NCBI GenBank assembly: GCA_034432135.1
Contig: DAOUCO010000069.1
Coordinates: 1-56,023, forward strand
Direction: 5' to 3'
DNA: 56,023 nucleotides
Origin: Dehalococcoidales bacterium
GTDB lineage: Bacteria; Chloroflexota; Dehalococcoidia; Dehalococcoidales; RBG-16-60-22
In this document: positions 1 to 56,023 of the stretch, piece by piece
Numbering within the stretch: the stretch's first letter is position 1
Layout of the letters: the number at the start of each line of letters is the position of its first letter
Notes under the pieces: generated by a model
The model's database searches: none
The model's input: the letters and a program-made list of their open reading frames with translations, nothing else
What the model was told of the DNA's origin: nothing
Program-made: the position numbers and the translations under genes

Positions 1-888
1 GCCTAGTCCGGGCAACGGATTTATCTCCAGAAAATAGGGCGTTCCATCCCGACCGATACGGAAATCCACGCGGGAAAAATCGCGGCAACCCAACACCTTA
101 AAAGCCTTGAGGCTATATTGCTCCAGTTTTTCCAGAACCGGTGCGGGGAGCCGAACCGGCGACTCGTAATCGACCTGATTAACGTAATCGCGCTTAACTT
201 CGACGGAATAAACGAAATGCTTTGGTTTCTTTTTCGGCAGTATGCGCATCATACCCACCAATTGAGGAGGTGAGTTACCGATGATGCCGGCGGTGACCTC
301 ATCGCCCGCAATGAATTCTTCAACCATGACCGGCTGATGGTAGTCCCGAAAAATTCTCACTATCTCCTGTTCCGCCTGCAGTTTATTTTCCGCCAGCGAG
401 GTAAGACGGATGCCTTTGCTGGAGCCTTCATAAGACGGTTTGATAATAGCAGGAAAAGGGAAATTCCGCCAGTCTATATTTTTTAGGTCGGATGCGTCAG
501 CAACGATGAGCCAAGGTGGGGTGGTGATACCGGCGTCGGCAACAAGCTGTTTAGTCAGGGGTTTATCCAGGCAAACCGCAAGGCAGAGGGGGTCGGAACC
601 GGTATAGGGTATGTTGAGCATTTCTAAAACAGACGGGACCTGCGCTTCGCGGCTGCGGAAGCTACCTAAACCCTCGGAGATATTAAAAACGATTTCAACA
701 TTTGCGCGGCGGATATTGTCGAGGAACCGGGTGCCGCCGCCAAGTCTAATAACATGATGTCCCTTTTTTTCAAGAGCACAACTAATTATCTCGACCGTTT
801 CCGGTGAGTCATATTCTTCAAGAGCATCATCAACGGTTTGATGCCGCGCGATGCTTGTCTTAAGGTCGTACGCTAACCCGATCCGCAT
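1..888 (-). CDS. ATP-grasp ligase of the D-alanine--D-alanine ligase family (3' end cut by window edge)
   Basis: Own translation of the minus strand from the ATG (plus-strand cat at 886-888; RBS AAGGAAAGG upstream) gives MRIGLAYDLKTSIARHQ...FPAIIKPSYEGSSKGI...EEFIAGDEVTAGIIGN...RVDFRIGRDGTPYFLEINPLPGLG. The frame is open to position 1. It is absent from the ORF track because it has no stop in the window. It overlaps the kamA stop by 29 nt. Confidence 0.8.
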   Translation of the reverse strand, partial: MRIGLAYDLKTSIARHQTVDDALEEYDSPETVEIISCALEKKGHHVIRLGGGTRFLDNIRRANVEIVFNISEGLGSFRSREAQVPSVLEMLNIPYTGSDPLCLAVCLDKPLTKQLVADAGITTPPWLIVADASDLKNIDWRNFPFPAIIKPSYEGSSKGIRLTSLAENKLQAEQEIVRIFRDYHQPVMVEEFIAGDEVTAGIIGNSPPQLVGMMRILPKKKPKHFVYSVEVKRDYVNQVDYESPVRLPAPVLEKLEQYSLKAFKVLGCRDFSRVDFRIGRDGTPYFLEINPLPGLG

Positions 889-2257
889 CAGCCTTTCCTT
901 TGACTTTAAGAGGTAGGTCGGCGTCCGCGAGCAGACTTGGAACTACGCCACTGACCGGCGGTGCGGTAACGGCCTGGTTCTGTGAATTGGGATTACGATA
1001 ACGGAAGACCTTGCCTTCATAGTTTTTCAGGAGCAGTTCATTTTCAGTCATTTGAAGCACGTAGTTAGGCTGGAGAGGCACCTTACCCCCGCCATCGACA
1101 AGGTCGACGACGAAACTGGGTACAGCAAGACCGGAGGTATGCCCGCGCATACCTTCGATAATCTTTATACCAACGTCAACGGAGGTGCGAAGATGTTCCG
1201 TACCCTGCACTTCATCACACTGGAAGAGATAATACGGGCGTACTTTAATTTTCAATAAGCCCTGACAGAGTCTGGTCTGTATTGCCACGCTATCATTAAC
1301 GCCACGCAAGAGCACCGTCTGGTTATTTACCGGAACGCCAGCCCGTAAAAGACGGTCGCAGGCAATGGCGGCTTCCGGTGTTATCTCGTTGGGATGATTA
1401 AAGTGGGTATTGAGCCAGATAGGACCGTACTTAGAGAGCATGTGGCATAGTTCGGCATCGATACGCTGCGGCAAGACCACCGGGAACCGTGTGCCGATAC
1501 GGATAATTTCGATGTGTTTAATTGTTCTTAACCGGGCGATGATGGACTCCAGATGACTGGTGGAGAGAGTAAGCGGGTCGCCGCCGGAGAGGATGACGTC
1601 CCTTACTTCAGTGTGCCGGCGTAAGTAGTCGAACATGGCATCAACTTCAGCATCGGTGCGCGTCCAAGCGCCGTGCCGCCATTCTCTCTTACGGGTACAA
1701 TGGCGGCAGAGCATAGGACAGATATCCGTAAGCACTATAAGCACCCTATCAGGATAGCGGTGCACCAGGCCGGGAACAACGGAGTCTTCTTTTTCCGCGA
1801 GCGGGTCTTCCAATCCAATGGAGCTCATAGAGATTTCCTGGATGCAAGGAAGCGACTGTTTCCTGATGGGGTCGTCGGGGTCATCGGGGTTAATAAGCGA
1901 AAAATAGTAAGGGGTAATTGAGAGGGGATAGCGCTGAATTACTTCGGCAATCTGCGCCTGTTCCTCGGTTGACAGAGGTATCAGTTTGATAAGCTGATTT
2001 AAAGTGGTAATCCGGTTACGGAATTGCCATTTCCAATCTTTCCAGGAACTGTTGGAAACGTTCCAGAAAAATCGGTATCTTCCGGTGGCATTACTAAGGG
2101 GAGGCTCGTCCTCAATGCTTTTTACAATAATACTACTACTGGGAGGTTCTTCGGCTTCATTATTGGAACAAATAACGGTCGTGACTTTTGCAGGTGCGTG
2201 GCTAGTTTGACTTTTCGGAGCCACCGATGAAGTTTTCACTTTATTCTGTTTCAACAC
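860..2257 (-). CDS. kamA: KamA-family radical SAM aminomutase (lysine 2,3-aminomutase-like)
   Basis: 465-aa ORF with the radical SAM CxxxCxxC motif (CPMLCRHCTRK), a KamA-type WKWQFRNRI motif and SGGDPL. The N-terminal ~60-90 aa are a low-complexity extension, so the true start may be internal. Confidence 0.85.
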   Translation of the reverse strand: MLKQNKVKTSSVAPKSQTSHAPAKVTTVICSNNEAEEPPSSSIIVKSIEDEPPLSNATGRYRFFWNVSNSSWKDWKWQFRNRITTLNQLIKLIPLSTEEQAQIAEVIQRYPLSITPYYFSLINPDDPDDPIRKQSLPCIQEISMSSIGLEDPLAEKEDSVVPGLVHRYPDRVLIVLTDICPMLCRHCTRKREWRHGAWTRTDAEVDAMFDYLRRHTEVRDVILSGGDPLTLSTSHLESIIARLRTIKHIEIIRIGTRFPVVLPQRIDAELCHMLSKYGPIWLNTHFNHPNEITPEAAIACDRLLRAGVPVNNQTVLLRGVNDSVAIQTRLCQGLLKIKVRPYYLFQCDEVQGTEHLRTSVDVGIKIIEGMRGHTSGLAVPSFVVDLVDGGGKVPLQPNYVLQMTENELLLKNYEGKVFRYRNPNSQNQAVTAPPVSGVVPSLLADADLPLKVKGKADADRVSVRP

Positions 2258-2344
2258 TCCTTTTATTTAGAATATTTTCTTTATATTTGTTATGCTTAAT
2301 TCGTAAATATATTGTTTTAACTTGACATTCCTGATATAATATTA

Positions 2345-2360
2345 AGGAATAATAATTCCT
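2345..2360. promoter_or_regulatory. Perfect palindrome AGGAAT-aata-ATTCCT in the kamA/HTH divergent intergenic region; candidate operator
   Basis: 6-4-6 inverted repeat read directly. It lies just downstream of a TTGTTT-N17-TATAAT promoter-like pair (2312-2340). Confidence 0.3.
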
Positions 2361-2464
2361 AAATTTAATTATACAACATTGATAAAAATTGTCAATAGTA
2401 TTTTAGAGTAATTATAAAAAGATAAAAAAATATTTTAAAAATTTTTTGGCAAGGAGGTAAAAAT

Positions 2465-2797
2465 ATGCCGGGATGGAAATTCGTGACCAACCACGCCCTG
2501 GTGTTATGCCTCATTGCCAAGCAACCGCGGATTACCGCGCGGGAAATATCTGCAACCATCGGCATTACCGAAAAAGCGACGCGTAACATCATCAACGACC
2601 TGGAAGCCGACGACTACATCACGAAGAAAAGAGAAGGTCGGCGCATCCGCTATAGAATCGATCCGGACATGCCATTAAGGGCCGAAACACAACAGGATAA
2701 AGCTATCGGGGACCTGCTGGAGACTTTAGGATGGAAGCGACGCAAGAGCCAGGTGAAAAAAGAGGTGCCTGCTGGACAGGTCAGTCTTTTTAGTTAG
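2465..2797 (+). CDS. Small winged-helix HTH transcriptional regulator
   Basis: 110 aa with RBS AAGGAGG 7 nt upstream. The HTH-like core is ITAREISATIGITEKATRNIINDLEADDYI followed by a KKREGRRIRY wing. It is a paralogue of the ORF at 40663-40953. Confidence 0.7.
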   Translation: MPGWKFVTNHALVLCLIAKQPRITAREISATIGITEKATRNIINDLEADDYITKKREGRRIRYRIDPDMPLRAETQQDKAIGDLLETLGWKRRKSQVKKEVPAGQVSLFS

Positions 2798-2962
2798 GTA
2801 AAACTTAATCATACTTTTTTATCAAGAGCGTACCGCAACAGATATTCCGCTAATTTTAAGATATTTTGCAATAAATCATTTTTATTTTTTTTAAATTTCA
2901 CAGTACACTTCGATTTGTTATATAATGATACCTGCTAATCAAATAAAGTTCAGGAGGTAATC

Positions 2963-3727
2963 ATGGACCTGGGTTTAAAGGGTAAAGTGGCACTGGTAAC
3001 CGGCGCGGGCAGCCAGATAGGCTTCGGGAGGCAGATTGCCCTGCTACTGGCGAATGAAGGATGCGCTGCCGTAGCTGTGACGGACATCATCGATGATGTG
3101 AAACTGACAGCGGAGGAAATCAAGAAGACCGGCAAGAAATCAATCGCCGTTAAAGCCGATATCACAAAAAAAGACGATGTGCAGGCGATGGTCAAGCAGG
3201 TCATAAACGAATTTAAGAAAATCGATATTTTATGTAATGTAGCCGGAGGCATTGCCAGCCGCGTTCCATATGACCAAGCCACGCCGGAAGACTGGGACAA
3301 AGATATCCACCTAAATTTAATGAGTATCATGCTAACGTGCCAGGCGGTGCTCCCCTACATGAGGGAAAAGAAGGCTGGCGCAATCGTCAATATAGGCTCG
3401 GGTAGTACGCGCATGTACAGCCACGGCACGGGGAACTCTTACGCTATTGCCAAGGCAGGAGTCGATACCTTTACAAAACAGCTTGCTTTTAACGAAGCCA
3501 AGAACGGCATCCGCTGCAACTGCGTCGCGCCGGGTCCCGCCCCCACCAACTTTATTCCGGGACCGGATAAAAAAGGAATTATCGATATGCTGGCCAAAAC
3601 GATTCCCATGGGCAGGGGCGCTACCCAGATGGATATCGCCAACGCCACGGCATTCTTTGCGTCCGATATGTCCAGCTATATTACCGGCGCGATTCTGCAT
3701 GTTTCCGGCGGGTCAGTACTGGACTAA
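2963..3727 (+). CDS. SDR family oxidoreductase (FabG-like)
   Basis: TGAGSQIGFG Rossmann motif, NVAG, and catalytic YxxxK (YAIAK). RBS CAGGAGG. Confidence 0.85.
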   Translation: MDLGLKGKVALVTGAGSQIGFGRQIALLLANEGCAAVAVTDIIDDVKLTAEEIKKTGKKSIAVKADITKKDDVQAMVKQVINEFKKIDILCNVAGGIASRVPYDQATPEDWDKDIHLNLMSIMLTCQAVLPYMREKKAGAIVNIGSGSTRMYSHGTGNSYAIAKAGVDTFTKQLAFNEAKNGIRCNCVAPGPAPTNFIPGPDKKGIIDMLAKTIPMGRGATQMDIANATAFFASDMSSYITGAILHVSGGSVLD

Positions 3728-3762
3728 ACATACATTTTTCTCGTCATAATGAGGAGGGCAAA

Positions 3763-4560
3763 ATGGACCTGGGTTTTAAAGGTAAAGTTGCACTGGTAAC
3801 CGGCGCCGGGAGCCAGATAGGGTTCGGTAAAGCGATAGCGCTACTGCTGGCTAAAGAAGGCTGTGAAGCCGTAGCGGTAACCGATATAAATCTCGAAGAT
3901 GTAAAGAAAACCGCCGAAGACGTTAAAAAAACAGGCAGTAAATCTATCGCCGTCCAGGCAGATATTACGAAAAAAAATGAAGTCGACGCCATGGTCGAGA
4001 AGGTAATTGCCGCATATAGGAAAATCGATGTCCTTTGTAATGTAGCCGGGGCGATTCTGCATAAAGACTATGTTCCGCTAGATGAGCAGAAATATGAAAC
4101 CTGGTCGAAGCAAATGGACCTCAATCTTTTCGGCACGATGTACGTTACACGGGCGGTATTGCCTCATATGAGAAAGCAAAAGCACGGGGCTATCGTGAAT
4201 ATAGGTTCGGGCAGCACCCACCAGTATTCTTTCGGCGTGGGGGTTTACGCCATATCCAAGTACGCCATAGACCTGTTTACCAAACAGCTAGCCTACCAGG
4301 AAGGCAAGAACGGCATCCGCTGCAACTGTATCGCTCCCGGACCGGCACCGACTAATTTCGGGGCAGTCTTAAGGGAAGGGATGCCCCCGCCCCCGCCAGA
4401 GCAGTATAACAAGATGCGGGAAGAAATGTTGAAGGCTTTTCCCCTCGGCAGGATGGGAACACCCACGGACATCGCCAATATCACGGTCATCATGGCATCA
4501 GAGGCTACCAATTACATCACCGGGCAGGTAATTCACGTATCCGGCGGCAACGTGATGTAA
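3763..4560 (+). CDS. SDR family oxidoreductase, tandem paralogue of the preceding gene
   Basis: The N-terminal ~100 aa are nearly colinear with the upstream SDR (MDLGFKGKVALVTGAGSQIGFG...), with YAISK catalytic motif. It carries an extra PPPPPEQYNKMREE insertion. Confidence 0.85.
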   Translation: MDLGFKGKVALVTGAGSQIGFGKAIALLLAKEGCEAVAVTDINLEDVKKTAEDVKKTGSKSIAVQADITKKNEVDAMVEKVIAAYRKIDVLCNVAGAILHKDYVPLDEQKYETWSKQMDLNLFGTMYVTRAVLPHMRKQKHGAIVNIGSGSTHQYSFGVGVYAISKYAIDLFTKQLAYQEGKNGIRCNCIAPGPAPTNFGAVLREGMPPPPPEQYNKMREEMLKAFPLGRMGTPTDIANITVIMASEATNYITGQVIHVSGGNVM

Positions 4561-4627
4561 TGGTCATATGAGGATTAAAGATAGTTAAAAGTTGGTACTT
4601 TTTTCTTGATAAACAGGCTGTTCTATA

Positions 4628-4659
4628 TTGACTTTTAACCTGTTGAATGCTAGTATAAA
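4628..4659 (+). promoter_or_regulatory. Sigma-70-like promoter (TTGACT-N17-TAGTAT/TATAAA) for an orphan transcript
   Basis: Hexamers and spacing read directly from the sequence. Confidence 0.5.
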
Positions 4660-4662
4660 AAT

Positions 4663-4920
4663 AGAAGTTCACGACACAACCTGAATAATGCTTCGGGAGG
4701 TGCTTTATGCGACTTCACGAGCTATTCGGAGTATGGCAGGTGGACTGTTGGGGCCCTACCACGTAGTGGGGCAAACGGAAAACGGACACGACTCGTAAAT
4801 TAGCCGGGGCCAGATCTGTAAAACAGACGCCCGGTACGGTAAATTACCGAAAGTGAGTTTAGTCCGTAACTTGTGAGACTTGTCGGTGGGGGTCGCGAAA
4901 GCGGCTCCCACCATTTTTTT
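4663..4920 (+). ncRNA. Candidate orphan structured RNA (~255 nt), or a transcript for a 19-aa ORF; class unassigned
   Basis: It sits between the promoter and a strong intrinsic terminator, and the next gene is on the opposite strand. Several local hairpins are present (CCCTAC/GTGGGG, CCGGG..CCCGG, CGGTA-aat-TACCG). It contains an RBS-preceded mini-ORF, MRLHELFGVWQVDCWGPTT (4707-4766). Confidence 0.35.
4885..4920 (+). terminator. Rho-independent terminator
   Basis: GGTGGGGGTCGC-GAAA-GCGGCTCCCACC hairpin followed by T7. Confidence 0.75.
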
Positions 4921-4936
4921 AAGCAGGAGTAATTGA

Positions 4937-5224
4937 TTAATTGCTATTAGGGTCGGTCAGGCCGGTCTTTTGCATAAGTGAGTGATAGAAAGCGGCGATA
5001 TCCGGGTCGTGGATTTCGCTTTCGGCCTGAATGAAAGGGGCGGTTAAAGCTTCGCGGTATATTTTCTGAATATCCGGGATCAAACCAGTCAGGCTTTGGG
5101 TAACGTTTTCAGACTCAGCAGCGAGAGGGGTTTCTTCAGCGAAGGCGGGCAACACCGGCTTGATGCCGTAGAGCAGCATAAAGCAGATAACAGTACCGCA
5201 GATGAAGCTAATTAGTATTTTCAT
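4937..5224 (-). CDS. Small hypothetical protein with N-terminal signal/anchor helix
   Basis: 95-aa ORF with a hydrophobic N-terminus, MKILISFICGTVICFMLLYG. No recognisable domain. Confidence 0.5.
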   Translation of the reverse strand: MKILISFICGTVICFMLLYGIKPVLPAFAEETPLAAESENVTQSLTGLIPDIQKIYREALTAPFIQAESEIHDPDIAAFYHSLMQKTGLTDPNSN

Positions 5225-5393
5225 TTTGTACCCCAGCTACTGCGAGCAATGGAGGATTACATTTTTATTCTGACACAGGAATATAAAAGGAGATGTAAAG
5301 ACTATAAAGAATGTATAAAGGTGGGGTTAATTTTATATAAAGAAAAACTCACAAAATTGTGATGTTTATGATAAAATGCCAATAGGAGGCAGT

Positions 5394-6047
5394 ATGATGA
5401 AAAACGTCCGGATTTTACCGGCTATCCTTACTGATGACCCCACCATGTTAGAAAAAATGGTCCGCCAGGCGGAGTCCTTTACAGATATGGTTCAATTCGA
5501 CATCATGGATGGGCAGTTCGTACCTTCAAAGAGCGTTTCCTGCGAAGATATCGCTAAATTGAAAACGGAATTGTACTGGGAGGCGCACCTCATGGTGATA
5601 AATCCGGAAGACTGCCTGGAAGGTTTTAAACGCGCCGGAGCGCGGAAAATCGTTTTTCACTATGAAGCCACACCCGCGCCGGAGAAAATAATCCACTCTA
5701 TAAGAAAGCTCAATATGCAGGCAGGGTTGGCGATAAATCCAGAGACCTCTATCAGCGCCGTCAGACCATTAGTCAACAAGGTGGACAGCTTGCTTTTTCT
5801 TTCCGTCAATCCGGGTTTTTACGGTGCTAAATTCATCCCCGAGGTGCTGGATAAAATAGTCGAGTTCTGTAAAATATATCCCAATAAAGAAATAGGCATC
5901 GATGGGGGAATTAAGGAAAGCAACATCGCGCAAATAGCCCGAAGCGGCGTCGAAGTTATTTGCGTGGGCAGCGCTATTTTTATGCAATCTGACCCGGGGG
6001 CCAGCTACCGGCGTTTAGCAGAGCTGGCAACAGCCGCGGTTGTGTGA
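5394..6047 (+). CDS. rpe: Ribulose-phosphate 3-epimerase
   Basis: FDIMDGQFVP motif, MVINP, GIDGGI. AGGAGG RBS at 5384-5389 favours the ATG at 5394/5397 over the track start at 5376. Confidence 0.85.
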   Translation: MMKNVRILPAILTDDPTMLEKMVRQAESFTDMVQFDIMDGQFVPSKSVSCEDIAKLKTELYWEAHLMVINPEDCLEGFKRAGARKIVFHYEATPAPEKIIHSIRKLNMQAGLAINPETSISAVRPLVNKVDSLLFLSVNPGFYGAKFIPEVLDKIVEFCKIYPNKEIGIDGGIKESNIAQIARSGVEVICVGSAIFMQSDPGASYRRLAELATAAVV

Positions 6048-6083
6048 CACGAGAAACTGAACCTTTGAAGCGGCAATCTTAAA

Positions 6084-6407
6084 TTATTGCTGCGCTGACT
6101 TTTCTTCAGAGCCCCAGTTAAGCATAATTTGTTTTAATTTCTGGGCAAGACCGGGACTGGAGCGCAGTCTTTGAATAAAGACGGGGCAGCCTTCCAGCAG
6201 AGAATTTTGCGCCGCGGTAGCCATGCTTGACAACAGGTTCTGGGTTACGGGGTCGATTTCCTGCGGGACACTGGCACCGGGCGCCGCCTGTTCAAGCTGG
6301 CGCCGAATATCTTCGGTAGTGAACTTCATTGGAACAACGCAGGCTTTATACCAGGGACATTCCTTGCACTGGACTATCCCGTAAGCTTCATTGATAATAT
6401 CATCCAT
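6084..6407 (-). CDS. Hypothetical Cys-containing protein
   Basis: ORF with CKECPWYKAC. The internal ATG (MDDIINEAYG) has a GAGGA RBS. The track start at 6443 lies in a TATAAT-like element. Confidence 0.5.
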   Translation of the reverse strand: MDDIINEAYGIVQCKECPWYKACVVPMKFTTEDIRRQLEQAAPGASVPQEIDPVTQNLLSSMATAAQNSLLEGCPVFIQRLRSSPGLAQKLKQIMLNWGSEEKSAQQ

Positions 6408-6777
6408 AAATCGTCCTCTGTTGTTATTATAACATTTTACCACTTTATACTCACCCCCTTAACCCCCTCTCAAACATTTTCGCCTTGCAGGGCTATATTT
6501 TTTATATTTCAAAGGAGGATGGGTAAGGAGAGGGGGGCTTCGCCCCCTCTCGCAGAATGTCCCCCTAACGCTTAAATAGTCGCTGGTAATCCGCTAATTA
6601 TGACAAGGCGGAGACGAGAAAAGAGAAGGATGGAATCCTCCCTAAGCTACGTCCCCCTATGGACAAAATTGATATTACACCTTATAATCCAGATGTATGC
6701 CTCCAATCCAGTAATTACCAGGTGCAGCCGAGGGCACCTTAAATTGAGCTTCACTCTACCATAGTGAGGAGGAAAAA

Positions 6778-7062
6778 ATGTCGCTTTATATTATGATGAG
6801 CACCCTGACCGACGAAGGCCGAAAAACGGTAAAAACCAACCCTTACAGAATTAAAGAGGTCAACAAAGAAGTCGAAGCAATGGGAGTGAAAATTCTCGCC
6901 CAGTACGTTACCCTAGGGCAGTATGACTTTATCAACGTCCTGGAAGCGCCTAACAACGAGGTCATCGCTAAAGTAGCCATCGAGCTGGGGTCGCGCGGGA
7001 CGCTCCAGACCAGCACCCTCTCCGCCCTAACGCTGGACGATTTTATAAGAGCACTTAAATAA
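6778..7062 (+). CDS. GYD domain protein
   Basis: 94 aa with the LGQYDF (GxYD) core typical of the GYD family. RBS GAGGAGG. Confidence 0.7.
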   Translation: MSLYIMMSTLTDEGRKTVKTNPYRIKEVNKEVEAMGVKILAQYVTLGQYDFINVLEAPNNEVIAKVAIELGSRGTLQTSTLSALTLDDFIRALK

Positions 7063-7138
7063 TACTGATATTTAATAATGCAACGGTGCCCTTCGGCTGC
7101 CTGACTGCCCGATTCAGCGTAATAACTGGAGGACAATC

Positions 7139-8287
7139 ATCAGACCTCTTAGCTTTAGCCAGATTTCACTTTACCAGCAATGTCCATGGTGCTATAAGCT
7201 GCAATATATCGACGGACTAAAGGGCAAAGAGAAATGGTATTTCAGCTTTGGCACACACATGCATTCATGTGTGGAACGGTTCTTTAAAGTACGCACGCCA
7301 CCGCCTCCTTCACTTGAAGAAATGATGCAATTCTACGAGGAAAACTGGCTCTCGCAAGGATACGAATCGCCGGAAGAGGAGGCTAGATACAAGGACTATA
7401 GTAAGGACATTTTAAAGCGCTTCTGGGAAATTCACACAACCGATTTCCACCTGCCGATAGCGCTGGAACGCAGCTTTAACCTGGATATCGAGGGGATAAA
7501 GTTGAGGGGATTTATCGACCGGGTGGATAAACTGGAGAGCGGTGGGCTTTCCATCATCGACTACAAGACGAACCAGGAACTCTTCACCAAAGAATATCTG
7601 GAAAACGACCTCCAACTCACGATTTACCAGATGGCGGCCGAGCAGACCTGGGACCTGCCGGTGGAAAGGCTAACACTCTATCATCTAAGGTCGAATACGG
7701 CGTGCACCTGCCCACCGCGGGATAAAGACCGAATCGACCAGACCAAACAACTGGTCCTGGACGTGGCAGAAAAAATCAATAAAGGTGTATTCCCAGCTAC
7801 GGAAAGTGAATATTGTCCCTGCGATTTCCCGGAATATTGTCCGTACTACCGCCACCAGCACATCAAAGCAGAAATAAAGCCGGACCGACAGGAACTCCTG
7901 CCCGGCATCGTCGCGGCAGAAGCCGTCGAGCGATATGCCGAATTGCAGGCACAAATGAAAGAACTGGAAGCCCAGCTTGAAGAAACAAGGCAAACAATTA
8001 TCGATTACTGCCAGGCGGCAGGGCTGAACCGCGTCTTCGGGAGCGAGCATGAAATCACGTATAAACTCATAGAAAAAACAGGATTTAAAGAAGATGAGAT
8101 TAAAGCCATTTTAGAGCCGGAAGGGCTGTGGGAAAAGGTGCTGGGATTCGACCAGTCACTTTTAAAGAAGCTCATGGCCGACAAGGGAATCTCCACCGAT
8201 ATCAGGAAAAAATTAGAGTCGCTGAAAAGGATAGTATCAACATATCCCCAGCTATGGTTGCGTAAAAGCGGCGGCGAAGAAGAATGA
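7139..8287 (+). CDS. PD-(D/E)XK (Cas4/RecB-like) nuclease with C-terminal coiled-coil extension; probable non-canonical start
   Basis: Motifs GFIDRVD...IIDYKT (D..DxK), QLTIYQ (QxxxY) and a C-terminal Cys cluster CPCDFPEYC. The frame is open from 7079 and encodes the expected N-terminal Cys motif SFSQISLYQQCPWCYKLQY upstream of the first ATG (7259). GGAGG at 7128-7132 precedes an in-frame ATC at 7139. Confidence 0.65.
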   Translation: MRPLSFSQISLYQQCPWCYKLQYIDGLKGKEKWYFSFGTHMHSCVERFFKVRTPPPPSLEEMMQFYEENWLSQGYESPEEEARYKDYSKDILKRFWEIHTTDFHLPIALERSFNLDIEGIKLRGFIDRVDKLESGGLSIIDYKTNQELFTKEYLENDLQLTIYQMAAEQTWDLPVERLTLYHLRSNTACTCPPRDKDRIDQTKQLVLDVAEKINKGVFPATESEYCPCDFPEYCPYYRHQHIKAEIKPDRQELLPGIVAAEAVERYAELQAQMKELEAQLEETRQTIIDYCQAAGLNRVFGSEHEITYKLIEKTGFKEDEIKAILEPEGLWEKVLGFDQSLLKKLMADKGISTDIRKKLESLKRIVSTYPQLWLRKSGGEEE

Positions 8288-8297
8288 GGAGAAAATC

Positions 8298-8903
8298 ATG
8301 GCGAGACTGCTGCTGATAAGACACGGTACAACCAAACTGCATAAAAACGACCGGTTCTGGGGCAAGACGGATGTACCTTTAAGCAACATCGGCATAAAGC
8401 AGGCGGGATTATTACGCACCCGTCTAGCAACAGAGAAAATAGGCACAGTTTACACCAGCACATTAAGTCGCGCCCGAGACACCGCCGAGATTATCGCCGC
8501 CGGACATAAGGCAAAGCTCGAGGTCTGCGAAGAACTTTGCGAATGTAATTTCGGGTTTGTCGAAGGTCTTACCTTCAGCGAAATAGAACATGTTTATCCG
8601 GCTTTAGCCGAGGAGCTAGCCAGCTGGAAAACAGTCGCTTTTCCCGGCGGAGAAACGCTCGACCAACTTAACGAGCGGGTGAAAATGTTTTTAAAAAGGC
8701 TGGGAAATCTCAAAGCTAAAGATACCGCAGCCATCGTTTCCCACGGGGGACCGCTGCGACTGATAATCTGCAATTTAATGGGGATGGATATAAAACACTG
8801 GCAGCAATTTCGTATAGACCGGGGCTCATTGAGCATTATGGAAACGTACCCAGAGACGGCTATCTTACTCTCGCTCAACGATATTACTCATTTAAAACCT
8901 TAA
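8298..8903 (+). CDS. Histidine phosphatase family protein (phosphoglycerate mutase / alpha-ribazole phosphatase-like)
   Basis: LIRHGTT catalytic motif and a C-terminal SHGGPLR. Confidence 0.8.
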   Translation: MARLLLIRHGTTKLHKNDRFWGKTDVPLSNIGIKQAGLLRTRLATEKIGTVYTSTLSRARDTAEIIAAGHKAKLEVCEELCECNFGFVEGLTFSEIEHVYPALAEELASWKTVAFPGGETLDQLNERVKMFLKRLGNLKAKDTAAIVSHGGPLRLIICNLMGMDIKHWQQFRIDRGSLSIMETYPETAILLSLNDITHLKP

Positions 8904-8913
8904 GGACGGCAGC

Positions 8914-9588
8914 ATGGTCAAGGCATTTGCATCATGGAGCGGCGGCAAGGACGGCTGCCTGGCGCTTTACAGGGCGAAGCAGGCGGGCATGGACATCCGG
9001 TTTCTCATAAATATGGTATCGGAGGACGGGCAACGCTCGTGCAGTCACGGCATCCGCGCGGAGGTTATAAAAAAACAGGCGGAAGCACTGGGGATAGCTA
9101 TCGTGCAAAAACCTACGACCACCGATATCTACGAGAAAATATTCAGCGACACAGTTAAAGAATTGAAAAAGAAGGGCGTGAAAGCCGGCGTCTTCGGGGA
9201 TATAGACTTTCAGCCGCACCGGGAGTGGGACGAAAGGGTCTGCGCTGCCGTCGGCGTTACCGCAAACCTTCCTCTCTGGCAAGAAGACCAGACAAAACTC
9301 ATGGAAGAATTTATCGATGCCGGATTCAAGTCGGTGGTCGTTGCGGTGAAAGCCGACCTGCTGGGAAAAGAGACGTTAGGGAAAACAGTCGACAGGGAGT
9401 TTTTAGGTTATGTCAAAGCATTAAATAAAGATATCACGCCCTGCGGCGAGGCGGGGGAATATCATACACTTGTTACCGACGGGCCTATATTTAAAAAGCA
9501 ATTAGAAATCGTCGAAGCTAAAAAAGTGAGCCGGGGAGAGCACCATTTCTTGGAGATTCTGAAAACGAAGCTGACGACAAAAAAATGA
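8914..9588 (+). CDS. ATP-binding PP-loop protein of the MJ0570/Dph6 (diphthine-ammonia ligase-like) family
   Basis: SWSGGKDG PP-loop, GDID...REW, LPLW and CGEAGEYHTLVTDGPIF motifs. Confidence 0.75.
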   Translation: MVKAFASWSGGKDGCLALYRAKQAGMDIRFLINMVSEDGQRSCSHGIRAEVIKKQAEALGIAIVQKPTTTDIYEKIFSDTVKELKKKGVKAGVFGDIDFQPHREWDERVCAAVGVTANLPLWQEDQTKLMEEFIDAGFKSVVVAVKADLLGKETLGKTVDREFLGYVKALNKDITPCGEAGEYHTLVTDGPIFKKQLEIVEAKKVSRGEHHFLEILKTKLTTKK

Positions 9589-9598
9589 GGCGATAAAG

Positions 9599-9853
9599 AT
9601 GACAAAAATAATCGCTAAAATAATATCGCAAAAGGGCAAATGTGAAGCCGGCCATAAGGTAGGGGATGAATTTGAAATCGGGCAGACGACGCCGGAGGGA
9701 ATGTGTTCGTGGGCTTTTTATACGCTTTTTCCTTTTGCCGAGCCGCTACAGTTCGGCGGGAAATTTCCATGGGAAAAAGACCCTTCTAAAGCTAAAGTAG
9801 CCTGCCCGGACGCGGATAATCCGGTTGTATTTGAATTAAGGAAAGCGGACTGA
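9599..9853 (+). CDS. TIGR04076-like small Cys protein
   Basis: 84 aa with KCEAGHKVGDEF...GMCSWAF...GGKFPW...ACPD pattern. A paralogue lies at 32385-32663. Confidence 0.6.
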   Translation: MTKIIAKIISQKGKCEAGHKVGDEFEIGQTTPEGMCSWAFYTLFPFAEPLQFGGKFPWEKDPSKAKVACPDADNPVVFELRKAD

Positions 9854-9869
9854 ACGAAAATAGGCGACT

Positions 9870-10205
9870 CTAAAGCGCCAACATCATCAATTCTTTAACG
9901 TTCCACCCCAACACCATTAAGAGAAGCAGGATAGCCGGTATCAGCCATCTCCCCGGCACGAACCAGCTAATCAGGACCGGAATGCCGAACTTGAAAAGAG
10001 CCAGCATATAGGTTGTGTCGACCGAGGCTTTAATGACAGGATTGAGCTCCAGCCAGCCGTAACGCGCCGCCAACGCCGTTAATGTCAGGTCGATGAGCTG
10101 AAGCGATAAAAACATAATTTTTAACGCCGTATCGACTTTATCGCGCCGACGGCTCCTGGCGATAAAATAAGCTACAGGTCCTGCGATATGCTGGCCTAAT
10201 GACAT
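9870..10205 (-). CDS. Small integral membrane protein (DUF5658-like)
   Basis: 111 aa with 3 hydrophobic segments and a GWLELNPV motif. Confidence 0.55.
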   Translation of the reverse strand: MSLGQHIAGPVAYFIARSRRRDKVDTALKIMFLSLQLIDLTLTALAARYGWLELNPVIKASVDTTYMLALFKFGIPVLISWFVPGRWLIPAILLLLMVLGWNVKELMMLAL

Positions 10206-10414
10206 TTTAATTTTCCCTTAGCGTGTTAGTAAATTAGTAACTTGCAGCCGGATTCTTTATTAAGCTTATCTTTAAAGAGAAAAATAGATGATAAATATAT
10301 CATAAGGAAAAGTGAACAAATAGTAAAATTACAGGCAGTGTCGATACAGATTTGCGATTTTTGCCCGTTCCCGCCCTGTGCTATACTTAGGAAAGATTTA
10401 GAAGCGAGGGATAA

Positions 10415-13080
<2,666 letters not shown>

Positions 13081-13170
13081 TAAATCAAAAATCAAATCTC
13101 AAAAGTTAAAACCTTTTTGCCCTGTTCAATCTCCAATGCTATAATAACAGCGTCAATCAAGGAGGCATCT

Positions 13171-14965
<1,795 letters not shown>

Positions 14966-15007
14966 AGAGCGCGGGTTTGAAAATCCTAAATAATATCGAA
15001 AATATAC

Positions 15008-15055
15008 TATGAGATTGCCACGTCGTTCTTCTGCGGAAGGACTTCCTCGCAATGA
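15008..15055. repeat. Solo copy of the TATGAGATTGC...CTCGCAATGA repeat unit (same family as the units flanking the GIY-YIG gene at 25.9 kb)
   Basis: The termini TATGAGATTGCC and CTCGCAATGA match the 26209-26257 unit. There is an internal GGAAG-ga-CTTCC hairpin. It lies in the intergenic region between eno and the MBL gene. Confidence 0.6.
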
Positions 15056-15067
15056 TAGAGAGAAAAT

Positions 15068-16060
15068 ATGACTGAAGTTTTTCCCGGTATTCACTGGCTT
15101 AAGATGCCCATAACACTAGAACAATCGACACTCGCCCATATCAATATCTACCTCGTTGAAGGCGATAAAGGCTACCTGCTAATCGATGCAGGGTGGAACA
15201 CCGATAAATCCTTCAGCACGCTGCATAATTTCCTGATAAAAAGGGGTAAAAGCTTCCATGATATCAACCAGATAGTCGTCACGCATGTCCACCCCGACCA
15301 TTACGGTATGGCGGGGCGGGTAAAAAAGCTTTCCGGAGCAACGATGGCGATGCACCACGTCGAAAAAGACTTCATCGAGCCGAGGTACGTCGCCATGGAA
15401 GAATTACTGCAAAAGACCGACCATATGCTCACAACCAACGGCACACCCGAAAAGGAAATGGTCATCCTGCGGGACGCCAGCCTAGACGTAGAAAAATATA
15501 TCGTCCCAACAATTCCGGACAGACTCCTCCATGACGGCGATATAATAAAAAGCGGGGCTTTTACCTTCCGGGTGATATGGACACCCGGTCATTCCTCCGG
15601 GCATATTTGCCTTTACGAGCCGAGTAAAAAGATACTGTTTTCCGGTGACCATATCCTGCCGAAGATTACGCCTAATATCAGCGTGAACCCGCAGTCGATA
15701 GAAAACCCGCTGGGCAGGTATCTGGAATCTTTAAAAGACCTGCGGCAGCTCGACGTTAGCCTCACTTTGCCGGGGCATGACCAGCCTTTTAAAAATTTAA
15801 AGCAGCGTATCGACGAGATAATATATCACCACGGCTTGAGAAACCAGGAAATACTGGGGACGATAGCGCTCCGTGCCAGGACAGCTTACCAGATAGCTAA
15901 AGAGATAACCTGGGGGGATAACGGAGTATGGAAAGACTTACCGCCTTTCCATAAGCGGATGGCGGTCTTCGAAACACTGGCGCACCTGGAAATGATGGCG
16001 GCGGAGAGCCGCGTGGATAAACTACCGCGCAAGGGCGTCAATTACTGGAAAGAGAAGTGA
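15068..16060 (+). CDS. MBL-fold metallo-hydrolase
   Basis: THVHPDHYG metal-binding motif, and later TPGHSSGH. Confidence 0.8.
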   Translation: MTEVFPGIHWLKMPITLEQSTLAHINIYLVEGDKGYLLIDAGWNTDKSFSTLHNFLIKRGKSFHDINQIVVTHVHPDHYGMAGRVKKLSGATMAMHHVEKDFIEPRYVAMEELLQKTDHMLTTNGTPEKEMVILRDASLDVEKYIVPTIPDRLLHDGDIIKSGAFTFRVIWTPGHSSGHICLYEPSKKILFSGDHILPKITPNISVNPQSIENPLGRYLESLKDLRQLDVSLTLPGHDQPFKNLKQRIDEIIYHHGLRNQEILGTIALRARTAYQIAKEITWGDNGVWKDLPPFHKRMAVFETLAHLEMMAAESRVDKLPRKGVNYWKEK

Positions 16061-16066
16061 TATAAT

Positions 16067-17074
16067 TTGGGCGTAATGAAAAAAATCGGTATTACCACCA
16101 CCGTGCCGGTGGAAATCCTGCTCGCTACCGGGTACCAACCAGTTGATTTGAATAATGTCCTAGTATCCGCACCCGACCCAACGCGTTATGTCACCATCGC
16201 CGAGAGGGACGGCTTTCCGCTCAATTGCTGCGCCTGGATTAAGGGCATATACGGCGTCTGCCTGGATTCCGGCATTAACGATGTTTTGTGCGTCACCAGC
16301 GGCGACTGTTCCAATACCATCATGCTCATGGAAGTCCTAAAGCTTAAAGGTAAGAACGCCATGCCATTTGCTTACCCGGAACGACCGGATAAAGGAGAGA
16401 TGGACTACGTGCTGGAAAAAATGGCGGCGACTTTCGGCACGACGCTGGAAGCGGCTAATAAAGTCCGACAGAAGATACAGTCGGCGCGTAACCTCGCTTT
16501 AAAGCTGGATGAGCTTACGTGGAAAGATAATAAAGCAAGCGGGTGGGAGAACCACCTGTGGCTGGTAGCGGCGTCCGACTTTAACGGAGACTATCTTAAA
16601 TATAAGCGAGAATTGCAGGCGCTGATTGAAAAATGCGCTAACCGCGAGCCTTATCCTGATAAAGAAATAAGGGTGGGGTATATCGGGGTACCGCCGGTCT
16701 ATGCTAAAGAGCTTTATCCCTATATCGAAAAGCACGGGGCGCGGGTGGTCTATAACGAGATACAGAGGCAGTTCGCCATGCCGTCTCCGGGCAAGTCACT
16801 GGTAGAACAGTATACCAATTATACTTACCCGTACTCACTTAATGAACGACTGGCAGACATCAAGACTGAAATAAAAAGGCGGCGTATCGACGGGGTAATT
16901 CACTATGTGCAGGCGTTTTGCCATCGGGGCATCGGGGACATCGTAATGCGGAGTAGTATAGATTTACCGATGCTGACGCTGGAAGGCAACGCGGAATTTT
17001 ACCTCAACGGGCACGTTAAGACACGCATCGAGGCGTTTCTGGACATGATAGAACGAGGACGGCGGAAGAGGTGA
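16067..17074 (+). CDS. 2-hydroxyacyl-CoA dehydratase family protein (HgdB/BcrC-like component)
   Basis: The GITTTVPVEILLATGYQP N-terminus is typical of this family, with conserved Cys residues. No partner subunit or activator is adjacent. Confidence 0.65.
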   Translation: MGVMKKIGITTTVPVEILLATGYQPVDLNNVLVSAPDPTRYVTIAERDGFPLNCCAWIKGIYGVCLDSGINDVLCVTSGDCSNTIMLMEVLKLKGKNAMPFAYPERPDKGEMDYVLEKMAATFGTTLEAANKVRQKIQSARNLALKLDELTWKDNKASGWENHLWLVAASDFNGDYLKYKRELQALIEKCANREPYPDKEIRVGYIGVPPVYAKELYPYIEKHGARVVYNEIQRQFAMPSPGKSLVEQYTNYTYPYSLNERLADIKTEIKRRRIDGVIHYVQAFCHRGIGDIVMRSSIDLPMLTLEGNAEFYLNGHVKTRIEAFLDMIERGRRKR

Positions 17075-17130
17075 TTTTTTACGTATAAAAGTATTACAAT
17101 ATAATACAACCCTGTTAAAAGGAGGTTGAA

Positions 17131-18144
17131 TTGAAAACCAGAATCGGCATCAACGGCTTCGGGCGCATCGGGAGACTTACCTTGAGAACAATACTCCAGC
17201 GCCATCAGAATGAAATAGAAGTAATGGCGGTTAACGACCTAGCAGATACCAAAACCAATGCCCACTTATTTAAGTGGGATAGCGTGTACGGGCGCTATCC
17301 GGGTGAAGTAACATCTAAAGATAAGTCAATTGTTGTCGATGGCAAAGAAATACAGGTATTATCCGAGCGCGAGCCGGGCAATATCCCCTGGAAAGACTAC
17401 GGCGTAGATATCGTTATAGAGTCCACAGGTAAGTTCACCGATGCCAATAAAGCCAGGGCGCACACTAAAGGCGGCGCCAAAAAAGTCATCATATCCGCCC
17501 CCGCCGAAAAAGAAGACGCCACTATCGTCCTAGGGGTTAACGAAAAAACTTACGACCCCAAGAAACATCAAGTGATTTCCAATGCTTCCTGCACCACCAA
17601 CGGCATTGCGCCGGCGGTCAAGGTACTGCATGAGAATTTCGTCGTAACCAAGGGGCTGATGACCACCATCCACTCTTACACCAATGACCAAGTGGTGCTG
17701 GATATCGTCCATAAAGATATACGCCGGGCGCGCGCCGCCGCTTTGAACATGATACCCACGACTACTGGCGCCGCGAAGCTGGTGGGCAAGCTGGTCGAGG
17801 GACTGGAAGGCAAGATTCACGGCATTGCCATGCGCGTGCCAACGCCTACCGTTTCAGTCATCGACTTCGTCTGCAACACCCAAAAAGACGTCAGTGTTGA
17901 GCAGGTCAATGAGGCGTTTAAGAAAGCCGCCGCCGGACAATATAAGGGTATCATTGAGTACTGTGAGGAAAAGCTTGTCAGTATGGACTTCAAAGGCAAC
18001 GACCACAGCTGTATTATTGATGCTCCTAGTACCATGGTTATCGATAAGAACATGGTAAAAATACTCGCCTGGTACGATAACGAGTGGGGCTACAGCTGCC
18101 GGCTGGGGGATTTGGTAGTTTTTATAGCGAGTAAAGGACTTTAA
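17131..18144 (+). CDS. gap: Type I glyceraldehyde-3-phosphate dehydrogenase
   Basis: INGFGRIGR, SNASCTTN active site and WYDNEWGYS. TTG start with AAGGAGG RBS. Confidence 0.95.
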   Translation: MKTRIGINGFGRIGRLTLRTILQRHQNEIEVMAVNDLADTKTNAHLFKWDSVYGRYPGEVTSKDKSIVVDGKEIQVLSEREPGNIPWKDYGVDIVIESTGKFTDANKARAHTKGGAKKVIISAPAEKEDATIVLGVNEKTYDPKKHQVISNASCTTNGIAPAVKVLHENFVVTKGLMTTIHSYTNDQVVLDIVHKDIRRARAAALNMIPTTTGAAKLVGKLVEGLEGKIHGIAMRVPTPTVSVIDFVCNTQKDVSVEQVNEAFKKAAAGQYKGIIEYCEEKLVSMDFKGNDHSCIIDAPSTMVIDKNMVKILAWYDNEWGYSCRLGDLVVFIASKGL

Positions 18145-18205
18145 AGAAAGCCAACTTAAGCCTATAGATAATCGTCATTAGATATTTGGTTTACTTTCGT
18201 AACGA

Positions 18206-18235
18206 TTGACATCGTATTGCGTAATTACGTAAAAT
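18206..18235 (+). promoter_or_regulatory. Promoter of tubulin-like gene 1 (ATTGACAT-N-GTAAAAT)
   Basis: TTGACA at 18206-18211, an 18-nt spacer, then TAAAAT at 18230-18235. The architecture mirrors 22522-22550. Confidence 0.5.
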
Positions 18236-18264
18236 AAAGCAAAGAACCTTTTCCAAGGTGAGTA

Positions 18265-19440
18265 ATGAAATTAGTTGTGGTTGGTTTCGGGCAGTGCGGC
18301 GGCAGAATAGCTGACGAATTCGCCCGCTTAAATAAAAGAGCACTAGGCTTGCGCGGTTTAAACCTCATCACCGGGGCTTATGCCGTCAATACGGATATAG
18401 CCGACCTCAGCGGGCTGACGACGATTAAGTCCAACTTCGAGCACCGAATACTTATCGGCAACAAAAAGACGCAAGGTCACGGCGTGGGAAAAATCAACGA
18501 GCTTGGCGCGGAAATCGCCCACGAGGATGCCGATAAGGTCATCGAGACAATCAGAAGCACAGAACACTTTGCCGAAACAGATGCATTCCTGCTTTGCGCA
18601 GGGGCGGCGGGGGGCACAGGTTCTGGCGCAATATCCATAATGACGCAGCAGATAAAAGAGCGCTACGTAGATAGACCGGTCTACAACCTTATAGTATTGC
18701 CATTCGAGCATGAGGTCGCTACGGAGGAAAGGACGGTATATAACGTAGCTACCTGCTTAAAGTCCAGCTATCTAGTGGCAGATGCCATATTTCTCGTCGA
18801 TAACCAGAGATACGTGATGAAAGACGCTTCATTGATAAACAATCTTACTCGAATTAACATGATGATTGTGAAACCATTTTTCAATCTTCTTTGTGCCGGC
18901 GAAGAGAAAAGGACACGATACATCGGCGCCAAGATTCTGGATGCCGGGGACATCATCCAGACCTTAGTGGGCTGGACAACTATCGGTTACGGAAGGTCAC
19001 AGACGGGAATATTCAAGTCGTTTCTCGGCGGGCCTCGCGACTTCCGTAAAAAAGCCTCGGAAACCCAGCGTGGCATTCACGCCCTTGATGAAGCTATAAC
19101 CAGCCTATCCGTCAAGTGTAATCCGCTGGACTCAAAACGGGCGCTTTATCTGGTATCCGCTCCCGCCAAGGAAATCAATGTAGACCTGATAAAAGAACTC
19201 GGTACTTACATTAAAAATATGGCGCCAGAAGCCGTCATCAGGAGCGGCGATTATCCGAGAGAAAAAGGCAACCTGGATGTCACCGTAATTCTCTCGGAGA
19301 TGAGCGATGTGGAGAAGGTAAGGAGCTATTTCGCCAAAGCCATCAGACTCATCGCCGAACTGAAGAAACGTCAAGAAGGCTTAGTAAGCACACAGCGAGA
19401 GATTGATGTTTCGATTAAAGACATTCCCTCGCTGTTATAA
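18265..19440 (+). CDS. Tubulin/FtsZ-superfamily GTPase, CetZ/tubulin-flavoured (paralogue 1)
   Basis: T1 GFGQCGGRIA, T3-like GHGVGKINELGAEIA, tubulin signature AAGGTGSGA, base-contact LVDNQRYV, T7-like LDAGDIIQT, and C-terminal KDIPSLL. Confidence 0.8.
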   Translation: MKLVVVGFGQCGGRIADEFARLNKRALGLRGLNLITGAYAVNTDIADLSGLTTIKSNFEHRILIGNKKTQGHGVGKINELGAEIAHEDADKVIETIRSTEHFAETDAFLLCAGAAGGTGSGAISIMTQQIKERYVDRPVYNLIVLPFEHEVATEERTVYNVATCLKSSYLVADAIFLVDNQRYVMKDASLINNLTRINMMIVKPFFNLLCAGEEKRTRYIGAKILDAGDIIQTLVGWTTIGYGRSQTGIFKSFLGGPRDFRKKASETQRGIHALDEAITSLSVKCNPLDSKRALYLVSAPAKEINVDLIKELGTYIKNMAPEAVIRSGDYPREKGNLDVTVILSEMSDVEKVRSYFAKAIRLIAELKKRQEGLVSTQREIDVSIKDIPSLL

Positions 19441-19593
19441 ATTAACTATTCAGTTGTAAATACTATCGATAATCCCAACAGACCATTGTATTGGCGGTAA
19501 TACTAAATTTTACCAGCCTGTATAAATCACGCTACACCTTTCAACGAACACAAACAGTCCTACCTGTAAGAATGATAGCCGGATTATAATAAA

Positions 19594-20079
19594 CTATCTG
19601 GCTATCTTGGAGTAAATTTGCCAGGCCTGTTCGATAGTCTCGTCGCGAACCTGCCAGGCTCGCTCGATGGTGCTATCACGATTATTGGCGGCTTCGGCAA
19701 TTGCCGCTTCATAAGCACTATCAGCAGACTTTACAGCGCTCTTATATTCTTCTTCAGCCTGCTGTATAGCCGCTTCCCGGGCGCTGGCGGCATTAGCTAA
19801 CGCTTCCTCCCGCTGTTTCATCGCTTTAGCTACAGCAGAGGCATAAGCGCGAGTAGCCTGCTGTTCTGCCCGACGGTAGGCTTTAGCTACCTGCATTTCA
19901 TTCTCGTGATAAGCCTTAGCGACCTGCCGCTCGGCGTCCATATAAGCGGCATAAGCCCTTTCGGCCTGACTCATTACTTCGTCGAGAGGATTGGTAGAGC
20001 GTTCTTCTTCTTCTTCTTTTGGTTCTTCAGCTTGGATGGCTTCTTCAGCCGCGTGACCTTTTTTCTTCTTGGTAGGCAC
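19594..20079 (-). CDS. Hendecad-repeat alpha-helical protein with a Lys/Glu-rich N-terminus
   Basis: 161 aa with RBS AAGGAGGTG. Aromatic residues recur every 11 aa (Y46/57/68/79, Y112/123, W142/153). No TM segment or signal peptide. Confidence 0.7.
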   Translation of the reverse strand: MPTKKKKGHAAEEAIQAEEPKEEEEERSTNPLDEVMSQAERAYAAYMDAERQVAKAYHENEMQVAKAYRRAEQQATRAYASAVAKAMKQREEALANAASAREAAIQQAEEEYKSAVKSADSAYEAAIAEAANNRDSTIERAWQVRDETIEQAWQIYSKIAR

Positions 20080-20253
20080 CAGACACCTCCTTAATTTAGA
20101 TTATCTTAATATTTTTATACAGATTCTATATAGTGCCAAGTATATTGCGCACTATGTAAAAAGTCAAACAAATTTTATATCTTGTAAAGAGTACTTTTAT
20201 CCTAATTTATCACACGATTATTGGACAAGCAAGTTCTGGTTTTTAAGCCATTC

Positions 20254-22353
20254 TTAATCTTGATCGTCCTCATCCTTAGATTCTTCCTCATCAGGCTTTA
20301 ATTTTTTAGCTTCATACATTTTAGAGAGCAGTTCCAGGCGCTCCGCCATCTTTTTTCTGGCTTCTCTGGGTGTTTCCCGAAGAGGTTCAACAGGTTTTTC
20401 TTTATGCATTTTGCCGAGTTTGCCTGTTTTATCTAATTTCTTTACCGATTCTTTCAAGGTATCGAGGACCGCCTTGGTATCCTCAATAGTGGCTTCGGTC
20501 TCTTCTTCAGTGTATTCCCTGGTTTCATCAACCGGCTGTTCCTCCGCAACTTCAGGGACAGGCTCCTCTTCTTTTTTCTTGCTCTTTTTAACAGCTTCCT
20601 CACGTGACTTCGAAGCAATTATATCGTCACCGATTTCTTCAGCGGCAGGTACAGGCGAGCCAGTGATTCTCCCGGTCACCCCGGCTGCTATATCCGTAGC
20701 TTCTTTGATAGCTTTTAGAGTTCTTTCCGCTGATTCTCTAGAAGCCCTAACGAGGGCATCAGTCACTTCGCGGGCAGTTTTTACCGCCGCTTCCGACGCC
20801 TCTCTGGTTTCAAGGCTGATTTGCTGCGCCCTGGCAATGGCCAACTGTATTTCTTTTTCTGTGGATTCAGCCAATTTTCTGACAGACGAAATAGTGCTAT
20901 CGATAGTCTCACGGACAGTGTTTAATGCTTCTTCAGAAGCCTCGCGGGCGGAGTTATTTATTTCGTTGGCAGTTGCTATGATTTTTTCAGATTCTGTTTT
21001 TAAAGACTCGATAGCTTCACGCGCCGTCCTGGATGATTCTTCAGCCGATGCCCGGGAGGCATTGACAATTTCTTCAATGCGACTGATTAAGTCCCGGAGC
21101 TCTGCAGTAGTGGCAGCCGCTCTTTCCGAAACTTCTTTGCTTATCTGTTCAGCTCTAAAAATAGCCTCCTTTGATTCCACCACCGATTTTTCGGCCGCGG
21201 CTTCAGCAGCAGCGGCGGCTTTTTTCCCTTCTTCCTGGGCTTGTATGATAGCTTCCTGTATCGTTTTTACCGATTCATCGGCAGCTTTGACAGCATCGCT
21301 GCTGGCCTGTTCCGCCCTGGTAACAGCCTCCTGGAATTTGCGGGCGGCTTCAGCGGCATTTTCTTTAGCTTCTTGGCTGATGGCATCAGCGCGGGCAATA
21401 GCATCCTGGGCGGCTTTAGTAGCGGCTTCCGTAGCCTCATGTGTTTCACGGGCTACTTCTTCAACTCGTTTAATCGTTTCCTGAGCGGCTTTTTGCGCTG
21501 CTTCAACAGCCTGCTTCATTTCACGGCTGATAGCCTCAACACGATTCATAGTTTCCTGGGATGTCCTGTGTGAAGATTCAGCCAACTCACGAGCAACAGT
21601 ACTAATAGTTTCGGCGCGTTTGGCGGCTTCTTCCGATACCCTAGCGGCAATTTCAGCACTTTCCCTGGTTGACTTACTGACTTTTTCAGCTTTTATGCTG
21701 GTCTCTCTGGCGATTTTATTGGTATTATCAGCGGCGTCTTTAGCTTCTTTAGCTAAACGTTCAGCCCGCGTGGTAACTTCTTTAGCAACTTTAATAGATT
21801 CTTCGGCTGCTTCCTTAGCGGATTTTACGGCTAATTCAGCTTTACTGAGTGCATCTTGAGATATCTCTCTGGCAGATTCAGCTGTTTTTTTAGCTTCACG
21901 GCTTATCTCTTCGATACGGCTCAATCCGGTTTGTGACAGCATTAATGCAGACTCGGCGGACTGCATGGCATCCCGGCTGATTTTTTCTGCCCGGGCGATA
22001 GCTTCCTGAAAAGCCTTAGCCATAGCCTCGGTGGTCTGCTGGGGGCGTTTAGCAACTTCTTCGGCTTTTTTAATAGCCTCATCGGCGGCCCTCAAGGTCG
22101 CCACCATAGCTTCCTTGGATTCGCGGCTGATTTTTTCCGCGCGGTCGATAGCATCCTGGGCGGCTTTAGCCGCTGCTTCGGCGGCCGCCGTGGCTTCTTT
22201 ACCGATTTGCTCGGCACGCATAGCCGCCTCGATTGCCGTTTTGGTCGACCTTCCAGCTGCTTCTTTGGCAGCACGGCTTAAAGCTTCAGCCCTGGCTACC
22301 GCTTTTTCAAAATCGGTAATGTTGTTTTCTAATTCCTGTAACTCCGGCGACAT
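20254..22353 (-). CDS. 699-aa Ala/Glu/Lys-rich protein built from ~21 tandem 25-residue helical repeats plus an acidic/basic C-terminal tail
   Basis: Long uninterrupted ORF with repeat consensus RAExISxEAKxAAExAxKxxQEAIx. No TM segment or signal peptide. Confidence 0.8.
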   Translation of the reverse strand: MSPELQELENNITDFEKAVARAEALSRAAKEAAGRSTKTAIEAAMRAEQIGKEATAAAEAAAKAAQDAIDRAEKISRESKEAMVATLRAADEAIKKAEEVAKRPQQTTEAMAKAFQEAIARAEKISRDAMQSAESALMLSQTGLSRIEEISREAKKTAESAREISQDALSKAELAVKSAKEAAEESIKVAKEVTTRAERLAKEAKDAADNTNKIARETSIKAEKVSKSTRESAEIAARVSEEAAKRAETISTVARELAESSHRTSQETMNRVEAISREMKQAVEAAQKAAQETIKRVEEVARETHEATEAATKAAQDAIARADAISQEAKENAAEAARKFQEAVTRAEQASSDAVKAADESVKTIQEAIIQAQEEGKKAAAAAEAAAEKSVVESKEAIFRAEQISKEVSERAAATTAELRDLISRIEEIVNASRASAEESSRTAREAIESLKTESEKIIATANEINNSAREASEEALNTVRETIDSTISSVRKLAESTEKEIQLAIARAQQISLETREASEAAVKTAREVTDALVRASRESAERTLKAIKEATDIAAGVTGRITGSPVPAAEEIGDDIIASKSREEAVKKSKKKEEEPVPEVAEEQPVDETREYTEEETEATIEDTKAVLDTLKESVKKLDKTGKLGKMHKEKPVEPLRETPREARKKMAERLELLSKMYEAKKLKPDEEESKDEDDQD
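20749..22293 (-). repeat. Coding tandem repeat array (75-nt / 25-codon period)
   Basis: Residues 21-370 split into 14 consecutive blocks of exactly 25 aa, each starting R/K-A/V/I-E/D. Residues 371-535 continue with 25-29-aa blocks. Confidence 0.8.
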
Positions 22354-22521
22354 TACCTCGTCCTTTTTTGATAACTATCTGTTATCAGCATAGACTATTA
22401 TATTATCCGCACGCCAGTTTTTCAATAAACATATCTATCTTATAATAAATATCTATCTAATAATGAGTATGAAACGTTATAATAATTAGTACTAACTTAA
22501 AAAATACTTCGATGAGGATAA

Positions 22522-22550
22522 TTGACATTATCATTTTATTGTGTAAAAAT
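22522..22550 (+). promoter_or_regulatory. Promoter of tubulin-like gene 2 (ATTGACAT-N-GTAAAAAT)
   Basis: TTGACA at 22522-22527, a 16-17-nt spacer, then TAAAAA/AAAAAT. It shares the ATTGACAT and GTAAAA context with 18206-18235. Confidence 0.5.
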
Positions 22551-22578
22551 AACATAAATTTATAAAGTGAGGTGAAAT

Positions 22579-23751
22579 ATGAAACTCGTAGTTCTCGGCC
22601 TGGGACAATGCGGCGGCCGAATTGCCGACGAATTCGCCCGGCTTAATGGTAAAGCTAAAGCAAGGCGCGGTATGACCATAGTTACGGGATGTTTTGCGGT
22701 AAATACCGATGCTGCCGATTTAAGCGGTCTATCCAGCATCCCTAAAGACCATCGGCATCGCATACTTATAGGAGCACGCAAGACCGGCGGCCACGGCGTG
22801 GGAAAAATCAACGAACTGGGCGCTGAGATTGCGAAAGAGGATTCCGATAAAATCATCGAAAACCTGCGTAATACCAAGAAATTCTTCGAGACCGATGCTT
22901 TTATGCTTATCGCCGGGACAGCCGGCGGCACCGGTTCCGGAGCAATTTCCGTAGTCACGCAGCACCTGAAGGAACGCTATATCGATAAGCCGATATGGAA
23001 CCTGCTAGTCTTACCTTTCGAGCATGAAGAAACGACGGAAGAGCGGACGGTATTCAATGTAGCCACCTGTCTCAAGTCCTGCTACTCGGTGGCCGACGCC
23101 GTTTTCCTAGTTGATAACCAGAGGTATGTCAGGAAGGATTCCTCTCTCCAGACCAACCTTACCAAGATCAATGCCATGATTGCCGACCCGTTTTATAACC
23201 TGCTCTGCGCCGGCGAAGAGAAAAAGTCCAGATACATCGGCGCCAAGCTGATTGATGCCGGAGATATTATACAGACCGTAGTAGGCTGGACAGTCATTGG
23301 CTACGGCAAGACAACCGCACCGCTGTTCAAACTGCCGGAGTTGAGGAGTGATTTCCGTAAGAAAGGCGCCGAAATCCAGAAGGGCATCCAGGCGATGGAT
23401 GAAGCCATCAGCGAACTATCGTTGAAATGTAATCCCGCCGATTCGCGGCGAGCCTTATATCTGGTATCCGGGCCTGCCAAGGAAATGAACATGGATATGA
23501 TTAAGGAAATCGGCGATTACATGAGAGATATAGCACCGGAAGCTATTATACGGAACGGCGATTATCCTCGGGAAAGAGGCGTGGTGGATGTTACCGTGCT
23601 GCTTTCCGAGCTTAGCGACGTAGAGAAGGTGAGGGACTACTATCTCCGCTCCACCGATCTCATCCCCGAGTTCAAGAAGCGGCAGGAAGAGACCGAAGAT
23701 AAACTAAGGGCTCTGGAGGACGTTTCTAAAGATATTCCTTCGCTGCTATGA
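22579..23751 (+). CDS. Tubulin/FtsZ-superfamily GTPase (paralogue 2)
   Basis: Colinear with 18265-19440 over its full length, roughly two-thirds identical by eye. Motifs GLGQCGGRIA, GTAGGTGSGA, LVDNQRYV, IDAGDIIQT, and C-terminal KDIPSLL. Confidence 0.8.
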   Translation: MKLVVLGLGQCGGRIADEFARLNGKAKARRGMTIVTGCFAVNTDAADLSGLSSIPKDHRHRILIGARKTGGHGVGKINELGAEIAKEDSDKIIENLRNTKKFFETDAFMLIAGTAGGTGSGAISVVTQHLKERYIDKPIWNLLVLPFEHEETTEERTVFNVATCLKSCYSVADAVFLVDNQRYVRKDSSLQTNLTKINAMIADPFYNLLCAGEEKKSRYIGAKLIDAGDIIQTVVGWTVIGYGKTTAPLFKLPELRSDFRKKGAEIQKGIQAMDEAISELSLKCNPADSRRALYLVSGPAKEMNMDMIKEIGDYMRDIAPEAIIRNGDYPRERGVVDVTVLLSELSDVEKVRDYYLRSTDLIPEFKKRQEETEDKLRALEDVSKDIPSLL

Positions 23752-23784
23752 AAATAATAAGAAATATAAGAAATATCAGTTTGA

Positions 23785-23818
23785 AAGGGGGGCGTTAAAA
23801 ACCCCCCTTATCTTTTTC
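23785..23818 (+). terminator. Rho-independent terminator after tubulin-like gene 2
   Basis: GGGGGG-cgttaaaaa-CCCCCC hairpin followed by a T-rich tract. Confidence 0.7.
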
Positions 23819-23862
23819 CTAATGAATTGTAAATATAAAACAAAAATACCTAAAATTTCTAC

Positions 23863-23891
23863 TTGGGTAATCTCTATTTTTGGGGTATAAT
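23863..23891 (+). promoter_or_regulatory. dnaX promoter (TTGGGT-N17-TATAAT) placed 9 nt before the ATG
   Basis: Hexamers and spacing read directly. This implies a leaderless or 2-3-nt-leader mRNA. Confidence 0.45.
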
Positions 23892-23900
23892 AGAGCCGTA

Positions 23901-25523
23901 ATGGCTTCTCAAGTATTTTATCGCAAGTGGCGGCCGCAGCTTCTTTCAGAAGTCATCGGGCAGGAACATGTGACCAAAACTCTGCTCAACGCCCTGGTAA
24001 ACGAACGCGTCTCACACGCCTACCTTTTTTGTGGTCCGCGGGGTACCGGCAAGACCAGCACCGCCCGGGCTCTAGCCAAGGCGATTAACTGCCTGACTAA
24101 CGGCAAGGGCGAACCATGTAACAACTGCGAGATGTGCCAGGCGATTACCGAAGGTAGGGCTTTAGATGTGATTGAAGTGGACGCCGCCAGCAATACCGGC
24201 GTCGACGATATACGCAACCTGCGTGAAAGGGTAAATTATGCCCCCAACCAAGCGCGGAAAAAGGTCTATATCATCGATGAAGTCCACATGTTGAGTACCA
24301 GCGCCTCCAATGCCCTGCTCAAGACGCTGGAAGAGCCGCCACCGCATGCCATCTTTATCCTGGCGACCACCGAAGTACAGAAATTGTTGCCGACTATTCT
24401 CTCCCGCTGCCAGCGCTTCGATTTCCATCGCCATACACAGGCGAATACCGTGGCTGAATTAACGAGAGTATGCAAAGGCGAAGGTATAAAAGCCGAACCG
24501 GAGGCGTTAAAGCTCCTCGCCAGAGCGGCAACGGGCAGTATACGTGATGCGCTCAATCTTTTACAGCAACTGGTTACCTTTTACGGTAACGACGTTAAGC
24601 TCCAACAGGCGCAGGCGATGCTAGGCATTTCCGGCGACCAGCGCTCCAAGGAACTGGTCAAACATATCATCAATAAAGATACCGCCGCAGGAATTACTAC
24701 TCTCAATAACGTCAATAACGATGGGCTAGACCTGCGGCAGTTCCACCGGGAAGTCGTGGAGTTCTTAAGACTGCTACTGCTGGTCAAGACCGGCTCAAGC
24801 GAGTCGTTAGAGCTTACCGCCGAAGAAACTAGAGAGCTTAAAGAAGTAGCAAATAAAGCCAACCTGTCTCAAATATTAAAAGCCGTCAAACGTTTCGGTC
24901 AGCTTGAGCTTAATCTGGATAATTATTCGACACTTCCGCTGGAACTAGCGATAGTCGATGCTACACTGCCGGACATGGAAGTGAAAGCAGATTCCGTACA
25001 CAGAGTCGAGTCAGAACAGGTAACTAAAAAACCAATGCCGCCTAAAGTTTCGGCGCCAACTACCGAGCAGAAGCCAGTAAAAACAGAGGAGAAAAAGTCC
25101 CGTAATCCCGAAACGCCGGTAGCGGGGAATTACACGATTGCGGAGAAACCTGTTATCCAGAAGTCAGAAAGTCAAGAGGTAAATCCGCTTGCCAGCGGCA
25201 GCGCCATCGAGCAACTACAAGGACAATGGAGCAAAATGATTAATGAAGCGCCGGAAGGTCTGGGCAAGACCCCGGCGGCAGCTCTATTAAGGAGCGCCCG
25301 GCCCATATCCATCGAAAACGACATATTAGTTGTATCCGTCAAGCACCAGTACCATAAAGAGAAAATGGACATTATGGAAAACCAGAGAATTGCCGATAAA
25401 ATAATCAGCAGCTTCATGGGACGTCCCTGCAAGGTACGCTGCGTTTACGAACATGAAAATAACCATCTGGTAAAAGCAGCTTTAGAGATGGGAGCCCGTG
25501 TCATCGAAGCGGAGGAAAAATGA
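23901..25523 (+). CDS. dnaX: DNA polymerase III subunit gamma/tau
   Basis: YRKWRPQ...GQEHV...GPRGTGKTS (Walker A), Zn module CNNCEMC, DEVHML and SRCQRF. Confidence 0.9.
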   Translation: MASQVFYRKWRPQLLSEVIGQEHVTKTLLNALVNERVSHAYLFCGPRGTGKTSTARALAKAINCLTNGKGEPCNNCEMCQAITEGRALDVIEVDAASNTGVDDIRNLRERVNYAPNQARKKVYIIDEVHMLSTSASNALLKTLEEPPPHAIFILATTEVQKLLPTILSRCQRFDFHRHTQANTVAELTRVCKGEGIKAEPEALKLLARAATGSIRDALNLLQQLVTFYGNDVKLQQAQAMLGISGDQRSKELVKHIINKDTAAGITTLNNVNNDGLDLRQFHREVVEFLRLLLLVKTGSSESLELTAEETRELKEVANKANLSQILKAVKRFGQLELNLDNYSTLPLELAIVDATLPDMEVKADSVHRVESEQVTKKPMPPKVSAPTTEQKPVKTEEKKSRNPETPVAGNYTIAEKPVIQKSESQEVNPLASGSAIEQLQGQWSKMINEAPEGLGKTPAAALLRSARPISIENDILVVSVKHQYHKEKMDIMENQRIADKIISSFMGRPCKVRCVYEHENNHLVKAALEMGARVIEAEEK

Positions 25524-25825
25524 ATAAAAATATAATGCAGCAGGCCCAAAGATTACAGGCTATGTTTTTAAAGGCACAAGAAGAGCTAGCTACCCTTACC
25601 GTTGAGGGAAGCGCCGGGGGTGGGATGGTAAAAGCAGTTATGACCGGCCAGGGGCAAATACAGTCGATTAAAATATCGCCGGAAGCAGTCAACCCTCAAG
25701 AAATAGAAATGCTCGAGGACATGGTGCTTGCCGCAGTTAAAGACGCCACCGCTAAAGCAAAGGAAGCTTCCGATAAAAAACTGGGCGCACTTACAGGGGG
25801 AATAAAAATACCGGGATTGATGTAG
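25520..25825 (+). CDS. ybaB: YbaB/EbfC family nucleoid-associated protein
   Basis: 101 aa with the typical MQQAQRLQ...VEGSAGGGMVKV... pattern. The ATGA start overlaps the dnaX stop. Confidence 0.85.
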   Translation: MNKNIMQQAQRLQAMFLKAQEELATLTVEGSAGGGMVKAVMTGQGQIQSIKISPEAVNPQEIEMLEDMVLAAVKDATAKAKEASDKKLGALTGGIKIPGLM

Positions 25826-25862
25826 GATGTTAGCTCAAAGCTCAAAAATGATAAACTGAACT

Positions 25863-25922
25863 GTCATTGCGAGACCAGCCCTTTAATCCCTTATCCTTGA
25901 AGGACGGCGAAGCAATCTCATA
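25863..25922. repeat. Left inverted repeat unit flanking the GIY-YIG gene (GTCATTGCGAG...GGCGAAGCAATCTCATA)
   Basis: Its termini are exact reverse complements of the termini of the 26209-26257 unit. Confidence 0.7.
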
Positions 25923-25925
25923 ACA

Positions 25926-26213
25926 ATGGATAGGCAATATTATGTCTATATCATGACCAACAAATGGAATAGGGTGTTGTATACCGGAGTAACCAACGAT
26001 CTCATAAGAAGGGTACAGGAACACAAGAAGAAGATAACTAAAGGATTTACCAAACGATACAATGTTGATAAATTGGTCTATTACGAAGTCACGGAAAGTG
26101 TTGAGAGTGCTATTCTTAGAGAGAAACAAATCAAAGGCGGTTCGAGAAACGATAAAATACAATTGATAAACACAATGAATAATGGGTGGCGCGATTTGTT
26201 TAGTGAGCTATGA
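25926..26213 (+). CDS. GIY-YIG nuclease family protein (UPF0213-like)
   Basis: YYVYIMTN...LYTGVTNDLIRRVQEH...REKQIK motifs. Confidence 0.85.
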   Translation: MDRQYYVYIMTNKWNRVLYTGVTNDLIRRVQEHKKKITKGFTKRYNVDKLVYYEVTESVESAILREKQIKGGSRNDKIQLINTMNNGWRDLFSEL

Positions 26214-26257
26214 GATTGCTTCGCCTCCCGATAATGTCGGGATGGACTCGCAATGAC
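26209..26257. repeat. Right inverted repeat unit (TATGAGATTGCTTCGCC...CTCGCAATGAC)
   Basis: Reverse-complement match to 25906-25922 (17/17) and 25863-25873 (11/11). Internal CCCGA-taatg-TCGGG hairpin. Confidence 0.7.
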
Positions 26258-26293
26258 AATAATGACTTTTGAGTTAATATACAAAGGAGTAAA

Positions 26294-26911
26294 TTGTCTA
26301 AGCAAGAACCCACTACCCCCGCCAACGACGCCATCGGCAGACTGGTGCAGGAGTTCAGCAAGCTGCCGGGCATAGGACCGAAGAGCGCCCAGCGTATTAC
26401 CTTCCACCTGCTGCGCTCCCCGGAAGAAAAGGCTAAAGCCCTTGCCGAGGCGCTGGTTTCGCTTAAGAAGCGGGTCAACCTCTGCTCTATCTGCTGCAAC
26501 GTTACGGAGAGCGACCCCTGCCCTATCTGCCGCAATAGCCAGCGTGATGCCACCACGGTCTGCATCGTCGAGCAACCGCAGGACATCCTGGCTTTAGAGC
26601 ATACGGGAGTCTATAAAGGTCTTTACCACGTTTTACACGGCGCAATTTCCCCCACCGAGGGCGTCGGCGCTGATGATATCCGCACCAAGGAACTACTCGC
26701 CCGACTCGATAAAAACACGGTAAAAGAGGTCATTCTTGCTACAAATACCAACACGGAAGGCGAGCAGACCGCCATGTACCTTTCCCAACTTATCGCTCCC
26801 CTCGGCATTAAAGTTACGCGCCTTGCCCGGGGACTACCCTTCGGCACCGAACTAGAATACGCCGATGATGTTACGCTCGCGAGGGCTTTAGAAGGAAGGC
26901 AGGAGTTTTAA
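26294..26911 (+). CDS. recR: Recombination protein RecR
   Basis: [11 protein letters not shown] HhH, Zn finger CSICCN...CPIC, and Toprim region. TTG start with AAAGGAG RBS. Confidence 0.95.
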
Positions 26912-26982
26912 ATTATCTCCAGCCTTTTTGACTTGCCCCAACTGTTCAGTTAATATCAAATTGACAGGGAGGGGCAATTTCT

Positions 26983-27555
26983 TTGAGCCATTATTACGGC
27001 GGTTCTCTATTTTCTGACGACCCCGAGAGGCGAAAATGGCAGAATCCGGAAGCCATATTTGCCGAAATAGGGGTGAAATCGGGAATTACGTTCGCAGATA
27101 TAGGATGCGGGGGCGGTTTTTTCGCCCTGCCGGCGGCGCGTATGGTAGGTAAAAAGGGTAAAGTCTATGCCCTAGATGTCAATCAATCATTGATAACGTC
27201 CGTGAAAAAACAGGCGGAAAGAGAAGGACTGAAAAACCTTTTTCTAACTGCTGGCAGAGCCGAAGAGATAATCGTTTGCGAAGGTTGCGCCGATATCGTC
27301 TTCTTCGGAATATCGCTTCATGATTTTCAGGACCCGGCTAAAGTCCTCGCCAACGCAAGGAAAACCATTAAGCCTGCCGGCAGACTTATAAATCTCGATT
27401 GGAAAAAAGAAGAGATGCCGGTTGGTCCGCCTCTGAGAATAAGATTCGATATAAAAACAGCGGCGCGTTTAATTAAAGCAGCCGGATTTACTATCGAATT
27501 TATAAAAGACAGCGGTCTATACCATTACCTAGTCATTGCAAGACCAGTAAAATAA
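26983..27555 (+). CDS. Class I SAM-dependent methyltransferase
   Basis: DIGCGGGFFA motif I. The last codons (VIARPVK) are encoded by a fragment of the GTCATTGC(g/a)AGACCAG repeat end. Confidence 0.8.
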   Translation: MSHYYGGSLFSDDPERRKWQNPEAIFAEIGVKSGITFADIGCGGGFFALPAARMVGKKGKVYALDVNQSLITSVKKQAEREGLKNLFLTAGRAEEIIVCEGCADIVFFGISLHDFQDPAKVLANARKTIKPAGRLINLDWKKEEMPVGPPLRIRFDIKTAARLIKAAGFTIEFIKDSGLYHYLVIARPVK

Positions 27556-27571
27556 GAAGATGAAATAGATT

Positions 27572-28351
27572 ATGTCAGACCCGCGTGAATATCAAACAGA
27601 AGCCGTCGTCATTAAAAAGACGAAGCTTGGTGAGGCGGATAGCATCCTTACTTTCTTTACTCCCCGCCTCGGCAAGATACAGGGCTTTGCCAAGAGCTTG
27701 CGCAAGCCCAAGAGTAAAATGGCAGGTCATCTGGAATTACTCACTTACAGCAATGTATCTTTTTCACGGGGTCGCGGCAATATTGATACAATTACCGGCG
27801 CGCAGACAATCAACGCTTTTTTCCCTCTTAAAAACGACCTCTGGTTAACGTCCTGCGGGCTTTACGTCGCTGAACTGGTGCACCAGTTTGCTGCTGAACG
27901 CCAGGATAATTACGCCCTTTTTCAGCTTATGCTGGATACACTTACCCGACTCTGCGAGGCGGAAAATAAAGAGCTCGTCCTGCGCTACTTCGAGGTACAC
28001 TTACTGGAAAGCGCCGGTTACCGCCCCCAGCTCCATGAATGCGTTACCTGCCATAAAGCGCTGGCACAGACTACCAACTATTTCAGTCCGTTCGCTGGCG
28101 GCATGGTATGTCCGGAATGCAACCTGAACCAGCCTTTTTCCTATGCACTTTCCGTAAACGCACAGAAAGTTATGCGCTTATTACAGAGCGACGACTACGC
28201 CACCGTCGAGCGAGTGAAAATAGATGCCGCGCTGGGGCGGGAAATAGAAAACGTTATCAGCGGCTACTTTAAGTACCTTCTGGAGAAAGAGGTAAAGTCC
28301 GCCGCCTGGCTGGATAGTTTAAGAGAACAAAGACTGCAGTTTGAACGTTGA
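27572..28351 (+). CDS. recO: DNA repair protein RecO
   Basis: OB-fold N-terminus (EAVVIKKTKLGEADSILTFFT) and Zn finger CVTCH...CPEC. Confidence 0.85.
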   Translation: MSDPREYQTEAVVIKKTKLGEADSILTFFTPRLGKIQGFAKSLRKPKSKMAGHLELLTYSNVSFSRGRGNIDTITGAQTINAFFPLKNDLWLTSCGLYVAELVHQFAAERQDNYALFQLMLDTLTRLCEAENKELVLRYFEVHLLESAGYRPQLHECVTCHKALAQTTNYFSPFAGGMVCPECNLNQPFSYALSVNAQKVMRLLQSDDYATVERVKIDAALGREIENVISGYFKYLLEKEVKSAAWLDSLREQRLQFER

Positions 28352-28370
28352 AATCCACGCTCTTTCGAAA

Positions 28371-28472
28371 CTCACTCTCACCTAGCCTCTCCTATCAAGA
28401 GAGAGGAAAGAACGGGTCGAAACTAAAATCCTCTCCCGGCTTCTCTCCCCTTGCGGGAGAGAAAAGAGTGAG
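28371..28472. repeat. Nested GC-rich polypyrimidine/polypurine palindromes between convergent recO and serS; probable bidirectional terminator or REP-like unit
   Basis: Outer IR CTCACTCT/AGAGTGAG encloses CCTCTC..GAGAGG and a perfect 9-bp stem TTCTCTCCC-cttgc-GGGAGAGAA. Confidence 0.5.
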
Positions 28473-28529
28473 GGATAATTTAGAGTTTCGCCGACGTCCT
28501 GTTTTTAGATACAGATTACCAGAACAACT

Positions 28530-29768
28530 TTACTTAATTACCTTCGCCCCAACATAAGGCTGTAACACTTCCGGTACGACAATGGTGCCGTCAGCTCGCT
28601 GGTAATTCTCTATTATAGAAATCATGATACGCGGCAGAGCCAGTCCGGACCCGTTAAGCGTATGGACGAACTGGGGCTTGGCATCCGGGGCGGGGCGATA
28701 ACGCACGTTGGTACGCCTGGCCTGGAAATCGCCGCAGTTGGAGCAGGAGCTGACTTCCAGCCATTCCTGGCAGCCGGGCGCCCAGACATCAATATCATAG
28801 GACTTATTGGCGGCAAAGCCAATTTCGCCGGTACAGAGTAAACGGACACGATAGGCCAGCCCAAGTTTCTGGCAAACATCTTCGGCATCACTTAACAATT
28901 TTTCCAATTCATCATTGGAAGTCTCCGGAGTGACGAACTTATAAAGCTCCACCTTATCGAACTGGTGGCCCCGCTTTAGACCGCGAGTATCTTTACCGGC
29001 AGACATTTTCTCGCGGCGGAAGCAGGCGGTATAAGCGCAATAATAAATGGGCAGTTCTTCAGCTGACAGAATTTCATCGCGGTGGAGGTTGGTGAGAGGG
29101 ATTTCTGCCGTGCCTACGAACCAGTAGTCCTCTTCGGCATCGTGATAGATATTATCGGCGAGTTTAGGTAACTGTCCTGCGCCGACCATGCATTCCCTTT
29201 TTACCATGTAGGGCGGGTATATTTCTTGATAGCCATGCTCTCTGGTGTGCAGGTCGAGGAAGAAGGTGATAAGGGCACGCTGAAGCCTGGCACCCATCCC
29301 TTTAAGTATATAAAAGCGCGTGCCGGAAATCTTTACTCCCCGCTCAAAATCGATAATTTTCAGGTTTTCACCGAGCGTCCAGTGCGGTACGGGTTTAAAG
29401 TCATACTTTTTAGGCTCTCCCCACGTACGAACGATAACATTATCGCTATCTTCCCTACCGACGGGTACATCAGGCTGGGGGATATTGGGTATCTGGAGGA
29501 GCAATTCTTCAAGCTGTTTATCCAGTTTATTGACTTCATCTTCCAGGGTTTGTATTTCAGCGCGGAGGGCGCGGCCTCTTTCCTGGGCTTTTTCCCGCTC
29601 TTTAGAGACGACTTTTCTTTCCTGACGCAGGTTATCGAGCTTAACGATGTTCCGGCGACGCTCGGCATCCAGACGCAGGATATCATCGAGAGGAGCGCTG
29701 TCGTGACGGTCGCCTATAGCCTTACGGACGATATCCGGGTATTCTCTGATGATTTTTATATCAAGCAT
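28530..29768 (-). CDS. serS: Seryl-tRNA synthetase
   Basis: N-terminal coiled-coil arm (MLDIKIIRE...) and class II motifs (FRRE, GSGLALPR). Confidence 0.95.
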   Translation of the reverse strand: MLDIKIIREYPDIVRKAIGDRHDSAPLDDILRLDAERRRNIVKLDNLRQERKVVSKEREKAQERGRALRAEIQTLEDEVNKLDKQLEELLLQIPNIPQPDVPVGREDSDNVIVRTWGEPKKYDFKPVPHWTLGENLKIIDFERGVKISGTRFYILKGMGARLQRALITFFLDLHTREHGYQEIYPPYMVKRECMVGAGQLPKLADNIYHDAEEDYWFVGTAEIPLTNLHRDEILSAEELPIYYCAYTACFRREKMSAGKDTRGLKRGHQFDKVELYKFVTPETSNDELEKLLSDAEDVCQKLGLAYRVRLLCTGEIGFAANKSYDIDVWAPGCQEWLEVSSCSNCGDFQARRTNVRYRPAPDAKPQFVHTLNGSGLALPRIMISIIENYQRADGTIVVPEVLQPYVGAKVIK

Positions 29769-29829
29769 GCGTCTTCTCCTTGGTTTTCAACTCTATCACC
29801 AGTATCCCCTTACCTTTGATAATTGGAAA

Positions 29830-30099
29830 TTATTTTAATAAGATATTATCTTCGTAGCCGATGATGTTGCCGGTCTTCGGGTCGATTTGATAGCGGAAAT
29901 TCCTTGTCTCTTTAGTCATCAAACCTTTTTTAACTTCAATCGCGCCCTCAACGTCCAGGAATTCTTGCTGCCCGGCCGCTGAATACCAACATTTACGGAA
30001 GGCGATGTTTTTAAGTTTGGCGCCGTATCGAGTTTCCATCGCCCTTTTCACAAGCATTTCCGCAGCGGGAACATCGGGTACTTTTTTTTCTTCTACCAT
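29830..30099 (-). CDS. Hypothetical protein
   Basis: 89-aa ORF in an operon-like position downstream of lysS. No recognisable motif. Confidence 0.5.
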   Translation of the reverse strand: MVEEKKVPDVPAAEMLVKRAMETRYGAKLKNIAFRKCWYSAAGQQEFLDVEGAIEVKKGLMTKETRNFRYQIDPKTGNIIGYEDNILLK

Positions 30100-30130
30100 C
30101 GTCGCCTCCTTAATTGAAGTACTATAGCCT

Positions 30131-31633
30131 TTATTCTTTCTCCCTCAACTGGGGGAAAAGAATTACCTCTCTTATTGACTGCTGATTCGTCAATAGCATC
30201 ACCAGTCTATCGATGCCGATGCCCAGTCCACCGGTGGGGGGCATGCCGTATTCTAAAGCGGTGAGGAAGTCCTCATCGATAGTCCATTTTTCCTCATCGG
30301 CGCCATGGCGCTCCTGCATCTGCCCGATAAAGCGCTCACGCTGTAGAATAGGGTCGTTAAGCTCGGAATAGGCATTACCTAATTCCAATCCGCCGGCATA
30401 AGCTTGGAAACGCTCTGCCACTCTTTCTTCATTAGGCTTGTTTTTTGCCAGGGGCGACATGGAAACAGGATAATCGTAAACGAAGGTAGGCTGGACAAGT
30501 TTGGGCTGGACAAAGGTTTTAAGAAGCTCGTCCACCAGCTTAGCCCAGTTTTTCTGTGGGTCAACTTCCTCCATTATGGAACGCATTTTCTCGCGGAGTC
30601 CATCGGCGGTGGGATACACCACGAAGTCGATGCCGCTGTACTCTTTGATGGCATCACGTAAAGTGACGCGACGCCACGGGGGCGCCAGCTTGATAATATC
30701 ATTGTCATACTTAATTTCCGTCGTGCCCAGCACCTGTTGCGCCACGAAAGGGACCATTTGCTCTACCATCTCCATAACGTCGGTATAGTCGGCGTATGCC
30801 TCGTAACTTTCCAGCATGGTGAACTCCGGATTATGCCCGGTATCGATGCCCTCGTTACGGAAGATACGCCCAATTTCGTAGACCTTATCGAAACCGCCGA
30901 CAATCAGTCGTTTTAGATGAAGTTCCGTAGCGATGCGCAGGTAAAGGTCCATGTCGAGGGCGTTATGGTGGGTGATAAAGGGGGTGGCTAAAGCGCCGCC
31001 GGCGGCAGACTGGAGAACCGGGGTCTCTACCTCGATAAAGCCTCGCTGGTCGAGGAATTGCCGCATGGCAGATATAATTTTACTTCGTACTTCAAAAACC
31101 TTTTTTACCCCCGTATTGGCGATGAGGTCGATATAACGCTGGCGGTAGCGTATCTCGGTATCACTTAAGCCATGCCATTTTTCCGGAAGAGGGGTGAGTG
31201 ATTTCGCCAGCAGGGTAAAACCGGTGACGGAAATAGTTGGCTCGCCAGTACGGGTACGCATTAACGTACCAGCCACACCGATAATATCGCCAATATCAAG
31301 GTTTTTAAATAATTCCAGGTCGGCTCCTTTATAGTTAGCTGTCTGAAACAGGAGTTGTATCTTGCCAGAACCATCACGGATATCGATGAAGGTAGCTTTA
31401 CCCATTTTCCTTATTGCCATTATACGCCCGGCAACATTAACAGGTTCCGACCTTGTTTTGCCGCCTGCCTCCTGTGCTTCAAGTTGTTTTATCGCTTCAA
31501 GCGCCGTATGACTCTGGTTAAAGCGATGGGGATAAGGGTCGATACCGCGTTGCCGGAGACGCTCCAGCTTTTGTTTTCTCTGTTCACCAATATCATCGAG
31601 TTTTGACGGCATATTTTTTACCTGCCTGTACAA
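30131..31633 (-). CDS. lysS: Lysyl-tRNA synthetase, class II
   Basis: OB anticodon-binding N-domain, and class II motifs (FRNEG, GGLGIGIDRL). The start may be the ATG at 31612 rather than the TTG at 31633. Confidence 0.95.
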   Translation of the reverse strand: MYRQVKNMPSKLDDIGEQRKQKLERLRQRGIDPYPHRFNQSHTALEAIKQLEAQEAGGKTRSEPVNVAGRIMAIRKMGKATFIDIRDGSGKIQLLFQTANYKGADLELFKNLDIGDIIGVAGTLMRTRTGEPTISVTGFTLLAKSLTPLPEKWHGLSDTEIRYRQRYIDLIANTGVKKVFEVRSKIISAMRQFLDQRGFIEVETPVLQSAAGGALATPFITHHNALDMDLYLRIATELHLKRLIVGGFDKVYEIGRIFRNEGIDTGHNPEFTMLESYEAYADYTDVMEMVEQMVPFVAQQVLGTTEIKYDNDIIKLAPPWRRVTLRDAIKEYSGIDFVVYPTADGLREKMRSIMEEVDPQKNWAKLVDELLKTFVQPKLVQPTFVYDYPVSMSPLAKNKPNEERVAERFQAYAGGLELGNAYSELNDPILQRERFIGQMQERHGADEEKWTIDEDFLTALEYGMPPTGGLGIGIDRLVMLLTNQQSIREVILFPQLREKE

Positions 31634-31854
31634 CTTTATGTTTTCCTTATTTAAAACGGGGATAAGTTACGACTAATTATATGTTATCCGAGGATTATGG
31701 TAAAGAGGAGAATGACATTATGTTATAAAGTAAACAGAAATTTTTAAAAATTCCAATATAAACATTCTTTTTGATATTTCCACTTGACACAAATAATATT
31801 TTTTTATATGATACCTAGTAATTCTATGCATGTTGCTAAAGGAGGTAAATTTAA

Positions 31855-32208
31855 ATGCGCGTACTTGCAGTAATCGTCATCATTCTGGGCTTGGCCGGAC
31901 TTGTCTTCGGCATTCTTTTCCTGCCCAAAGCAAGCTCGGCGGAACAGGCAGTCGCCGATTCATTGGCACCTAAACTAACAGTTGATGCACTTGATGTTAC
32001 TTACGACAACATAGACACGCAGGTAAGAGCGATGGCGGGTACCGAACCGCAGTATCTCGGACTTTTCGCACAGCGTACATCTCTAGGTTTGGCTAAGTCC
32101 AACATGGGCACTGCCTCTTTAGTCAGGATGCTTGGCATCGTGAATATACTGATAGGTCTGGGGCTTATGGTTTCCGGCTTCGTCCTGCTACGTAAAAGCT
32201 CTGCATAA
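31855..32208 (+). CDS. Small membrane protein (2 TM), hypothetical
   Basis: Hydrophobic N- and C-terminal helices. A TTGACA-N17-TATGAT promoter and AAAGGAGG RBS lie upstream. Confidence 0.5.
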   Translation: MRVLAVIVIILGLAGLVFGILFLPKASSAEQAVADSLAPKLTVDALDVTYDNIDTQVRAMAGTEPQYLGLFAQRTSLGLAKSNMGTASLVRMLGIVNILIGLGLMVSGFVLLRKSSA

Positions 32209-32384
32209 AATTTATATAATACTAAATAATACAATACAATAACATTTACGCCTCATCGGTGGATTTATATTAACCAATATTATCTGCCGATGAGGTATTA
32301 GTATTTTCACATGGCAATTTCTCAAGCCAGTCTGTATAATACTTGCACGTGTTTACAGACGACTAAAGGAACAGGAGCGAACAT

Positions 32385-32663
32385 ATGGCAGCCAAACAGT
32401 ATGAAGTAGTCATTAAGCTTATATCCAACCAGCACCCCTGCCATTCCGGCCATAAAATCGGTGATGAGTGGGTTTTCAGTTATTTTACCCCACCCAATAT
32501 GTGCAGTCTAGCGTATAATGCCCTCTACCCTGTAGCCCTGGCGCTAAGTATAGGCGGGACTTTCGCCTGGCAGGAAGACCCTGACGTTATAACTTTGGCC
32601 TGCCCTGACCCAGAAGTACACAATATCTTTGAACTACGCCGCCGCCCGATTAAAAACAGATAA
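32385..32663 (+). CDS. TIGR04076-like small Cys protein (paralogue of 9599-9853)
   Basis: PCHSGHKIGDEW...NMCSLAY...GGTFAW...ACPDP is colinear with the 9599 ORF. Confidence 0.6.
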   Translation: MAAKQYEVVIKLISNQHPCHSGHKIGDEWVFSYFTPPNMCSLAYNALYPVALALSIGGTFAWQEDPDVITLACPDPEVHNIFELRRRPIKNR

Positions 32664-32672
32664 TTTTATACT

Positions 32673-32915
32673 TTACCTTTTCTTCGGTCTTCTTAGCAGT
32701 ACGGATATTATCAAGGTGTTCCGCGATATGGCGATATCATGAGAAACAACGTCCCAACCCTCTGGCACCGCTTCAGGTAAATGAATAAAAATGTCCTCCA
32801 GCGTTTTAGCCAGCCCCTCCTGGTCTTCAACACGGGTAAAATGAGGGTACCTTCCCGCCTCTTCCGGGCTGACATATTCCACCATTATCTTATATTCGTA
32901 AGGATGACCTTTCAT
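32673..32915 (-). CDS. Hypothetical protein
   Basis: 80-aa ORF with no recognisable motif. Confidence 0.45.
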   Translation of the reverse strand: MKGHPYEYKIMVEYVSPEEAGRYPHFTRVEDQEGLAKTLEDIFIHLPEAVPEGWDVVSHDIAISRNTLIISVLLRRPKKR

Positions 32916-33073
32916 CGCTGCCCTCCCTACTAAAGCTTTTCACCACTGTTATATCCCCCGCCTAGAATAATGTCAAGCTCGGTAATGCCGACGCACATAG
33001 AAAATTCTCGACTGTCAAGTTATAATAATTATGTCTGCCTTTAATGCAGAGGAAAGAAGCCGGCAAATAACAT

Positions 33074-34183
33074 ATGCGGCGTTTTACTCCGCCTTCATGG
33101 GTCTCAATACCGCTCTGTCTAGCATCTATCAATCTGCTTTCCAACATGAGTTATGAAACCTCTAATGTCTTTATTGCGCTCTACGCCCAAGAAAAAGGCT
33201 CAACGGACCTGCAAGTAGGCTTAATTGCCGCGACCTCCGGTATTGCCTTCCTCGTATCTTCGCTGCTGTTTGGAAGACTATCGGACGTTCACGGCAGGAT
33301 AAGTTATATTCGTATCGGGCTCGGCTTAACGCCGCTGGCTTATCTTTCGCAGGTTTTTGCTAATTCGCCGATGACGCTGCTGGCAGCCAGAGGATTTGTC
33401 GGTTTTGCCATCGGCCTCAACGCCTCGGTCATAATGGCTTATACCTACGAAAATCAAAGACAAATAGGCAGTTTTATCTCTTACGGGGCGCTGGGGTGGC
33501 TAATCGGGGCATTGATAGCGTTAATGGTTAAAGATTATATGGCATTATTCATCGTCAGTGCTGTTGCGGCTTTCTTTGGTTTTCTTATATCCTTCCTGCT
33601 TGAAGAAAAGCCGACCAGCCATATGCGAGTAGCCATGTTCCCGGCAACGCTAATAAAAGCCGACTATAGGGTATATCTGGCATTTTTCTTAAGGCAACTG
33701 GGAGGAAACGCCATCTGGACAATCTGGCCGCTTTACCAGACCGGTATCGGAGCGACGAAATTATGGATAGCCCTTGTGGAAGTGACTAATATGGTGGGGC
33801 AAATAGTGTTCATGCGCTTTATCGAGAAGTTCAATCCCGCCAGGATGTTCCAGATAGGACTGCTAACCTCGGCGGGGGTCTTTATAGCTTATGGTTTAGC
33901 CAATCGTTACTGGCAATTGATACCGATTCAGCTGGTGCTGGCTTTCGCTTATTCCAGCATGTTTGTCGGGGCATTAAGCTACCTCTTAAACCGCCATCCG
34001 GAATATGGCACCATAGCCGGATTAATGAATTCCGCCAATGCTTTGTCCGGCGTCTTCGGGCCTTTTATCGGGGGCGGCGTTTCCCAAGCATCGAGTTACG
34101 CCACATTAATGTATGTGAGTGCCGGAATCACATTACTCGGCTCGATGACAGCGAGGGGGCTTCAAGTAAAGAAAAAATCATGA
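33074..34183 (+). CDS. MFS transporter
   Basis: About 12 hydrophobic segments and the MFS loop motif FGRLSDVHGR. Confidence 0.8.
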   Translation: MRRFTPPSWVSIPLCLASINLLSNMSYETSNVFIALYAQEKGSTDLQVGLIAATSGIAFLVSSLLFGRLSDVHGRISYIRIGLGLTPLAYLSQVFANSPMTLLAARGFVGFAIGLNASVIMAYTYENQRQIGSFISYGALGWLIGALIALMVKDYMALFIVSAVAAFFGFLISFLLEEKPTSHMRVAMFPATLIKADYRVYLAFFLRQLGGNAIWTIWPLYQTGIGATKLWIALVEVTNMVGQIVFMRFIEKFNPARMFQIGLLTSAGVFIAYGLANRYWQLIPIQLVLAFAYSSMFVGALSYLLNRHPEYGTIAGLMNSANALSGVFGPFIGGGVSQASSYATLMYVSAGITLLGSMTARGLQVKKKS

Positions 34184-34227
34184 TGCCCTTGTCATTAACA
34201 ATGATGTAAGGTAGAATTTGAAAGTCC

Positions 34228-34267
34228 GGAGGGGTGGCCGAGCAGACTATGGCGACGGTCTTGAAAT
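34228..34267 (+). repeat. 40-nt copy of the 5' half of tRNA-Ser(UGA), nt 1 to the anticodon loop; att-like direct repeat
   Basis: GGAGGGGTGGCCGAGCaGACTATGGCGACGGTCTTGAAA matches 50536-50575 at 39/40. Similarity starts exactly at tRNA nt 1 and ends in the anticodon loop. Confidence 0.8.
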
Positions 34268-34385
34268 CTGTAAGTCGTTATGTTGATAGGTGATTTTGAA
34301 GCTGAAATAGTATCATCAAATCCAGACGGTCAGGCGTATTTCGTGTGTAAAATGCCGACCAGTGATGTCCTATAAAATTTGTTCC

Positions 34386-34405
34386 GTTAGCAAAATGTTA
34401 GCAAA
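34386..34405 (+). repeat. Tandem GTTAGCAAA 9-mers (a third copy at 34548-34556); candidate recombinase arm-type sites
   Basis: GTTAGCAAAatGTTAGCAAA here versus GTTAGCAAAtgGTTAGCAAA at 50475-50494. Confidence 0.5.
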
Positions 34406-34615
34406 AAATATGTTATAACTGTCTTAGTTTTTTCTACGTATCAACTTTAAACATTTTGGACAAAGGTTATCTGTCTAGTAAAAGCAACCAGATTTTAGCC
34501 TTATTCAACGTCCCATGGCCACATAGACAATAACATTTTAATAGTGGGTTAGCAAATAATCCTGCATTTTCAAAGATGATGAGACTATAATCCGAGGCAG
34601 ACGGAATGATATACT

Positions 34616-36112
34616 ATGTCAGGTGATTGGAAGATGATTAATATTCCTCGAACAATGAGCACGCAGCATCCGGATAATGCTAAAATGCCATCCTTTGTTC
34701 ATGGTAGTGTAATAGGTGGTGAAGACGAAATCGTGGAAGCATATTTAGCATTTTCACAACTTGGATGTCAGGAGCAGATGTGGGATTTTGAGGGGAAAAA
34801 AGCCCTACCATGGGTAGTTTCTGAGCTCCTGACAAAAGACCCTGATTTTTTCAGGAAACATCAGTTGGGCAAAGAAATTTTCCTTACTTTTAGAATTCCT
34901 AATCCTGAGATAGAAAAAGTAGAGGCTAAAATGGTGCCTGAAGTATTAGAGAGTATTCCTCGTTGTTATGATACGGCTCAGTCCATATACGGAAAAAACC
35001 ACCCACCCGTTTTCGAGGTGATCCTACCGATGACCAGCTCTTCAGAACAGTTGAATCGAGTATATTACTACTACCGCGATTTCGTCATCAAGAAAAAAGA
35101 CCTCACACTTTTTCCTGATGATAGTGTTTCGATTAGCCAATGGCTTGGGGATTATAAACCGGAAAAAATCAACGTGATTCCATTATTTGAAGATTTGCCC
35201 TCGATGTTGAATGCCGACCGTATCGTTGCCAGCTACCTGAAAGATAAAAAAGTAGAATATCAACGAGTATTTCTGGCACGTTCAGATCCGGCGTTGAATT
35301 ATGGAGCTCTAGCAGCCGTACTATTACTTAATGTTTCTCTCCAACGCCTATACAAACTTGAAAGGACAATCGGTATTCCTATTTACCCGATTCTGGGAGT
35401 GGGCTCTCCGCCTTTTAGGGGAAACTGTAAGCCCTCCAATGTAAAAAGCATGATCCGGGGCTACCGGAGTTGTCAGACATTTACCATCCAGTCAGCTTTT
35501 AAATATGATTGGCCATCAGATGTTGTTTCTGCTGCAATCACTGAGATTAATTCAACTCCCCGGGGTAATCCTTTACCGGTTAATGAGGAGAAATCAAATT
35601 CTGTTATTAAAAAGACGATATCTGCCTATCAAGAGCAGGTTCCTGAAATAGCATCTTTAGTAAATCAATTGACGTCTTTCCTTCCTCAGCGTCGCCTTCG
35701 GAAGCTTCATATTGGGCTTTTTGGCTATTCTCGAAATGTTGGTAATATCCATTTGCCGAGAGCTATCCCCTTTTGTGCCAGTTTGTATTCAATTGGGCTC
35801 CCTCCGGAATTATTGGGATTATACTCTTTGAACAAAGAAGACCTTGAGATCATCAAGGAAGTCTACCCCAGTCCCTATTTCGAAGAAGATTTCAGGGATG
35901 CTCTAGCCTTTTATAATCCTAAAGCTCTTTCTCTCTTAATCCCAAAAATGAGGAAGCAAATCGAAAAGACGCTGAGAGTTGTAGGATTTCAGACAAATTT
36001 AGAGCACGAAGACATAACATCTCAAATCATCAAATGCCTACAGAATAACCAAACCGACCATCTTCCTGAACTGGTTCTTGAAGCTGCTCAAATCAGGAGA
36101 TTCCTTGGGTAG
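34616..36112 (+). CDS. ppcA: Archaeal-type phosphoenolpyruvate carboxylase
   Basis: The IPRTMSTQHPDNA N-terminus is characteristic of PpcA, and the length is ~490-498 aa. The gene is visibly more AT-rich than its neighbours. The start may be the ATG at 34634. Confidence 0.85.
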   Translation: MSGDWKMINIPRTMSTQHPDNAKMPSFVHGSVIGGEDEIVEAYLAFSQLGCQEQMWDFEGKKALPWVVSELLTKDPDFFRKHQLGKEIFLTFRIPNPEIEKVEAKMVPEVLESIPRCYDTAQSIYGKNHPPVFEVILPMTSSSEQLNRVYYYYRDFVIKKKDLTLFPDDSVSISQWLGDYKPEKINVIPLFEDLPSMLNADRIVASYLKDKKVEYQRVFLARSDPALNYGALAAVLLLNVSLQRLYKLERTIGIPIYPILGVGSPPFRGNCKPSNVKSMIRGYRSCQTFTIQSAFKYDWPSDVVSAAITEINSTPRGNPLPVNEEKSNSVIKKTISAYQEQVPEIASLVNQLTSFLPQRRLRKLHIGLFGYSRNVGNIHLPRAIPFCASLYSIGLPPELLGLYSLNKEDLEIIKEVYPSPYFEEDFRDALAFYNPKALSLLIPKMRKQIEKTLRVVGFQTNLEHEDITSQIIKCLQNNQTDHLPELVLEAAQIRRFLG

Positions 36113-36235
36113 ACTCAGGGAAAACGAAGTACAAAATTGTTAAATTATAGCCATCATGGAAATTCATGCCCTTGGTTGGCAGTTGGTTGACAATATTGCC
36201 TTCGTTACAGTATCATACAAGAAATTGAATATTTA

Positions 36236-36320
36236 CTAGGGGAGCTGAAAGGCTGAGAGTCCTGAAAGGGACAACCCTCATTACCTGATCTCGATAATGC
36301 GAGCGTAGGGAAGTGAGAGA
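36236..36320 (+). promoter_or_regulatory. TPP (THI-box) riboswitch
   Basis: GGGGAGC...GCTGAGA...ACCCTCATTACCTGATCTCGATAATGCGAGCGTAGGGAA matches the THI element core. A TTGACA-N18-TATCAT promoter lies at 36187-36216. Confidence 0.85.
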
Positions 36321-36325
36321 TGTTA

Positions 36326-36365
36326 AACCAGAAGGCTAATTATATTTCAGCTTCTGGTTTTTTAT
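36326..36365 (+). terminator. Riboswitch expression-platform terminator
   Basis: AACCAGAAG...CTTCTGGTT stem followed by a T-run, upstream of thi4. Confidence 0.7.
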
Positions 36366-36470
36366 TTGGCCTTACTTATTTCAGACTAGCTATTGCCCGG
36401 GAGTCATCAGGAAAACTATGATCGATAATAATTAAAAATAATATTTATTAATCACAAGGAGGTATCTCAA

Positions 36471-37244
36471 TTGGATGAAATAATCATTTCTAAAGCTATC
36501 GTTGAAGACTATACTAGAGAACTTCTCGATTCCATGGAGGTAGATGTGGCTATAGTCGGTGCCGGTCCTTCAGGCTTAGCCGCCGGTTACTATCTTGCCA
36601 AAAAGGGAATAAAAAACGCCATTTATGAAAGAAAATTAAGTGTTGGGGGAGGAATGTGGGGCGGGGGTATGATGTTTAACCGGATCGTTGTCCAGCCCGA
36701 GGCGAAGGAAATCCTGGATGAGTTCGGTATTGCAGCTAAAGAATATCAGAAAGGTTATTATGTTGCCGACTCGATAGAAGCTGTTTCTGCCCTTTGTTAT
36801 CGGACGGTAAAAGCCGGTACTCGTATTTTTAATCTGATAACGGCCGAAGATGTCATGATTAGAGAGGATGACAAGGTCACCGGTTTGGTATTGAACTGGA
36901 GCGCAGTTTCTTTAGCCAACTTGCATGTTGATCCACTGACTATCCGGTCAAAGCTAGTAATAGATGCTACTGGACACGAAGCCCAAATATGTAACCTAGT
37001 TGCCCGCAAAACAGGTCGAAAATTAGCCACCACCACAGGGGGAGTCATGGGGGAAAAACCGATGTGGGCTGAGATAGCGGAAAAGGAAACCGTCGCCTAT
37101 ACCAGAGAAGTATATCCCGGCCTAATAGGGGCAGGTATGGTGGTCAATGCTGTTTTTGGCCTGCCGCGCATGGGACCTATTTTCGGTGGTATGCTTTTAT
37201 CCGGTAAGAAAGCTGCTGAACTTGCCGCCAATTTGCTGAAATAA
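36471..37244 (+). CDS. thi4: Thiazole synthase Thi4 (archaeal/eukaryotic type, non-Cys active site)
   Basis: FAD/NAD motif [21 protein letters not shown] and DATGHEA. TTG start with AAGGAGG RBS. Confidence 0.85.
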
Positions 37245-37267
37245 GATTCACTTTGTAGCAAAACCTC

Positions 37268-38509
37268 TTACCCTTCCATTGGAGTCATGGTGAGGAGTTT
37301 CTTGACGATCTTGGGATATTTAGCGATGAAGAGCAGCTCATCTTCAACCAGGGGTTTATGCCCCTGCACATTAGCATACCGTACCAGCTCCAGAATTTCA
37401 TTCGCTTCTTCGCGATTAGAAAATGTTACCGCCATTTTGCCCATAAGATGGGTGAAGCCAGAAATGCCGCTATACTGCCCGGCGATGATTTCTCTTCCTG
37501 TCTCAACCATGATTGGCTCGCCCCTGCCCAATTCTCCAAAACCGTAGAGTTCGTAATTTTCAGGGTCTTTCAGGACGCCATCGGCGTGAATGCCTGAGGA
37601 ATGAGCAAAGGCGTTCGCTCCGACGCCGGGCTGGTTGATGGGAATTGGGACGCCAAAAGCATATTCAGCGAACCTGGCAATTTTGAAGGATTTGGATAGT
37701 ATTATTCTATTTCCCAGATAGTATTTTTCTCCGAAACCCTTTGATTTCGTAACAGCGAGCACCGTGGCGATAAAATCAGCGTTACCGGCTCTTTCGCCAA
37801 TACCGTTAACGGTAGTATTAATATAGACGTCCTGTCCACCGTCAATAGCGCCTTTCGCCCCGGCGAGAGAATTGGCTACAGCCATACCAAGGTCGCCGTG
37901 GCAATGAATCTCGATAGGCAGGCCGACCTTCTCCGCAAGCGTTCTGGCCGCCTCATAAATGGTAAACGGATTATCATAACCCAAAGTATCGCAATATCTC
38001 AGCCTGTCCGCACCGTGTTCTTTAGCCGCTTGTCCGAACTTTATAAGATACTCAATGTCAGTCCTAGAAGCATCTTCTGCATTCACACCAACTGTCTCGG
38101 CGCCAAATGACTTGGCGGCATCAACAGCGTCAGTCATATCTTTGATGATATCTTCAGGCTTTTTCCTGCCCTGAAATTTACCTTCAATCATCTGACGAGA
38201 AGTGGAGATGGACAGGTTCAGGTGCTTAATACCCGGCACCAGTTTGAAGGTAATCTCTACATCCTGAACGATAGCCCGTATCCAGCCTCCCAGTCTTATT
38301 GGATTCAGTACTCCCATTTCGGCGAGCTCAAGGTTGGCATTCAGGTAGTGCGTCTCGTGGTGGGTGGTAGGGAAACCAAACTCGGACTGGAAAACGCCCA
38401 TCTCGTTGAGGTAGATATTAAGCACGGTCTTTTCAAGCTTGGATAGACCCAGCTTCGCGGTCTGCACCCCATCCCGGTTGGTAACATCAATAAAATAAAT
38501 CCTGGGCAT
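37268..38509 (-). CDS. HMGL-like aldolase of the 2-isopropylmalate/homocitrate/citramalate/Re-citrate synthase family
   Basis: DVTNRDGVQT (variant of TLRDGEQ), HCHGDLGMAVANS and TVNGIGERAGNA. The AAGGAGA RBS favours the ATG at 38509. Confidence 0.75.
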   Translation of the reverse strand: MPRIYFIDVTNRDGVQTAKLGLSKLEKTVLNIYLNEMGVFQSEFGFPTTHHETHYLNANLELAEMGVLNPIRLGGWIRAIVQDVEITFKLVPGIKHLNLSISTSRQMIEGKFQGRKKPEDIIKDMTDAVDAAKSFGAETVGVNAEDASRTDIEYLIKFGQAAKEHGADRLRYCDTLGYDNPFTIYEAARTLAEKVGLPIEIHCHGDLGMAVANSLAGAKGAIDGGQDVYINTTVNGIGERAGNADFIATVLAVTKSKGFGEKYYLGNRIILSKSFKIARFAEYAFGVPIPINQPGVGANAFAHSSGIHADGVLKDPENYELYGFGELGRGEPIMVETGREIIAGQYSGISGFTHLMGKMAVTFSNREEANEILELVRYANVQGHKPLVEDELLFIAKYPKIVKKLLTMTPMEG

Positions 38510-38586
38510 GATGGCTATCTCCTTGAAACGATTACTTTGTAATCCGAAGCGCAAATAGGTTGAGCGCTTGGTTCTTACCCTTTGAA

Positions 38587-39891
38587 TTAAGTACAGTCCC
38601 TGCAGGCGGAATAGATGTTATTAAATAGCCTCTCGAGTTTGTCCGTCGGCGTGGAGGCGAAGGCAATCCGCAGCAAATTCTTTCCGCTGTAACAAATCAC
38701 GCCGGTACTATACCTGTCCAATAACATCTCCCAGACCTTCTCTGCTTCCAGCCTATTCAATTTGAGACACATGAAATAACCGGAATTAAACGGCAGACTT
38801 TCAAAATACTCTTCATATTCCGGGTGAGATCCAAGGATTTCCTTGACCCTCAAATACCGCTCCCTTATCTTCTCTCTATTCCTCTCCTTTTCTTTCTGGT
38901 ACGCTGCCGACTTCAATGCACTCAAAAAGAGCGACTGCGACAGATGGGAGGCGTTGGAAATATTCCCCCTGACAGCCCCCGCTGTCTTTTCTTCTAGGGT
39001 TTTGTATAGCTCTTTACTGCCATTTTTGATGCCATAGGTGATAAATCCCACGCGCAAACCCCAGGCATACTCTTCTTTGGTAATGCCGTCCAGTTTTATA
39101 GCCAGCAGGTTCTCGTGCAGGTCAGACAGTTGCGAGAACAGCGATTCAGGGAAGACGTTTTCTTCAAAGACGAGCCCGAAATAAGAATCGTCCAGGATAA
39201 CAACCAGTTTGTTGCCAGCTTCGGCAGCCTCTTTCAGAGCATCTACAATTTCACCGGCTACCTCTCTGGAAGGCGTGTAGCCGGATGGGTTATTGGGGAA
39301 ATTTAAAAGCACGATTTTCTTCCCGGCGTGACCTGCGTTGACCGTTTGCCTGAAAGAATCAATATCAAATACCCTATCTTTAAATAGATTGAAGAATCTT
39401 AGTTCCGCGCCGTAGGCACTGGTAAATACCAGGTCATAGTTTTCCCAGTAAAGGTCAGCAACAATGATGTTATCGGCTTCCTCGACAAACAGGTAACCCA
39501 CTATACTCAGCCCATTGGTAACGCCGCAGGTAACCACCGGCAGACTGATTTCCTTCGTTCCAAGAGAAGGATTCTTTATCCTTATTAGTTCCTGCCACTT
39601 ATCTCGCAACGGCTTGATCCCCTCACTCGGCGCATAAGGGAAGACGTCTTTGCTATCAAGGCCGACGCGTTCAGCGAGGCTGGGCAGCACCATGGGTTTA
39701 CCATCATCTTCGTAAGCAGTGCCTATAGTAGCGTTTATTTCCTTATCTCTGGCGGCCATTCCCTGCGCCAGAATTCCCTTCCTGGGGAAATAAATGGCTT
39801 TCCCCTTCTGGGATAACAGCTCATACACGGTTTTGCCGTTGGCTTTTATAATGCGATTAAGCTCTTCTGCCTGTGTATTAAGTTCTGCCAA
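38587..39891 (-). CDS. Class I/II PLP-dependent aminotransferase
   Basis: NFPNNPSGYTP motif and overall aminotransferase layout, 434 aa. Confidence 0.8.
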   Translation of the reverse strand: MAELNTQAEELNRIIKANGKTVYELLSQKGKAIYFPRKGILAQGMAARDKEINATIGTAYEDDGKPMVLPSLAERVGLDSKDVFPYAPSEGIKPLRDKWQELIRIKNPSLGTKEISLPVVTCGVTNGLSIVGYLFVEEADNIIVADLYWENYDLVFTSAYGAELRFFNLFKDRVFDIDSFRQTVNAGHAGKKIVLLNFPNNPSGYTPSREVAGEIVDALKEAAEAGNKLVVILDDSYFGLVFEENVFPESLFSQLSDLHENLLAIKLDGITKEEYAWGLRVGFITYGIKNGSKELYKTLEEKTAGAVRGNISNASHLSQSLFLSALKSAAYQKEKERNREKIRERYLRVKEILGSHPEYEEYFESLPFNSGYFMCLKLNRLEAEKVWEMLLDRYSTGVICYSGKNLLRIAFASTPTDKLERLFNNIYSACRDCT

Positions 39892-40004
39892 AGGTAAATC
39901 CTCCTATTGGGCGAAGCAGCCCTTCTCAATGATACCGGCTCCAACATCGGGGGTAGCTCAACCTGTGTTACACTGATAGGATATCATGTAAGGCATCACT
40001 ACTG

Positions 40005-40631
40005 TCATTTATCTTTATCCGCTTCACCGTTGTAGGCCCGTTTGGGCGTTACCCCTTTAGCTATGGCAGCTGCCAGGACAGCCTTGGTGATGTCGCCAGC
40101 AATAAAGGGAATCACTCCCATTGTCAATAGGCCTGCAAATGTGGCCGGGCTCCCTTTCATAAAATTAAGCCAGAGCCCAAGCCAGATGATACCCGGTACG
40201 TAGATAAGAACGAAGTTGGCGAAGAGCATCAGGCCCAGCATGCTGAAAAAGCTCCTTGCCCGGATGAATCTGTCAGTGAAATAGCCCAGGAAAAGGGCAG
40301 CCAGAATAAACCCAAAGATGTAGCCTCCGGTGGCACCCAGGCCGCTGGCCCAGCCGGAAAACCAGGGGATCCCCGCAAAGCCAAGCATGGCGTAGATAGC
40401 CATGCTGACGCCGCCCCACCATTTCCCCAACAGCACTCCGGCAAGGAGCACGGCGAAGGTCTGCCCAGTCACCGGCACCGGGCTCCACGGTAGCGCAATC
40501 CTAGCCTGCGCCAGGAGACCGGTAAGGCAAGCCATGCCAATAGCCAGCGCCAGCTTTTTAGGTATGCTTAATTCGTACCTCCACCGGAAGATGTTGTACC
40601 TTGTCTGGTCGATTCTCGCAGCTATTTCCAT
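40005..40631 (-). CDS. bioY: Biotin transporter BioY
   Basis: About 5-6 TM segments with the PVPVTGQTFAVLLAG motif typical of BioY. The GAGGTGG RBS favours the ATG at 40631. Confidence 0.85.
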   Translation of the reverse strand: MEIAARIDQTRYNIFRWRYELSIPKKLALAIGMACLTGLLAQARIALPWSPVPVTGQTFAVLLAGVLLGKWWGGVSMAIYAMLGFAGIPWFSGWASGLGATGGYIFGFILAALFLGYFTDRFIRARSFFSMLGLMLFANFVLIYVPGIIWLGLWLNFMKGSPATFAGLLTMGVIPFIAGDITKAVLAAAIAKGVTPKRAYNGEADKDK

Positions 40632-40662
40632 GATTACCACCTCATTTACTTAAATTAATATG

Positions 40663-40953
40663 TCAGCTTTTTACATCGCATCCCAGCGCCAGCAAAAGGT
40701 CGCCCACGGCATGGTCACGCTCTAATTGGTGGCGCATGGGCAATTCGGGATGAATTGTATACAAGTTACACCTGCCTTCCTTGCGCCGGGCAATATAACC
40801 GGCTGCCTCCAGTTCAGCTATGATTTTCTGGACACCTCTCTGGGTAAGCCCCACCTCGCGGGATATTACTTCCATCGTACTTTTCGGGTGTTTGGCAACA
40901 TAAACAAACACCCGGCCGTGGTTAGAGAGGAAAGTCCACTGTCCCTTTTCCAA
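40663..40953 (-). CDS. Small winged-helix HTH regulator (paralogue of 2465-2797), immediately upstream of bioY
   Basis: 96 aa with STMEVISREVGLTQRGVQKIIAELEAAGYIARRKEGRCNLY. It shares the C-terminal AVGDLLLALG motif with the 2465 ORF (AIGDLLETLG). Confidence 0.7.
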   Translation of the reverse strand: MEKGQWTFLSNHGRVFVYVAKHPKSTMEVISREVGLTQRGVQKIIAELEAAGYIARRKEGRCNLYTIHPELPMRHQLERDHAVGDLLLALGCDVKS

Positions 40954-41163
40954 TCAGGTCCTCCCCGGCAACACGCTTTGACATGAAGATAGCACTTGGT
41001 ATATAATTATGAACAGTAATACGCATATTGTGGTTCGTATATATGATAGCATAAGCTCAACAGGAGCGTCAATTACAAATAAGTCCGAAGGCCACCACAC
41101 ATTAAACCCGAGCGAGCTCACATTAGTAACTATTTTTACATAGAAAGGAAGATTTGAATCCAA

Positions 41164-42891
41164 ATGGGTATTTTCATAACGGATACCACTTTGCGGGATG
41201 CACATCAATCGCTGATAGCCACCAGGATGCGTACCAAAGATATGCTCCCCATCGCTGCTGAGCTTGATAAGGCGGGTTTCTTCTCTCTTGAGGTTTGGGG
41301 GGGCGCCACCTTTGATACCTGCATCCGGTTTTTAAACGAAGACCCTTGGGAGCGGCTGCGGAGCCTGCGGGAAAAAGTCAGGAATACCCGCCTGCAGATG
41401 CTTCTCCGCGGCCAGAACCTTGTTGGCTACCGCCACTATGCTGACGATGTGTTACGGGAGTTCATCCGTCTTTCGGTTAAAAACGGTATAGATGTCTTCC
41501 GCATCTTCGACGCCCTGAATGACATCAGGAATATGGAACTGGCGATAAAGGTAGCCAAGGAATTCAAAGCTCATGTCCAGGGAACCATCTGCTATACCAC
41601 CTCGCCGGTGCACACCACGGAAAAATTCGCCGCTATGGCTGAGCAGCTCGAGCGTCTGGGATGTGATTCCATCTGCATCAAGGATATGGCCGGGCTGATA
41701 TCGCCAGCGGCGGCGAGTGAACTGGTGAAAGCCATCAAGGGCCGGATAAGAGTTCCTCTAAACCTGCACTCGCATTGCTCCAGCGGTATGGCTCCCCTGA
41801 GCTACTATGCCGCTGCCCTTGTCGGCGTTGACATTGTGGATACCGCCTTTTCCGCTTTTGGCTGGGGTACTTCCCAGCCGCCTACGGAAAGCATCGTAGC
41901 CGCCTTCAGAGACACCCCCTATGATACCGGCCTGGAACTCGAGTTACTTTATGAAATCGGTGAATACTTCGCCACCTTGAGCGGAAAATACCGGATGCTC
42001 TTTACCGCCGAGACCACCCGCCCCAGCGTCAATGTCCTGCTGCACCAGATACCCGGCGGTATGCTCTCCAACCTTGTAAGTCAACTTCGGGAGCAGAATG
42101 CCCTAGACAAATACAGCCAGGTCCTGGAAGAAGTGCCTAGAGTACGGGCTGACCTAGGTTATCCGCCGCTAGTAACCCCGACGAGCCAGATTGTAGGTAT
42201 CCAGGCAGTGCTGAACGTCATTTCTGGAGGGCGCTACAAGCAGGTTACCCAGGAGGTGAAAAATTATCTCCTGGGTCATTACGGGCGGCCGCCCGGTGAG
42301 GTGAACGAAGATTTGAGGAGACAGGTGATAGGGGAAGAACGCCCTGTCGATGTCCGCCCCGCTGACCTCATCAAGCCGGAACTGGACAGGCTGCGAGAAG
42401 AAGGGCATAAGCTGGGCATCATCCACCGGGAGGAGGACCTGATAACTTACGCCCTTTACCCCCAAGTAGCGGTGAAATTCCTGCGCGGCGAACTTAAAGA
42501 AGAAGCCATGCCTTCGCCTGTGGAAGCGGCCGCAAAAAGTCCGGCGGCAGTCGACTTACCCCTGGAGTTCAGCGTGGACGTTGACGGCGAGGTGTTCAAT
42601 GTCCGGGTATCCTCGGTACTAGGTAAGACCGTAGAAGTGGAAAAGTCAAAGAAACCGAAGGAATTACCCGCTGGCGCCGTTGTTTCCCCGATGCAGGGGA
42701 TGATACTCGCTGTCAAAGTAAAGGCAGGTGATAAGGTTAAAGCCGGCGATGCGCTCATGGTCATCGAGGCGATGAAGATGCAGAACCAAGTTACCGCCCC
42801 GCATAACGGAACTGTAAAAGAAATACTAACTTTCCAGGGAGAGGTGGTCAATGCCGGTGATGTGCTATTGATTGTTGAGCCGAAGGGATAG
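41164..42891 (+). CDS. pycB: Pyruvate carboxylase subunit B / oxaloacetate decarboxylase alpha-type carboxyltransferase with biotinyl domain
   Basis: ITDTTLRDAHQS carboxyltransferase N-terminus and a C-terminal biotinylation motif, EAMKMQ. Confidence 0.85.
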   Translation: MGIFITDTTLRDAHQSLIATRMRTKDMLPIAAELDKAGFFSLEVWGGATFDTCIRFLNEDPWERLRSLREKVRNTRLQMLLRGQNLVGYRHYADDVLREFIRLSVKNGIDVFRIFDALNDIRNMELAIKVAKEFKAHVQGTICYTTSPVHTTEKFAAMAEQLERLGCDSICIKDMAGLISPAAASELVKAIKGRIRVPLNLHSHCSSGMAPLSYYAAALVGVDIVDTAFSAFGWGTSQPPTESIVAAFRDTPYDTGLELELLYEIGEYFATLSGKYRMLFTAETTRPSVNVLLHQIPGGMLSNLVSQLREQNALDKYSQVLEEVPRVRADLGYPPLVTPTSQIVGIQAVLNVISGGRYKQVTQEVKNYLLGHYGRPPGEVNEDLRRQVIGEERPVDVRPADLIKPELDRLREEGHKLGIIHREEDLITYALYPQVAVKFLRGELKEEAMPSPVEAAAKSPAAVDLPLEFSVDVDGEVFNVRVSSVLGKTVEVEKSKKPKELPAGAVVSPMQGMILAVKVKAGDKVKAGDALMVIEAMKMQNQVTAPHNGTVKEILTFQGEVVNAGDVLLIVEPKG

Positions 42892-42919
42892 TACGATGTT
42901 GACGACGAGGAGTAAAGCG

Positions 42920-43099
42920 ATGAAGGAAAATGAAAAATCCTACAGGAATCCTACCTTGATTAGGTATCACCCCAGTTGCCGACTATGTAGCTATGCCGGT
43001 TTTTCCAATGTCTGTAATTTCTCTCGAACGGGCAAGTGTGCTTACAACATATCTTCAGAAGATACGGGCGCAAACGAAGAGGTAGAACGGGATGATTAA
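42920..43099 (+). CDS. Candidate 59-aa Cys-rich small protein between pycB and the biotin carboxylase
   Basis: GAGGAG RBS 7 nt upstream of the ATG. CxxC-x8-C-x7-C pattern ([22 protein letters not shown]). Its stop overlaps the start of the next gene (ATGATTAA). Confidence 0.35.
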
Positions 43100-44564
43100 A
43101 AAGATACTAGTGGCCAATCGCAGTGAAATAGCCATACGCATTATGCGGGCCTGCCGCGAGCTCGGGATAACCTCGGTGGCAGTCTATTCTGAAGCGGATA
43201 AAGACGCCCTGTTTGCTAAATACGCTGATGAAGCTTATTTCATCGGTGCGGCGCCGGCAACCGAGAGCTATCTGAATATTAAAAAAATTATTGAAGTAAC
43301 TAAAGAGTGCGGTGCCGAAGCCGTCCACCCCGGCTACGGCTTCCTGGCAGAAAACCCCAGCTTCGCCTACGCCTGTGAAAAGGAGGGTATCAAGTTTATC
43401 GGTCCCTCAAGCAAGGTGCTCGAACTGATGGGCAATAAGATAGAAGCCAGGAAGGAGATGAAAAAGGCCGGGGTCCCGGTGGTGCCCGGCACCGATGAGT
43501 GCGTAACCGACTTCGGCTTGGCCAAAGACATCGCCAGTAATATTGGCTATCCGGTAATCTGCAAACCGTCTGGCGGGGGCGGGGGCATTGGCATGAAGGT
43601 CGTTACTGACGAAGGGGAACTGCGCGAGGCGCTTGACTCCTCCCGGGCGATCGCCGCCTCAACATTCGGATTGCCCGATGTCTACATCGAAAAGTACATA
43701 TCCCATCCCCGACACATAGAGTTCCAGATACTGGCGGACGCGCATGGCAACGCCATCCACCTTGGCGAGCGAGAGTGTTCCATCCAGCGGCGTCACCAGA
43801 AGCTCATCGAGGAGTCTCCATCCCCGGCGCTTACCCCGCAGCTTCGCGCTGAGATGGGAGCCGCGGCCGTCAGGGCTGCCAGGTGGGTCAACTACGAAGG
43901 AGCTGGTACAATAGAGTTTCTTTATTCTGACAGGAAGTTCTACTTCCTGGAAGCAAATACCCGGGTCCAGGTGGAGCACCCGGTGACTGAGATGGTAACC
44001 GGGATTGATATTGTCAAGGAGCAGATAAGAATTGCTGCCGGACTGCCGCTCGGTATCAAGCAGGATGAGGTTCGCCCTCGCGGCTGGGCGATCGAATGCC
44101 GGATCAATGCCGAAGACCCTCTGAACAATTTTGCCCCTTGCCCCGGCAAGCTCCGGGGTTACCGCTCGCCCGGCGGTATCGGCATCCGGGTCGATAGCGG
44201 CGTTTATACACGATACACCATACCATCCATTTACGACCCTATGATATCAAAACTCATCGCCTGGGGCAGAGATAGAGATGAGGCCGTCGCCAGGATGCGG
44301 CGAGCACTCTATGAATACATTATCTCGGGGGTCAAGACCAACATCCCGTTCCATAAAGCGGTCATGGAAAATCCCCGCTTTGTAAAGGGAGAACTCAGCA
44401 CTCATTTTATCGAAAGCGAGACAACCCTCCTAGAAGATATGAAAAGGATTATCGAGAGGGAGAAACCCCTGGAAGAAAGGTTATCCCAGATATTCGACGA
44501 AAAGAAAAAGATAGCCGCTATTGCTGCTGTAACGGCTGTTACCCAGCTTTCCCAAAAATCGTGA
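43092..44564 (+). CDS. accC: Biotin carboxylase (PycA/AccC type), copy 1
   Basis: [20 protein letters not shown]-grasp GGGGIGM and [14 protein letters not shown]. 490 aa with a C-terminal extension. Confidence 0.85.
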
Positions 44565-44602
44565 ATATCCATTCCTGAAAAAGGCAGACTGGAAAGACGA
44601 AG

Positions 44603-45982
44603 ATGACAGATAGTCCCCCCTTTAAAAAGATATTGATCGCCAACCGTGGTGAGATTGCCGTGCGCATCATCCGGGCCTGCCGTGAGATGGGAATTGACTC
44701 CGTCGCTGTGTACAGTGATATAGACCGCGACGCGCTGCATGTCCGCTGCGCAGACGAAGCCTATCCCATCGGGAGCTCATCTCCCGGAGAAAGCTACCTG
44801 AACATTGAGAAAATCCTGGCCGTAGCCCAGCAGGCCAAAGCGGAAGCGATACACCCCGGCTACGGCTTCCTTTCCGAGAACCCGCGTTTCGCCGAGGCAT
44901 GCCTTGAACGAGGCTTTGTCTTCATCGGGCCTGGGGCAGAGGCGCTCCGTGCCGTGGGCAACAAGGTCTCGGCTCGTCAAACGGCGCAGGCTTGCGGTGT
45001 GCCGGTTGTCCCGGGTTCTATCGCCAGCCTGAACGGCCACGGTGAAGCAGCCGAGATTGCTAAAACAGTGGGCTACCCTGTCTTGTTGAAGGCAGCCGCC
45101 GGCGGCGGGGGTAAAGGGATGCGCATCGCACGTGACGAAAAGGAGCTCAGGCTGGCCATCGAACTGGCCGCCAAAGAAGCAAAGTCTGCCTTTGGCGACC
45201 CCACTCTCTACGTCGAAAAACAGGTAAACTCGGCACGCCACGTCGAAGTCCAGTTGCTTGCCGATAGCTTTGGCAATATCGTTCACCTCGGGGAGCGGGA
45301 CTGCACTATCCAGCGCCGTTTTCAGAAGGTCATCGAGGAATCGCCGTCACCGGCAGTGGATGATGAACTGCGAGGCCTTTTAACCGGTGCGGCGATTAAG
45401 GTAGCGCAGGCCGTCGGTTACCGCAACGCCGGCACCGTGGAATTTCTCGTCGATGGTAGGGATTTCTATTTCATCGAGGTAAACGCCAGGCTACAGGTAG
45501 AACACCCGGTGACGGAAATGGTTACGGGAATTGATATCGTCAAAGAGCAGATACACATTGCCGCCGGAAAGCCACTGAGTCTCCGGCAGAGTAACGTCAC
45601 CATGAGGGGCGCGGCTCTGCAGTGCCGTATCTATGCCGAGAATCCGGCTTATAACTTTATGCCCTCGCCGGGTAAAATACAGACGATACGGGAGCCCGCC
45701 ATTCCTCATATTCGTATAGACAGCGGTGTCATGGATGGCAGTCTTATCCCCATGGAGTATGACGGGCTGCTTGCCAAGCTGGTTGCCTGGGGCAGTACGC
45801 GCACCGAGGCGATTAACAGGATGAAGCAGGCTCTCGATGAATACGTGATTACGGGGGTCCATACCACCGTCCCTTTTAAGAGGTACGTCATGGATACCGA
45901 ACTGTTTCGCTCTGGTGAGTTTGATACGGGCTTTATCAGCCATATACTACAGGACTGGAAGGACTCCCGAAGTAAAGTTTGA
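44603..45982 (+). CDS. accC: Biotin carboxylase, copy 2
   Basis: ILIANRGEIAVRIIRAC, GGGGKGM and [14 protein letters not shown]. 459 aa. Confidence 0.85.
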   Translation: MTDSPPFKKILIANRGEIAVRIIRACREMGIDSVAVYSDIDRDALHVRCADEAYPIGSSSPGESYLNIEKILAVAQQAKAEAIHPGYGFLSENPRFAEACLERGFVFIGPGAEALRAVGNKVSARQTAQACGVPVVPGSIASLNGHGEAAEIAKTVGYPVLLKAAAGGGGKGMRIARDEKELRLAIELAAKEAKSAFGDPTLYVEKQVNSARHVEVQLLADSFGNIVHLGERDCTIQRRFQKVIEESPSPAVDDELRGLLTGAAIKVAQAVGYRNAGTVEFLVDGRDFYFIEVNARLQVEHPVTEMVTGIDIVKEQIHIAAGKPLSLRQSNVTMRGAALQCRIYAENPAYNFMPSPGKIQTIREPAIPHIRIDSGVMDGSLIPMEYDGLLAKLVAWGSTRTEAINRMKQALDEYVITGVHTTVPFKRYVMDTELFRSGEFDTGFISHILQDWKDSRSKV

Positions 45983-46078
45983 GGAAGGAATTAGTCCCGA
46001 AGGGAAAAACAAGTAATTATAAACCACCACCAGAGCCTGAGAAAAAGGCTAGGAATGGCTCTCGGGAGGTAGTGGAAT

Positions 46079-46339
46079 ATGATAAGAGTTGTAATAGAAG
46101 CGTGTTCAAAAGCTGACTTGCCTTTATCAAAAAGCTTTGGCGAGGCTTTGGATAGATTAGGTGTTCAAAGTATACTGAGAGTAGCTTCAACAAGCAAGGA
46201 TTCCACCCAGCGCAATGAAACTGTCAAGGAACATGAAGGTAATTATACTTATTCCAGCCTCATAAACATCCAGAAAAGAATCAAGCAATACCTAAGCATG
46301 GCAAATGAGACAGATAGTCAGGAAGCAGGTCGCCTATGA
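46079..46339 (+). CDS. Hypothetical small protein
   Basis: 86-aa ORF whose stop overlaps the next start (ATGA). No motif recognised. Confidence 0.35.
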   Translation: MIRVVIEACSKADLPLSKSFGEALDRLGVQSILRVASTSKDSTQRNETVKEHEGNYTYSSLINIQKRIKQYLSMANETDSQEAGRL

Positions 46340-46749
46340 CTGATAAAATATTTGCCACGGCCATCAACTGCATGGATGGCAGGGTTCAAACACCTGTAAT
46401 CGAATGGTTGAAAAGGCGATACGGAGCCGACTATGTAGATATGATCACCGAGCCCGGCCCAGAGCGATTGTTGGTAAATAGTAAAGACCGGACAGGCATT
46501 GAATCAATACGCAGGCGTCTTGAAATATCCGTAAACCGCCACAATTCAAACCTTGTTGCGGTTGTTGGACATCATGACTGTGCCGGAAATCCGGCAGGCA
46601 AAGAAACTCAACTGGAGCAGATACTCAATGCAATTAAAACTGTAGAGTCATGGAATTTTAAGGTTCGGGTTATCGGATTACGGGTTAATGAGAGCTGGGA
46701 AGTGCAAGAAGTATACTGCGGAAATAGGGAGGAGGAAGAGAAACCATGA
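46336..46749 (+). CDS. Mini beta-carbonic-anhydrase-like protein (putative)
   Basis: CMDGR (CxDxR) at residues 12-16 and VVGHHDCAG (HxxC) at 79-82, arranged as in the beta-CA zinc site. Only 137 aa. Confidence 0.5.
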   Translation: MTDKIFATAINCMDGRVQTPVIEWLKRRYGADYVDMITEPGPERLLVNSKDRTGIESIRRRLEISVNRHNSNLVAVVGHHDCAGNPAGKETQLEQILNAIKTVESWNFKVRVIGLRVNESWEVQEVYCGNREEEEKP

Positions 46750-47633
46750 AGAAGGTTATACTGGATAGCAATTTACAAAGCCTGAAGCTTGTTAAGAAGG
46801 GGAAGGTAAGGGACATTTATGAACTGGGAGAGCACCATCTTATTATCGTCGCCACCGACCGGATTTCCGCCTTTGATGTAGTCCTCCCCAATGGCATACC
46901 CCAAAAGGGCAAAATCCTTACTGCGCTCTCCCTTTTCTGGTTCGGTTTTACCAAAGACGTCATCTCAAACCATGTTCTGGTCAAGGAAACGCCCCATTTA
47001 CCTAGGGAAGAAAGAGAGATTGTGGAAGGTCGGTCAATGCTGGTCAAGAAGGCAAAGCCTCTCCCGGTGGAGTGTATTGTGCGGGGTTACCTTTCGGGCT
47101 CAGCTTGGAAAGAATATCAGAGCCGGGGGACGGTGTGTGGGATAAGGCTTCCGCCAGGGCTTCAAGAGTCGGCGAAACTGGCAGAGCCGATATTTACCCC
47201 CTCAACCAAAGCTGAAACCGGCCATGATGTTAATATAACCTTTAAAGAGCTCCAAAATCTGGTGGGGGCAGAACTTGCCGCAAAACTCCAGCAGATTTCA
47301 CTCGCACTATATTCAAAGACATCAGAGTATGCTGAAGAGAGAGGCATAATCATCGCCGATACCAAATTCGAGTTCGGATTATATAAGGGCGAAGTCATCC
47401 TGATAGATGAGCTCCTCACTCCAGATTCATCAAGGTTCTGGTCGAAAGAAGCCTATGAACCGGGAAAGCCGCAGCCGAGTTTTGATAAACAATATGTGAG
47501 GGATTACCTGGAATCAATTAAGTGGGATAAGAATCCTCCGGCGCCGGAACTGCCTCCTGAAGTAATCGAGGAAACCAGCAAGAAATACTTAGAAGCATAT
47601 AAGCGGCTTTTGGGCGTAAACGCAGATCCTTAA
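46746..47633 (+). CDS. purC: Phosphoribosylaminoimidazole-succinocarboxamide (SAICAR) synthase
   Basis: GKVRDIY...ATDRISAFD...IIADTKFEFG motifs. Confidence 0.9.
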   Translation: MKKVILDSNLQSLKLVKKGKVRDIYELGEHHLIIVATDRISAFDVVLPNGIPQKGKILTALSLFWFGFTKDVISNHVLVKETPHLPREEREIVEGRSMLVKKAKPLPVECIVRGYLSGSAWKEYQSRGTVCGIRLPPGLQESAKLAEPIFTPSTKAETGHDVNITFKELQNLVGAELAAKLQQISLALYSKTSEYAEERGIIIADTKFEFGLYKGEVILIDELLTPDSSRFWSKEAYEPGKPQPSFDKQYVRDYLESIKWDKNPPAPELPPEVIEETSKKYLEAYKRLLGVNADP

Positions 47634-47654
47634 GACCGGGAGAGGGGGTAGATT

Positions 47655-48641
47655 TTGGATTTCTCCCTGGTTGTAGTATTGTTATTGGTTTTAGCCGCCG
47701 AGTTCGTTAATGGTTTTACGGATGCCCCCAACGCTATCGCCACGGTGGTATCGACCCGCGTCCTTTCTCCTCTGCGTGCGGTGGTTATGGCAGCGCTGTT
47801 AAACGTTGCCGGGGTGCTGGCTACCGGCACGGCCGTGGCTTTCACCATCGGCAAAGGCATCGTCGAACCGGAGGTAATCGGGCTATCCACGGTTGGAGCA
47901 GCTATGTTAAGCATAGTTGTCTGGAGCCTTGTAGCCTGGCGATGGGGTATTCCCACCAGTGAGAGTCATGCGCTGGTGGCTGGGCTGACAGGGGCGGGGT
48001 TAGCCGCCGCTGGCCCTTCCGTGCTGCTCTGGGAAGGATGGAGGAAGGTCTTCATGGGTCTGGGGTTCTCTACTTTCCTCGGTTTTCTTGGCGGTCTCAT
48101 AGTGATGGTCGCCGTATACTGGTTGTTCCGCCGGGTTAGACGCACCTTCGTCAACTCACTTTTTGGGCGTCTTCAAATACTCTCCGCCGCCCTCATGGCT
48201 TTCAGCCACGGCAGTAACGATGGTCAAAAATTCATGGGGGTTTTCGCCCTGGCACTCTTACTCGGCGGGGTGCTGCCACAGTTCCAGGTATCCCTGTGGG
48301 TTGTCCTCCTCTGCGGGGCGGTAATGGGGCTGGGGACCATGTTTGGCGGCTGGCGCATCATCAAGACTATGGGGTTCCGTGTCACCAAGCTTGAACCGGT
48401 CCACGGCTTCGCCGCCGAAAGCTCAGCCAGCCTTGTCATCCTTATGGCTTCTTTTCTGGGCATACCTTTGAGCACCACACATACCATTAATACCGCTATC
48501 ATGGGAGTTGGAGCCACCCGCCGGCTTTCGGCAGTCAGGTGGGGCGTTACCAGGCAGATTGTTACGGCATGGCTCCTTACTTTTCCTGTCTGCATTGGAC
48601 TGGGTTTTGTATTTGCATTGTTATTAAAATACATAATATAA
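47655..48641 (+). CDS. Inorganic phosphate transporter, PiT family
   Basis: Duplicated GxNDxxN-type motifs (FVNGFTDAPNAIA and SHGSNDGQK) and multiple TM segments. Confidence 0.85.
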   Translation: MDFSLVVVLLLVLAAEFVNGFTDAPNAIATVVSTRVLSPLRAVVMAALLNVAGVLATGTAVAFTIGKGIVEPEVIGLSTVGAAMLSIVVWSLVAWRWGIPTSESHALVAGLTGAGLAAAGPSVLLWEGWRKVFMGLGFSTFLGFLGGLIVMVAVYWLFRRVRRTFVNSLFGRLQILSAALMAFSHGSNDGQKFMGVFALALLLGGVLPQFQVSLWVVLLCGAVMGLGTMFGGWRIIKTMGFRVTKLEPVHGFAAESSASLVILMASFLGIPLSTTHTINTAIMGVGATRRLSAVRWGVTRQIVTAWLLTFPVCIGLGFVFALLLKYII

Positions 48642-48711
48642 AGGAAATAAGACACCATTAACTAAAAGTTAAGAGGGAATTCCTGCCAATAAAGTTGCTG
48701 GGTGCCAAGCA

Positions 48712-49728
48712 ATGATAGTCGAAATGAGAATCGGTACAACCCAAGAAGAGATAGACAGCGTCGTGCAGAGGGCTAAGTCGTTAGGGCTGGGTACGCAGTT
48801 AAACGTCGGCACTGACAAAACGGTGATCGCTATACTGGGAAGTAACACGGGCCAGTTGTCTACAGACGTTTTCGCTGTGCTCCCCGGGGTAGAACGTGTA
48901 ACCAGAATCATGAAACCCTACAAGCTCGCCTCACGGGAATTCAAGAACGAAGACAGCGTCGTTTCCATAAGCGGGATTGGAGTCGGTAGCAAACGTGTTG
49001 TGGTCATAGCGGGCCCGTGTGCCGTGGAGAGCGAAGAACAACTTATGGAAGCAGCTAGAGTTGTAAAAGAATGCGGAGCCTGCATGCTGCGCGGAGGCGC
49101 CTTCAAACCACGTACTTCACCTTTTAGCTTTCAGGGGATGGGGAAGGCCGGCCTAGAATTGCTGGTAAAAGCCAGAGAGAGGTTCGATATACCTGTGGTC
49201 ACCGAAGTGGTAGACCCGGGCGATGTTAGCCTAGTATCTAAGTATGCCGATGTCCTACAAGTAGGAGCGCGGAATATGCAAAACTTCCCCCTGCTAACCA
49301 ATCTTGGGAGAAGTAAACATCCTGTCGTTCTAAAACGCGGGTTTGCGTGTAGCGTTACCGAATGGCTTACCGCAGCCGATTACCTGCTTGCCGAAGGGAA
49401 TAACCAGGTTATACTCTGTGAGAGGGGAATCAGAACCTTTGAGGATACCACCCGGTTTTCTCTGGATATTTCTTCCATACCGGTAATCAAGAGGTTCAGT
49501 CATTTACCAGTTATTGTTGACCCTAGCCATGCGGCTGGCCACTATTCGCTGGTGCCAGCGATAGCCAAGGGCGCTGTGGCCGCCGGTGCCGATGGACTTC
49601 TCATTGAAGTTCATCCTAACCCCAAGGAGGCTCTGGTGGATGGCCTCCAATCCCTGACACCGTCAGACTTTGCTAGATTGATGGCAGAACTAAGGGCAAT
49701 TACTGAGTCCATAGGGAGATACGTTTAG
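48712..49728 (+). CDS. aroF: 3-deoxy-7-phosphoheptulonate (DAHP) synthase, type I-beta with N-terminal regulatory domain (Thermotoga type)
   Basis: 338 aa. KPYKLASREF, AGPCAVES, LRGGAFKPRTSPFSFQG and VDPSHA. Confidence 0.9.
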   Translation: MIVEMRIGTTQEEIDSVVQRAKSLGLGTQLNVGTDKTVIAILGSNTGQLSTDVFAVLPGVERVTRIMKPYKLASREFKNEDSVVSISGIGVGSKRVVVIAGPCAVESEEQLMEAARVVKECGACMLRGGAFKPRTSPFSFQGMGKAGLELLVKARERFDIPVVTEVVDPGDVSLVSKYADVLQVGARNMQNFPLLTNLGRSKHPVVLKRGFACSVTEWLTAADYLLAEGNNQVILCERGIRTFEDTTRFSLDISSIPVIKRFSHLPVIVDPSHAAGHYSLVPAIAKGAVAAGADGLLIEVHPNPKEALVDGLQSLTPSDFARLMAELRAITESIGRYV

Positions 49729-49942
49729 TCACGGAAATATGATAAAATAAACTCGCTGACAACACTCTGGAGATTATTCAAGACTTCTGTTGGTGTACCA
49801 CCCCAAGCTCTGCAGCCTGGTAATATTTGTACTTCTGCTATGTATTTAAATTTTGAAGCTGTATAGAGTGATGTTATCCACACTTGTCGTGCTCAATTTT
49901 CAAACTTTTTCAGGGTAACGGTCTGGGAATCCGTCACACTGT

Positions 49943-50098
49943 TTACGCACGAATCCGCTTGTTTAGGTTATCAATCGGACTAGCTTTAACGTGAGCTTGG
50001 TAAGAATCTTCAAACCCTAGACTCTGACAGTAGCGTTTGGTCATTTCAAGCGAATGATGGCCGAGCAAATACTGCCACTCAAACGGACTCCCACCATC
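49943..50098 (-). pseudogene. C-terminal fragment of a tyrosine recombinase
   Basis: DGGSPFEWQYLLGHHSLEMTKRY...SPIDNL resembles the extreme C-terminus (LGH...T..Y) of Xer/integrase proteins. Upstream catalytic motifs are missing. Confidence 0.5.
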
Positions 50099-50111
50099 TG
50101 CTACACTAGTC

Positions 50112-50479
50112 ATACAGGCACATAGAGAAGCAGCCGAAAAACATGCTGCTCTGCTTGGCATTACACTAACCGATGATTCCCTAGTGTTCTGCCATTATGA
50201 TGGCTCGCCATTGCATCCGAATACGATGACGCGGGCTTGGCATAACCTGGCAATACGCGCTGGTGTGAAGGTAATCCGCCTTCATGATGCCCGGCATACA
50301 AATGTAAGCCTTATGCTTAAACAAGGCATAACCCAAAGATAGTGCAAGAACGCTTAGGTCATGCTACAATAGCAATGACCCTTGATACATACAGCCATGT
50401 CTCACCCGGACTTCAAGAAGTTGCTGCCAGGAAGTTCGACGACCTCGACTTGCTGAATAAAAAGAAAAGGTGGCGTTAG
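50112..50479 (+). pseudogene. Phage-type integrase pseudogene (N-terminally truncated, frameshifted)
   Basis: LVFCHYDGSPL...IRLHDARHT, then after a frameshift near 50328-50335, PKIVQERLGHATIAMTLDTYSHV. The stop at 50340-50342 interrupts the first frame. Confidence 0.75.
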
Positions 50480-50494
50480 CAAATGGTTAGCAAA
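50475..50494 (+). repeat. Tandem GTTAGCAAA 9-mers between the integrase remnant and tRNA-Ser
   Basis: GTTAGCAAAtgGTTAGCAAA. The same 9-mer occurs three times at 34386-34556. Confidence 0.5.
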
Positions 50495-50535
50495 TTTAGG
50501 TTATGTAAAATCTACTTTACCATATTATGAGACTG

Positions 50536-50626
50536 GGAGGGGTGGCCGAGCGGACTATGGCGACGGTCTTGAAAACCGTTTCTCGATTATATCGGGACGT
50601 GGGTTCGAATCCCACCCCCTCCGCCA
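50536..50626 (+). tRNA. tRNA-Ser (anticodon UGA), encoded CCA
   Basis: 7-bp acceptor stem GGAGGGG/CCCCTCC, anticodon stem-loop ACGGT-CTTGAAA-ACCGT, long variable arm, T-arm GTGGG-TTCGAAT-CCCAC, and discriminator G plus CCA. Confidence 0.95.
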
Positions 50627-50663
50627 ACCTGCACTAAAGCTTCGGTTAGTGAACAGGTAAATT

Positions 50664-50903
50664 ATGTGGTACGTTTACATACTTAAAAGCGCCAGAGACA
50701 AAAAACTCTATATCGGCTCAACAGATAATATCAATCGCCGGTTATTAGAGCATAATTCCGGAGAGGTTGAGGCAACTAAAAACAGAGTGCCTCTTATACT
50801 GGAAGCGTATGTGGCTGTAAAAGATAAGGTCAAGGCTTCCGAGCTCGAACAGTATTTCAAAACCGGTCCGGGAAGTGCTATCTTGAATAGAAGAATCCTC
50901 TAG
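50664..50903 (+). CDS. GIY-YIG nuclease family protein (second copy, short)
   Basis: WYVYILKS...LYIGSTDNINRRLLEHNSG motif. 79 aa, 37 nt downstream of tRNA-Ser. Confidence 0.75.
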   Translation: MWYVYILKSARDKKLYIGSTDNINRRLLEHNSGEVEATKNRVPLILEAYVAVKDKVKASELEQYFKTGPGSAILNRRIL

Positions 50904-50916
50904 CTGCAGATAAATT

Positions 50917-51987
50917 ATGTTTTCAACCATTAAACAATCGCGGTTCCATGTCCTGGATAGCTTCCTTTTGTTCATCCCTATTTCGACGGCTTTTTATTAT
51001 CTTAACGTTCATCCGGTTCTAACGTTCATAGCTACCGCGGCATCTATTATCGGCATTTCTCACGTCATAATAGAAACGACCGGCATCATCGCCCAACGCG
51101 TTTCCTCAACTATTGCCGCGCTTATCAACGCTACTTTTGGCAATGCTTTTGAGTTTATCATCGCTATATTTGCACTGCGCGCCGGTCTTGTAGATATGGT
51201 CAAAGCTTCAATGATCGGCTCTATCATTATTAATATTCTGTTGCTTATAGGCCTCTCGATGGTTTTCGGAGGATTGAAATACAAAGAGCAAAGTTTCAAT
51301 AAAGACTCGGCTGGTCTATCTTCGACGATGCTTATCATCGCCGTGGCTGGACTTTCCCTTCCTTCGATATACGGTATGCTGGCAGAAAATCCCACCCAGA
51401 ATATGAGTCTGGCAGTATCCGTCGTCCTGGGAATAGTTTATCTTTTAAGCCTGCTCTATACGCTGGTAACACATAAATATTTATTCATCGTCGAGCGTGA
51501 AGCGCCGCCCTCTCCCGAGTACCGTCTCTGGTCACTACGCACTGCGGTCATTTTACTGATTATAGCCATTGTCTTAGGCAGCTATGAATCTTCACTGCTG
51601 GTCAACACCATCACCGACCATATCGCGGATATGGGCTTAAGCCAGAGATTCATAGGGTTAGTGTTCATCGCAATCCTCACCAACATACCAGAACACGTTA
51701 GCGCCATTAACTTCGCCCGTAAGGATAACATGACGCTTTCGCTGGAAATCGGCATGAGCTCCGCCTTGCAGATAGCCTTATTCGTCGTGCCGGTGCTGGT
51801 GCTGTTGAGTTCTTCCGCCACCGGCGTTGCCCTCAGCCTGGAATTTAGTCCCTTTTCTCTGGTCGCGCTGGTCATGACCGCTATGATTGCTAATTATATC
51901 AGCAGTAGTGGCATCTGCCACTGGGTGGAAGGCGCCCAGCTTATAGCAATTTATATTCTGGTCGCCATAGTGTTTTTCTTTATTTAA
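50917..51987 (+). CDS. cax: Calcium/proton exchanger (CaCA family)
   Basis: GNAFEFIIAI alpha-repeat motif and about 10-11 TM segments. Confidence 0.8.
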   Translation: MFSTIKQSRFHVLDSFLLFIPISTAFYYLNVHPVLTFIATAASIIGISHVIIETTGIIAQRVSSTIAALINATFGNAFEFIIAIFALRAGLVDMVKASMIGSIIINILLLIGLSMVFGGLKYKEQSFNKDSAGLSSTMLIIAVAGLSLPSIYGMLAENPTQNMSLAVSVVLGIVYLLSLLYTLVTHKYLFIVEREAPPSPEYRLWSLRTAVILLIIAIVLGSYESSLLVNTITDHIADMGLSQRFIGLVFIAILTNIPEHVSAINFARKDNMTLSLEIGMSSALQIALFVVPVLVLLSSSATGVALSLEFSPFSLVALVMTAMIANYISSSGICHWVEGAQLIAIYILVAIVFFFI

Positions 51988-52016
51988 TTATTTATTAAGC
52001 GAAAGAGAGAAAATAC

Positions 52017-52994
52017 ATGATTAATCTCGCCATTGTCGGTTATGGTAATGTGGGACGCGGTGTCAGGAAAGCTATTAAGAATAATCCAGATACGGCTCTT
52101 AAAGCTATTTTTTCCCGCCGACCGGAGGCTGTGACGAAGGAAATCAGCAACATACCGGTAATTAAGATAGAAAAAGAGGCTACCAAACCTTCCGTTCCTA
52201 TTGATGTAGCCATTCTCTGCGGCGGCTCTAAGGAAGATGTGCCGGTACAGGGTCCTCTTTTCGCCAGATGGTACAGCACTGTGGACAGCTTCGATACCCA
52301 TGCCGATATACCTAAATATTTCCAGAAAATGGACGCTATCGCTAAAGAAAAAGGCAATGTTTCCATCATCTCCGCCGGTTGGGACCCGGGCATATTTTCG
52401 CTGGAAAGGGTGTTAGGAGACGCTTTTTTACCCGGCAGTAAAGGCTATACTTTCTGGGGACCGGGTGTCAGCCAGGGGCATTCCGACGCCGCCCGGACGG
52501 TAGAGGGAGTTATCGATGCCCGGTCATACACCCATCCTATAGAAACGGCAATGAAGCAGGTAAGAGACGGCAAGACGCCGGAATTTACCAGTTGGCAAAA
52601 GCATAAGAGGGTTGTTTATGTCGTGGCCGAAGAAGGGGCTGATAAGGATAAAATCCGTCAAGCTATCACTGGCATGCCCAACTATTTTGCCGACTACGAT
52701 ACGGAGGTGATATTTATAAGCCGTGAACAAATGGCTAAAGAACATGCCACTTACCCGCATGGGGGCTTCGTCATGACCTCCGGCGTTACCGGCGAAAAGA
52801 ACAAACAGATTATAGAATATCGCTGCCAGCTTTCCAGCAACCCGGAGTTTACCGGCAGTGTCCTCGTCGCTTGCGCAAGAGCAGCTTTCCGCCTTAAAGC
52901 CGCGGGACATAAAGGCGCTTACACGATGCTGGATATCCCGCCGGCACTCTACAGCCCCAACTCTGGCGATACACTAAGGAGTAAATACACGTAA
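52017..52994 (+). CDS. ddh: meso-diaminopimelate D-dehydrogenase
   Basis: AIVGYGNVGRGV, GWDPGIFS, FWGPGVSQGHSDA and PHGGFV, colinear with the Corynebacterium Ddh as I remember it. Confidence 0.9.
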   Translation: MINLAIVGYGNVGRGVRKAIKNNPDTALKAIFSRRPEAVTKEISNIPVIKIEKEATKPSVPIDVAILCGGSKEDVPVQGPLFARWYSTVDSFDTHADIPKYFQKMDAIAKEKGNVSIISAGWDPGIFSLERVLGDAFLPGSKGYTFWGPGVSQGHSDAARTVEGVIDARSYTHPIETAMKQVRDGKTPEFTSWQKHKRVVYVVAEEGADKDKIRQAITGMPNYFADYDTEVIFISREQMAKEHATYPHGGFVMTSGVTGEKNKQIIEYRCQLSSNPEFTGSVLVACARAAFRLKAAGHKGAYTMLDIPPALYSPNSGDTLRSKYT

Positions 52995-52997
52995 ATT

Positions 52998-53552
52998 GTG
53001 TCTTACACTTTATTAGAACAACAAGAAATTGAAAATGCCATAAAATATCTGACCTTTTCAATTCAACAGAGTGGTAAGAATCCGAAACCGGTTATCTTAC
53101 ATAGTATCCGTGTCGGCATGTATCTTTATATCCACGATTATCCTAAAGACATTGTCATAAGCGGGATTCTGCACGACCTTCTTGAAGACACGGATGTTTC
53201 TTTTAATGATATAAAAGGTAAATTCGGAGATAAAGTAGCACGGCTGGTGCAGGCTTGCAGCTTCGATGAAAGTATCAAAGATAAAAAGGAACAATATAAA
53301 GAGCTCTACGCCAGATGCCTTAAGGAAGGTAAAGAAGCCATAATCGTAAAAACGGCTGATTTAATCGATAATTTACCCTATATGCTAAATCCGCAGTACG
53401 CTAAAGGACTGCATGATGCTCTGCGCGAGAAAATGGGATATTTTATAGAACTAGCCAGAACCACAGTTCACAATGAAAAAATATTCCAAGAACTTGAAAA
53501 ACTTTTTGGTGAATTAACAAATTTTTTTCCTTTTGAAGCTAACTTACCATAA
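52998..53552 (+). CDS. HD-domain phosphohydrolase (SpoT/RelA-hydrolase-like)
   Basis: HSIRVG...GILHDLLEDT HD motif. GTG start. Confidence 0.7.
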   Translation: MSYTLLEQQEIENAIKYLTFSIQQSGKNPKPVILHSIRVGMYLYIHDYPKDIVISGILHDLLEDTDVSFNDIKGKFGDKVARLVQACSFDESIKDKKEQYKELYARCLKEGKEAIIVKTADLIDNLPYMLNPQYAKGLHDALREKMGYFIELARTTVHNEKIFQELEKLFGELTNFFPFEANLP

Positions 53553-53623
53553 CTTTAAAAACGACTAAATGAAGCTATTTAGCTTAGAGTCGTTTCTTGG
53601 GAAAAAGGTCTTGTCCCCTATTC

Positions 53624-55255
53624 TTAATGTTCCTTAATGCTTATCTTGTTCAGCATCACGTAGCCCATCGCATTAAGCTTATAGCCTTCCACGTAAGGCT
53701 TCACCAGGATATAATTACGACCGAACCATAAAGGTATAACGGCGACATCATCCACCAGCATCTGCTCCGCCTGTTGATACATCGCGAGACCCTTAACAGC
53801 GTCCGGTTCAATTCCAGCTTGATCTAATAAAATATCGAGAGCCGGATTAGAGTATTCCCCGAAATTGTATTCCGCGCCGGTGTGAAAAAGCACATCCAGG
53901 AAGTTCTGCGGATGAGGGTAATCGGCAATCCACCCCATATCGAACATGTTATCTTTTTCTTTTTTAAGTTGATAGACGTACCTTTCCGGCTCCATCTGCC
54001 TTACCTTTACCTCCACCCCCAGGTTTTCACGCCATTGATAAATAATCGCTTCCAGCACTTGGGATATTGCCCCTCCATAACCGGAGGTGGTGAGAGTAAT
54101 GGATGGGAGATTAGCTACATCGTGATACTTAGAAGCGGCAATCAGTTCTTTCGCCTTAGTAACGTCAAATCCCAACCCGACGAAATCTGTATTATAACCG
54201 GGAATACCGGGCGGCAGGATGCCATCGGCGCGCTGCACCAAGTCCCGCAAGGTTAGGGAGATTATTTTATCCTTATCCACCGCCAGGGCAAAAGCTTTAC
54301 GTATGTTAACATCGTCGAATGGCGGTTGGTTAACATCAAAACCTATCCAGTAGAAGCTTAATTCAGGGGATTCCTGCAGCTCTTGATAGAAGGGACCGGC
54401 GGGATCGGTAACCCTATCGATATAGTACACGCTAACATCGGCGACATCTATATCTCCGGTTTCATACAGGTTCATCGGTATACCGCTTAAAAAATGAAAC
54501 TCAACTGATTCCAGATAGGCGATATCTCCATAGAATTTATCGTTCCTCTCCAGAACCAGCGAATCACCCTGCTGCCATTGTCTAAGCTTAAAAGGGCCTG
54601 TGCCGTTGGGCTTCCGCCACCAGTTATTACCTGCGGCGATATTGAATTTATCAACGACCATAGCCGTGGGGTAAGTTAATTTAGATAAAAAGTAAGACTT
54701 CGGCGCGTCAATTGTGACTTTGAGGGTGTAGTCATTCACGACCTCGACGCCGCTGATTTCTTCGGCTTCGCCTGTGATAACCTCTTTAGCGCCGACGATG
54801 TCGCCGAGATAAGTGCCGGCTGTTTGCGAGTGTGTCATCGGGTCGCAGGCACGCTCCCAGGAGTATTTAAAATCAGCGGCAGTTACCCCGCGACCATCCT
54901 GAAAGACCACATCATCGCGTAAGTAAAAAGTGAAAGTCAAGTTATCCTGACTGATATCCCACGTTTTTGCGATATCAGGTGAAGGTTCCAGATTATCATC
55001 GAGTTTTACCAGCCCGGAAAAAATTTGCATGACGTACTCATGAGAATTAGCATCAGCGGAGACTGCCGGGTCGAGCGTATCGGGGTCAGTGCCATAAAGC
55101 TTTAGGATTCCGCCCCCGACAGCCGGAGTGGTTGGCGTTCCAGTATTCGGTGAGGTTGAAGGTTCAGTACTACTGATGCCAGTACAATCACAAGCCGATA
55201 GTAATGCGCAACCGACCAATAAAAACGATAGGAGAACAATAGTGATTTTTTTCAT
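53624..55255 (-). CDS. ABC transporter substrate-binding lipoprotein, peptide/nickel family 5
   Basis: Lipoprotein signal MKKITIVLLSFLLVGCALLSAC at the internal Met (the track start at 55318 is unlikely). Family-5 SBP layout. Confidence 0.85.
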   Translation of the reverse strand: MKKITIVLLSFLLVGCALLSACDCTGISSTEPSTSPNTGTPTTPAVGGGILKLYGTDPDTLDPAVSADANSHEYVMQIFSGLVKLDDNLEPSPDIAKTWDISQDNLTFTFYLRDDVVFQDGRGVTAADFKYSWERACDPMTHSQTAGTYLGDIVGAKEVITGEAEEISGVEVVNDYTLKVTIDAPKSYFLSKLTYPTAMVVDKFNIAAGNNWWRKPNGTGPFKLRQWQQGDSLVLERNDKFYGDIAYLESVEFHFLSGIPMNLYETGDIDVADVSVYYIDRVTDPAGPFYQELQESPELSFYWIGFDVNQPPFDDVNIRKAFALAVDKDKIISLTLRDLVQRADGILPPGIPGYNTDFVGLGFDVTKAKELIAASKYHDVANLPSITLTTSGYGGAISQVLEAIIYQWRENLGVEVKVRQMEPERYVYQLKKEKDNMFDMGWIADYPHPQNFLDVLFHTGAEYNFGEYSNPALDILLDQAGIEPDAVKGLAMYQQAEQMLVDDVAVIPLWFGRNYILVKPYVEGYKLNAMGYVMLNKISIKEH

Positions 55256-55391
55256 TTTTATTCTAAATATGTCGCTAAACTCAATATAGCATATATATCT
55301 TTTCTCTGCATAATACACTTAATGCTTATTTGAAATATTCAAAATAGCAACTTATAATCATAGATAAACATCAATAAATAAGGAGAATAAA

Positions 55392-55859
55392 ATGATACCC
55401 AAAGAGTACGCTAAATATTATCGAGGCAAACCGGTGCGAGATTTCACCAAACTTTACCCGGAGCTGACTGCAAAGTCGTTCCATATCTGGGGGCATGAGT
55501 GGAATTCCGGCTACCGCATGGACTGGTTCTGCGTGACAGAACCGTTTTTAATGATTAACGAACCCCATACCCATGACTTCGACCAGTTTTTAGCCTTCCA
55601 GAACGCCGACGCTACCAAAGTGAATGATTTCGATGCCGAGGTGTGGCTTTACCTAGGACCTAAAGGCAAGCAGAAAAAACTGGTTATCACCGAGACATGT
55701 TTTATATATATTCCCGCTAAAATGGTGCACACGCCGTTAGAGTTCAAGATAATCCGCAAGCCTATCGTTTTCATGGATATCGCATTGACATCAGAGTACG
55801 TGCGCAAACCGGAAGACAAGACCAAGCCGGTGATGAGAGAACGGCACGATATGAAGTAG
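55392..55859 (+). CDS. Hypothetical protein (possibly cupin-like)
   Basis: 155-aa ORF with AAGGAGA RBS. A His-containing segment, EPHTHDFDQFLAF...VHTP, weakly suggests a cupin. Confidence 0.5.
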   Translation: MIPKEYAKYYRGKPVRDFTKLYPELTAKSFHIWGHEWNSGYRMDWFCVTEPFLMINEPHTHDFDQFLAFQNADATKVNDFDAEVWLYLGPKGKQKKLVITETCFIYIPAKMVHTPLEFKIIRKPIVFMDIALTSEYVRKPEDKTKPVMRERHDMK

Positions 55860-55899
55860 TTTCAAAGACCGTGTGAATAACTGAAAATGGCGGAGAACT

Positions 55900-56023
55900 T
55901 TAAAACAACCCCATTCTTTTAAGACTGGTAAAGCTCTTCCCGCCGATTATTAAATGGTCAAGGACTTCTATACCGACGATTTCGCCCGCCTCCGCCAGCC
56001 TTTTCGTTAAAGCGATATCATCC
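55900..56023 (-). CDS. radC: RadC-family JAB domain protein, C-terminal end only (5' part beyond window)
   Basis: Own minus-strand translation gives ...[40 protein letters not shown]. The stop complement lies at 55900-55902. Confidence 0.75.

Follow-up and report, generated by a model that had tools for sequence, protein, structure and literature searches.

Organization of the locus

A four-gene block occupies positions 18206-23818 of the window, by which we mean the whole 56-kb stretch of DNA analysed, from an uncultured Dehalococcoidales bacterium of the phylum Chloroflexota. Its genes, cetA (+), cc161 (-), cc699 (-) and cetB (+), lie between gap on the upstream side and dnaX on the downstream side (Table 1). 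An earlier sequence-only reading had described this setting, as well as two paralogous tubulin/FtsZ-superfamily proteins of ~390 aa, and both points hold: the open reading frames of the paralogues match, both proteins contain AGGTGSG and both match the Pfam Tubulin family. The gene content of the window is chromosomal housekeeping throughout; neither ftsZ nor ftsA, nor any dcw, phage or plasmid gene, was found in it. There is likewise no vWA gene near cetA or cetB in the window, and no TubR-like DNA-binding gene or centromere-like repeats at the locus.

Table 1. Features of the four-gene block, with positions counted in the window.
Feature	Position	Strand	Description
Promoter of cetA	18206..18235	+	sigma-70-like, TTGACA-18-TAAAAT; consensus scan, 11/12 matches; consensus match only
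cetA	18265..19440	+	391-aa CetZ-like GTPase of the tubulin superfamily; basic (pI 8.6)
T4 tubulin signature AGGTGSG of cetA	18607..18627	+	residues 115-121 of translation; G116-G121 invariant in alignments
C-terminal tail peptide KDIPSLL of cetA	19417..19437	+	positions -6 to -3 identical in 59/60 homologs of cetA
cc161	19594..20079	-	hendecad-repeat protein of 161 aa; N-terminus basic, followed by an acidic disordered linker and one long helix
Promoter of cc161	20139..20167	-	sigma-70-like, TTGACT-17-TATACT; consensus scan
cc699	20254..22353	-	699 aa; 25-residue coiled-coil repeats, acidic/basic disordered segment, C-terminal motif RLExLxxMYExKK
25-residue repeat array of cc699	20656..22305	-	residues 17-566 (about), ~22 copies; register table
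Promoter of cc699	22397..22425	-	sigma-70-like, TTGAAA-17-TATAAT; consensus scan; divergent from cetB
Promoter of cetB	22522..22550	+	sigma-70-like, TTGACA-17-AAAAAT, TG extension; consensus scan
cetB	22579..23751	+	CetZ-like GTPase, 390 aa, near-neutral, pI 6.6
T4 tubulin signature AGGTGSG of cetB	22921..22941	+	residues 115-121 of translation
C-terminal tail peptide KDIPSLL of cetB	23728..23748	+	conserved in ~55/57 cetB-type homologues

The genes form four separate transcription units in convergent and divergent orientations, with no operon. A near-identical promoter and ribosome-binding site architecture had been noted for the two GTPase genes. This is roughly correct (TTGACA in both, spacings of 18 and 17, and GGTGA-type ribosome-binding sites downstream of both promoter-like sites), though the sites of the two coiled-coil genes are equally good. 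Ratios of dN/dS between 0.02 and 0.2 indicate purifying selection over all four genes (0.03-0.05 for cetA, 0.024-0.037 for cetB, 0.06-0.20 for cc161 and ~0.11 for cc699). Together with the individual promoter-like sites and the predicted helix of cc161, these values establish that all four genes, cc161 and cc699 included, are real.

The GTPases are members of the CetZ-like family

The two GTPases are 68% identical over their full length, with cetB the better conserved of the pair. The T1 loop GxGQCGG and the T4 loop GGTGSG are present in both and invariant in alignments of the family, and the T7 loop is intact in both (D226-A-G-D229), with D229 aligned to the catalytic E218 of Haloferax CetZ1. 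Sequence evidence strongly supports cetA and cetB as full tubulin/FtsZ-fold GTPases of a CetZ-like lineage which, given an intact nucleotide-binding site and T7 loop, should form GTP-dependent protofilaments. The paralogues share 180 conserved positions, and only 6 discriminate A copies from B copies. At the level of sequence comparison, the M-loop region spans ~25 residues and reads [IVF]FK[ST][FL]F in cetA and P[LIM]FK[LW]P in cetB.

Family membership was judged against Pfam gathering scores, and both proteins exceed those of both relevant families: Tubulin (PF00091, cut-off 33; cetA 105.9 bits, E 4e-30; cetB 111.5 bits, E 8e-32) and CetZ_C (PF21011, cut-off 21.6; cetA 64.6 bits, E 1e-17; cetB 62.2 bits, E 5.5e-17). 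Among solved structures, Haloferax CetZ1 (4b46) matches best, over the full length at E 1.3e-42, followed by CetZ2 (4b45, E 5e-29) and 3zid (E 1.5e-13). Solved FtsZ structures lie between E 1e-13 and 1e-6 (best 1.7e-13), and none of the remaining FtsZ and tubulin matches is better than 5e-8. Foldseek ranked CetZ1, a Methanosaeta CetZ and CetZ2 highest, the query being a low-confidence model of cetA (pLDDT 52).

These comparisons bear out the view that the pair is not any of the better known prokaryotic tubulin homologs. FtsZ was rejected as an identity, the score against TIGR00065 being 56 bits vs a cut-off of 295, and Pfam returned no FtsZ_C match for either protein. The same applies to TubZ/PhuZ (Tubulin_2, PF13809, E 0.5-0.8, below cut-off; chromosomal context with no TubR, plasmid or phage genes) and to BtubAB and eukaryotic tubulin, for which BtubB (E 7e-6) and gamma-tubulin (5e-7) align with part of the GTPase domain only, BtubB and tubulins reaching only E 1e-5 to 1e-7, and no Tubulin_C match was returned by Pfam for cetA or cetB. 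FtsZl1 has a coiled-coil domain, no T6-H7 and vWA proteins as associates, and FtsZl2 ends in an alpha/beta region of ~300 aa; both were rejected, since cetA and cetB are ~390 aa long, contain T7 and CetZ_C, and have neither a fused coiled coil nor a vWA neighbor. What these systems share with the present locus is a non-FtsZ prokaryotic tubulin-superfamily protein (BtubA/BtubB-BtubC, TubZRC/PhuZ, FtsZl1/FtsZl2) with dedicated accessory genes; BtubAB and TubZ differ in their weaker similarity and in the TubR- or BtubC-like genes, which are absent here.

The likeness to archaeal CetZ (Haloferax volcanii CetZ1/CetZ2, 4B46, 4B45) is closest: the same two-domain architecture, the best sequence and fold match, a tubulin-like T1 loop GQxGG, an acid at the E218 position of T7 and, at the sequence level, the long M-loop with a hydrophobic cluster and the short hydrophobic C-terminal tail of CetZ1. 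Both hosts are wall-less and S-layered and retain FtsZ. However, the present host is bacterial whereas CetZ reviews term the family archaea-specific, and the proteins are only 31-35% identical to their more distant, archaeal relatives (Nitrososphaerales and Halogeometricum CetZ). In a neighbor-joining (NJ) tree the Dehalococcoidia-type sequences form a clade apart from the sampled archaeal CetZ (bootstrap 81/100). A 2023 phylogeny noted CetZ-like sequences of Dehalococcoidia, which it put in paraphyletic groups beyond the canonical node (PMC9871819). Because of the bacterial host, the separate NJ clade and this published placement, we file both proteins as CetZ-like: by sequence they are members of an already described family and not canonical euryarchaeal CetZ. 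Databases hold thousands of these CetZ-like sequences, mostly labelled "FtsZ".

Two periodic helical proteins lie between the GTPase genes

The repeats reported by the sequence-only reading were recovered in full. In cc161 self-similarity peaks at a period of 11 residues (z 8.9 vs shuffles) with a hydrophobic period of 3.65, and AlphaFold2 predicts residues 31-160 as one uninterrupted helix (pLDDT above 95). It is conserved in 60 loci, one subgroup of which has an exact 11-residue deletion. For cc699, residues 1-580 give a period of 25 residues (z 14.4), accompanied by sub-lags of 11, 14 and 36 and by harmonics of 50, 75 and 100; each 25-residue repeat has 7 core positions and follows the consensus EAi.RAEeiSkEAkEAAEAAAKaaQ, and residues 17-557 contain only 7 Gly/Pro. 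Homologs of cc699 range from 520 to 911 aa, with length periodicity strongest at 25, and conserve N-terminal and C-terminal motifs. The absence of transmembrane segments also stands, the maximal Kyte-Doolittle 19-residue means being 0.08 for cc161 and 0.49 for cc699.

Neither protein has a significant match in Pfam or NCBIfam, and therefore none to the Zap or EzrA families; a search for cc161 relatives in Pfam or PDB also found none. Crescentin, FilP and Scy (51-residue repeat) are intermediate-filament-like coiled coils with non-heptad periods. Like them, cc161 and cc699 would be long rods nearly devoid of Gly/Pro with hendecad-containing periods (11, and 25 = 7+7+11), but they lack detectable sequence similarity to these proteins, have another period and, instead of acting alone, are tied genetically to a tubulin homolog. 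The rise of cc699 is ~3.7 nm per 25-residue repeat vs the 4.2 nm subunit repeat of CetZ1; given this mismatch, a ruler with one repeat per subunit is not supported.

The GTPase and coiled-coil genes form a conserved module

Both coiled-coil genes adjoin cetA in 50 of 54 cetA genome loci, 39 of which contain the full four-gene block. A metagenome scan centered on cc161 found a convergent cetZ-like gene in 51/52 loci and cc699 upstream in 34-35/35. The repeat-protein neighbors are strongly conserved in related genomes, and the sequence-only reading, which would have fallen with orthodox FtsZ ancestry combined with unconserved neighbors, or with a failure to match tubulin/FtsZ HMMs, withstands its own refutation terms. 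The cetA-cc161-cc699 trio is intact where cetB is not adjacent (L053, L058, L065, L070), and in one locus (L079), with a GTPase sharing only 58% identity with cetA, it lies in an unrelated context beside nitroreductase and methyltransferase genes. In some genomes cetB-type genes occur by themselves between gap and dnaX, with coiled-coil genes absent nearby, and cc161 is missing from two genomes (L021, L028). The gap-dnaX position of the block is stable across one order, and gap, dnaX, ybaB and recR are likewise syntenic across it; much of the cetA-cc161-cc699 adjacency is shared ancestry within that order. Among more distant CetZ-like clusters, some lie among resolvases and IS elements (L083).

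This strict link to two periodic coiled-coil proteins differs from published CetZ neighborhoods, which contain type IV pili or nucleotide/cofactor genes. The literature searched holds no description of the module itself (cetA, cc161, cc699). The sequence-only interpretation is thus right in part: 'undescribed' fits the function and the conserved association with the two coiled-coil proteins, but the GTPase family is already described.

The C-terminal tail and coexistence with FtsZ

The KDIPSLL tail resembles the C-terminal peptide of Dehalococcoidales FtsZ, ELDVPSFLRK (pattern D[IV]PxFL), and therefore may dock on FtsA or another receptor of the FtsZ peptide. It is also kept in cetB-type loci without coiled-coil genes nearby, and so, to judge from sequence, its partner is probably not cc161 or cc699. 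In CetZ1 the tail LESLF is required for function (bioRxiv 10.1101/2024.04.08.588506), and by analogy with this essential hydrophobic tail KDIPSLL could act as a docking peptide on both paralogues, although the CetZ1 tail is of an acidic type and KDIPSLL is FtsZ-peptide-like. Judged from sequence, cetA and cetB resemble bacterial FtsZ in being tubulin-superfamily filament proteins whose flexible linker ends in a D-I/V-P-x-[FL]-L peptide, but they fail the FtsZ equivalog model, lack an FtsZ_C match and have no dcw genes in the window. FtsZ itself works with helical or coiled-coil accessory proteins (ZapA/ZapB, EzrA), to which cc161 and cc699 offer a parallel in concept, and with the receptors FtsA and SepF.

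Canonical ftsA-ftsZ coexists with CetZ-like genes in the order. Dehalococcoidales keep mraZ-mraW-ftsA-ftsZ and lack the rest of dcw and peptidoglycan (PMC10608941), and in one related genome (L051) the gene order is rsmH-ftsA-ftsZ-cetZ-like, the canonical FtsZ being separate from the CetZ-like gene. Dehalococcoides mccartyi has two cetZ-like genes, DET0589 and DET0636, ~47 locus tags apart. Its proteomics lists an 'FtsZ/tubulin GTPase'; in pure culture this tubulin-like protein is abundant, as is a hypothetical protein encoded nearby, and the levels of both fall in co-cultures in which cell shape is altered (PMC8163811). For DET0586-0588, hypothetical genes beside DET0589, transcripts track solvent toxicity, which could reflect a stress role.

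Proposed role of the module

We favor, as somewhat better than an even prospect, a chromosomal filament system of the CetZ type, equipped with coiled-coil partners of its own, that would help to shape or divide cells with an S-layer and no wall. In such a system cetB would be the ancestral copy, able to work alone, and cetA a basic paralogue working with two acidic, fully helical partners; median pI values (8.8 for cetA, 6.7 for cetB, ~5 for the coiled-coil proteins) are complementary in charge between cetA and the latter. A single helix of ~20 nm is predicted for cc161 and a rod of ~80 nm, built of the 25-residue repeats, for cc699. Gene adjacency suggests that these might bundle, scaffold or tether filaments, a role that may be likened to that of Zap proteins and EzrA for FtsZ, or of MAPs for tubulin. 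The module may shape or divide cells that, like those of haloarchaea, are free of peptidoglycan and bear an S-layer, and would presumably act beside canonical FtsA-FtsZ rather than replace it.

An unlikely alternative holds that the GTPases are extra division paralogues joining the FtsA-FtsZ ring by their tails, and that the coiled-coil genes are unrelated neighbors, encoding stress- or membrane-protective helices of the LEA, apolipoprotein or PspA type, held in place by synteny. The FtsZ-like tail, the single ftsA-ftsZ-cetZ-like adjacency, the separate promoters of all four genes, the synteny of the flanking housekeeping genes and the solvent response of the genes beside DET0589 are all compatible with it, and amphipathic 11-residue periodicity is typical of helices that bind lipid surfaces. 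Against it stand a trio that survives both separation from cetB and the move to an unrelated context, linkage that is near-absolute from both directions, and cetB-type-only loci without coiled-coil genes, and the Pfam families unmatched by cc161 and cc699 include PspA and LEA.

Less probable still is an obligate heterodimer or heteropolymer of cetA and cetB, like alpha/beta-tubulin or BtubA/B, with BtubC- or MAP-like coiled coils. In 39 loci the two conserved paralogues lie side by side, their net charges differ systematically and the 180 positions common to both imply that their interfaces are probably compatible. Yet each has a complete T7 loop and GTP-binding site, very few positions discriminate A from B, cetB-type genes stand alone in several genomes, cetA occurs without adjacent cetB, and the D. 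mccartyi genes are far apart. Some of the more distant clusters, lying near resolvases and IS elements, speak for DNA segregation by a mobile element in the manner of TubZ or PhuZ. At the present locus this reading is effectively refuted by the purely chromosomal window, the lack of TubR-like genes and centromere-like repeats, the unmatched Tubulin_2, the stable gap-dnaX position and very strong purifying selection.

The filament system with coiled-coil partners can be drawn further, as a tentative and rather doubtful proposal, into a hybrid cytoskeleton: a CetZ-type filament of archaeal kinship, possibly acquired from archaea, would have evolved an FtsZ-like peptide to plug into the bacterial FtsA anchor, and would have recruited two purpose-built coiled-coil, MAP-like scaffolds along or bridging the filaments, one of them varying in 25-residue steps, that would provide disc shape and division after the loss of peptidoglycan.

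Two CetZ-like genes bracket two coiled-coil genes

The block between gap and dnaX contains the four genes that an earlier, sequence-only reading had placed there, and the ORF list confirms both the genes and their coordinates (see table). As that reading proposed, the two GTPases, cetA and cetB, are paralogues: they are 68% identical from end to end, with AGGTGSG at residues 115-121 in each. Judged from dN/dS, purifying selection acts on all four genes. Because each has its own sigma-70-like promoter match in a consensus scan, the block is not an operon.

An ORF encoding a Ser/Ala-rich product runs antisense to cc699, with further long antisense ORFs close by, and AT skew is strongly negative at 20-22 kb (-0.31 in the 20411-21484 region). 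We take the antisense ORFs not for genes but for artefacts that arise when GAA/GCA-rich repeats are read in reverse complement; the skew and the 20411-21484 ORF are by-products of the A/E/K-rich repeats.

Features of the four-gene block, of the rest of the window and of related loci (L-handles denote loci from genome and metagenome scans; the four module genes are from the ORF list)
Feature	Location	Strand	Product	dN/dS	Remarks
gap	17131-18144				flank of block
cetA	18265-19440	+	391 aa	0.03-0.05	
cc161	19594-20079	-	161 aa	0.06-0.20	
cc699	20254-22353	-	699 aa	about 0.11	
ORF antisense to cc699	20411-21484	+	357 aa		
cetB	22579-23751	+	390 aa	0.02-0.04	
dnaX	23880-25523				flank of block
Small ORF	25926-26213	+	95 aa		between ybaB and recR; GIY-YIG-like motif YYVYIMTN...LYTGVTNDL...R..EH, by eye only; absent at the matching position in the L001 gene calls
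TPP riboswitch	36228-36328	+			RF00059 (Rfam, 69 bits); upstream of thiazole synthase gene
Thi4-family thiazole synthase gene	36471-37244				
Pyruvate/oxaloacetate carboxyltransferase-biotinyl subunit gene	41164-42891				precedes biotin-carboxylase pair
Two tandem biotin-carboxylase paralogues	43092-45982	+	490 and 459 aa		
tRNA-Ser (anticodon TGA)	50536-50626	+			sole tRNA within the window
cetA-cc699-like-cetB	L021 11223-13184				
cetA-cc699-like-cetB	L028 11254-12816				
cetZ-like gene near ftsA-ftsZ	L051 6242-11986				Dehalococcoidales MAG
Third CetZ-like paralogue type	L072 8764-11176				
cetA-like gene and pilin-like genes	L078 139-6024				
Distant CetZ-like gene	L083 8001-9257		418 aa		

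cetA and cetB belong to a known branch of the superfamily

The membership in the tubulin/FtsZ superfamily expected from sequence was borne out by profile searches, in which both GTPases matched Pfam Tubulin (E 4e-30 for cetA, 8e-32 for cetB) and, in Pfam PF21011, the C-terminal domain of CetZ (E about 1e-17), above the gathering cut-offs. The FtsZ equivalog TIGR00065 gave no more than 56 bits, where 295 is the cut-off. The closest solved structure is Haloferax volcanii CetZ1 (4b46, E 1.3e-42, residues 1-363 aligned), followed by CetZ2 (4b45, E 5e-29); the top FtsZ structure match has E 1.7e-13, and no other match to FtsZ, tubulin, BtubB or Asgard tubulin is stronger than E 5e-8. In the 4b46 alignment the T7 loop of cetA, D226-A-G-D229, aligns to D215...E218 of CetZ1, which no longer functions when E218, its catalytic residue in T7, is mutated (bioRxiv 10.1101/2024.04.08.588506). 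The M-loop region is long, with a hydrophobic cluster (IFKSFL in cetA, LFKLPEL in cetB), and resembles the amphipathic M-loop of the CetZ1 type. An AlphaFold2 model of cetA built from a shallow alignment is poor (pLDDT 52); Foldseek with this model ranks CetZ1, Methanosaeta CetZ and CetZ2 first and FtsZ after, an order consistent with, if weakly indicative of, CetZ kinship.

The assignment of cetA and cetB to a known, CetZ-like branch of the superfamily is secure. TubZ-type, BtubAB-type and FtsZl1/2-type readings were rejected in membership tests. The interpretation in the sequence-only reading is supported in part: its suggestion of an undescribed system does not stand for the GTPase family, since a Pfam model exists and CetZ-like sequences in bacteria have had a brief earlier mention (PMC9871819), but does apply, within the literature searched, to the conserved module.

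A bacterial lineage distinct from archaeal CetZ

More than 6000 database proteins match the GTPases. Among the best 120 of these, at 81-98% identity, those with an organism name are all from Dehalococcoidales or Chloroflexi MAGs, and the proteins are variously called 'cell division protein FtsZ', 'tubulin/FtsZ family protein' or 'tubulin-like protein CetZ'. Clustering at 50% leaves a small family of 70 clusters (E < 1e-30). Sampled clusters at 38-52% identity are from Dehalococcoidia where an organism is named, several carrying no such name, and at 31-35% identity the clusters that bear an organism name come from archaea, namely Nitrososphaerales and Halogeometricum CetZ. With a canonical Dehalococcoidales FtsZ as root, neighbour joining sets the Dehalococcoidia-type sequences apart from the sampled archaeal CetZ in a clade of their own (81/100) and also groups cetA as a clade (75/100); the A/B branching order has only 5-23% support.

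CetZ reviews describe the family as archaea-specific (PMC9856176), and the parts of the CetZ literature examined name no binding partner. In papers on D. mccartyi, FtsZ or tubulin-like is the label given to DET0589 and DET0636, or to btf_0551 and btf_0595, and the canonical ftsA-ftsZ genes (DET0342-0343) are additional to the tubulin-like pair. In the literature searched we found no paper on what these proteins do or on their partners.

Two loci carry other CetZ-like types. At L072 a third paralogue with the tail ELPTLD (43% identity to cetB in a tblastn match), which groups with P0136/P0140, lies in tandem between gap and the cetB-type gene, the spot held by cetA elsewhere. At L083 a gene of a more distant cluster (P0148/P0300, 38% identity) is surrounded by resolvases, IS605 OrfB/TnpB-like genes and IS66 transposases, a setting which suggests that mobile DNA carries some of the CetZ-like genes of bacteria.

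cc161 and cc699 are predicted to be long periodic helices

The strict periodicity attributed to the coiled-coil pair was recovered by measurement, with self-similarity periods of 11 residues in cc161 (z 8.9; hydrophobic period 3.65) and 25 residues in cc699 (z 14.4, with harmonics and sub-lags of 11 and 14). Neither protein contains a transmembrane-like segment. In cc161 a basic N-terminus, MPTKKKK, is followed by a variable acidic linker and a conserved hendecad array spanning PLDEVMSQAERAYAAYMDAERQVAKAY to AWQVRDETIEQAWQIYSKIAR; one subgroup shows an exact 11-residue deletion. AlphaFold2 predicts a single 130-residue helix (pLDDT above 95) with a disordered N-terminus. cc699 repeats a 25-residue unit (consensus EAi.RAEeiSkEAkEAAEAAAKaaQ) about 22 times in an array nearly devoid of Gly and Pro, with 7 core positions per 25 residues, or 3.57 residues per turn, compatible with a 7+7+11 pattern; after the array come a disordered, charged stretch and the conserved motif RLExLxxMYExKK. 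Its homologues range from 520 to 911 aa, and their length periodicity peaks at 25 (R 0.39, about the 99th percentile of a jittered null).

For either protein, no significant relative exists in Pfam, NCBIfam or the PDB, and no similarity between the two is detectable. A profile search with cc161 returned only 25 unnamed hypothetical proteins. A homologue search with cc699 returned nothing, its 8000 word-sharing candidates being dominated by low-complexity proteins. The partners were accordingly traced through their loci.

cetA, cc161 and cc699 form a conserved unit

The locus scan used a closer alignment, the 30-sequence diverse alignment being too divergent, and identified 76 loci, nearly all labelled Dehalococcoidales, Dehalococcoidia or Chloroflexi/Chloroflexota; four labelled otherwise (Syntrophaceae, Gemmatimonadales, Deltaproteobacteria) we take to be mis-binned. 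Conservation of the neighbourhood in related genomes is evident at the 54 loci where a cetA-type gene has 3 kb or more of sequence downstream: cc161 and cc699 are adjacent and in the same orientation in 50, and the complete gap-cetA-cc161-cc699-cetB-dnaX block is present in 39. Exceptions include L021 and L028, which lack cc161 and have shorter cc699 homologues (653 and 520 aa, respectively). The trio is intact at four loci where cetB is not adjacent (L053, L058, L065, L070), and coiled-coil genes are absent from loci where a cetB-type gene alone separates gap from dnaX. At L079, amid unrelated nitroreductase and methyltransferase genes, a GTPase just 58% identical to cetA is adjoined by a protein of 157 aa with an 11-residue period and by one of 561 aa with a 25-residue period, the latter bearing the cc699-type C-terminal motif. 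A cc161-centred metagenome scan found a convergent cetZ-like gene in 51 of 52 loci and cc699 upstream in 34 of 35; at the apparent exception, L117, a cc699-like gene does sit upstream, the tblastn match having covered only part of it. These data, including the unrelated context of L079, indicate that the trio is a conserved unit and more than a passenger of local synteny, and on genomic grounds alone the partnership of cetA with the coiled-coil proteins is well supported.

At L078 a cetA-like gene is followed by genes for 146-aa and 170-aa products with prepilin/pseudopilin-like N-termini and for a 975-aa protein, an order that recalls the linkage of cetZ to type IV pili reported for Thermococcales and haloarchaeal CetZ2.

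An FtsZ-like tail and clues to function

Both paralogues terminate, behind a charged linker, in KDIPSLL, a tail found in 59/60 cetA and about 55/57 cetB-type sequences and retained at loci without coiled-coil genes. A separate canonical ftsZ lies beside ftsA in a related genome (L051) and encodes the classical C-terminal peptide ELDVPSFLRK. Comparison of the two tails thus gives a common core, D-[IV]-P-S-[FL]-L, and this resemblance suggests that CetZ-like tails could engage a receptor of the FtsZ peptide, for example FtsA. A second possibility comes from CetZ1, in which the tail LESLF is essential and has been proposed to contact the next subunit (bioRxiv 10.1101/2024.04.08.588506): KDIPSLL may make such a contact here. 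L051 itself has a single cetZ-like gene, with the tail KNIPTLL, directly 3' of rsmH-ftsA-ftsZ and 5' of nrdR.

Median pI values are 8.8 for cetA, which is systematically basic, 6.7 for the near-neutral cetB and about 5 for the acidic coiled-coil pair; they fit an electrostatic attraction between cetA and the two coiled-coil proteins. A one-to-one ruler, with one 25-residue cc699 repeat per filament subunit, was rejected, the helical rise of the repeat being about 3.7 nm versus a CetZ1 subunit repeat of 4.2 nm.

Pure cultures of D. mccartyi contain abundant amounts of the tubulin-like protein and of a nearby hypothetical one; in co-culture, where cells turn barrel-shaped, the two are less abundant or escape detection (PMC8163811). 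These expression data are suggestive. In strain 195 the hypothetical genes DET0586-0588, neighbours of the CetZ-like DET0589, show co-expression, and transcripts from them have been associated with solvent toxicity and with growth inhibition (PMC5102406, PMC4340931). From their position they are plausible candidates for cc161/cc699 orthologues; btf_0548 is another putative orthologue. We infer a cellular role for the module in shape or division.

Significance of the module

The module, two CetZ-like paralogues of which one is strictly linked to two periodic coiled-coil proteins, is undescribed in the literature searched. It carries an FtsZ-peptide-like tail and belongs to an order that has lost its cell wall and keeps FtsA-FtsZ: Dehalococcoidales lack peptidoglycan and dcw genes and retain mraZ-mraW-ftsA-ftsZ (PMC10608941). 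The locus represents a large, well-conserved bacterial CetZ-like lineage with two candidate partners defined by strict gene linkage, and KDIPSLL is a candidate docking peptide tying CetZ-like proteins to the FtsZ-FtsA machinery. It is relevant to how tubulin-superfamily filaments acquire accessory proteins and may inform cross-domain transfer of cytoskeletal systems. The hosts, Dehalococcoides and relatives, are important for bioremediation, and since they have lost peptidoglycan and dcw genes, the upkeep of their disc shape and their division need explaining; the module is an obvious and directly testable candidate for both.

Follow-up and report, generated by a model that had tools for sequence, protein, structure and literature searches.

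A conserved four-gene locus with paired CetZ-like genes of the tubulin/FtsZ superfamily in Dehalococcoidales bacteria

We analyzed a stretch of 56,023 nucleotides from a Dehalococcoidales bacterium (assembly GCA_034432135.1, contig DAOUCO010000069.1, positions 1-56,023 of the forward strand), referred to below as the window. It carries two paralogous genes, cetZ-like A and cetZ-like B, whose products are 68% identical in the paralogue comparison, and between them two genes on the opposite strand, cc161 and cc699. The four genes are as follows.

18265..19440, + strand: cetZ-like A, 391 aa; GTPase of the tubulin/FtsZ superfamily, C-terminal domain of the CetZ type, long C-terminal helix, tail KDIPSLL
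19594..20079, - strand: cc161, 161 aa; Ala/Glu-rich and helical, with conserved AY...AY and AW...AW repeats; an orphan family
20254..22353, - strand: cc699, 699 aa; Ala/Glu/Lys-rich, with 25-residue (75-nt) amphipathic-helix repeats
22579..23751, + strand: cetZ-like B, 390 aa; same motifs as A

The motifs of A were placed by MAFFT alignment with CetZ, FtsZ and tubulin references that were verified against PDB entries, and the sites are listed here together with those of the C-terminal tail and of B.

18283..18312, + strand: T1 loop of A, GFGQCGGRIA, aa 7-16
18475..18519, + strand: T3 loop of A, GHGVGKINELGAEIA, aa 71-85
18604..18630, + strand: T4 signature of A, AAGGTGSGA, aa 114-122
18793..18816, + strand: base-contact motif of A, LVDNQRYV, aa 177-184
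18934..18963, + strand: T7 loop and start of helix H8 of A, ILDAGDIIQT, aa 224-233
19417..19437, + strand: C-terminal tail of A, KDIPSLL, aa 385-391, near-invariant in A and B orthologues
22597-22626, 23248-23277 and 23728-23748, + strand: T1, T7 and tail of B

A sequence-only reading of this DNA had quoted five motifs for both paralogues. All five were found in A and B, those of B being identical or as first written, and the alignment with CetZ, FtsZ and tubulin sets placed every motif in homologous columns. At T1, the sequence of A aligned with GFGQAGGKVV of CetZ1, GVGQCGNRIL of Methanosaeta thermophila CetZ, GVGGGGGNAV of FtsZ and QAGQCGNQIG of beta-tubulin; at T3, it aligned with GHGVGADNELGAEIA of CetZ1 and GLGAGANPEVG of FtsZ. 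The base-contact motif LVDNQRYV shared its columns with VFDNDAW of CetZ1, LVDNQYL of M. thermophila CetZ, IPNDKLL of FtsZ and IDNEALY of tubulin. Residues G116 and G119 of T4 were invariant across the alignment (A1). In T7, the acidic pair D226/D229 corresponds to D215/E218 of CetZ1 and to D209/D212 of E. coli FtsZ, and in the AlphaFold model of A these residues sit where the H7-H8 loop meets helix H8 (H190-213, H227-233). An E218A mutant in T7 of CetZ1 is reportedly among those made by Duggin et al. in 2015. Every motif, both for GTP binding and in T7, was kept in at least 90% of the orthologues (76 of A and 57 of B), in agreement with the earlier claim that T7 is intact. Among the same orthologues, 193 of the 391 positions were conserved across both paralogues, and the few fixed differences between A and B lay chiefly in the C-terminal helix and the linker.

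The domain content of both proteins was of the CetZ type. Pfam matches above threshold were obtained to Tubulin (PF00091; E = 4e-30 and 8e-32 for the two proteins) and to CetZ_C (PF21011; E = 1e-17 and 5.5e-17, or 64.6 and 62.2 bits against a gathering score of 21.6), values that chance does not approach, and neither FtsZ_C nor Tubulin_C (PF03953) matched A or B in the Pfam scan. PF21011 was present in 120 of 120 close homologues among the matches listed. The FtsZ equivalog of NCBIfam, TIGR00065, gave 56.0 and 56.6 bits, which is under its cut-off of 295.2. When PDB sequences were searched with phmmer, CetZ1 (4b46, 1.3e-42) and CetZ2 (4b45, 5e-29) ranked first, followed by FtsZ at 1e-13 or weaker and tubulins at about 1e-7. 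Identity over trimmed alignment columns was about 33% to CetZ1, 22-23% to FtsZ and 16% to beta-tubulin; the best matches are not ordinary FtsZ.

A model of A was built with AlphaFold on a 77-sequence alignment (pLDDT 92.8; single-sequence input gave a pLDDT of 40 only). Foldseek ranked CetZ1, CetZ2 and M. thermophila CetZ as its three nearest solved folds, and the predicted fold superposed on CetZ1 and CetZ2 with a TM score of 0.93 and an rmsd of 1.9-2.3 Å. Residues around the nucleotide pocket that tell CetZ from FtsZ have been described (Brown and Duggin 2023). We derived 11 discriminating columns of our own, in which the only two sequences on the FtsZ side (E. coli and M. jannaschii) share a residue that is not the CetZ consensus of at least 80%; A matches CetZ at 10 of them and FtsZ at none. 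The consensus came from 46 representatives of the CetZ family that fall outside the bacterial clade described below, six of which are named and one of which (P0194) comes from a Chloroflexota bacterium. Taken together, the CetZ_C match, the failure at TIGR00065, the ranking of CetZ1 and CetZ2 as best PDB relatives and the discriminating columns support the proposal of the sequence-only reading that A and B are CetZ-like rather than FtsZ-like members of the tubulin/FtsZ superfamily.

An archaeal host would be expected of an archaea-specific family, but the genes of the window are bacterial, and include those for LigA (NAD-dependent DNA ligase), Pth, RecR, RecO and DnaX. Among 80 related loci, 78 are titled Dehalococcoidales, Dehalococcoidia, Chloroflexi/Chloroflexota or 'uncultured bacterium'; the other two carry different bin labels and were taken as misbinned. 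A and B lie in a chromosomal housekeeping block with eno, gap and dnaX whose synteny extends over about 70 species, the locus itself being syntenic in about 70 Dehalococcoidales genomes. The bacterial housekeeping context noticed from the sequence therefore stands. The occurrence that it called unusual is already in print: CetZ-like proteins in Chloroflexota-Dehalococcoidia were reported, in one sentence and as 'sparse paraphyletic groups', by Santana-Molina et al. 2023 (PMC9871819), whose HMM for the CetZ C-terminal domain picks up these bacterial sequences. The window proteins belong to that group. In our sampling, however, the group is abundant rather than sparse, and a search at E <= 1e-5 returned more than 6,000 database proteins, a count unfiltered by taxon. 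Most orthologues are publicly annotated as 'cell division protein FtsZ', and some carry the JGI annotation 'tubulin-like protein CetZ'.

We placed these sequences in a neighbor-joining tree with 100 bootstraps, built on representatives at 50% identity, in which the domain of many tips was inferred from context or composition. The canonical CetZ clade is described as having Thermococcales CetZ for its deepest branch. The bacterial clade, which also takes in other bacterial and mobile-element-like sequences, had a bootstrap of 95%, and the duplication that gave A and B within the lineage had one of 89%. The clade branches beside an assemblage of archaeal sequences, one from Thermococci (P0189) among them, with less than 10% support at the deep nodes. 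Because these nodes leave its position at the archaeal CetZ boundary weakly supported, 'CetZ-like' is the safe term. More distant relatives within the bacterial clade have one copy only and none of the partner genes; therefore, the module is not required by the family as a whole. One clade member (P0162, contig L087) immediately follows a ParB-like gene on a contig that is phage-like, and another (P0276) adjoins a terminase-like gene. Since scans with single proteins as query found no viral relatives, the link to mobile elements rests on two contigs, L085 and L087.

In every one of the 55 loci with enough sequence for a judgment, both paralogues were present. The order A(+)-cc161(-)-cc699(-)-B(+) was found in 50 of these 55, and the other five lacked cc161 only. 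On either side of the gene pair stand gap and dnaX, both in the window and in most of the related loci of sufficient length. Neither ftsA nor dcw genes lie beside A and B in the window or the related loci, the module holds no ParB-like or centromere-binding gene, integrase or phage gene, and the GC content of the locus is not deviant.

In cc161, the conserved core comprises aa 31-75 and 140-158. The protein has no Pfam or PDB relative, and a profile database search gave 32 matches, all hypothetical proteins, of which the sole one with a named organism is from Dehalococcoidia; the list is probably short because Ala/Glu-rich words swamped the candidate list. The cc699 gene occurs in all 55 loci with both paralogues, and its product varies from 517 to 911 aa; conservation is seen in an N-terminal region of about 200 aa and in a C-terminal ERLELLSKMYEAKKL motif. 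No homologue of known function was detected for either protein in Pfam, NCBIfam, PDB or the profile database search, and no membrane anchor or transmembrane segment was recognizable in A, B, cc161 or cc699. Matches of cc161 and cc699 to Sds3, DUF948, MG_279/280 and coronavirus spike heptad repeats (Pfam, NCBIfam, PDB) were sub-threshold and driven by composition, and were rejected.

A promoter-like site was found at each of the four genes, and those at A, cc699 and B are listed here.

18206..18235, + strand: candidate sigma-70-type promoter of A, TTGACA-18-TAAAAT, 11/12 consensus, with the spacer dyad CGTAATTACG
22354..22578: divergent promoter region of cc699 and cetZ-like B, with promoter-like sites in both directions
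22425-22397, - strand: promoter-like site on the cc699 side, 11/12 consensus
22522-22550, + strand: promoter-like site of B, 10/12 consensus with TG

The TTGACA, the TTGCGGAATTGCG-type spacer and the TAAAAT of the putative A promoter were kept upstream of most A orthologues (30 inspected), as were the TTGACA and the TG-TAAAAATAGCAT dyad of the putative B promoter in most of 25 loci. Judged by consensus and conservation, these sites may well function as promoters. An 18-nt tandem repeat at 22431-22466 was considered as a regulatory site and dropped; its core 8-mer ATCTATCT occurred in 0 of 60 related loci, and it is not a conserved element.

The KDIPSLL tail resembles the C-terminal peptide of FtsZ (LDIPAFL in E. 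coli), with which MAFFT aligned it. CetZ-family representatives outside the bacterial clade bear comparable tails (DIDSLL, IEPLF, DIESLL and DIPPLL), and because the same kind of tail occurs there it need not signal FtsA binding; we no longer take it as proof of such binding. The corresponding tail of CetZ1, LESLF, is needed for function (bioRxiv 10.1101/2024.04.08.588506).

We infer that the most likely role of A and B is to form GTP-driven filaments that organize the envelope or the cell shape in wall-less, S-layered cells. Each protein would bind GTP through its intact T1-T6 elements and polymerize head to tail, with the T7 pair D226/D229 of one subunit completing the GTPase site of the next, and the outcome would be dynamic filaments, as for Haloferax CetZ1, either homopolymers or mixed A/B polymers. 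Gene order suggests that cc161 and cc699 are linked to these filaments; the helical repeat proteins, together with the KDIPSLL tail, may bundle, scaffold or tether them beneath the membrane. The module may thus organize the shape of the cell or the assembly of its envelope (S-layer) where a peptidoglycan wall is absent, and A and B would act in addition to the canonical FtsZ-FtsA division pair that the order keeps elsewhere. That A/B filaments and the two repeat proteins make up one cytoskeletal module of this kind is the reading we favor, by a modest balance of probability.

Several published observations bear on this reading. The Dehalococcoidales keep mraZ-mraW-ftsZ-ftsA, dcw/peptidoglycan genes are missing from them and their wall is S-layer-like (PMC10608941). 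In D. mccartyi 195, ftsZ (DET0343) adjoins ftsA, and there are two further 'FtsZ' genes, DET0589 and DET0636 (PMC5102406). In an archaeon bounded by an S-layer alone, CetZ1 forms GTP-dependent polymers and brings about a change from disc to rod shape; its function is perturbed by mutations in the T7 and T4 loops and also requires the M-loop (bioRxiv 10.1101/2024.04.08.588506). In D. mccartyi BTF08, two 'FtsZ/tubulin' proteins (btf_0551 and btf_0595) and a neighboring hypothetical protein were abundant in the disc-shaped cells of pure culture, and the same three were reduced or unquantified in the barrel-shaped cells of co-culture (PMC8163811). This proteome shift is circumstantial support for a role in shape, in which btf_0551 and btf_0595, like DET0589 and DET0636 of strain 195, figure as candidate orthologues of A and B only.

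A bolder form of the proposal, to which we give tentative credence at best, is that the Dehalococcoidales, having given up peptidoglycan for an S-layer envelope of archaeal style, also possess an archaeal-style CetZ shape system with two co-evolving paralogues, possibly forming a heteropolymer, and two dedicated partners, acquired by inter-domain transfer, possibly via mobile elements. Were this true, CetZ-type morphogenesis would be tied to the type of envelope and not to the domain of life.

A and B might, alternatively, be accessory or alternative division proteins that act at mid-cell with FtsZ or in its place, like archaeal or chloroplast FtsZ1/FtsZ2, with the tail recruiting FtsA or SepF. 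Wall-less cells may indeed need extra constriction machinery, and the D. mccartyi authors read the down-regulation of their FtsZ/tubulin proteins as a division effect (PMC8163811), but neither A nor B is linked to ftsA or ftsZ. The database name 'cell division protein FtsZ' is at odds with the CetZ-type sequence, fold and discriminating residues, and the likeness of KDIPSLL to the E. coli peptide is matched by similar tails in the CetZ-family representatives outside the bacterial clade. CetZ1 is also said, in the work of Duggin et al. from 2015, to be dispensable for division. Published work assigns archaeal CetZ1 to rod-shape development and motility. We regard a division role as unlikely.

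It is also conceivable, with a rather low probability, that A and B are an obligate heterodimer or heteropolymer like alpha/beta-tubulin or BtubA/B, forming tubules or bundles whose filaments the repeat proteins stabilize. The two have stayed together in every judgeable locus (55/55) since their duplication within the lineage, and they are still about 68% identical, their few fixed differences lying mostly in the C-terminal helix and linker. However, the GTP-binding and T7 motifs are complete in both, with no asymmetry of the alpha/beta type, and A and B are separate transcription units with opposite-strand genes between them. Single-copy relatives exist, and the proteins are 16% identical to tubulin and lack a Tubulin_C domain. 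A heteropolymer of A and B overlaps with the cytoskeletal module for cell shape or envelope and does not exclude it.

That A and B are DNA-segregation or positioning motors of the TubZ/PhuZ kind, left by a mobile element, is very improbable. The neighbors of P0162 (ParB-like) and P0276 (terminase-like) point in this direction, but A and B themselves lie in the syntenic eno, gap and dnaX block, within a module free of segregation and phage genes and of ordinary GC content. Finally, the reading of A and B as ordinary bacterial FtsZ with over-interpreted motifs, for which the public annotation of most orthologues speaks, is refuted by the TIGR00065 score (56 against 295 bits), the missing FtsZ_C domain, a T1 of GQCGG and not GGGGG, the identities (22-23% to FtsZ, 33% to CetZ1) and the canonical ftsZ elsewhere in the order (PMC10608941).

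CetZ-like proteins in Dehalococcoidia are thus not new in principle. We found no published description of an order-wide four-gene module, an invariant KDIPSLL tail, conserved promoters or a well-supported bacterial clade with mobile-element-like contexts; in particular, the paired paralogues, the module, the tail and the promoters are absent from the paper that reported the group (PMC9871819). CetZ is still introduced as archaea-specific in papers from 2024-2026, a view that would be broadened by a bacterial branch that is abundant and strongly conserved. Thousands of database entries called 'cell division protein FtsZ' are misnamed. The Dehalococcoidales provide a natural setting in which to ask whether filaments of the CetZ type are a general means of shaping wall-less, S-layer-bounded cells, and the four-gene module gives candidates for filament partners, few of which are known even for archaeal CetZ. 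Because Dehalococcoides is cultured, and matters for bioremediation, both its disc morphology and the change of shape reported for co-culture are open to direct study.

Compared with known systems, A and B differ from TubZ/PhuZ by their chromosomal syntenic block and the lack of a centromere-binding adaptor gene. They share with canonical FtsZ (E. coli, M. jannaschii) the superfamily fold, the flavor of T3 and T7, the GGTGSG signature and a DIPxFL-like C-terminal peptide, but differ in the T1 and base-contact motifs, in having no FtsZ_C domain and in an equivalog score far under the cut-off; they are unlinked to ftsA/dcw genes and coexist with a real FtsZ. BtubA/BtubB of Prosthecobacter are likewise a tubulin-superfamily paralogue pair in a bacterium, with a non-enzymatic partner protein and an origin that, as here, may lie in inter-domain transfer. 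Unlike A and B, however, BtubA/B are true tubulins, co-transcribed and bearing a Tubulin_C domain, whereas A and B, in contrast to these and to alpha/beta-tubulin, are CetZ-type, separately transcribed and 16% identical to beta-tubulin.

The best match in both sequence and fold is to archaeal CetZ (H. volcanii CetZ1, 4B46, and CetZ2, 4B45; M. thermophila CetZ, 3ZID). A and B differ from these references in coming from a bacterial host, in forming a separate clade (95% bootstrap) at about 33% identity to CetZ1, in a 3-residue insertion after the T5 loop and in the tail KDIPSLL. Their neighbors are two orphan helical repeat proteins, whereas reviews give pilin, sugar-epimerase or cofactor genes as neighbors of archaeal CetZ. 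They are like archaeal CetZ in the domain pair Tubulin and CetZ_C, in combining a T1 and a base-contact motif that are tubulin-like with a T3 and a T7 that are FtsZ-like, in the acidic T7 residue at the position of CetZ1 E218, and in the long C-terminal helix that is followed by a short conserved hydrophobic tail. As in archaea with CetZ, there are several paralogues per genome, and the host envelope is an S-layer without peptidoglycan.

Two cetZ-like paralogues on the plus strand, A and B, enclose two minus-strand orphan genes for helical proteins, cc161 and cc699, and together they form a four-gene module:

18265-19440, plus strand, ORF of 391 aa, paralogue A
19594-20079, minus strand, ORF of 161 aa between A and B, cc161
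20254-22353, minus strand, ORF of 699 aa between A and B, cc699
22579-23751, plus strand, ORF of 390 aa, paralogue B

A and B are 68% identical over their full length, and each has an ATG start codon behind a ribosome-binding site of the GAGGTG type. The sequence-only reading had described five motifs in both proteins as a CetZ-flavoured mosaic. All five were indeed in place, and each fell in a homologous column when we aligned the proteins with H. volcanii CetZ1 and CetZ2 and M. thermophila CetZ (sequences from PDB alignments), E. coli FtsZ (98-99% identical to PDB 9isk, a Klebsiella entry, KpFtsZ), M. jannaschii FtsZ (identical to 1w58) and human beta-tubulin (identical to 6i2i_B). The resemblance was to tubulin and CetZ in T1 and the base-contact motif, and to FtsZ and CetZ in T3 and T7. 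D226 and D229 of A occupied the columns of E. coli FtsZ D209 and D212 and of CetZ1 D215 and E218; this acidic pair is conserved across the order, as expected of the intact T7 that had been claimed. Duggin et al. reportedly described in 2015 a GTPase-defective CetZ1 mutant altered at E218. The high-confidence AlphaFold model of A (pLDDT 92.8, pTM 0.90) placed the T7 residues where the H7-H8 loop runs into helix H8, the expected T7 location, and gave low pLDDT to a variable M-loop (aa 245-258). These data show that the proteins have the CetZ fold, a long C-terminal helix and a tail that is disordered, and that their nucleotide-binding site and T7 loop are intact and conserved across Dehalococcoidales.

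We asked whether A and B are CetZ-like or ordinary FtsZ. Both matched the Pfam families Tubulin and CetZ_C far over the gathering scores, neither had a Pfam match to FtsZ_C or Tubulin_C, and with the NCBIfam FtsZ equivalog model they reached 56 bits where the cut-off is 295. In the PDB sequence ranking, CetZ1 came first (1.3e-42, full length) and CetZ2 second (5e-29), followed by M. thermophila CetZ and Aquifex FtsZ at about 1e-13 and by other FtsZ proteins and tubulins at 1e-7 or weaker. Foldseek likewise placed the predicted structure of A closest to CetZ1 (TM 0.93, rmsd 1.9 Å), CetZ2 (0.93, 2.3 Å) and M. thermophila CetZ, with FtsZ structures below (TM 0.73-0.86, rmsd about 3 Å or more). 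Across the 365 alignment columns with good occupancy, the identity of A was 33% with CetZ1, 22-23% with FtsZ and 16% with beta-tubulin. There were 11 columns in which both FtsZ references had one residue and the consensus (at least 80%) of 46 CetZ-family representatives, all from outside the bacterial clade that holds A and B, had another; there, A carried the CetZ residue 10 times and the FtsZ residue never. Together these results support the CetZ interpretation and refute the alternative of ordinary FtsZ: the observation is real and its interpretation correct. Neither result named beforehand as refuting it, motifs at non-homologous positions or best hits to ordinary FtsZ, was seen.

The module is widely conserved. 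The closest protein homologues, from Dehalococcoidales and Chloroflexi metagenome-assembled genomes, ranged from 98% down to 81% identity and bore the names 'cell division protein FtsZ', 'tubulin/FtsZ family protein' or, at JGI, 'tubulin-like protein CetZ'. We retrieved 80 related genome loci, 78 of them titled Dehalococcoidales, Dehalococcoidia, Chloroflexi/Chloroflexota or 'uncultured bacterium'; the two under other bin labels we take to be misbinned. When searched with the window proteins (tblastn), most loci of sufficient length showed the order gap, A(+), cc161(-), cc699(-), B(+), dnaX. Both intervening genes were present in 50 of the 55 loci having A and B, and the other five had the large one alone. 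Among the 391 positions, 193 were at least 90% conserved in A and B orthologues alike, and only eight carried fixed A/B differences, for the most part within the C-terminal helix and linker. Both paralogues end, almost without exception, in KDIPSLL.

The four-gene arrangement comes with conserved promoters:

18170-18240, A promoter region, compared with L001-L030 upstream of A orthologues
22431-22466, 18-nt tandem direct repeat in the divergent intergenic region, ATATCTATCTTATAATAA / ATATCTATCTAATAATGA
22522-22560, B promoter, compared with 25 related loci upstream of B orthologues

At the A promoter, conservation extends far past the -35 and -10 hexamers. Its spacer holds a dyad (CGTAATTACG in the window, TTGCGGAATTGCG in relatives), and just upstream of the -35 lies a GTAC-N4-GTAC palindrome in many relatives, TTAC-N4-GTAA in the window; both look like candidate binding sites of a regulator. 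The B promoter consists of TTGACA, 17 nt of spacer and an extended -10 inside a near-palindrome (TATGCTAAAAATAGCATA in relatives, TGTGTAAAAATAACATA in the window), and it is kept in most of the 25 loci examined; the near-palindrome may be an operator that overlaps the -10. The core 8-mer of the 18-nt repeat, ATCTATCT, was absent from all 60 related loci checked, and thus the repeat is specific to the window's lineage.

The claim of a bacterial housekeeping context held as well. Enolase, a metallo-beta-lactamase-fold protein, an HGD-D-family protein and GAPDH are encoded 5' of the module and dnaX 3' of it. Because the window also carries NAD-dependent DNA ligase, peptidyl-tRNA hydrolase, RecR and RecO, the host is bacterial. 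Elsewhere in the window are a PEP carboxylase (PF14010, E = 1e-182), a Thi4-family thiazole synthase gene with a TPP riboswitch ahead of it, and a diphthamide-synthase-like (PF01902) protein, three families that we take to be of archaeal type:

34616-36112, 36228-36328, 36471-37244 and 8914-9588, archaeal-type genes and TPP riboswitch

They fit a lineage rich in archaeal-like gene content. Two adjoining biotin-carboxylase paralogues (43092-44564 and 44603-45982) come after a pyruvate/oxaloacetate carboxyltransferase-type subunit (41164-42891), with a BioY transporter (40005-40640) close by.

We searched 1.84 billion 50%-identity representatives exhaustively and obtained 977 relatives at E <= 0.001. 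In a neighbour-joining tree (100 bootstraps) of 69 full-length representatives and the references, the bacterial clade had 33 members, including Dehalococcoidales A and B, and 95% support. Within it A and B formed a subclade (89%), putting the duplication within this lineage. The clade stood next to a poorly resolved archaeal assemblage that contains CetZ1, CetZ2 and sequences labelled Thermococci, Nitrososphaerales, Bathyarchaeia and Euryarchaeota; the deep nodes of the tree had no support. The bacterial clade may lie on either side of the published CetZ boundary, Thermococcales (PMC9856176). P0194, a CetZ-like protein labelled Chloroflexota, grouped outside the main bacterial clade with Bathyarchaeia P0202, which ends in SKDIPPLL; this grouping hints at more than one inter-domain transfer. 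More distant Dehalococcoidia had single-copy clade members beside Ig-like surface proteins and a terminase-like gene, or beside the nuo operon. On contig L085 (8978-10351), clade member P0276 adjoins a terminase-large-subunit-like gene; on L087 (3459-5491), the gene for P0162 immediately follows a ParB-like partition gene, and phage-like genes there include a nucleoside deoxyribosyltransferase, an RNA-ligase/Acb1-like gene and a radical SAM gene. Some relatives may position mobile-element DNA and might be vehicles of transfer. On L081 (4561-7071 and 7567-8778), clade member P0140 adjoins a split bacterial 16S rRNA gene, whose insertion, about 900 nt long, codes for a LAGLIDADG-type protein, with two FtsH genes downstream. 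Such split 16S genes are typical of candidate-phyla-radiation bacteria.

Both partner proteins are Ala/Glu/Lys-rich, have helical hydrophobic periodicity (3.55-3.65 residues) and showed no hydrophobic segment. cc699 is built of 25-residue repeat units, visible as 75-nt spacings in the DNA. Its orthologues (L002-L080) vary between species from 517 to 911 aa, conserving about 200 N-terminal residues and a C-terminal ERLELLSKMYEAKKL motif, which suggests that repeats have been gained and lost, as in a protein that acts as spacer or ruler. In a Dehalococcoidales subgroup (L033, L043, L044, L045, L046), cc161 is missing and the large partner is shorter (517-653 aa).

By analogy with the superfamily and CetZ1, A and B would polymerise head to tail with GTP, the T7 loop of the next subunit activating hydrolysis, into dynamic filaments or sheets near the membrane, with partner or lateral contacts made via the tail and perhaps the variable M-loop. 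Gene order suggests that cc161 and cc699 could be filament-associated bundlers, rulers or tethers. Host biology suggests that the module might organise shape or envelope assembly in S-layered cells without peptidoglycan, alongside the FtsZ-FtsA divisome that these bacteria have kept: Dehalococcoidales and SAR202 have lost dcw/peptidoglycan genes and kept adjacent mraZ-mraW-ftsZ-ftsA, and the D. mccartyi wall is S-layer-like, resembling that of Archaea (PMC10608941). An obligate A/B heteropolymer would be compatible with this model. Alternatively, A and B could be accessory division proteins. A TubZ-like segregation role is disfavoured, since genomic context speaks against it.

CetZ-like proteins in Dehalococcoidia are already recorded, the genomic context of the bacterial genes not being described there (Santana-Molina et al. 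2023, PMC9871819), and recent CetZ papers still term the family archaea-specific. In D. mccartyi 195, ftsZ DET0343 adjoins ftsA, and DET0589 and DET0636 are other 'FtsZ' genes (PMC5102406). In strain BTF08, btf_0595, named 'FtsZ', btf_0551, named 'FtsZ/tubulin GTPase', and the nearby hypothetical btf_0548 were abundant in disc-shaped pure-culture cells and reduced in barrel-shaped co-culture cells (PMC8163811). We infer that these additional genes (DET0589/DET0636, btf_0551/btf_0595) are A/B orthologues. Full-text literature searches found no published description of the four-gene module; its paired paralogues, two orphan partners, invariant tail and conserved promoters, and the mobile-element-like clade contexts, appear to be undescribed, and they yield a specific, testable hypothesis on cell shape in wall-less bacteria. 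The CetZ1 tail, LESLF, is needed for function (bioRxiv 10.1101/2024.04.08.588506), and DIDSLL, IEPLF, TETLF, DIESLL or DIPPLL closes the sequence of many CetZ-family representatives that fall outside the bacterial clade; KDIPSLL is thus a family trait, and it also resembles the C-terminal peptide of canonical FtsZ.

Follow-up and report, generated by a model that had tools for sequence, protein, structure and literature searches.

Among the closest described parallels to the locus studied here is the btubAB operon of Prosthecobacter, where BtubC (Bklc) reportedly binds and stabilises BtubA/B filaments. The two systems share a logic, in that two horizontally acquired bacterial tubulin-family paralogues are accompanied by an all-helical repeat protein. 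The components are different. BtubC is a TPR protein, built from helix-turn-helix units, whereas the protein described here, called Rep, has no TPR or other Pfam domain and follows a continuous 25-residue helical period. Similarly, the tubulins of Prosthecobacter are BtubA/B but those encoded beside rep are CetZ-like.

Rep also invites comparison with other long helical proteins. Scy and FilP form unusual, non-heptad, long-period coiled coils. Like these proteins, and crescentin, Rep has a long rod flanked by conserved head and tail segments. However, crescentin is built from heptads and Scy/FilP from a 51-residue repeat, whereas the Rep periods are 25/7 and 11/3. Rep differs further in its Ala-dominated seam and i/i+4 salt-bridge ladder, and showed no sequence similarity to the group. 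EzrA is likewise a long helical protein and acts on a tubulin-family polymer. Unlike Rep, EzrA has an N-terminal transmembrane anchor; neither Rep nor 36 orthologues gave an EzrA Pfam match, and models of Rep have no reproducible boundaries of the kind that delimit the EzrA triple-helix repeats.

CetZ proteins have been described as archaea-specific (PMC9856176) and archaeal CetZ1 controls cell shape (bioRxiv 10.1101/2024.04.08.588506). No dedicated CetZ partner proteins are known (PMC9856176; bioRxiv 10.1101/2024.04.08.588506). The presence of CetZ-like sequences in Dehalococcoidia has already been noted (PMC9871819). In our case, the hosts are Dehalococcoidales metagenome-assembled genomes (MAGs), not archaea, and the flanking genes include bacterial dnaX, ligA and recR. 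Dehalococcoidales have kept ftsZ-ftsA and their peptidoglycan genes are absent (PMC10608941). Hence, the CetZ-like proteins are additional to the division machinery.

A gene cassette with two CetZ-like tubulins

The window, meaning the whole stretch of DNA analysed, is a Dehalococcoidales contig of 56,023 nucleotides. The original prediction concerned a repeat protein encoded in this window and overlooked its genomic context. This context proved to be the decisive clue: rep is between two CetZ-like tubulin genes, and a hendecad-repeat gene is on its own strand. The relevant features are as follows.

18265..19440, + strand: CetZ-like tubulin A (tubA), 391 aa, convergent with the 161-aa gene
19594..20079, - strand: 161-aa hendecad-repeat gene, downstream of rep on the same strand
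20254..22353, - strand: rep, encoding the 699-aa helical-repeat protein (from the ORF list, ATG to stop)
22354..22578, no strand assigned: AT-rich intergenic DNA separating the divergent genes rep and tubB; promoter-like sites point in both directions (consensus matches alone)
22579..23751, + strand: CetZ-like tubulin B (tubB), 390 aa, divergent from rep

A near-identical contig has the same order. Immediately 5' of the rep ATG is the Shine-Dalgarno-like sequence GGACGAGG. Two promoter-like sequences, each a consensus match alone, face outwards from the intergenic region: TTGAAA-17-TATAAT for rep (11/12 matches; 22425-22397, minus strand) and TTGACA-17-AAAAAT, with a TG, on the plus strand. 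We discounted a plus-strand ORF antisense to rep (20411..21484; 357 aa) as a shadow of the repeat gene, with a low-complexity Ser/Ala/Leu translation.

Judged by sequence, both flanking tubulins are CetZ-like and not FtsZ. Tubulin A matches PF00091 with 105.9 bits, and the CetZ_C family PF21011 with 64.6 bits. The equivalent scores for tubulin B are 111.5 and 62.2 bits, and all four exceed the cut-offs. Conversely, FtsZ identity was rejected, since the TIGR00065 equivalog model, with its cut-off at 295.2 bits, gave scores of just 56.6 and 56.0. The nearest solved structures to tubulin B are 4B46 (E 3.5e-44) and 4B45 (E 6e-28); FtsZ and tubulin chains follow at E 1e-10 or weaker, and BtubA/B (2BTQ) at only E 1.2e-4. 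Tubulins A and B are 68% identical and occupy separate clades in our tree. The tubulin A C-terminus is an invariant KDIPSLL/I. Note that the tubulin C-terminal peptide, K[DN][IL]P[ST]LL, is also kept in lineages that have neither rep nor the 161-aa gene (L060, L061, and L063). Because the tail is retained where rep is absent, the idea that it exists to bind Rep is weakened; it does not serve Rep binding alone.

The 161-aa protein has a very conserved core, containing PLDEVMSQAERAYAAYMDAERQVAKAY, and a conserved C-terminus, IEQAWQIYSKIAR. The top autocorrelation lag was 11 in the orthologues sampled. Its hydrophobic period is 3.655 residues, and Tyr and Trp residues are on one face.

The cassette recurs, with intact rep orthologues, at approximately 140 Dehalococcoidales genome and metagenome loci. 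Our survey drew on 65 species-level genome loci and on 80 metagenome loci chosen via the Rep protein alone. The divergent upstream tubulin gene, on the tubB side, was present at 58 of 59 genome loci and 52 of 53 metagenome loci. The 161-aa gene followed rep at 57/57 and 60/62 loci, respectively. Wherever the flank was sufficient, the convergent downstream tubulin gene was found (54/54 genome and 44/44 metagenome loci, 98/98 in all). Distant relatives of Rep, with 21-29% identity, also have a CetZ-like tubulin as neighbour at L082, at L085, and on the P0011 contig, in gene surroundings that are otherwise unrelated. In two of these cases, a gene of about 150 codons is between the relative and the tubulin, with one confirmed homologue of the 161-aa protein at L085. 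In a neighbour-joining tree, the tubulins of L082 and L085 fall outside the A+B duplication. Hence, the link between Rep and tubulin predates the duplication.

Could the adjacency be incidental? Rep might be a general LEA-like hydrophilic stress protein, or a spacer that has no specific partner. Its composition, rich in A, E, K, S, and T, and its lack of any recognisable domain fit this description. The downstream tubulin does not, being present at every locus scored, and nor does a link that persists in different contexts at ~25% identity. In addition, the repeat units are individually conserved and there are conserved motifs at both ends of the protein. We consider this explanation highly improbable. 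Instead, because rep is nearly always encoded beside CetZ-like tubulin genes, the most likely role for Rep is that of accessory protein to a tubulin cytoskeleton in bacteria. Note that gene linkage, in this context, shows shared function and not binding.

The 25-residue repeat of Rep

The layout of Rep is listed below. The region outlined in the original prediction (20749..22293) corresponds to residues 21-535 of the 699.

22294..22353, - strand: N-terminal cap, residues 1-20 (family consensus NIxDFEKAVA, then the first RAE)
21169..22293, - strand: strict 25-residue array, residues 21-395 (14 clear units and one degenerate unit)
22042..22044, - strand: codon for Pro104 (unit 4, position 9), the sole conserved proline of the rod
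21925..21927, - strand: codon for Gly143 (unit 5, position 23), conserved, a possible kink
20665..21168, - strand: second half of the rod, residues 396-563 (spacings 29, 25, 36, 22, 25, and 22)
20371..20664, - strand: charged, Pro-containing variable linker, residues 564-661 (low conservation, indels)
20308..20370, - strand: conserved C-terminal helix, residues 662-682 (family consensus RLExLxxMYE)
20254..20307, - strand: acidic C-terminal tail, residues 683-699, and stop (read from the sequence; orthologue tails are acidic and variable in sequence)

Residues 21-370 can be cut into 14 gap-free blocks of exactly 25 amino acids, each starting R/K-A/V/I-E/D. A repeat HMM, made from these blocks, placed unit starts at residues 21, 46, and so on to 346, in agreement with the block cut first proposed. 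The HMM also detected a weak fifteenth unit, in register, at residue 371, and further starts at 400, 425, 461, 483, 508, and 530. The total of ~19-21 units agrees with the earlier estimate of about 21. The unit consensus is R-A-E-x-I-S-R/K-E-A-K-E-A-A-E-x-A-x-K-x-A-Q-E-A-I-x, with Ala or Ile at positions 2, 5, 9, 12, 13, 16, 20, 23, and 24.

The periodic signal far exceeded chance. The BLOSUM62 autocorrelation at lag 25 was 1.14, compared to -0.13 +/- 0.09 in shuffled sequences (z ~14), with harmonics at 50, 75, 100, and 125, and sub-peaks at 11, 14, and 36. For residues 21-395, the hydrophobicity Fourier peak was at 3.570 residues (25/7 = 3.571; power 63.5). The original prediction had derived ~3.57 residues per turn from a 25 = 7+7+11 period, and the measured value bears this out. 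The peak for residues 396-563 was at 3.605. Briefly, the Ala/Ile seam repeats every 25 residues, or seven turns, in the first half of the rod. In the second half, there are 25-, 22-, and 11-residue steps, and this mixture keeps the seam almost straight. We dropped a 125-residue super-repeat, forming a four-helix bundle; Pro104 and Gly143 are the only conserved helix breakers, and lag 125 has no extra autocorrelation.

The same pattern is found across the family. Lag 25 was the top autocorrelation lag in all of the ~60 genome orthologues tested, and their unit spacings were almost exclusively 25, 11, 22, 36, 47, and other values of 25a+11b. In 36 orthologues there were zero gaps across units 1-10, with each unit retaining its own identity. 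Substitutions at codon positions 1/2/3 numbered 30/27/114 and 49/43/151, so the third position dominates. A search of the rep gene for a 75-bp DNA tandem repeat found none, and recent DNA duplication was rejected on this basis. Since the units are also individually conserved, we conclude that the array is old and under selection. Hence, the view that constant length and divergent sequence reflect structural selection, rather than recent duplication, has held up.

Conservation extends beyond the array. In the N-terminal cap, I12, E16, V19, and A20 are invariant, or nearly so, among orthologues, and the same type of motif is present in distant relatives P0023 and P0025. Pro104 is invariant in alignment A1 and found in 99% of 112 non-identical orthologues; Gly143 is nearly invariant in A1 and found in 89%. 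Residues 508-563 are well conserved. The original prediction described the C-terminal region as a charged, Pro-containing tail. It is indeed charged, with nine Pro residues between positions 564 and 699, but the conserved helix at 662-682 had been overlooked. In this helix, R672, L673, L676, M679, Y680, and E681 are invariant (alignment A1), and the RLExLxxMYE motif recurs in distant relatives P0009, P0011, P0021, P0023, P0025, and P0026.

The predicted rod and its surface

Two AlphaFold runs, built on shallow alignments A2 and A3 and low in confidence (pTM 0.27 and 0.32), both predicted almost continuous helix for residues 3-563. This accords with the long helical rod originally proposed. The helix breaks disagree between constructs, occurring at 141-147, 260-265, and 387-396 in one model and at 223-228 in the other. 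The pLDDT is low around Pro104 in both (residues 101-109 and 101-105). The linker is mostly predicted to be disordered (pLDDT <50, DSSP coil), with one short helix at 620-641, and the C-terminal helix is predicted with pLDDT up to ~85.

Opposite charges at i/i+4 are greatly enriched in the rod, with 95 pairs compared to 33.6 +/- 5.0 in shuffles (z = 12), and like charges are depleted. Together, the models and these counts show a predicted rod of ~540 residues, in the form of an uninterrupted amphipathic alpha-helix, with a dense i-to-i+4 salt-bridge ladder on its polar face. A continuous helix would give a rod of ~80 nm, whereas a chain that doubled back on itself, or paired with others, would form a shorter bundle. 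The excess of i/i+4 pairs, and the high content of Ala and Glu/Lys/Arg, are also features of ER/K single alpha-helix domains. However, such domains have no hydrophobic seam, whereas that of Rep is sharp and phase-coherent at 3.57 residues.

The amphipathic helix of Rep is long and unbroken, its period is not that of a heptad, and conserved segments border the rod; such features might indicate a self-assembling coiled-coil protein of the crescentin, FilP, or Scy type. Rep would then form intermediate filament-like polymers, or a lattice, of its own, independently of nucleotide. The tubulins would be neighbours in a shape module rather than direct partners. The AlphaFold models fold back at arbitrary points, as though a partner strand were needed. 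However, large hydrophobic residues account for just 17% of the rod, Leu for 3.3%, and the seam is mostly Ala, a poor basis for stable homomeric coiled-coil formation. Furthermore, our searches found no filament family similar to Rep, and an independent filament would leave the near-obligate linkage to tubulin unexplained. We therefore view this possibility as rather unlikely.

The seam might instead contact a surface. In this case, the 25/22/11-residue helices of Rep would rest against the cytoplasmic membrane along their length, or against another hydrophobic surface, in the manner of apolipoprotein, phasin, LEA group 3, or alpha-synuclein type helices, and tether or organise CetZ-like filaments there. 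Rep does resemble apolipoprotein A-I, LEA group 3 proteins, and phasins in its single conserved in-helix Pro, its amphipathic Ala-rich face, and the 11- and 22-residue steps in the second half of the rod and in orthologues. The hydrophobic moment of the unit is high, at 0.55, and the neighbouring 161-aa protein consists purely of hendecads, one face of which bears Tyr and Trp. Weak Pfam matches to amphipathic surface-binding families also occur among orthologues; for instance, 15 of 36 match Phasin_2 at E<=1. Of 10 orthologues scanned singly, L073 alone was above the Phasin_2 cut-off (38.5 vs 24.9 bits). ApoLp-III, Apolipoprotein, and DUF948 matches among orthologues were sub-threshold (Apolipoprotein 16.9 bits vs 90).

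Other properties point away from a surface coat. The Pfam matches are inconsistent between orthologues, as expected if they are compositional, and the window protein reaches no family threshold; its one match, to DUF948, has an E of 0.014. The dominant period of Rep is 25, unlike that of the apolipoprotein, LEA, and phasin helices. With a pI of 5.1 and net charge of -28, Rep is poorly suited to anionic bacterial membranes. The apolar face, made up mostly of Ala, has a mean hydrophobicity of -0.24, and basic residues are found in the middle of the polar face. Finally, AlphaFold predicts a stable helix with no surface present. The acidic pI and mostly-Ala seam thus argue against classical lipid binding, and we think a surface coat distinctly unlikely. 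We found no transmembrane segment in Rep (the highest 19-residue Kyte-Doolittle window is 0.49), and rejected membrane targeting by an amphipathic C-terminal helix, since the hydrophobic moment of that helix is only 0.11.

Searches for known families told a similar story. Aside from DUF948, a Pfam scan of Rep found no domain. The original prediction had suggested comparison with apolipoprotein, LEA, spectrin/EzrA, and crescentin/FilP proteins; no membership signal for any of these emerged from profile searches with the window protein and 36 orthologues. PDB sequence and profile searches found no homologue, only de novo designed helical bundles of similar composition. Foldseek gave no match for the full model and, for a fragment, only non-significant long hairpins (chemoreceptors, SMC arms, and the Maxi antifreeze protein). 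A word-indexed protein search with full-length Rep also gave no match; note that its 8000 low-complexity candidates reflect word saturation and not the absence of relatives. Exhaustive searching of representative proteins recovered just fragments and short distant relatives, and full-length orthologues came from public MAGs. The exact Rep sequence was not found in the protein collection, and literature searches found no description of the protein or cassette. We conclude that Rep, covered by no known family, solved structure, or paper, is undescribed. Overall, the original interpretation is partly supported.

A candidate accessory protein for a CetZ-like cytoskeleton

On balance, Rep is probably a new, lineage-specific, cytoskeletal accessory protein for the CetZ-like, archaeal-type, tubulin system of Dehalococcoidales (Chloroflexota), which have lost the peptidoglycan wall. 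We envisage that Rep, together with the 161-aa hendecad protein, would bind CetZ-like filaments via its own conserved ends, its periodic surface, or both. Bound Rep may then bundle, space, scaffold, or anchor the filaments and, by organising them, could help to set the shape of the wall-less cell. On this view, unit length would be strictly conserved so that the helical seam stays in phase from one end of the rod to the other, as packing onto itself, the partner protein, or the filament would require.

In a more specific version, Rep would be a multivalent ruler in the manner of tropomyosin or nebulin. Each 25-residue unit would contact one CetZ-like subunit and so fix filament length, curvature, or spacing. 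Rep does share strict repeat length, divergent repeat sequence, and individually conserved units with tropomyosin, nebulin, and GvpC. However, in those proteins, repeat length equals the spacing of partner subunits, whereas the 3.75 nm rise of a Rep unit (25 x 0.15 nm) matches no CetZ1 spacing. The values available, 4.2 nm longitudinally and 4.5 nm laterally, are from a model of archaeal CetZ1 and not from Dehalococcoidales filaments. The difference between 3.75 and 4.2 nm disfavours a strict ruler, with one unit per subunit, on a straight filament. A ruler might, for instance, follow the inside of a curved or helical protofilament, on which each subunit would take up less than 4.2 nm of the path. 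We judge the ruler, as a whole, improbable. If true, it would be the first ruler of its kind for any tubulin of prokaryotes, and its host would have replaced wall-based shape control with an archaeal-type cytoskeleton.

Rep is a clean natural case of a phase-locked 25/7 helical period, with no indels over 250-300 residues, and so should interest structural biologists and designers of coiled coils. More broadly, a bacterial order that lacks peptidoglycan has duplicated CetZ-like genes locked to two undescribed helical-repeat proteins. The cassette provides a concrete, expressible, four-protein system with which to study the organisation of a tubulin-family cytoskeleton in bacteria that have no wall, and could reveal the role of the first CetZ-associated proteins.

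Periodicity and predicted form of the repeat protein

The repeat protein belongs to a four-gene cassette, laid out as follows.

18265..19440 (+): CetZ-like tubulin A; Tubulin GTPase domain and CetZ C-terminal domain, both above threshold
19594-20079 (-): 161-aa ORF on the repeat gene's strand, downstream of it; conserved hendecad (11-residue) periodicity
20254..22353 (-): repeat gene; ATG start, 699 aa
22579..23751 (+): CetZ-like tubulin B; Tubulin GTPase domain and CetZ C-terminal domain, both above threshold

Upstream of the repeat gene's ATG are an SD-like GGACGAGG and a promoter-like TTGAAA-17-TATAAT. Opposite the gene lie antisense shadow ORFs (20411-21484, 21241-21573 and 22031-22393, all +; 357, 110 and 120 aa) with low-complexity, Ser/Ala/Leu-rich translations. 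The strong AT skew of this region (-0.31) arises because the coding strand is repetitive and encodes mostly Ala, Glu and Lys.

From residue 21 onward, the translation divides into 14 consecutive 25-residue blocks, each headed R/K-A/V/I-E/D. The profile built from these blocks places unit starts at 21, 46 and so on to 346, and detects one more weakly at 371. The 14 gap-free blocks of the original prediction are recovered by direct cutting and by profile. Later units start at 400, 425, 461, 483, 508 and 530 (spacings 29, 25, 36, 22, 25 and 22). BLOSUM62 autocorrelation at lag 25 was 1.14, compared with -0.13 ± 0.09 in shuffles; harmonics reach lag 125 and there are sub-peaks at 11, 14 and 36. 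The hydrophobicity Fourier spectrum has a single dominant peak, at 3.570 residues (25/7 = 3.571) over positions 21-395 and at 3.605 over positions 396-563. The expected 25-residue signal is thus present in both analyses, and far above chance. It had also been proposed that 25 residues correspond to seven helical turns. The position of the hydrophobic peak agrees with this. The AlphaFold2 model is helical over most of the chain, and the structural reading first proposed holds.

In that model, residues 3-563 are predicted to be helical throughout. Beyond them come a linker predicted to be disordered and two helices, one short (620-641) and one confident (662-682). Note that global confidence is low (pTM 0.27). 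When residues 1-395 were modelled in a second run, the sole break shifted to 223-228, so predicted fold-back points are unreliable. As modelled, the chain behaves like a single long helix seeking a partner.

The unit consensus is R-A-E-x-I-S-R/K-E-A-K-E-A-A-E-x-A-x-K-x-A-Q-E-A-I-x. Positions 2, 5, 9, 12, 13, 16, 20, 23 and 24 form an apolar seam, mainly of Ala, with Ile/Val at 5 and 24. Leu makes up 3.3% of the rod, and large hydrophobic residues just 17%. Along the polar face runs a salt-bridge ladder. Opposite charges are paired at i/i+4 95 times, compared with 33.6 ± 5.0 expected (z = 12), and like charges are under-represented at i+4. With a pI of 5.1 and a net charge of -28, the protein is acidic; it lacks Trp and Cys, and no transmembrane segment was found. 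Outside the array, conservation extends to an N-terminal cap (family consensus NIxDFEKAVARAE), to residues 508-563 and to the C-terminal helix, where R672, L673, L676, M679, Y680 and E681 are invariant. What emerges is an amphipathic helical rod, locked in phase and conserved at both ends.

Such a composition bears on two other readings. The main rival is an autonomous filament of the intermediate filament type, which the long non-heptad rod would suit; however, the weak core does not fit, nor does gene linkage to tubulins. Alternatively, the protein could coat a membrane or surface, as apolipoproteins and phasins do. Steps of 11 and 22 residues are in keeping with this, and sub-threshold Pfam matches are scattered among orthologues, but the window protein has no such match, and the acidity and Ala-dominated face are at odds with a coat.

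Conservation and relatives of the repeat gene

Tandem Repeats Finder detected no 75-bp repeat in the gene, so in DNA sequence the units have drifted apart. Some 65 species-representative genomes, along with 80 metagenome contigs, encode intact orthologues of 643-911 aa. Two orthologues were compared over the first 250 repeat residues, where there are no gaps: substitutions number 30/27/114 and 49/43/151 at codon positions 1/2/3. The gene is thus real, old and selected for.

Among genome-locus orthologues of at least 600 aa, lag 25 is always the top autocorrelation lag. Unit starts in the same set are spaced by 25 (827 times), 11 (132), 22 (114), 36 (67) or 47 (44) residues, with 50, 58, 61 and others also seen. 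Nearly all fit 25a+11b, where 25 residues make seven turns and 11 make three. Across 36 aligned orthologues, units 1-10 contain zero gaps and each ordinal unit holds its own sequence identity. Hence, the feature preserved is the phase of the helical seam. The earlier argument that diverged sequence with kept length reflects structural selection is upheld by these gapless units and by the lack of a 75-bp repeat. The only conserved helix breakers, among 112 non-identical orthologues, are Pro at position 9 of unit 4 (99%) and Gly at position 23 of unit 5 (89%). The length constraint is best explained if the Ala/Ile seam must stay in register along the whole rod. This seam could pack on another copy, the hendecad protein or the polymer.

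Pfam and NCBIfam searches returned no family, Foldseek with the models gave no significant match, and PDB sequence searches matched designed helical bundles alone. The exact 699-aa and 161-aa sequences were not in the large protein collection searched. The representative protein library lacks full-length orthologues, yet public MAGs encode them; hence, protein-level searching alone would wrongly suggest an orphan. Literature searches found no paper on the repeat protein or its cassette. The protein represents a new family with an unusual, strictly conserved 25/7 periodicity, probably within a kind already known, the helical accessory proteins of tubulin-family cytoskeletons.

Three library proteins share some of these features. 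P0036 (876 aa) is a sensor histidine kinase in which residues ~270-640 form ~15 helical repeats, each exactly 25 residues long (lag-25 autocorrelation 1.96), with a similar motif, QEAIxRAEEExR... A 25-residue helical repeat is likewise seen in P0018, an ankyrin protein of eukaryote-like type. Such units may serve as rods or spacers in other protein contexts. P0020 (330 aa; L166 57-1049) has an N-terminus weakly like the 161-aa core (pairwise E 5e-4), then units resembling those of the repeat protein; it is a possible fusion of the repeat protein with its 161-aa partner.

Linkage to CetZ-like tubulins and a hendecad protein

The tubulin context, absent from the original prediction, is key to the repeat protein. 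Linkage was counted at loci with sufficient flank.

Neighbours of the repeat gene
Genome loci (found via tubulin): divergent upstream tubulin 58/59; 161-aa gene downstream 57/57; convergent downstream tubulin 54/54
Metagenome loci (found via the repeat protein alone): divergent upstream tubulin 52/53; 161-aa gene downstream 60/62; convergent downstream tubulin 44/44

Linkage to CetZ-like tubulins and the hendecad protein is near-obligate. This conserved synteny effectively excludes an LEA-like hydrophilin unconnected with the tubulins. Distant relatives of the repeat protein (21-29% identity, with N- and C-terminal motifs in common) also adjoin a CetZ-like tubulin, in unrelated neighbourhoods. 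At two such sites, a gene of ~150 aa intervenes; one copy (L085) is a confirmed 161-aa homologue. In a neighbour-joining tree, tubulins A and B form separate clades and distant-locus tubulins branch outside both. Hence, the link is older than the duplication. Lineages with a B-type tubulin gene only (L060, L061 and L063) have no repeat genes.

The 161-aa protein consists of ~10 hendecad repeats, several with Tyr or Trp every 11 residues. Core and C-terminus hardly vary among the orthologues sampled. No family is assigned to the protein, and database searching gave just six fragmentary relatives.

Bacterial housekeeping genes surround the cassette (ligA, pth, eno, gap, dnaX, recR, recO, serS and lysS). 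Related contigs are Dehalococcoidales MAGs. CAZEQI010000014.1 is 99.96% identical to the window over 14.9 kb. Elsewhere in the window, and unrelated to the repeat gene, are a TPP riboswitch (36228-36328, +; 69.4 bits, which exceeds the gathering cut-off) and tRNA-Ser(TGA) (50536-50626, +).

Tubulins A and B are 68% identical. The best solved relatives of both are 4B46 (E 3.5e-44) and 4B45 (6e-28), labelled FtsZ in the PDB, which we take to be Haloferax volcanii CetZ structures; FtsZ/tubulin chains score far more weakly. Both fall below the FtsZ equivalog cut-off (56 bits vs 295). They retain GAK[IL][LI]DAGDIIQT, whose position suggests the T7 catalytic loop, and share an invariant C-terminal KDIPSL[LI] peptide. 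This tail resembles the hydrophobic LESLF tail of archaeal CetZ1, and is also like the bacterial FtsZ C-terminal peptide (DIPxFL).

Other Dehalococcoidia have additional divergent CetZ-like paralogues, with no repeat genes: L063 (in tandem, 6761-7939 and 8001-9176), L071/L074 (~8001-9176) and L079-L081 (~8001-9110). In one group, 56% identical, the protein terminates in KELPNL. Another, at 37-39%, shares a few bases with the following ORF, which by eye looks RarA-like.

A proposed role beside CetZ-like filaments

Dehalococcoidales keep mraZ-mraW-ftsZ-ftsA, have lost peptidoglycan genes and have an S-layer-like wall (PMC10608941). Since the division ftsZ is retained, the CetZ-like proteins come on top of it. 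CetZ is described as archaea-specific and controlling cell shape, with an essential hydrophobic C-terminal tail and a modelled lattice of 4.2 nm longitudinally and 4.5 nm laterally (PMC9856176; bioRxiv 10.1101/2024.04.08.588506). CetZ-like sequences in Dehalococcoidia have a single earlier mention, with partners not given (PMC9871819).

We lean slightly towards the repeat protein being an accessory partner of CetZ-like tubulin filaments. Such a partner would bundle the filaments, space them or anchor them, probably jointly with the 161-aa protein. Two specific versions fare less well. The geometry (3.75 nm per repeat unit vs 4.2 nm for CetZ) disfavours a strict ruler of one unit per subunit. 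Similarly, binding via the tubulin tail alone is weakened, since the tail is kept in lineages without repeat genes. Dehalococcoidales are an unexpected host for CetZ-type tubulins, and the rod (~80 nm if continuous) would serve as an accessory of such filaments in a wall-less bacterium.

Follow-up and report, generated by a model that had tools for sequence, protein, structure and literature searches.

The two CetZ-like proteins encoded in the window, a stretch of 56,023 nucleotides from a Dehalococcoidales bacterium, end in the same seven residues, KDIPSLL. This heptapeptide is the form that the conserved C-terminal tail of the CetZ family takes in Dehalococcoidales. It is an expected feature of the family and, on present evidence, no new kind of element. 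The two genes and their tails are located as follows:

18265 to 19440, plus strand: CetZ-like tubulin-superfamily paralogue A, open reading frame of 391 aa
19417 to 19437, plus strand: tail of A, KDIPSLL, the last seven codons of the open reading frame at 18265 to 19440
22579 to 23751, plus strand: CetZ-like tubulin-superfamily paralogue B, open reading frame of 390 aa
23728 to 23748, plus strand: tail of B, KDIPSLL, the last seven codons of the open reading frame at 22579 to 23751

Reading the open reading frames codon by codon placed KDIPSLL at both C-termini, with the coordinates and sequence that an earlier note on this DNA had given. The tail of A is encoded by aaa gac att ccc tcg ctg tta, followed by the stop codon TAA, and the tail of B by aaa gat att cct tcg ctg cta, followed by TGA; 18 of the 21 nucleotides are identical and the three changes are all synonymous. 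Over their whole length A and B share 68% protein identity and 66.7% DNA identity, and the longest exact run common to the two genes is 23 nt. A single residue is common to both within the 13-14 residues preceding the tail (...QEGLVSTQREIDVSI in A, ...QEETEDKLRALEDVS in B). In this comparison the tail is a conserved island beside a diverged spacer. Given the overall identity of 68%, seven consecutive identities would be expected with a probability of approximately 0.07, so the pair taken by itself is weak evidence. No third tubulin-like gene was found in the window.

The earlier note had regarded both proteins as tubulin-superfamily paralogues. Besides their mutual identity, Pfam and Foldseek searches bear this out. 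The Pfam domain Tubulin (PF00091) matched A with E=4e-30 and B with E=8e-32. CetZ_C (PF21011), whose gathering score is 21.6, matched A with E=1e-17 (64.6 bits) and B with E=5.5e-17 (62.2 bits). In a Foldseek search with the model of B, CetZ1 (4b46) ranked first (E=4.5e-33, TM 0.92 on the target, rmsd 2.1), followed by CetZ2 (4b45) and the CetZ of M. thermophila (3zid); FtsZ structures ranked below CetZ with E values of about 1e-24. The same three CetZ proteins were the best PDB matches in phmmer. Unlike FtsZ, the proteins did not pass the ftsZ equivalog model TIGR00065, which covered the GTPase domain only and reached 56 bits where the cut-off is 295.2. The GTPase signature AGGTGSG is located at residues 115-121 of B, and all 48 sequences of a family alignment keep G116 and G119. 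The T7-loop acid D229 of B (LIDAGDIIQT) aligns with the catalytic E218 of CetZ1, with residues counted by hand on the phmmer alignment with 4b46, and A has the corresponding sequence ILDAGDIIQT. Judged by sequence matches and predicted fold, A and B are CetZ-type GTPases; they are not FtsZ. Because of this family membership, the nearest precedent for their tail is the CetZ C-terminal tail.

Within the tubulin superfamily CetZ is the branch that is understood least; it has been studied only in haloarchaea, and its essential C-terminal tail has no known binding partner. The host in the present case is bacterial, unlike that of CetZ1: the closest relatives at both the DNA and the protein level are Dehalococcoidales (Chloroflexota) MAGs rather than archaea, and the window also contains open reading frames whose translations read as bacterial dnaX, recR and recO. 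CetZ is commonly described as archaea-specific (PMC11621097), and CetZ-like proteins of Dehalococcoidia have already been noted (PMC9871819).

The earlier note spoke of a conserved terminal peptide, and among orthologues the peptide is indeed near-invariant. We compared 115 genes (52 A-type and 63 B-type) from species-representative Dehalococcoidales genomes (approximately 60). The seven tail positions are 79-100% invariant in this set, and D, I, P, S and the first L are each conserved in at least 95% of the sequences. In the A-type proteins K, D, I, P, S and the first L reach 98-100%, while the last L is found in 79% and is otherwise I; in the B-type proteins every position is conserved to 95-100%. 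This change from L to I at the end of A is the main variation, together with K to R. Mean column entropy is 0.156 bit in the tail, 1.449 in the spacer and 0.707 over the whole protein, and only 23 of 385 seven-column windows are conserved as strongly as the tail. The closest 120 database clusters gave the same picture: 110 end in KDIPSLL and seven in RDIPSLL. Each tail position uses all of its synonymous codons among the 115 orthologues. Because the peptide has been kept in all these genes with synonymous codons saturated, strong purifying selection must act on it in A and B alike.

It might be thought that the identity of the two tails arose by chance or by a recent gene conversion between A and B. 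The probability of about 0.07 given above speaks for chance; the conservation in 115 genes, the enrichment of the motif throughout the family (see below) and its presence in homologues with only 28-45% identity lead us to reject it. Recent gene conversion does not explain the identity either, since there are three synonymous changes within the 21 nucleotides of the tail and no exact run between the genes exceeds 23 nt. We regard the probability of both as negligible.

Related tails were found across the CetZ family. Tails of the form D-[IL]-P-x-L-L occur in other Dehalococcoidia and in one Bathyarchaeia archaeon, whose MAG-derived homologue ends in KDIPPLL. Those of halophile-like (acidic-tailed) CetZ homologues have the form [DE]-[IL]-[ED]-x-L-F, and more distant homologues end in DELEPLF, DDLEPLF, KIEPLF or DIDSLF. 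Of 68 family representatives (full-length, 50%-identity clusters), 19 had the pattern [ILV][PEDQ].L[LFI] within their last 14 residues, versus 10 of 1201 control open reading frames (Fisher p = 7e-19). In distant members of the family, bacterial as well as archaeal, the related tails lie equally far from the globular domain. Many orthologues and homologues carry residues after LL (KDIPSLLS, KDIPSLLQ, EEVPSLLTGKKKRR), which in several family members form a short basic or acidic extension (EEVPSLLTGKKKRR, ADIPLLLAR, KGLPSLLETEED). A search with the last 27 residues of B against PDB chains of at least 20 residues (E up to 10) returned no FtsZ peptide entry and only two chance matches, to Ssa1 and SdeA. 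In Haloferax, changing the CetZ1 tail from LESLF to AESGG abolished rod formation (bioRxiv 10.1101/2024.04.08.588506). The related tails across the family and this requirement for LESLF together identify KDIPSLL as the family's C-terminal tail, and the docking motif is very probably homologous to the tail of CetZ. The short conserved hydrophobic tail after helix H11 that is expected of a CetZ protein is present in both A and B. The helix was located by DSSP on the AlphaFold2 models:

19312 to 19416, plus strand: predicted C-terminal helix H11 of A, residues 350-384
23623 to 23727, plus strand: predicted C-terminal helix H11 of B, residues 349-383

The monomer models have a mean pLDDT of 93.5 (A) and 93.2 (B). 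In each of them a single unbroken helix of 35 residues is predicted, followed by seven coil residues which constitute the tail, and the distal half of the helix is the paralogue-specific spacer. Values along the H11 block are 89/88/82 in A and 84/86/79 in B, and no segment of helix or tail falls below 50, although a high pLDDT for a long single helix is no proof of rigidity in solution. The earlier note had described the tail as following a variable linker. The segment does differ between the paralogues, as had been stated, but it is conserved within each of them: G371, R377 and I379 are found in 100%, 96% and 98% of the A orthologues, and E371, T372 and L376 in 94%, 95% and 97% of the B orthologues. 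Nor is it variable in length or predicted to be unstructured. In 17 of 31 tail-bearing clusters, that of the Bathyarchaeia among them, the proline of the tail lies exactly 57 residues beyond the proline of GDYP, and the spacer is modelled as helical (pLDDT about 80-89). It is predicted to be part of a fixed-length helical arm rather than a free linker.

The C-terminal peptide of FtsZ has the consensus D-[IV]-P-x-F-[LM] (DIPAFL in E. coli, DIPTFL in B. subtilis) and binds FtsA, ZipA and SepF. The resemblance to this peptide that had been pointed out for KDIPSLL holds at five of six positions of the consensus, the exception being the replacement of Phe by Leu. Like the FtsZ peptide, DIPSLL is terminal and preceded by residues that are poorly conserved between A and B; a predicted helical spacer of fixed length takes the place of the disordered, variable linker of FtsZ. 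With CetZ1 of Haloferax volcanii (...LESLF) the proteins share family, domains and fold, the position of the tail at the C-terminus after H11, and a pattern of acidic, aliphatic, any, small, Leu and Leu/Phe residues. They differ from CetZ1 in having Pro at the third motif position, as in FtsZ, instead of Glu or Asp, and in forming two paralogues with one identical tail. The tail of CetZ1 is needed for its function; the Dehalococcoidales proteins are known from their sequences.

In the phage and plasmid tubulins PhuZ and TubZ, which are related to A and B in sequence only through the tubulin fold, polymerisation requires the tail, which makes contact with the next subunit. These proteins also have a long C-terminal helix followed by a short tail, a geometry which in A and B is predicted from the monomer models. 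The acidic tail of PhuZ binds a basic patch; KDIPSLL, in contrast, is aliphatic and contains a proline. Finally, A and B resemble alpha/beta-tubulin, BtubA/B and CetZ1/CetZ2 in being two diverged paralogues that are always encoded together (55 loci). Each of them keeps the catalytic acid of the T7 loop (DAGDII), and the comparison with paired tubulins is one of genes. In Haloferax, the structures that CetZ2 forms are dependent on CetZ1, and the two proteins have been suggested to interact directly or indirectly (PMC13556191).

The earlier note proposed that A and B share a docking partner, possibly one of the neighbouring repeat proteins. The peptide is indeed most reasonably read as having a conserved role in protein docking; the part concerning the repeat proteins fared less well, since they are not needed nearby (see below). 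In the mechanism that we propose, the tail would be a short hydrophobic docking peptide at the tip of H11 (D385, I386, P387, L389 and L390 in B). Its aliphatic side chains would insert into a groove on the outer polymer face of a neighbouring CetZ subunit, and the inserted tail would take part in polymer assembly. A and B have the tail in common and their genes always occur together, so that one contact may serve A-A, B-B and A-B neighbours. It would allow the paralogues to co-assemble while their specific helical arms present different surfaces. We tentatively favour the adjacent CetZ subunit as the receptor, at a little under an even chance; PhuZ and TubZ use this mode of docking. An adjacent-subunit contact of the tail has been proposed for Haloferax CetZ1 as a model-based suggestion (bioRxiv 10.1101/2024.04.08.588506).

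Some observations weigh against docking on the adjacent subunit. The proline-containing D-I-P-x-L-L is far nearer to the trans-binding peptide of FtsZ than to the acidic tail of the PhuZ type. The residues that follow the motif in some family members (EEVPSLLTGKKKRR) recall the FtsZ peptide with its variable C-terminal stretch, and the CetZ1 contact is itself model-based and described in a preprint.

Two further genes are located between the paralogues:

19594 to 20079, minus strand: 161-aa protein with 11-residue (hendecad) repeats, cassette between the paralogues
20254 to 22353, minus strand: 699-aa Ala/Glu/Lys-rich protein with repeats of about 25 residues, cassette between the paralogues

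The repeats are evident as an autocorrelation of 0.33 at lag 11 (mean 0.13) in the 161-aa protein and of 0.28 at lag 25 in the 699-aa protein. They exist at the protein level only, no tandem repeats being found in the DNA of the two genes. The 161-aa protein has invariant ends (PLDEVMSQAERAYAAYMDAERQVAKAY... and ...ETIEQAWQIYSKIAR) and no match in Pfam or NCBIfam; the 699-aa protein has a conserved N-terminus FEKAVARAExLSR, a C-terminal motif K[MI]EARLESLA[KR]MYExKK and no match in Pfam. A functional link of either protein to the tail can only be inferred. One of them might be a filament-associated scaffold on which the tail docks. The order of the cassette (A, 161-aa, 699-aa, B) is invariant in 55 species-level loci, the sharply conserved terminal motifs of both proteins could be binding sites, and in D. 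mccartyi, which expresses the tubulin-like protein btf_0551, the product of a nearby gene, a hypothetical protein, covaries with the tubulin-like one in abundance (PMC8163811). However, three loci (L058, L059 and L061) contain only one CetZ-like gene, flanked by gap and dnaX, and no repeat-protein genes nearby, as far as the locus itself extends, and the tail is equally well conserved there as KDIPSLL or KNIPTLL. The Bathyarchaeia homologue too has neighbouring genes unrelated to the cassette. The tail thus predates the cassette, and we consider docking on a repeat protein unlikely. Retention of the tail in single-copy loci without repeat proteins accords with its being the family's C-terminal tail.

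A somewhat better case, though still a doubtful one, can be made for docking in trans of the FtsZ type, in which the tail would tether A and B to one common adaptor or membrane anchor whose gene lies elsewhere in the genome, FtsA being the most plausible candidate in these wall-less bacteria and a SepF-like protein another. This would account for the fit of D-I-P-S-L-L to the FtsZ consensus apart from the Leu in place of Phe, for the short basic or acidic extensions which resemble the variable C-terminus of FtsZ, and for the identity of the tails in proteins whose bodies have diverged by 32%. Dehalococcoidales lack peptidoglycan genes but keep mraZ-mraW-ftsA-ftsZ (PMC10608941), so FtsA is available. 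CetZ has been proposed to descend from archaeal FtsZ (PMC9871819), and the tail could therefore be an inherited FtsZ peptide; our observations support inheritance of the CetZ tail from an FtsZ ancestor. On the other hand, the disordered linker of variable length with which FtsZ reaches its membrane anchors is replaced here by the predicted helical arm. The window and about 1.1 Mb of related loci were compared by BLASTP with approximate sequences of FtsZ and SepF from B. subtilis and of FtsA from E. coli. Neither FtsA nor SepF was detected, and FtsZ gave only weak matches to CetZ-like open reading frames; any ftsZ and ftsA would lie outside these regions. FtsA in particular is difficult to reconcile with the same tail in the Bathyarchaeia homologue, as archaea are not known to have it, while SepF would still be possible there.

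FtsZ is degraded by ClpXP through its C-terminal region, and a terminal hydrophobic sequence (...SLL-COOH) common to both paralogues could likewise be a turnover signal, recognised by a protease or adaptor, which sets the levels of A and B. Conservation extends upstream of the terminal residues to D-I-P, however, and the residues added after LL in many orthologues and homologues imply that a free ...LL carboxyl end is not required. Since CetZ1 also remains functional when tagged at its C-terminus (10.1101/2024.04.08.588506), we think a degradation signal very unlikely. Still less probable is that the tail is itself a membrane-targeting sequence. Three aliphatic residues beside a lysine might suggest this, and liposome binding in vitro has been reported for CetZ1 (bioRxiv 10.1101/2024.04.08.588506). 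Seven residues with a central proline are too short for a useful amphipathic helix, the tail is coil in the AlphaFold2 models, and membrane targeting leaves the invariant Asp and Pro unexplained.

The KDIPSLL heptamer offers a testable handle on what CetZ tails bind, and also on cell shape and division in the Dehalococcoidia, which have no peptidoglycan and to which the cultivable organohalide respirer Dehalococcoides belongs. To what is known of CetZ the bacterial branch adds a peptide close to the anchor-binding peptide of FtsZ and identical in paired paralogues, a helix of fixed length and a four-gene cassette. One could go further and imagine the CetZ cytoskeleton of Dehalococcoidales as a four-part machine composed of an A/B co-polymer and the two repeat-helix proteins, with the tail leading to FtsA. 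A and B would then pair obligately and co-polymerise like alpha/beta-tubulin, and a single FtsA membrane tether would serve both FtsZ and CetZ filaments. This is a long shot. If true, it would be the first case in which a tubulin cytoskeleton of the archaeal type is connected to the bacterial division machinery, and it could be among the determinants of the disc shape of Dehalococcoidales cells. The one hint of a role of such proteins in cell shape or motility comes from D. mccartyi, where the abundance of a tubulin-like protein shifts alongside a change in cell morphology (PMC8163811).

The window contains two tubulin-like paralogues (A and B) that both end in the heptapeptide KDIPSLL (the tail). 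Reading of the codons confirmed that the positions and the peptide reported earlier were exact in both genes, with a stop codon directly after the peptide. The features concerned are:

18265..19440, + strand: A, CetZ-like ORF, 391 aa
19417-19437, + strand: tail of A, aaa gac att ccc tcg ctg tta (KDIPSLL), then stop codon
19594..20079, - strand: gene for a 161-aa protein between A and B, with about ten 11-residue (hendecad) repeats
20254..22353, - strand: gene for a 699-aa Ala/Glu/Lys-rich protein between A and B, with a 25-residue period
22579..23751, + strand: B, CetZ-like ORF, 390 aa
23728-23748, + strand: tail of B, aaa gat att cct tcg ctg cta (KDIPSLL), then stop codon
18265-23751: four-gene cassette (A +, 161-aa protein -, repeat protein of ~650-900 aa -, B +), found also, for example, at 5613-11173 of the related locus L002

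A and B matched the Pfam Tubulin model (E about 1e-30) and scored 62-65 bits with CetZ_C (gathering score 21.6), while they failed the FtsZ equivalog model (56 bits versus 295). Among proteins of solved structure, the closest in sequence were Haloferax CetZ1 (4b46, E=3.5e-44), CetZ2 (4b45) and Methanosaeta CetZ (3zid). The same three proteins headed the Foldseek results for the AlphaFold2 model of B (mean pLDDT 93.2), with TM scores of 0.92-0.93 on target for CetZ1 and CetZ2; FtsZ structures had E-values about nine orders of magnitude poorer. The GGTGSG signature was present, and D229 of B lay opposite the catalytic E218 of CetZ1, as counted on the sequence alignment. We therefore assign A and B to the CetZ family. 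The host is a bacterium, based on its Dehalococcoidales/Dehalococcoidia relatives, and the translated flanking ORFs resembled dnaX, recR, recO and serS. CetZ is usually termed archaea-specific (PMC11621097), but a phylogenetic survey has already reported CetZ-like sequences in Chloroflexota-Dehalococcoidia (PMC9871819). Some of these proteins are already named "tubulin-like protein CetZ" by JGI.

A and B were 68% identical as proteins and 66.7% identical as DNA. In the 13-14 residues preceding the tail (QEGLVSTQREIDVSI in A and QEETEDKLRALEDVS in B) only one residue was common to both, so the tail forms an island of identity between the paralogues. Recent gene conversion could be ruled out as the cause, because the two tail sequences differed at three sites, all synonymous, and no exact DNA match shared by the genes exceeded 23 nt. 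Chance is also an unlikely explanation, since conservation among orthologues far exceeded what it would produce. A scan of species-representative genomes yielded 79 related loci, nearly all labelled as Dehalococcoidales, Dehalococcoidaceae or Dehalococcoidia MAGs, the nearest being syntenic with the window at ~80% DNA identity. Full-length genes extracted from them and from the window numbered 52 of A type and 63 of B type. Conservation of D, I, P, S and the first L of the tail was 95% or higher in either group, which confirmed the original observation across 115 genes. The variants were K to R or N, final L to I (in the A clade) and, rarely, S to T. At every tail position all synonymous codons were used; Pro, for instance, was encoded by four and Leu by five or six. 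Column entropy in the orthologue alignment averaged 0.156 bit in the tail, compared with 1.449 bit in the residues just before it (the spacer) and 0.707 bit over the entire protein; of 385 windows of seven columns, only 23 equalled the tail in conservation. Among the nearest 90%-identity clusters of a large protein database, 117 of 120 ended in [KR]DIPSLL. Judged from these alignments, purifying selection acts strongly on the protein sequence of the tail.

When 1.84 billion cluster representatives were searched exhaustively with HMMER, 76 relatives passed E <= 1e-30. Among those of full length, many had an end peptide related to the tail, such as KDLPSLE, KDIPTLL, AELPLLL, GDIPLLL, RIPLLI, AEIPTLDQ, EEVPSLLTGKKKRR, KGLPSLLETEED or QDLPSLLD. 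A relative of 31% identity, assigned by NCBI to a Candidatus Bathyarchaeia MAG, ended in SKDIPPLL (403 aa; locus L080). More distant, halophile-like acidic proteins had the tails DELEPLF, DDLEPLF, KIEPLF, DIQPLF, DIDSLF, DIDSLL and DIESLL. The pattern [ILV][PEDQ].L[LFI] occurred within the last 14 residues of 19/68 full-length representatives versus 10/1201 control ORFs from the same loci (Fisher p = 7e-19); its occurrence at internal positions of the representatives gave an expected rate of 0.7%. Haloferax CetZ1 itself ends in LESLF, which a preprint from the Duggin laboratory characterises as short and conserved, its hydrophobic residues being exposed; changing it to AESGG abolishes rod formation (10.1101/2024.04.08.588506). 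Given these related peptides across the family, KDIPSLL is best described, from sequence, as the CetZ C-terminal tail in its Dehalococcoidales version.

Two further CetZ-like types were encountered. A third, distant type in Dehalococcoidia (38% identity, 369-371 aa; L077-L079) had no such tail and ended in ...KKRETQSP. Its neighbourhood (L077, 10001-12483; L079, 9995-12483) differed from that of the window and, judged from conserved flanking ORF sequences, looks like an AMMECR1/radical-SAM set. At L077 and L079 the stop codon of the CetZ-like gene overlapped the beginning of an uncharacterised 458-aa ORF, and L079 (CAZKOL010000007.1) had no detectable nucleotide similarity to the window. Another clade (L082-L084, 8001-10305; 418 aa, ~40% identity) ended in ...AALLPDL and was followed by a 324-327-aa gene of unknown function. 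These regions were densely packed with resolvases, IS605/TnpB-type genes and IS66 transposases and also carried a group II intron reverse transcriptase, which suggests a mobile or partition-like context.

The C-terminal peptide of FtsZ has the consensus D-[IV]-P-x-F-[LM] (DIPAFL in Escherichia coli, DIPTFL in Bacillus subtilis), from which DIPSLL differs solely by Leu in place of Phe. As in FtsZ, a short charged extension follows the motif in some CetZ-family members. The earlier comparison with the FtsZ anchor-binding peptide was therefore fair at the level of the peptide, but the proteins carrying it belong to CetZ. An archaeal FtsZ ancestor has been proposed for CetZ (PMC9871819), so inheritance from FtsZ, and not convergence, may account for the tail.

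The spacer occupies the distal half of the predicted C-terminal helix H11. It differed between A and B, yet was well conserved within each group (G371 100%, R377 96%, G378 92% and I379 98% in A orthologues; E371 94%, T372 95%, K375 92% and L376 97% in B orthologues). Of the 31 clusters that bear a tail, 17 had a distance of exactly 57 residues between the Pro of GDYP and the Pro of the tail, the Bathyarchaeia protein among them. AlphaFold2 predicted a single uninterrupted helix (349-383 in B, 350-384 in A; pLDDT of helix blocks 84/86/79 and 89/88/82, respectively) followed by a 7-residue coil, with no segment below 50 pLDDT in either protein. Because of this conservation, fixed length and continuous helix, the tail is predicted to sit at the tip of a rigid arm formed by H11 and its extension, and the variable linker supposed in the earlier note has to be abandoned. 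The predicted geometry resembles that of CetZ1, and also that of PhuZ and TubZ, in whose filaments the C-terminal tail touches the next subunit.

The order gap, A, 161-aa gene, 699-aa gene, B, dnaX was kept in 55 loci from species-level Dehalococcoidales genomes. Neither repeat protein had a significant match in Pfam or NCBIfam, and the ends of both were sharply conserved. The 161-aa protein (lag-11 autocorrelation 0.33 versus a mean of 0.13; hydrophobic period 3.65) had invariant ends, PLDEVMSQAERAYAAYMDAERQVAKAY... and ...ETIEQAWQIYSKIAR. The larger protein, about 640 to 910 aa across species, began with a conserved FEKAVARAExLSR and carried the C-terminal motif K[MI]EARLESLA[KR]MYExKK before an acidic tail; its period existed at the protein level only, with no DNA tandem repeat in the gene. 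Consensus-type promoters lay upstream of each of the four genes, though the evidence for them is weak. Single-copy lineages had just gap, CetZ and dnaX, which suggests that the cassette arose by a duplication together with an insertion of the two repeat-protein genes. At L058 and L059 a lone CetZ-like gene ending in KDIPSLL or KNIPTLL lay directly between gap and dnaX, L061 had two tandem CetZ-like genes (tails DELPTLD and KDLPSLL) and no repeat proteins, and L066 combined one CetZ-like gene with both repeat proteins. Since L058, L059, L061 and the Bathyarchaeia locus keep the tail without repeat proteins nearby, the tail is older than the cassette. In the Bathyarchaeia locus (L080, 8001-9863) an unrelated 208-aa protein starts 24 nt downstream; its hydrophobic segments near both ends resemble membrane spans, and it is possibly a membrane partner.

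A conserved, functionally required C-terminal tail of archaeal CetZ1 was already known, as were CetZ-like genes in Dehalococcoidia. In the searchable literature we found nothing on the FtsZ-like D-I-P-x-L-L form of the tail or its identity in two obligately paired paralogues, on the fixed 57-residue helical spacing common to an archaeal homologue, or on the conserved four-gene cassette.

The analysis shows a C-terminal motif, under selection and spread across the family, that a CetZ-type GTPase carries on a predicted helix, at constant spacing from its globular domain. The docking idea of the earlier note survives, transferred from FtsZ to CetZ and from a variable linker to a rigid, paralogue-specific helix; the Ile and Leu side chains would enter a hydrophobic groove. 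Because of the rigid, fixed-length arm and the CetZ1 precedent, we tentatively favour as receptor an adjacent CetZ subunit in a homopolymer or an A/B co-polymer. The second, somewhat less likely candidate is an adaptor of the FtsA or SepF type, such as FtsZ uses; the near-identity of the tail to the FtsZ peptide speaks for it. FtsZ, FtsA and SepF were not found in the window or in about 1.1 Mb of related loci. The peptidoglycan genes of the dcw cluster are missing from Dehalococcoides and from every high-quality Dehalococcoidales genome examined, whereas mraZ-mraW-ftsA-ftsZ is kept (PMC10608941), so FtsA is available as a candidate.

Synteny speaks for the repeat proteins of the cassette, which the earlier note had named among possible partners, but as tail-bearing loci exist without them they make an improbable receptor and would be at best later additions, not the partner that the tail had at first. 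That the tail is a degron is unlikely because it tolerates C-terminal extensions, and direct membrane binding is also unlikely for a segment modelled as coil with Pro in its centre. A tubulin-like protein of this kind is expressed in the cultivated relative Dehalococcoides mccartyi, where its abundance changes along with cell morphology (PMC8163811).

Elsewhere in the window, a 95-aa ORF (25926-26213, + strand) between a ybaB-like gene and recR looks like a small GIY-YIG nuclease-family protein, from YVYIMTN...LYTGVTN...R...EH. A TPP riboswitch (Rfam RF00059, 69.4 bits) was located at 36228-36328 (+ strand), upstream of the ORF 36471..37244.

Follow-up and report, generated by a model that had tools for sequence, protein, structure and literature searches.

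In the tDNA islands collected in the Islander database, an intact tRNA gene and a direct-repeat fragment of one of its ends mark the two ends of the island, the end next to the tRNA has a tyrosine integrase, and the anticodon marks the middle of the att site. A minority of 4% (159 of 3919) have a 5′ tDNA fragment, which is then upstream of the gene (PMC4383910). CIMEs, the products of ICE and IME decay (e.g., those related to ICESt1 of Streptococcus thermophilus), retain attL and attR around an island without intact mobility genes. In Dehalococcoides, islands at ssrA (vcr-GI and others) occur at a small-RNA gene, are bounded by its direct repeat and are often in tandem; they are associated with the serine recombinase DsiB, the 3′ end of ssrA (T-loop), a 20-bp repeat and rdhA cargo, and some, without an integration module, have been proposed to be CIMEs (PMC3146451). 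The integrases of phage lambda and of Tn916/Tn1549 have N-terminal arm-binding, SAM-like and catalytic domains, and short direct repeats that are unlike the core are present on both sides of it. The arm site of Tn916 (TAGTAAA-like) is similar to GTTAGCAAA, the repeat of the locus described here.

The window, i.e., the whole stretch analyzed, is 56,023 nt of a Dehalococcoidales bacterium (contig DAOUCO010000069.1, assembly GCA_034432135.1). Positions 34228–50626 probably constitute a fossil integrative element in tRNA-Ser(UGA), whose mobility genes have decayed and whose attL and attR now enclose 15 kb of metabolic genes (Table 1). With the Islander islands the locus shares the end markers, the position of the 5′ fragment and an att site apparently centred on the anticodon, and it is another case of the known 5′-fragment class; Islander requires an integrase ORF, whereas the window has only a tyrosine integrase remnant at the tRNA-proximal end. 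Like CIMEs, it retains attL and attR at the sequence level (38/39 in the core and five perfect arm copies) and, by Pfam, lacks intact genes for an integrase, an excisionase, a relaxase or replication, but it differs in the polarity of its target (5′, not the 3′ end of the gene), in its host (uncultured Dehalococcoidales) and in its cargo (central metabolism). With the ssrA islands it has in common a Dehalococcoidia island at a small-RNA gene with a bounding direct repeat; it differs by its tyrosine integrase, tRNA-Ser target, 39-nt 5′ repeat and anabolic cargo. Membership in the ssrA islands is ruled out, the target being tRNA-Ser and the recombinase remnant of the tyrosine type, not DsiB at ssrA. 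The comparison with lambda and Tn916/Tn1549 extends to the domains of the relatives' integrases and to repeats on both core sides, but the putative arm consensus here is GTTAGCAAA, in 11-bp-spaced pairs.

Table 1. Positions of the island features within the window
Feature	Coordinates	Strand	Evidence
Predicted native tRNA-Ser promoter, TTGTCA-17-TAGAAT	34189..34217	+	10/12 matches; the region's best promoter-like site
attL core: displaced chromosomal tRNA-Ser(UGA), nt 1–39	34228..34266	+	38/39 vs. 50536–50574
P′ arm: tandem GTTAGCAAA pair, 11-bp spacing	34386..34405	+	Begins 119 nt inside attL
Third P′-side GTTAGCAAA copy	34548..34556	+	Window repeat scan
Cargo block	34616..49728		Pfam, Rfam
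HicB/UPF0150-like antitoxin fragment	49725..49883	-	PF21748, E = 1.2e-4, below gathering score
Putative second, Xer-like tyrosine recombinase C-terminal remnant (LLGHHSLEMTKRY)	49943..50083	-	PF00589
Island integrase remnant	50088..50479	+	About the last 130 of 390 codons; PF00589 on read-through
P arm: tandem GTTAGCAAA pair, 11-bp spacing	50475..50494	+	Ends 41 nt ahead of the tRNA
attR: intact tRNA-Ser(UGA)	50536..50626	+	ARAGORN, Rfam

Boundaries of the island

The single tRNA in the window is tRNA-Ser(tga), on which ARAGORN and Rfam agree. The fragment of its 5′ half is on the same strand, 16.3 kb upstream, and neither ARAGORN nor Rfam calls a tRNA there. The direct repeat (34228–34271 and 50536–50579) is the sole such pair in the window, where shuffles expect none, and matches at 41 of 44 nt. 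The lone mismatch within nt 1–39 is at nt 17, where the conserved D-loop GG has its first G and the fragment an A, as expected of a non-functional copy. Identity ends at the final base of the anticodon loop (nt 33–39, CTTGAAA), nt 40 being different too. Thus, the repeat of the original prediction is real and does end in the anticodon loop, but its count of 39/40 is wrong (38/39 for nt 1–39 and 38/40 for nt 1–40). The 3′ half of tRNA-Ser has no second copy elsewhere in the window. In the attR tRNA, nt 1–39 and the upstream region are element-derived and the remainder is chromosomal; the upstream region of tRNA-Ser is element-derived in relatives too.

The promoter-like site sits 10 nt upstream of the 5′ fragment. 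A similar layout is found at the uninterrupted site of the relative L211, with TTGTTA-17-TAAAAT upstream of tRNA-Ser and GTCC directly before the tRNA. Ahead of the rebuilt tRNA at attR, a search for a consensus promoter found none. The predicted native tRNA-Ser promoter appears orphaned and would now be directed, and possibly used, into the island.

Arm-type repeats and integrase remnant

The repeat GTTAGCAAA has five copies in the window, all on the + strand (0.56 expected; 0 of 100 shuffles reach five) and all exactly where the original prediction had them. The copies flank the core on both sides and differ from it in sequence. Among the matches listed (at least 120 genomes), the pair GTTAGCAAA-NN-GTTAGCAAA adjoins a called tRNA at at least 49 loci. 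In at least 42 cases among these matches, a detectable nearby integrase homologue ends at most 150 bp upstream of the pair, on the same strand; among the matches listed with an integrase homologue detectable close by, no other arrangement of integrase and pair occurs. At at least eight further pairs among the matches listed, the nearest detectable integrase homologue is more than 150 bp away. The arm sequence covaries with the integrase. The same geometry at the integrases of relatives favors reading the repeats, previously termed arm-like, as putative arm-type sites, and 11-bp-spaced GTTAGCAAA-like pairs may represent a conserved arm-site motif beside tRNA genes in many phyla.

The decayed integrase noted beside the intact tRNA is indeed a frameshifted remnant, of about 130 codons, of a tyrosine recombinase. 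The N-terminal two thirds are deleted, and a 1-nt deletion near 50331 leads to a premature stop (50340–50342), with no intact ORF left. On read-through, the remnant matches profile positions 92–169 of PF00589 (E = 2.3e-15) and aligns to the intact integrases of the relatives L201 and L208. Its stop codon falls within the first P-arm repeat. Pfam scans of all island ORFs turned up none of the mobility genes (integrase, excisionase, relaxase or replication gene) in intact form; the case for integration therefore draws on scars and on relatives. Two further relics are located between the cargo and the integrase remnant: the HicB/UPF0150-like fragment, which is probably a relic of another mobile element, and the Xer-like candidate, with a weak match to PF00589 (E = 0.051, profile positions 151–168 of 172).

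Empty sites and intact elements in relatives

In L210 and L211, the gene order is recO, serS/lysS, MFS, tRNA-Ser(tga), Na/Ca exchanger and SBP, and the block is absent. Both are collinear with the window at 27.5–34.2 kb and 50.9–55.9 kb (67–82% amino acid identity). Since these two related Dehalococcoidia genomes have the same flanks without the block, the block is an insertion. An integrase scar is present even at the "empty" site of L210; the tRNA-Ser site therefore has a layered history.

In five relatives (L093, L201, L207, L208 and L212, the last with an integrase split in two ORFs), the order is integrase, a pair of repeats at 11-bp spacing and the 5′ end of tRNA-Ser(tga). The same geometry occurs in L317–319, L324 and L389 (in L319 and L389 the query integrase matched only in part), and L205 has an integrase scar and repeats only. 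Across the Dehalococcoidales clade, elements have repeatedly integrated on the 5′ side of tRNA-Ser(UGA). A second recombinase-like gene is beside the integrase in L201 and L208, and an excisionase-like HTH gene is found in L208 and L093. The integrases of L201, L208 and L093 contain PF14657 (Arm-DNA-bind_4), PF14659 (Phage_int_SAM_3) and PF00589 (Phage_integrase), and the relatives' integrases match, by sequence, the structures of Tn1549 and lambda Int.

A complete element of 6.4 kb, with the layout of the window, is present in L351. Its 5′ fragment, nt 1–38 of tRNA-Thr(CGT) (37/38), ends at the last anticodon-loop base, and a P′ repeat pair, with its own repeat sequence, is about 100 nt inside the fragment. 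Replication-like, excisionase-like and integrase genes, the P repeat pair and the tRNA follow in that order.

Proposed history of the locus

A tyrosine integrase would have recombined the element into the chromosomal tRNA-Ser(UGA). The attP of the element would have contained tRNA nt 1–39 with its own upstream region and arm-type sites (GTTAGCAAA) on either side, with the P arm following the integrase stop codon and preceding the tRNA part, and the P′ arm about 120–290 nt away on the other side. With strand exchange within the 7-nt anticodon loop, as the end of the identity suggests, the chromosomal promoter and 5′ half would have been pushed to the left end (attL), and at the right end (attR) the 5′ half from the element and the 3′ half of the chromosomal gene would have restored a working tRNA. 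The mobility genes would then have decayed, with loss of two thirds of the integrase and a frameshift in the rest. Our preferred guess is that the cargo came in together with the element, or through accretion of DNA bounded by att sites, and that deletions ensued.

With an integrase remnant only, and no excisionase or replication gene, the island appears decayed, CIME-like and probably fixed. The five arm repeats are still perfect, so that integration of a related newcomer into attR, and with it mobilisation of the block by accretion, is conceivable in principle. The site-specific integration seen in the original prediction gains support from the empty site, the intact elements of the same geometry and the deviating composition; the old island proposed there agrees with the frameshifted remnant and the loss of mobility genes. 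The alternative it offered, a rearrangement between two element copies, is not needed, although it may have occurred.

Cargo genes and their entry

The cargo comprises an archaeal-type PEP carboxylase, a TPP riboswitch (36228–36328) with Thi4, an HMGL-like synthase, an aminotransferase, BioY, MarR, pycB, two biotin carboxylases, a purE fragment (46079–46339), carbonic anhydrase, purC, a PHO4 transporter and DAHP synthase. The Pfam scans bear out the earlier statement that the enclosed genes are metabolic, not phage or conjugative. All are intact except the truncated purE; they may thus be the organism's only copies, in which case import and a move within the genome are both compatible with the cargo. 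Either way, the island shows, with precise boundaries, how 15 kb of central-metabolism genes were gained or reshuffled at a tRNA hotspot of an uncultured Dehalococcoidales genome.

It is conceivable, though we do not consider it the probable course, that the boundaries are the genuine attL and attR of a small element, that the cargo is a later arrival (through homologous or illegitimate recombination, with a second mobile element or by relocation within the genome) and that the backbone was then deleted. The cargo genes are typical of the lineage, with Dehalococcoidales homologues that are 81–89% identical and lie in quite different chromosomal contexts; no match to the whole arrangement was seen elsewhere, and conservation among relatives is limited to small modules such as MarR-pycB-pycA. 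Such patchwork favors later entry, as do the truncated purE and the HicB-like and Xer-like relics, which point to several illegitimate joins, and the GC3 of 9 of 14 cargo genes, which is inside the host range. Along the cargo as a whole, GC3 is mosaic (0.36 to 0.66). Further, the intact elements (L351, L201, L208 and L093) contain replication, excisionase and unknown genes, and no metabolic cargo. On the other hand, relocation of resident DNA does not predict that the whole block deviates in tetranucleotide composition: its correlation to the flanks is 0.60–0.79, vs. 0.82–0.88 in most flank windows (0.73–0.78 in those at 18–24 kb; Mann–Whitney p = 2e-4 for block vs. flank deviation). Besides, Pfam scans of the ORFs in the block reveal no transposase or insertion-sequence end, and the P′ arm and the integrase remnant directly abut the cargo, so that at least two precise-looking deletions would be needed. 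The two comparisons suggested with the original prediction, one with relatives and one of composition, both agree with integration of the block as such: it is missing from the uninterrupted sites of L210 and L211, so that it breaks the synteny with them, and it deviates from its flanks.

Very unlikely is a history without integration, in which the fragment at 34228 would be a decayed tandem or dispersed tRNA-Ser duplicate and the 9-mers regulatory or due to chance. tRNA pseudogenes do occur and the block holds housekeeping-type genes, but the identity breaks off precisely where the anticodon loop ends, likewise in L351; the spacing and orientation of the 9-mer pairs match integrase-adjacent pairs in more than 100 genomes; the integrase remnant ends inside the first repeat; and the two relatives with the same flanks are without the block. 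A chimera assembled via shared tRNA or integrase sequence is still harder to believe: although the window is from a metagenome-assembled genome and junctions of integrase and tRNA-Ser recur among the strains of such communities, the shared stretch is merely 39 nt, the attL junction is base-for-base the same in three assemblies (including a single-run Logan contig) with 3–4 mismatches over 13.8–21.5 kb of their attL segment, a second assembly also covers the right junction (17.3 kb, 1 mismatch), and the presence of the attL junction in two other public assemblies means that it is no single-assembly artefact.

Polarity at the tRNA

The original prediction considered the 5′ polarity unusual. It does belong to a minority class according to the Islander counts, but that class is already known, and in the integrase subfamily of this element 5′ polarity is common and easily switched: among the sampled Dehalococcoidia, 15 of 28 members (at least 49% identity), i.e., about half, face the 5′ end of the tRNA.

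A broader proposal is speculative and, in our opinion, rather unlikely as a whole. Dehalococcoidia would harbor a large subfamily of arm-binding tyrosine integrases in which the polarity at the tRNA flips freely owing to crossover in the near-palindromic anticodon stem–loop. Elements of the 5′ type would take over the promoter of a possibly single-copy tRNA, and the strong native promoter that they leave behind would be directed into their P′ end; in the window, it would drive PEPC and Thi4. The element would then have carried a central-carbon module (PEPC, pycAB, carbonic anhydrase and BioY) from one Dehalococcoidales genome to another.

The comparative by-products, i.e., the arm motif and the direct evidence for use of either tRNA half by near-identical integrases, may be more useful than the island itself. 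Both are of relevance to island-finding software, which often assumes 3′ fragments, and to the choice of integrases as genome-engineering tools. With integrases that are 96.5% identical, one element uses the 5′ half of tRNA-Arg(CCT) and another the 3′ half of tRNA-Thr(CGT).

The tRNA-Ser fragment and the arm repeats

Over nt 1–39, the tRNA-Ser fragment and the gene agree at 38 of 39 positions when compared within the window. The anticodon loop (CTTGAAA, numbered from the sequence) occupies nt 33–39 and, thus, the identity stops on the last base of the loop. At nt 17, the fragment has an A where the gene has a G, the leading one in the conserved D-loop GG. Nucleotide 40 is also mismatched, so that the repeat of nt 1–40 in the original prediction stands with a count of 38/40 instead of 39/40. 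In the five bases after the loop (the 3′ strand of the anticodon stem), the fragment reads TCTGT and the gene ACCGT. No second copy of the tRNA-Ser 3′ half was found in the window.

The 9-mer GTTAGCAAA is present five times in the window (0.56 expected; five copies were reached in 0 of 100 shuffles), and the predicted pairs at both boundaries and the fifth copy were recovered. The P′ region, inside the left end, matches other loci through the arm repeats only. Two further public assemblies, of which one is a per-run Logan contig, carry an identical left junction, and the right junction is also matched by the second assembly.

Between the DAHP synthase gene and the tRNA, there is only debris. 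The decayed integrase said to abut the tRNA is found there as a C-terminal remnant, which aligns to the C-termini of the intact integrases of relatives; its stop codon falls within the first GTTAGCAAA of the P-arm pair, beside the intact tRNA.

Features of the window and of the block between the tRNA-Ser fragment and the tRNA-Ser gene
Feature	Position	Strand	Remarks
Left flank	1–34.2 kb		core genes including ligA, eno, gap, dnaX, recO, serS, lysS, MFS transporter
Tandem SDR (adh_short_C2) paralogues	2963–3727, 3763–4560		~71–79% nt identity in parts
CetZ-like tubulin/FtsZ-family paralogues	18265–19440, 22579–23751		PF00091 and PF21011; ~70% nt identity over parts
699-aa repetitive ORF	20254–22353	-	flanked by the CetZ-like pair, opposite strand; strongly negative AT skew
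79-aa GIY-YIG-only ORF	~25974–26213		called as a gene only on its twin contig, L400
Promoter-like site	34189–34217		TTGTCA-17-TAGAAT
tRNA-Ser 5′ fragment, nt 1–39	34228–34266	+	one recurrence, orientation as in the gene
GTTAGCAAA pair	34386–34405	+	11-bp spacing; begins 119 nt inside the fragment
GTTAGCAAA single copy	34548	+
Block, first part	34616–49728 (whole block)		archaeal-type PEP carboxylase (PEPC), Thi4 with TPP riboswitch, HMGL-like synthase, aminotransferase, BioY, MarR
Block, remainder			pycB, two biotin carboxylases, purE fragment, carbonic anhydrase, purC, PHO4 transporter, DAHP synthase
TPP riboswitch	36228–36328		RF00059, 69 bits; ahead of the gene for Thi4 thiazole synthase, within the island
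Biotin carboxylases	43092–44564, 44603–45982		tandem, after pycB
purE fragment	46079–46339		86 aa; resembles PurE (AIR carboxylase), N-terminal third; weak match, E = 0.0017
HicB/UPF0150-like fragment	between DAHP synthase and tRNA	-
Possible Xer-like recombinase C-terminus	between DAHP synthase and tRNA	-	weak, E = 0.051
Integrase remnant	from ~50088	+	last ~130 codons; 1-nt deletion near 50331
GTTAGCAAA pair	50475–50494	+	11-bp spacing; ends 41 nt short of the tRNA
tRNA-Ser(tga)	50536–50626	+	only tRNA gene of the window; Rfam agrees
79-aa GIY-YIG-only ORF	50664–50903		directly downstream of tRNA-Ser
Right flank			small GIY-YIG ORF, Na/Ca exchanger, DAP dehydrogenase, HD protein, SBP_bac_5 protein

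The unoccupied site in relatives

The relatives used for synteny are Dehalococcoidia contigs retrieved by a scan with the Na/Ca exchanger. Two of them, L210 and L211, are collinear with the window genes at 27572–34183 and 50917–55859 (54–88% amino acid identity overall, 67–82% for the longer genes). In both, the MFS gene, tRNA-Ser(tga), and the exchanger follow directly in series (with one additional SDR gene there in L211), and no block gene is present between the flanking genes. Alignment with relatives, proposed as a check on the original prediction, thus finds the block to be an insertion relative to L210 and L211.

In L211, a native-looking promoter (TTGTTA-17-TAAAAT) is followed by GTCC and then by the tRNA. 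The promoter-like site of the window, the best of its region, lies directly upstream of the fragment in the same layout, which argues that the original 5′ end of the chromosomal gene stayed behind, together with its promoter, as this fragment. In L210, the spacer between the MFS gene and tRNA-Ser (9624–9853) contains ~60 nt coding for an integrase C-terminus (RFDEAFTTKYNE...); this "empty" spacer once held an element that has since been almost wholly deleted.

Related elements with an integrase

An integrase on the same strand, two repeats with 11-bp spacing, and the 5′ end of tRNA-Ser(tga) occur together in L201, L207, L208, L093, L317–319, L324, and L389 (in L319 and L389, the match to the query integrase is partial). 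In L212, the integrase is broken into two ORFs, and in L205 and L210 its C-terminal scar alone remains. The arm repeats of the intact tRNA-Ser(tga) elements are GTTAGCAA(A), GTTAGCTA, or TTAGTAGCAA. The integrases of the relatives contain the domains Arm-DNA-bind_4, Phage_int_SAM_3, and Phage_integrase and match, by sequence, the structures of Tn1549 and lambda Int. Upstream of the integrase, L201 and L208 have a second recombinase-like gene and zinc-finger proteins; an excisionase-like HTH gene is present in L208, and an excisionase-like gene with a replication-relaxation-like protein in L093. A 5′ fragment marking the left end was sought in L201, L205, L207, L208, L212, and L317–319, and none was found in the upstream sequence covered, which spans 10 kb at most.

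A complete analogue is L351, a metagenome contig of 6.9 kb. It contains nt 1–38 of tRNA-Thr(CGT), identical at 37 of 38 positions and ending at the last base of the anticodon loop, with a GTTTGACA pair (11-bp spacing) ~100 nt further inside. After this P′ pair, the order is replication-like ORF, excisionase-like HTH ORF, intact integrase, a second GTTTGACA pair, and the intact tRNA. L351 has the architecture of the window, with its mobility genes still living and with an arm sequence that differs and covaries. This layout supports the repeats as arm-type sites on both arms, a crossover in the anticodon loop, and a 5′ half supplied by the element. The footprint of site-specific integration with an anticodon-loop crossover, as predicted, is thus backed by the repeats, the insertion, the integrase remnant, and intact homologous systems.

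A short box, TTAGCTTCA, recurs 10–20 nt from the tRNA boundary (for example, in L144, L156, L208, L329, L331, and, at both ends, L351, where it is inverted in the P′ arm). It is absent from the window and may be a further protein-binding site.

In the window element, strand exchange would occur in the 7-nt anticodon loop, with the N-terminal domain of the integrase presumably bound to GTTAGCAAA. The rebuilt tRNA would be transcribed from element DNA; a consensus promoter was sought upstream of it and not found. The orphaned tRNA promoter could possibly read through into PEPC, because no terminator-like site occurs between the two.

By the definition in PMC5704250, the island would fit a cis-mobilizable element (CIME): it has no integrase, excisionase, or replication gene, its att sites are apparently intact, and mobilization is putative. 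It does not belong to the Dehalococcoides ssrA islands, whose recombinase is of the serine type and whose site is the 3′ end of ssrA (PMC3146451).

Polarity

Of the islands in the Islander statistics, 3760 have a tDNA fragment of the 3′ type and 159 one of the 5′ type (PMC4383910); the 5′ class is therefore known but rare. The picture differs among metagenome relatives of the L201 integrase (49–97% identity): 15 face the 5′ end of a tRNA (Ser-TGA, Ser-CGA, Arg-TCG, Arg-CCT, Trp, Thr-CGT) and 13 the 3′ end (Glu, Met, Thr, Lys, Arg). The polarity predicted as unusual is so overall, but not in this integrase subfamily. In a rough NJ tree of the integrases, a sketch only, the two states are interleaved.

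The integrases of L329 (1–1500) and L331 (4000–5400) are 96.5% identical, and their P arms are common up to and including the repeats. One abuts tRNA-Arg(CCT) at its 5′ end and the other tRNA-Thr(CGT) at its 3′ end. On the strand of the integrase, each of the two tRNAs has GCGGTTT-NNN-AAACCG. Because the anticodon stem-loop appears to be nearly palindromic as DNA, polarity would be set by the tRNA half carried on attP and not by the enzyme.

The arm motif in other genomes

Species-representative genomes scanned for exact matches to GTTAGCAAANNGTTAGCAAA (that is, GTTAGCAAA-NN-GTTAGCAAA) gave at least 120 loci, which belong, among the matches listed, to Chloroflexota, Bacillota, Actinomycetota, and others. 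A tRNA is called within 600 bp downstream in at least 49 loci. Among the matches listed, its 3′ end faces GTTAGCAAANNGTTAGCAAA in 44 of the 49 (L196, at tRNA-Ser(tga), is one) and its 5′ end in five (L093, L103, L123, L144, L156). In 42 cases with a detectable integrase homologue nearby, the homologue is on the same strand and ends no more than 150 bp upstream; no other arrangement of integrase and arm pair was seen among the matches listed, and for eight further pairs the nearest homologue is more than 150 bp away. The data suggest that arm-site specificity is conserved across phyla. A literature search for GTTAGCAAA returned primer sequences only and no description of the arm pair. The comparative worth lies mainly in the switching of polarity and in this widespread motif. 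In the loci L081–L200, the pair adjoins tRNA genes in Bacillus, Paenibacillus, Clostridium, Actinomycetota, Chloroflexota, and others.

Composition and origin of the cargo

The enclosed genes are metabolic, as originally described. Tetranucleotide usage (4-kb windows correlated with the rest of the flanks) gives 0.82–0.88 for the flanks (0.73–0.78 around 18–24 kb) versus 0.60–0.79 for the block, with a sharp shift at both boundaries (Mann–Whitney p = 2e-4); the proposed composition profile thus sets the block apart. GC3 is a mosaic within it: PEPC, Thi4, the purE fragment, and carbonic anhydrase are at 0.36–0.44 and the remaining genes at 0.51–0.66, within the host range. The cargo genes as such are typical of the clade. 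In protein searches, the nearest homologues share 89% identity for DAHP synthase, 81% for PEPC, and 88% for pycB; those with a named source are labeled Chloroflexi, Dehalococcoidia, or Dehalococcoidales. In relatives, the cargo genes have quite different neighborhoods and MarR-pycB-pycA alone stay together.

The first biotin carboxylase is 79% identical to a pycA-like gene beside pycB in L233. The second reaches only 52–56% with the same kind of neighbor at other loci and is, thus, a more distant paralogue. The 86-aa purE ORF lies just ahead of carbonic anhydrase and purC. Only the HD gene has a lower GC3 in the window, and the ORF is probably a gene cut short at the joint of an old rearrangement. 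The block is a unique patchwork in which at least one gene (purE) is broken and remnants of a further mobile element persist.

Since the composition of the block deviates, we lean slightly toward a cargo that was imported with the element or gained by accretion. Insertion of the cargo into the element afterward, against which the same deviation weighs, is a somewhat less probable course. An archaeal origin, raised by DAHP synthase and pycB pattern scans in which pycB was nearest methanogens with few Dehalococcoidia relatives, is overturned by Dehalococcoidales homologues at 83–89% identity. When the block or its parts were sought beside other integrase–tRNA sites, only DAHP synthase was found, near the tRNA scars of L108 and L130; there, the gene seems to be in its normal setting, together with an acetyltransferase, and is not taken as a sign of mobility.

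Outside the block, the 699-aa ORF has no Pfam match. CetZ is described as an archaeal family, and the duplicated CetZ-like pair around that ORF is, for this reason, notable in a Dehalococcoidales bacterium.
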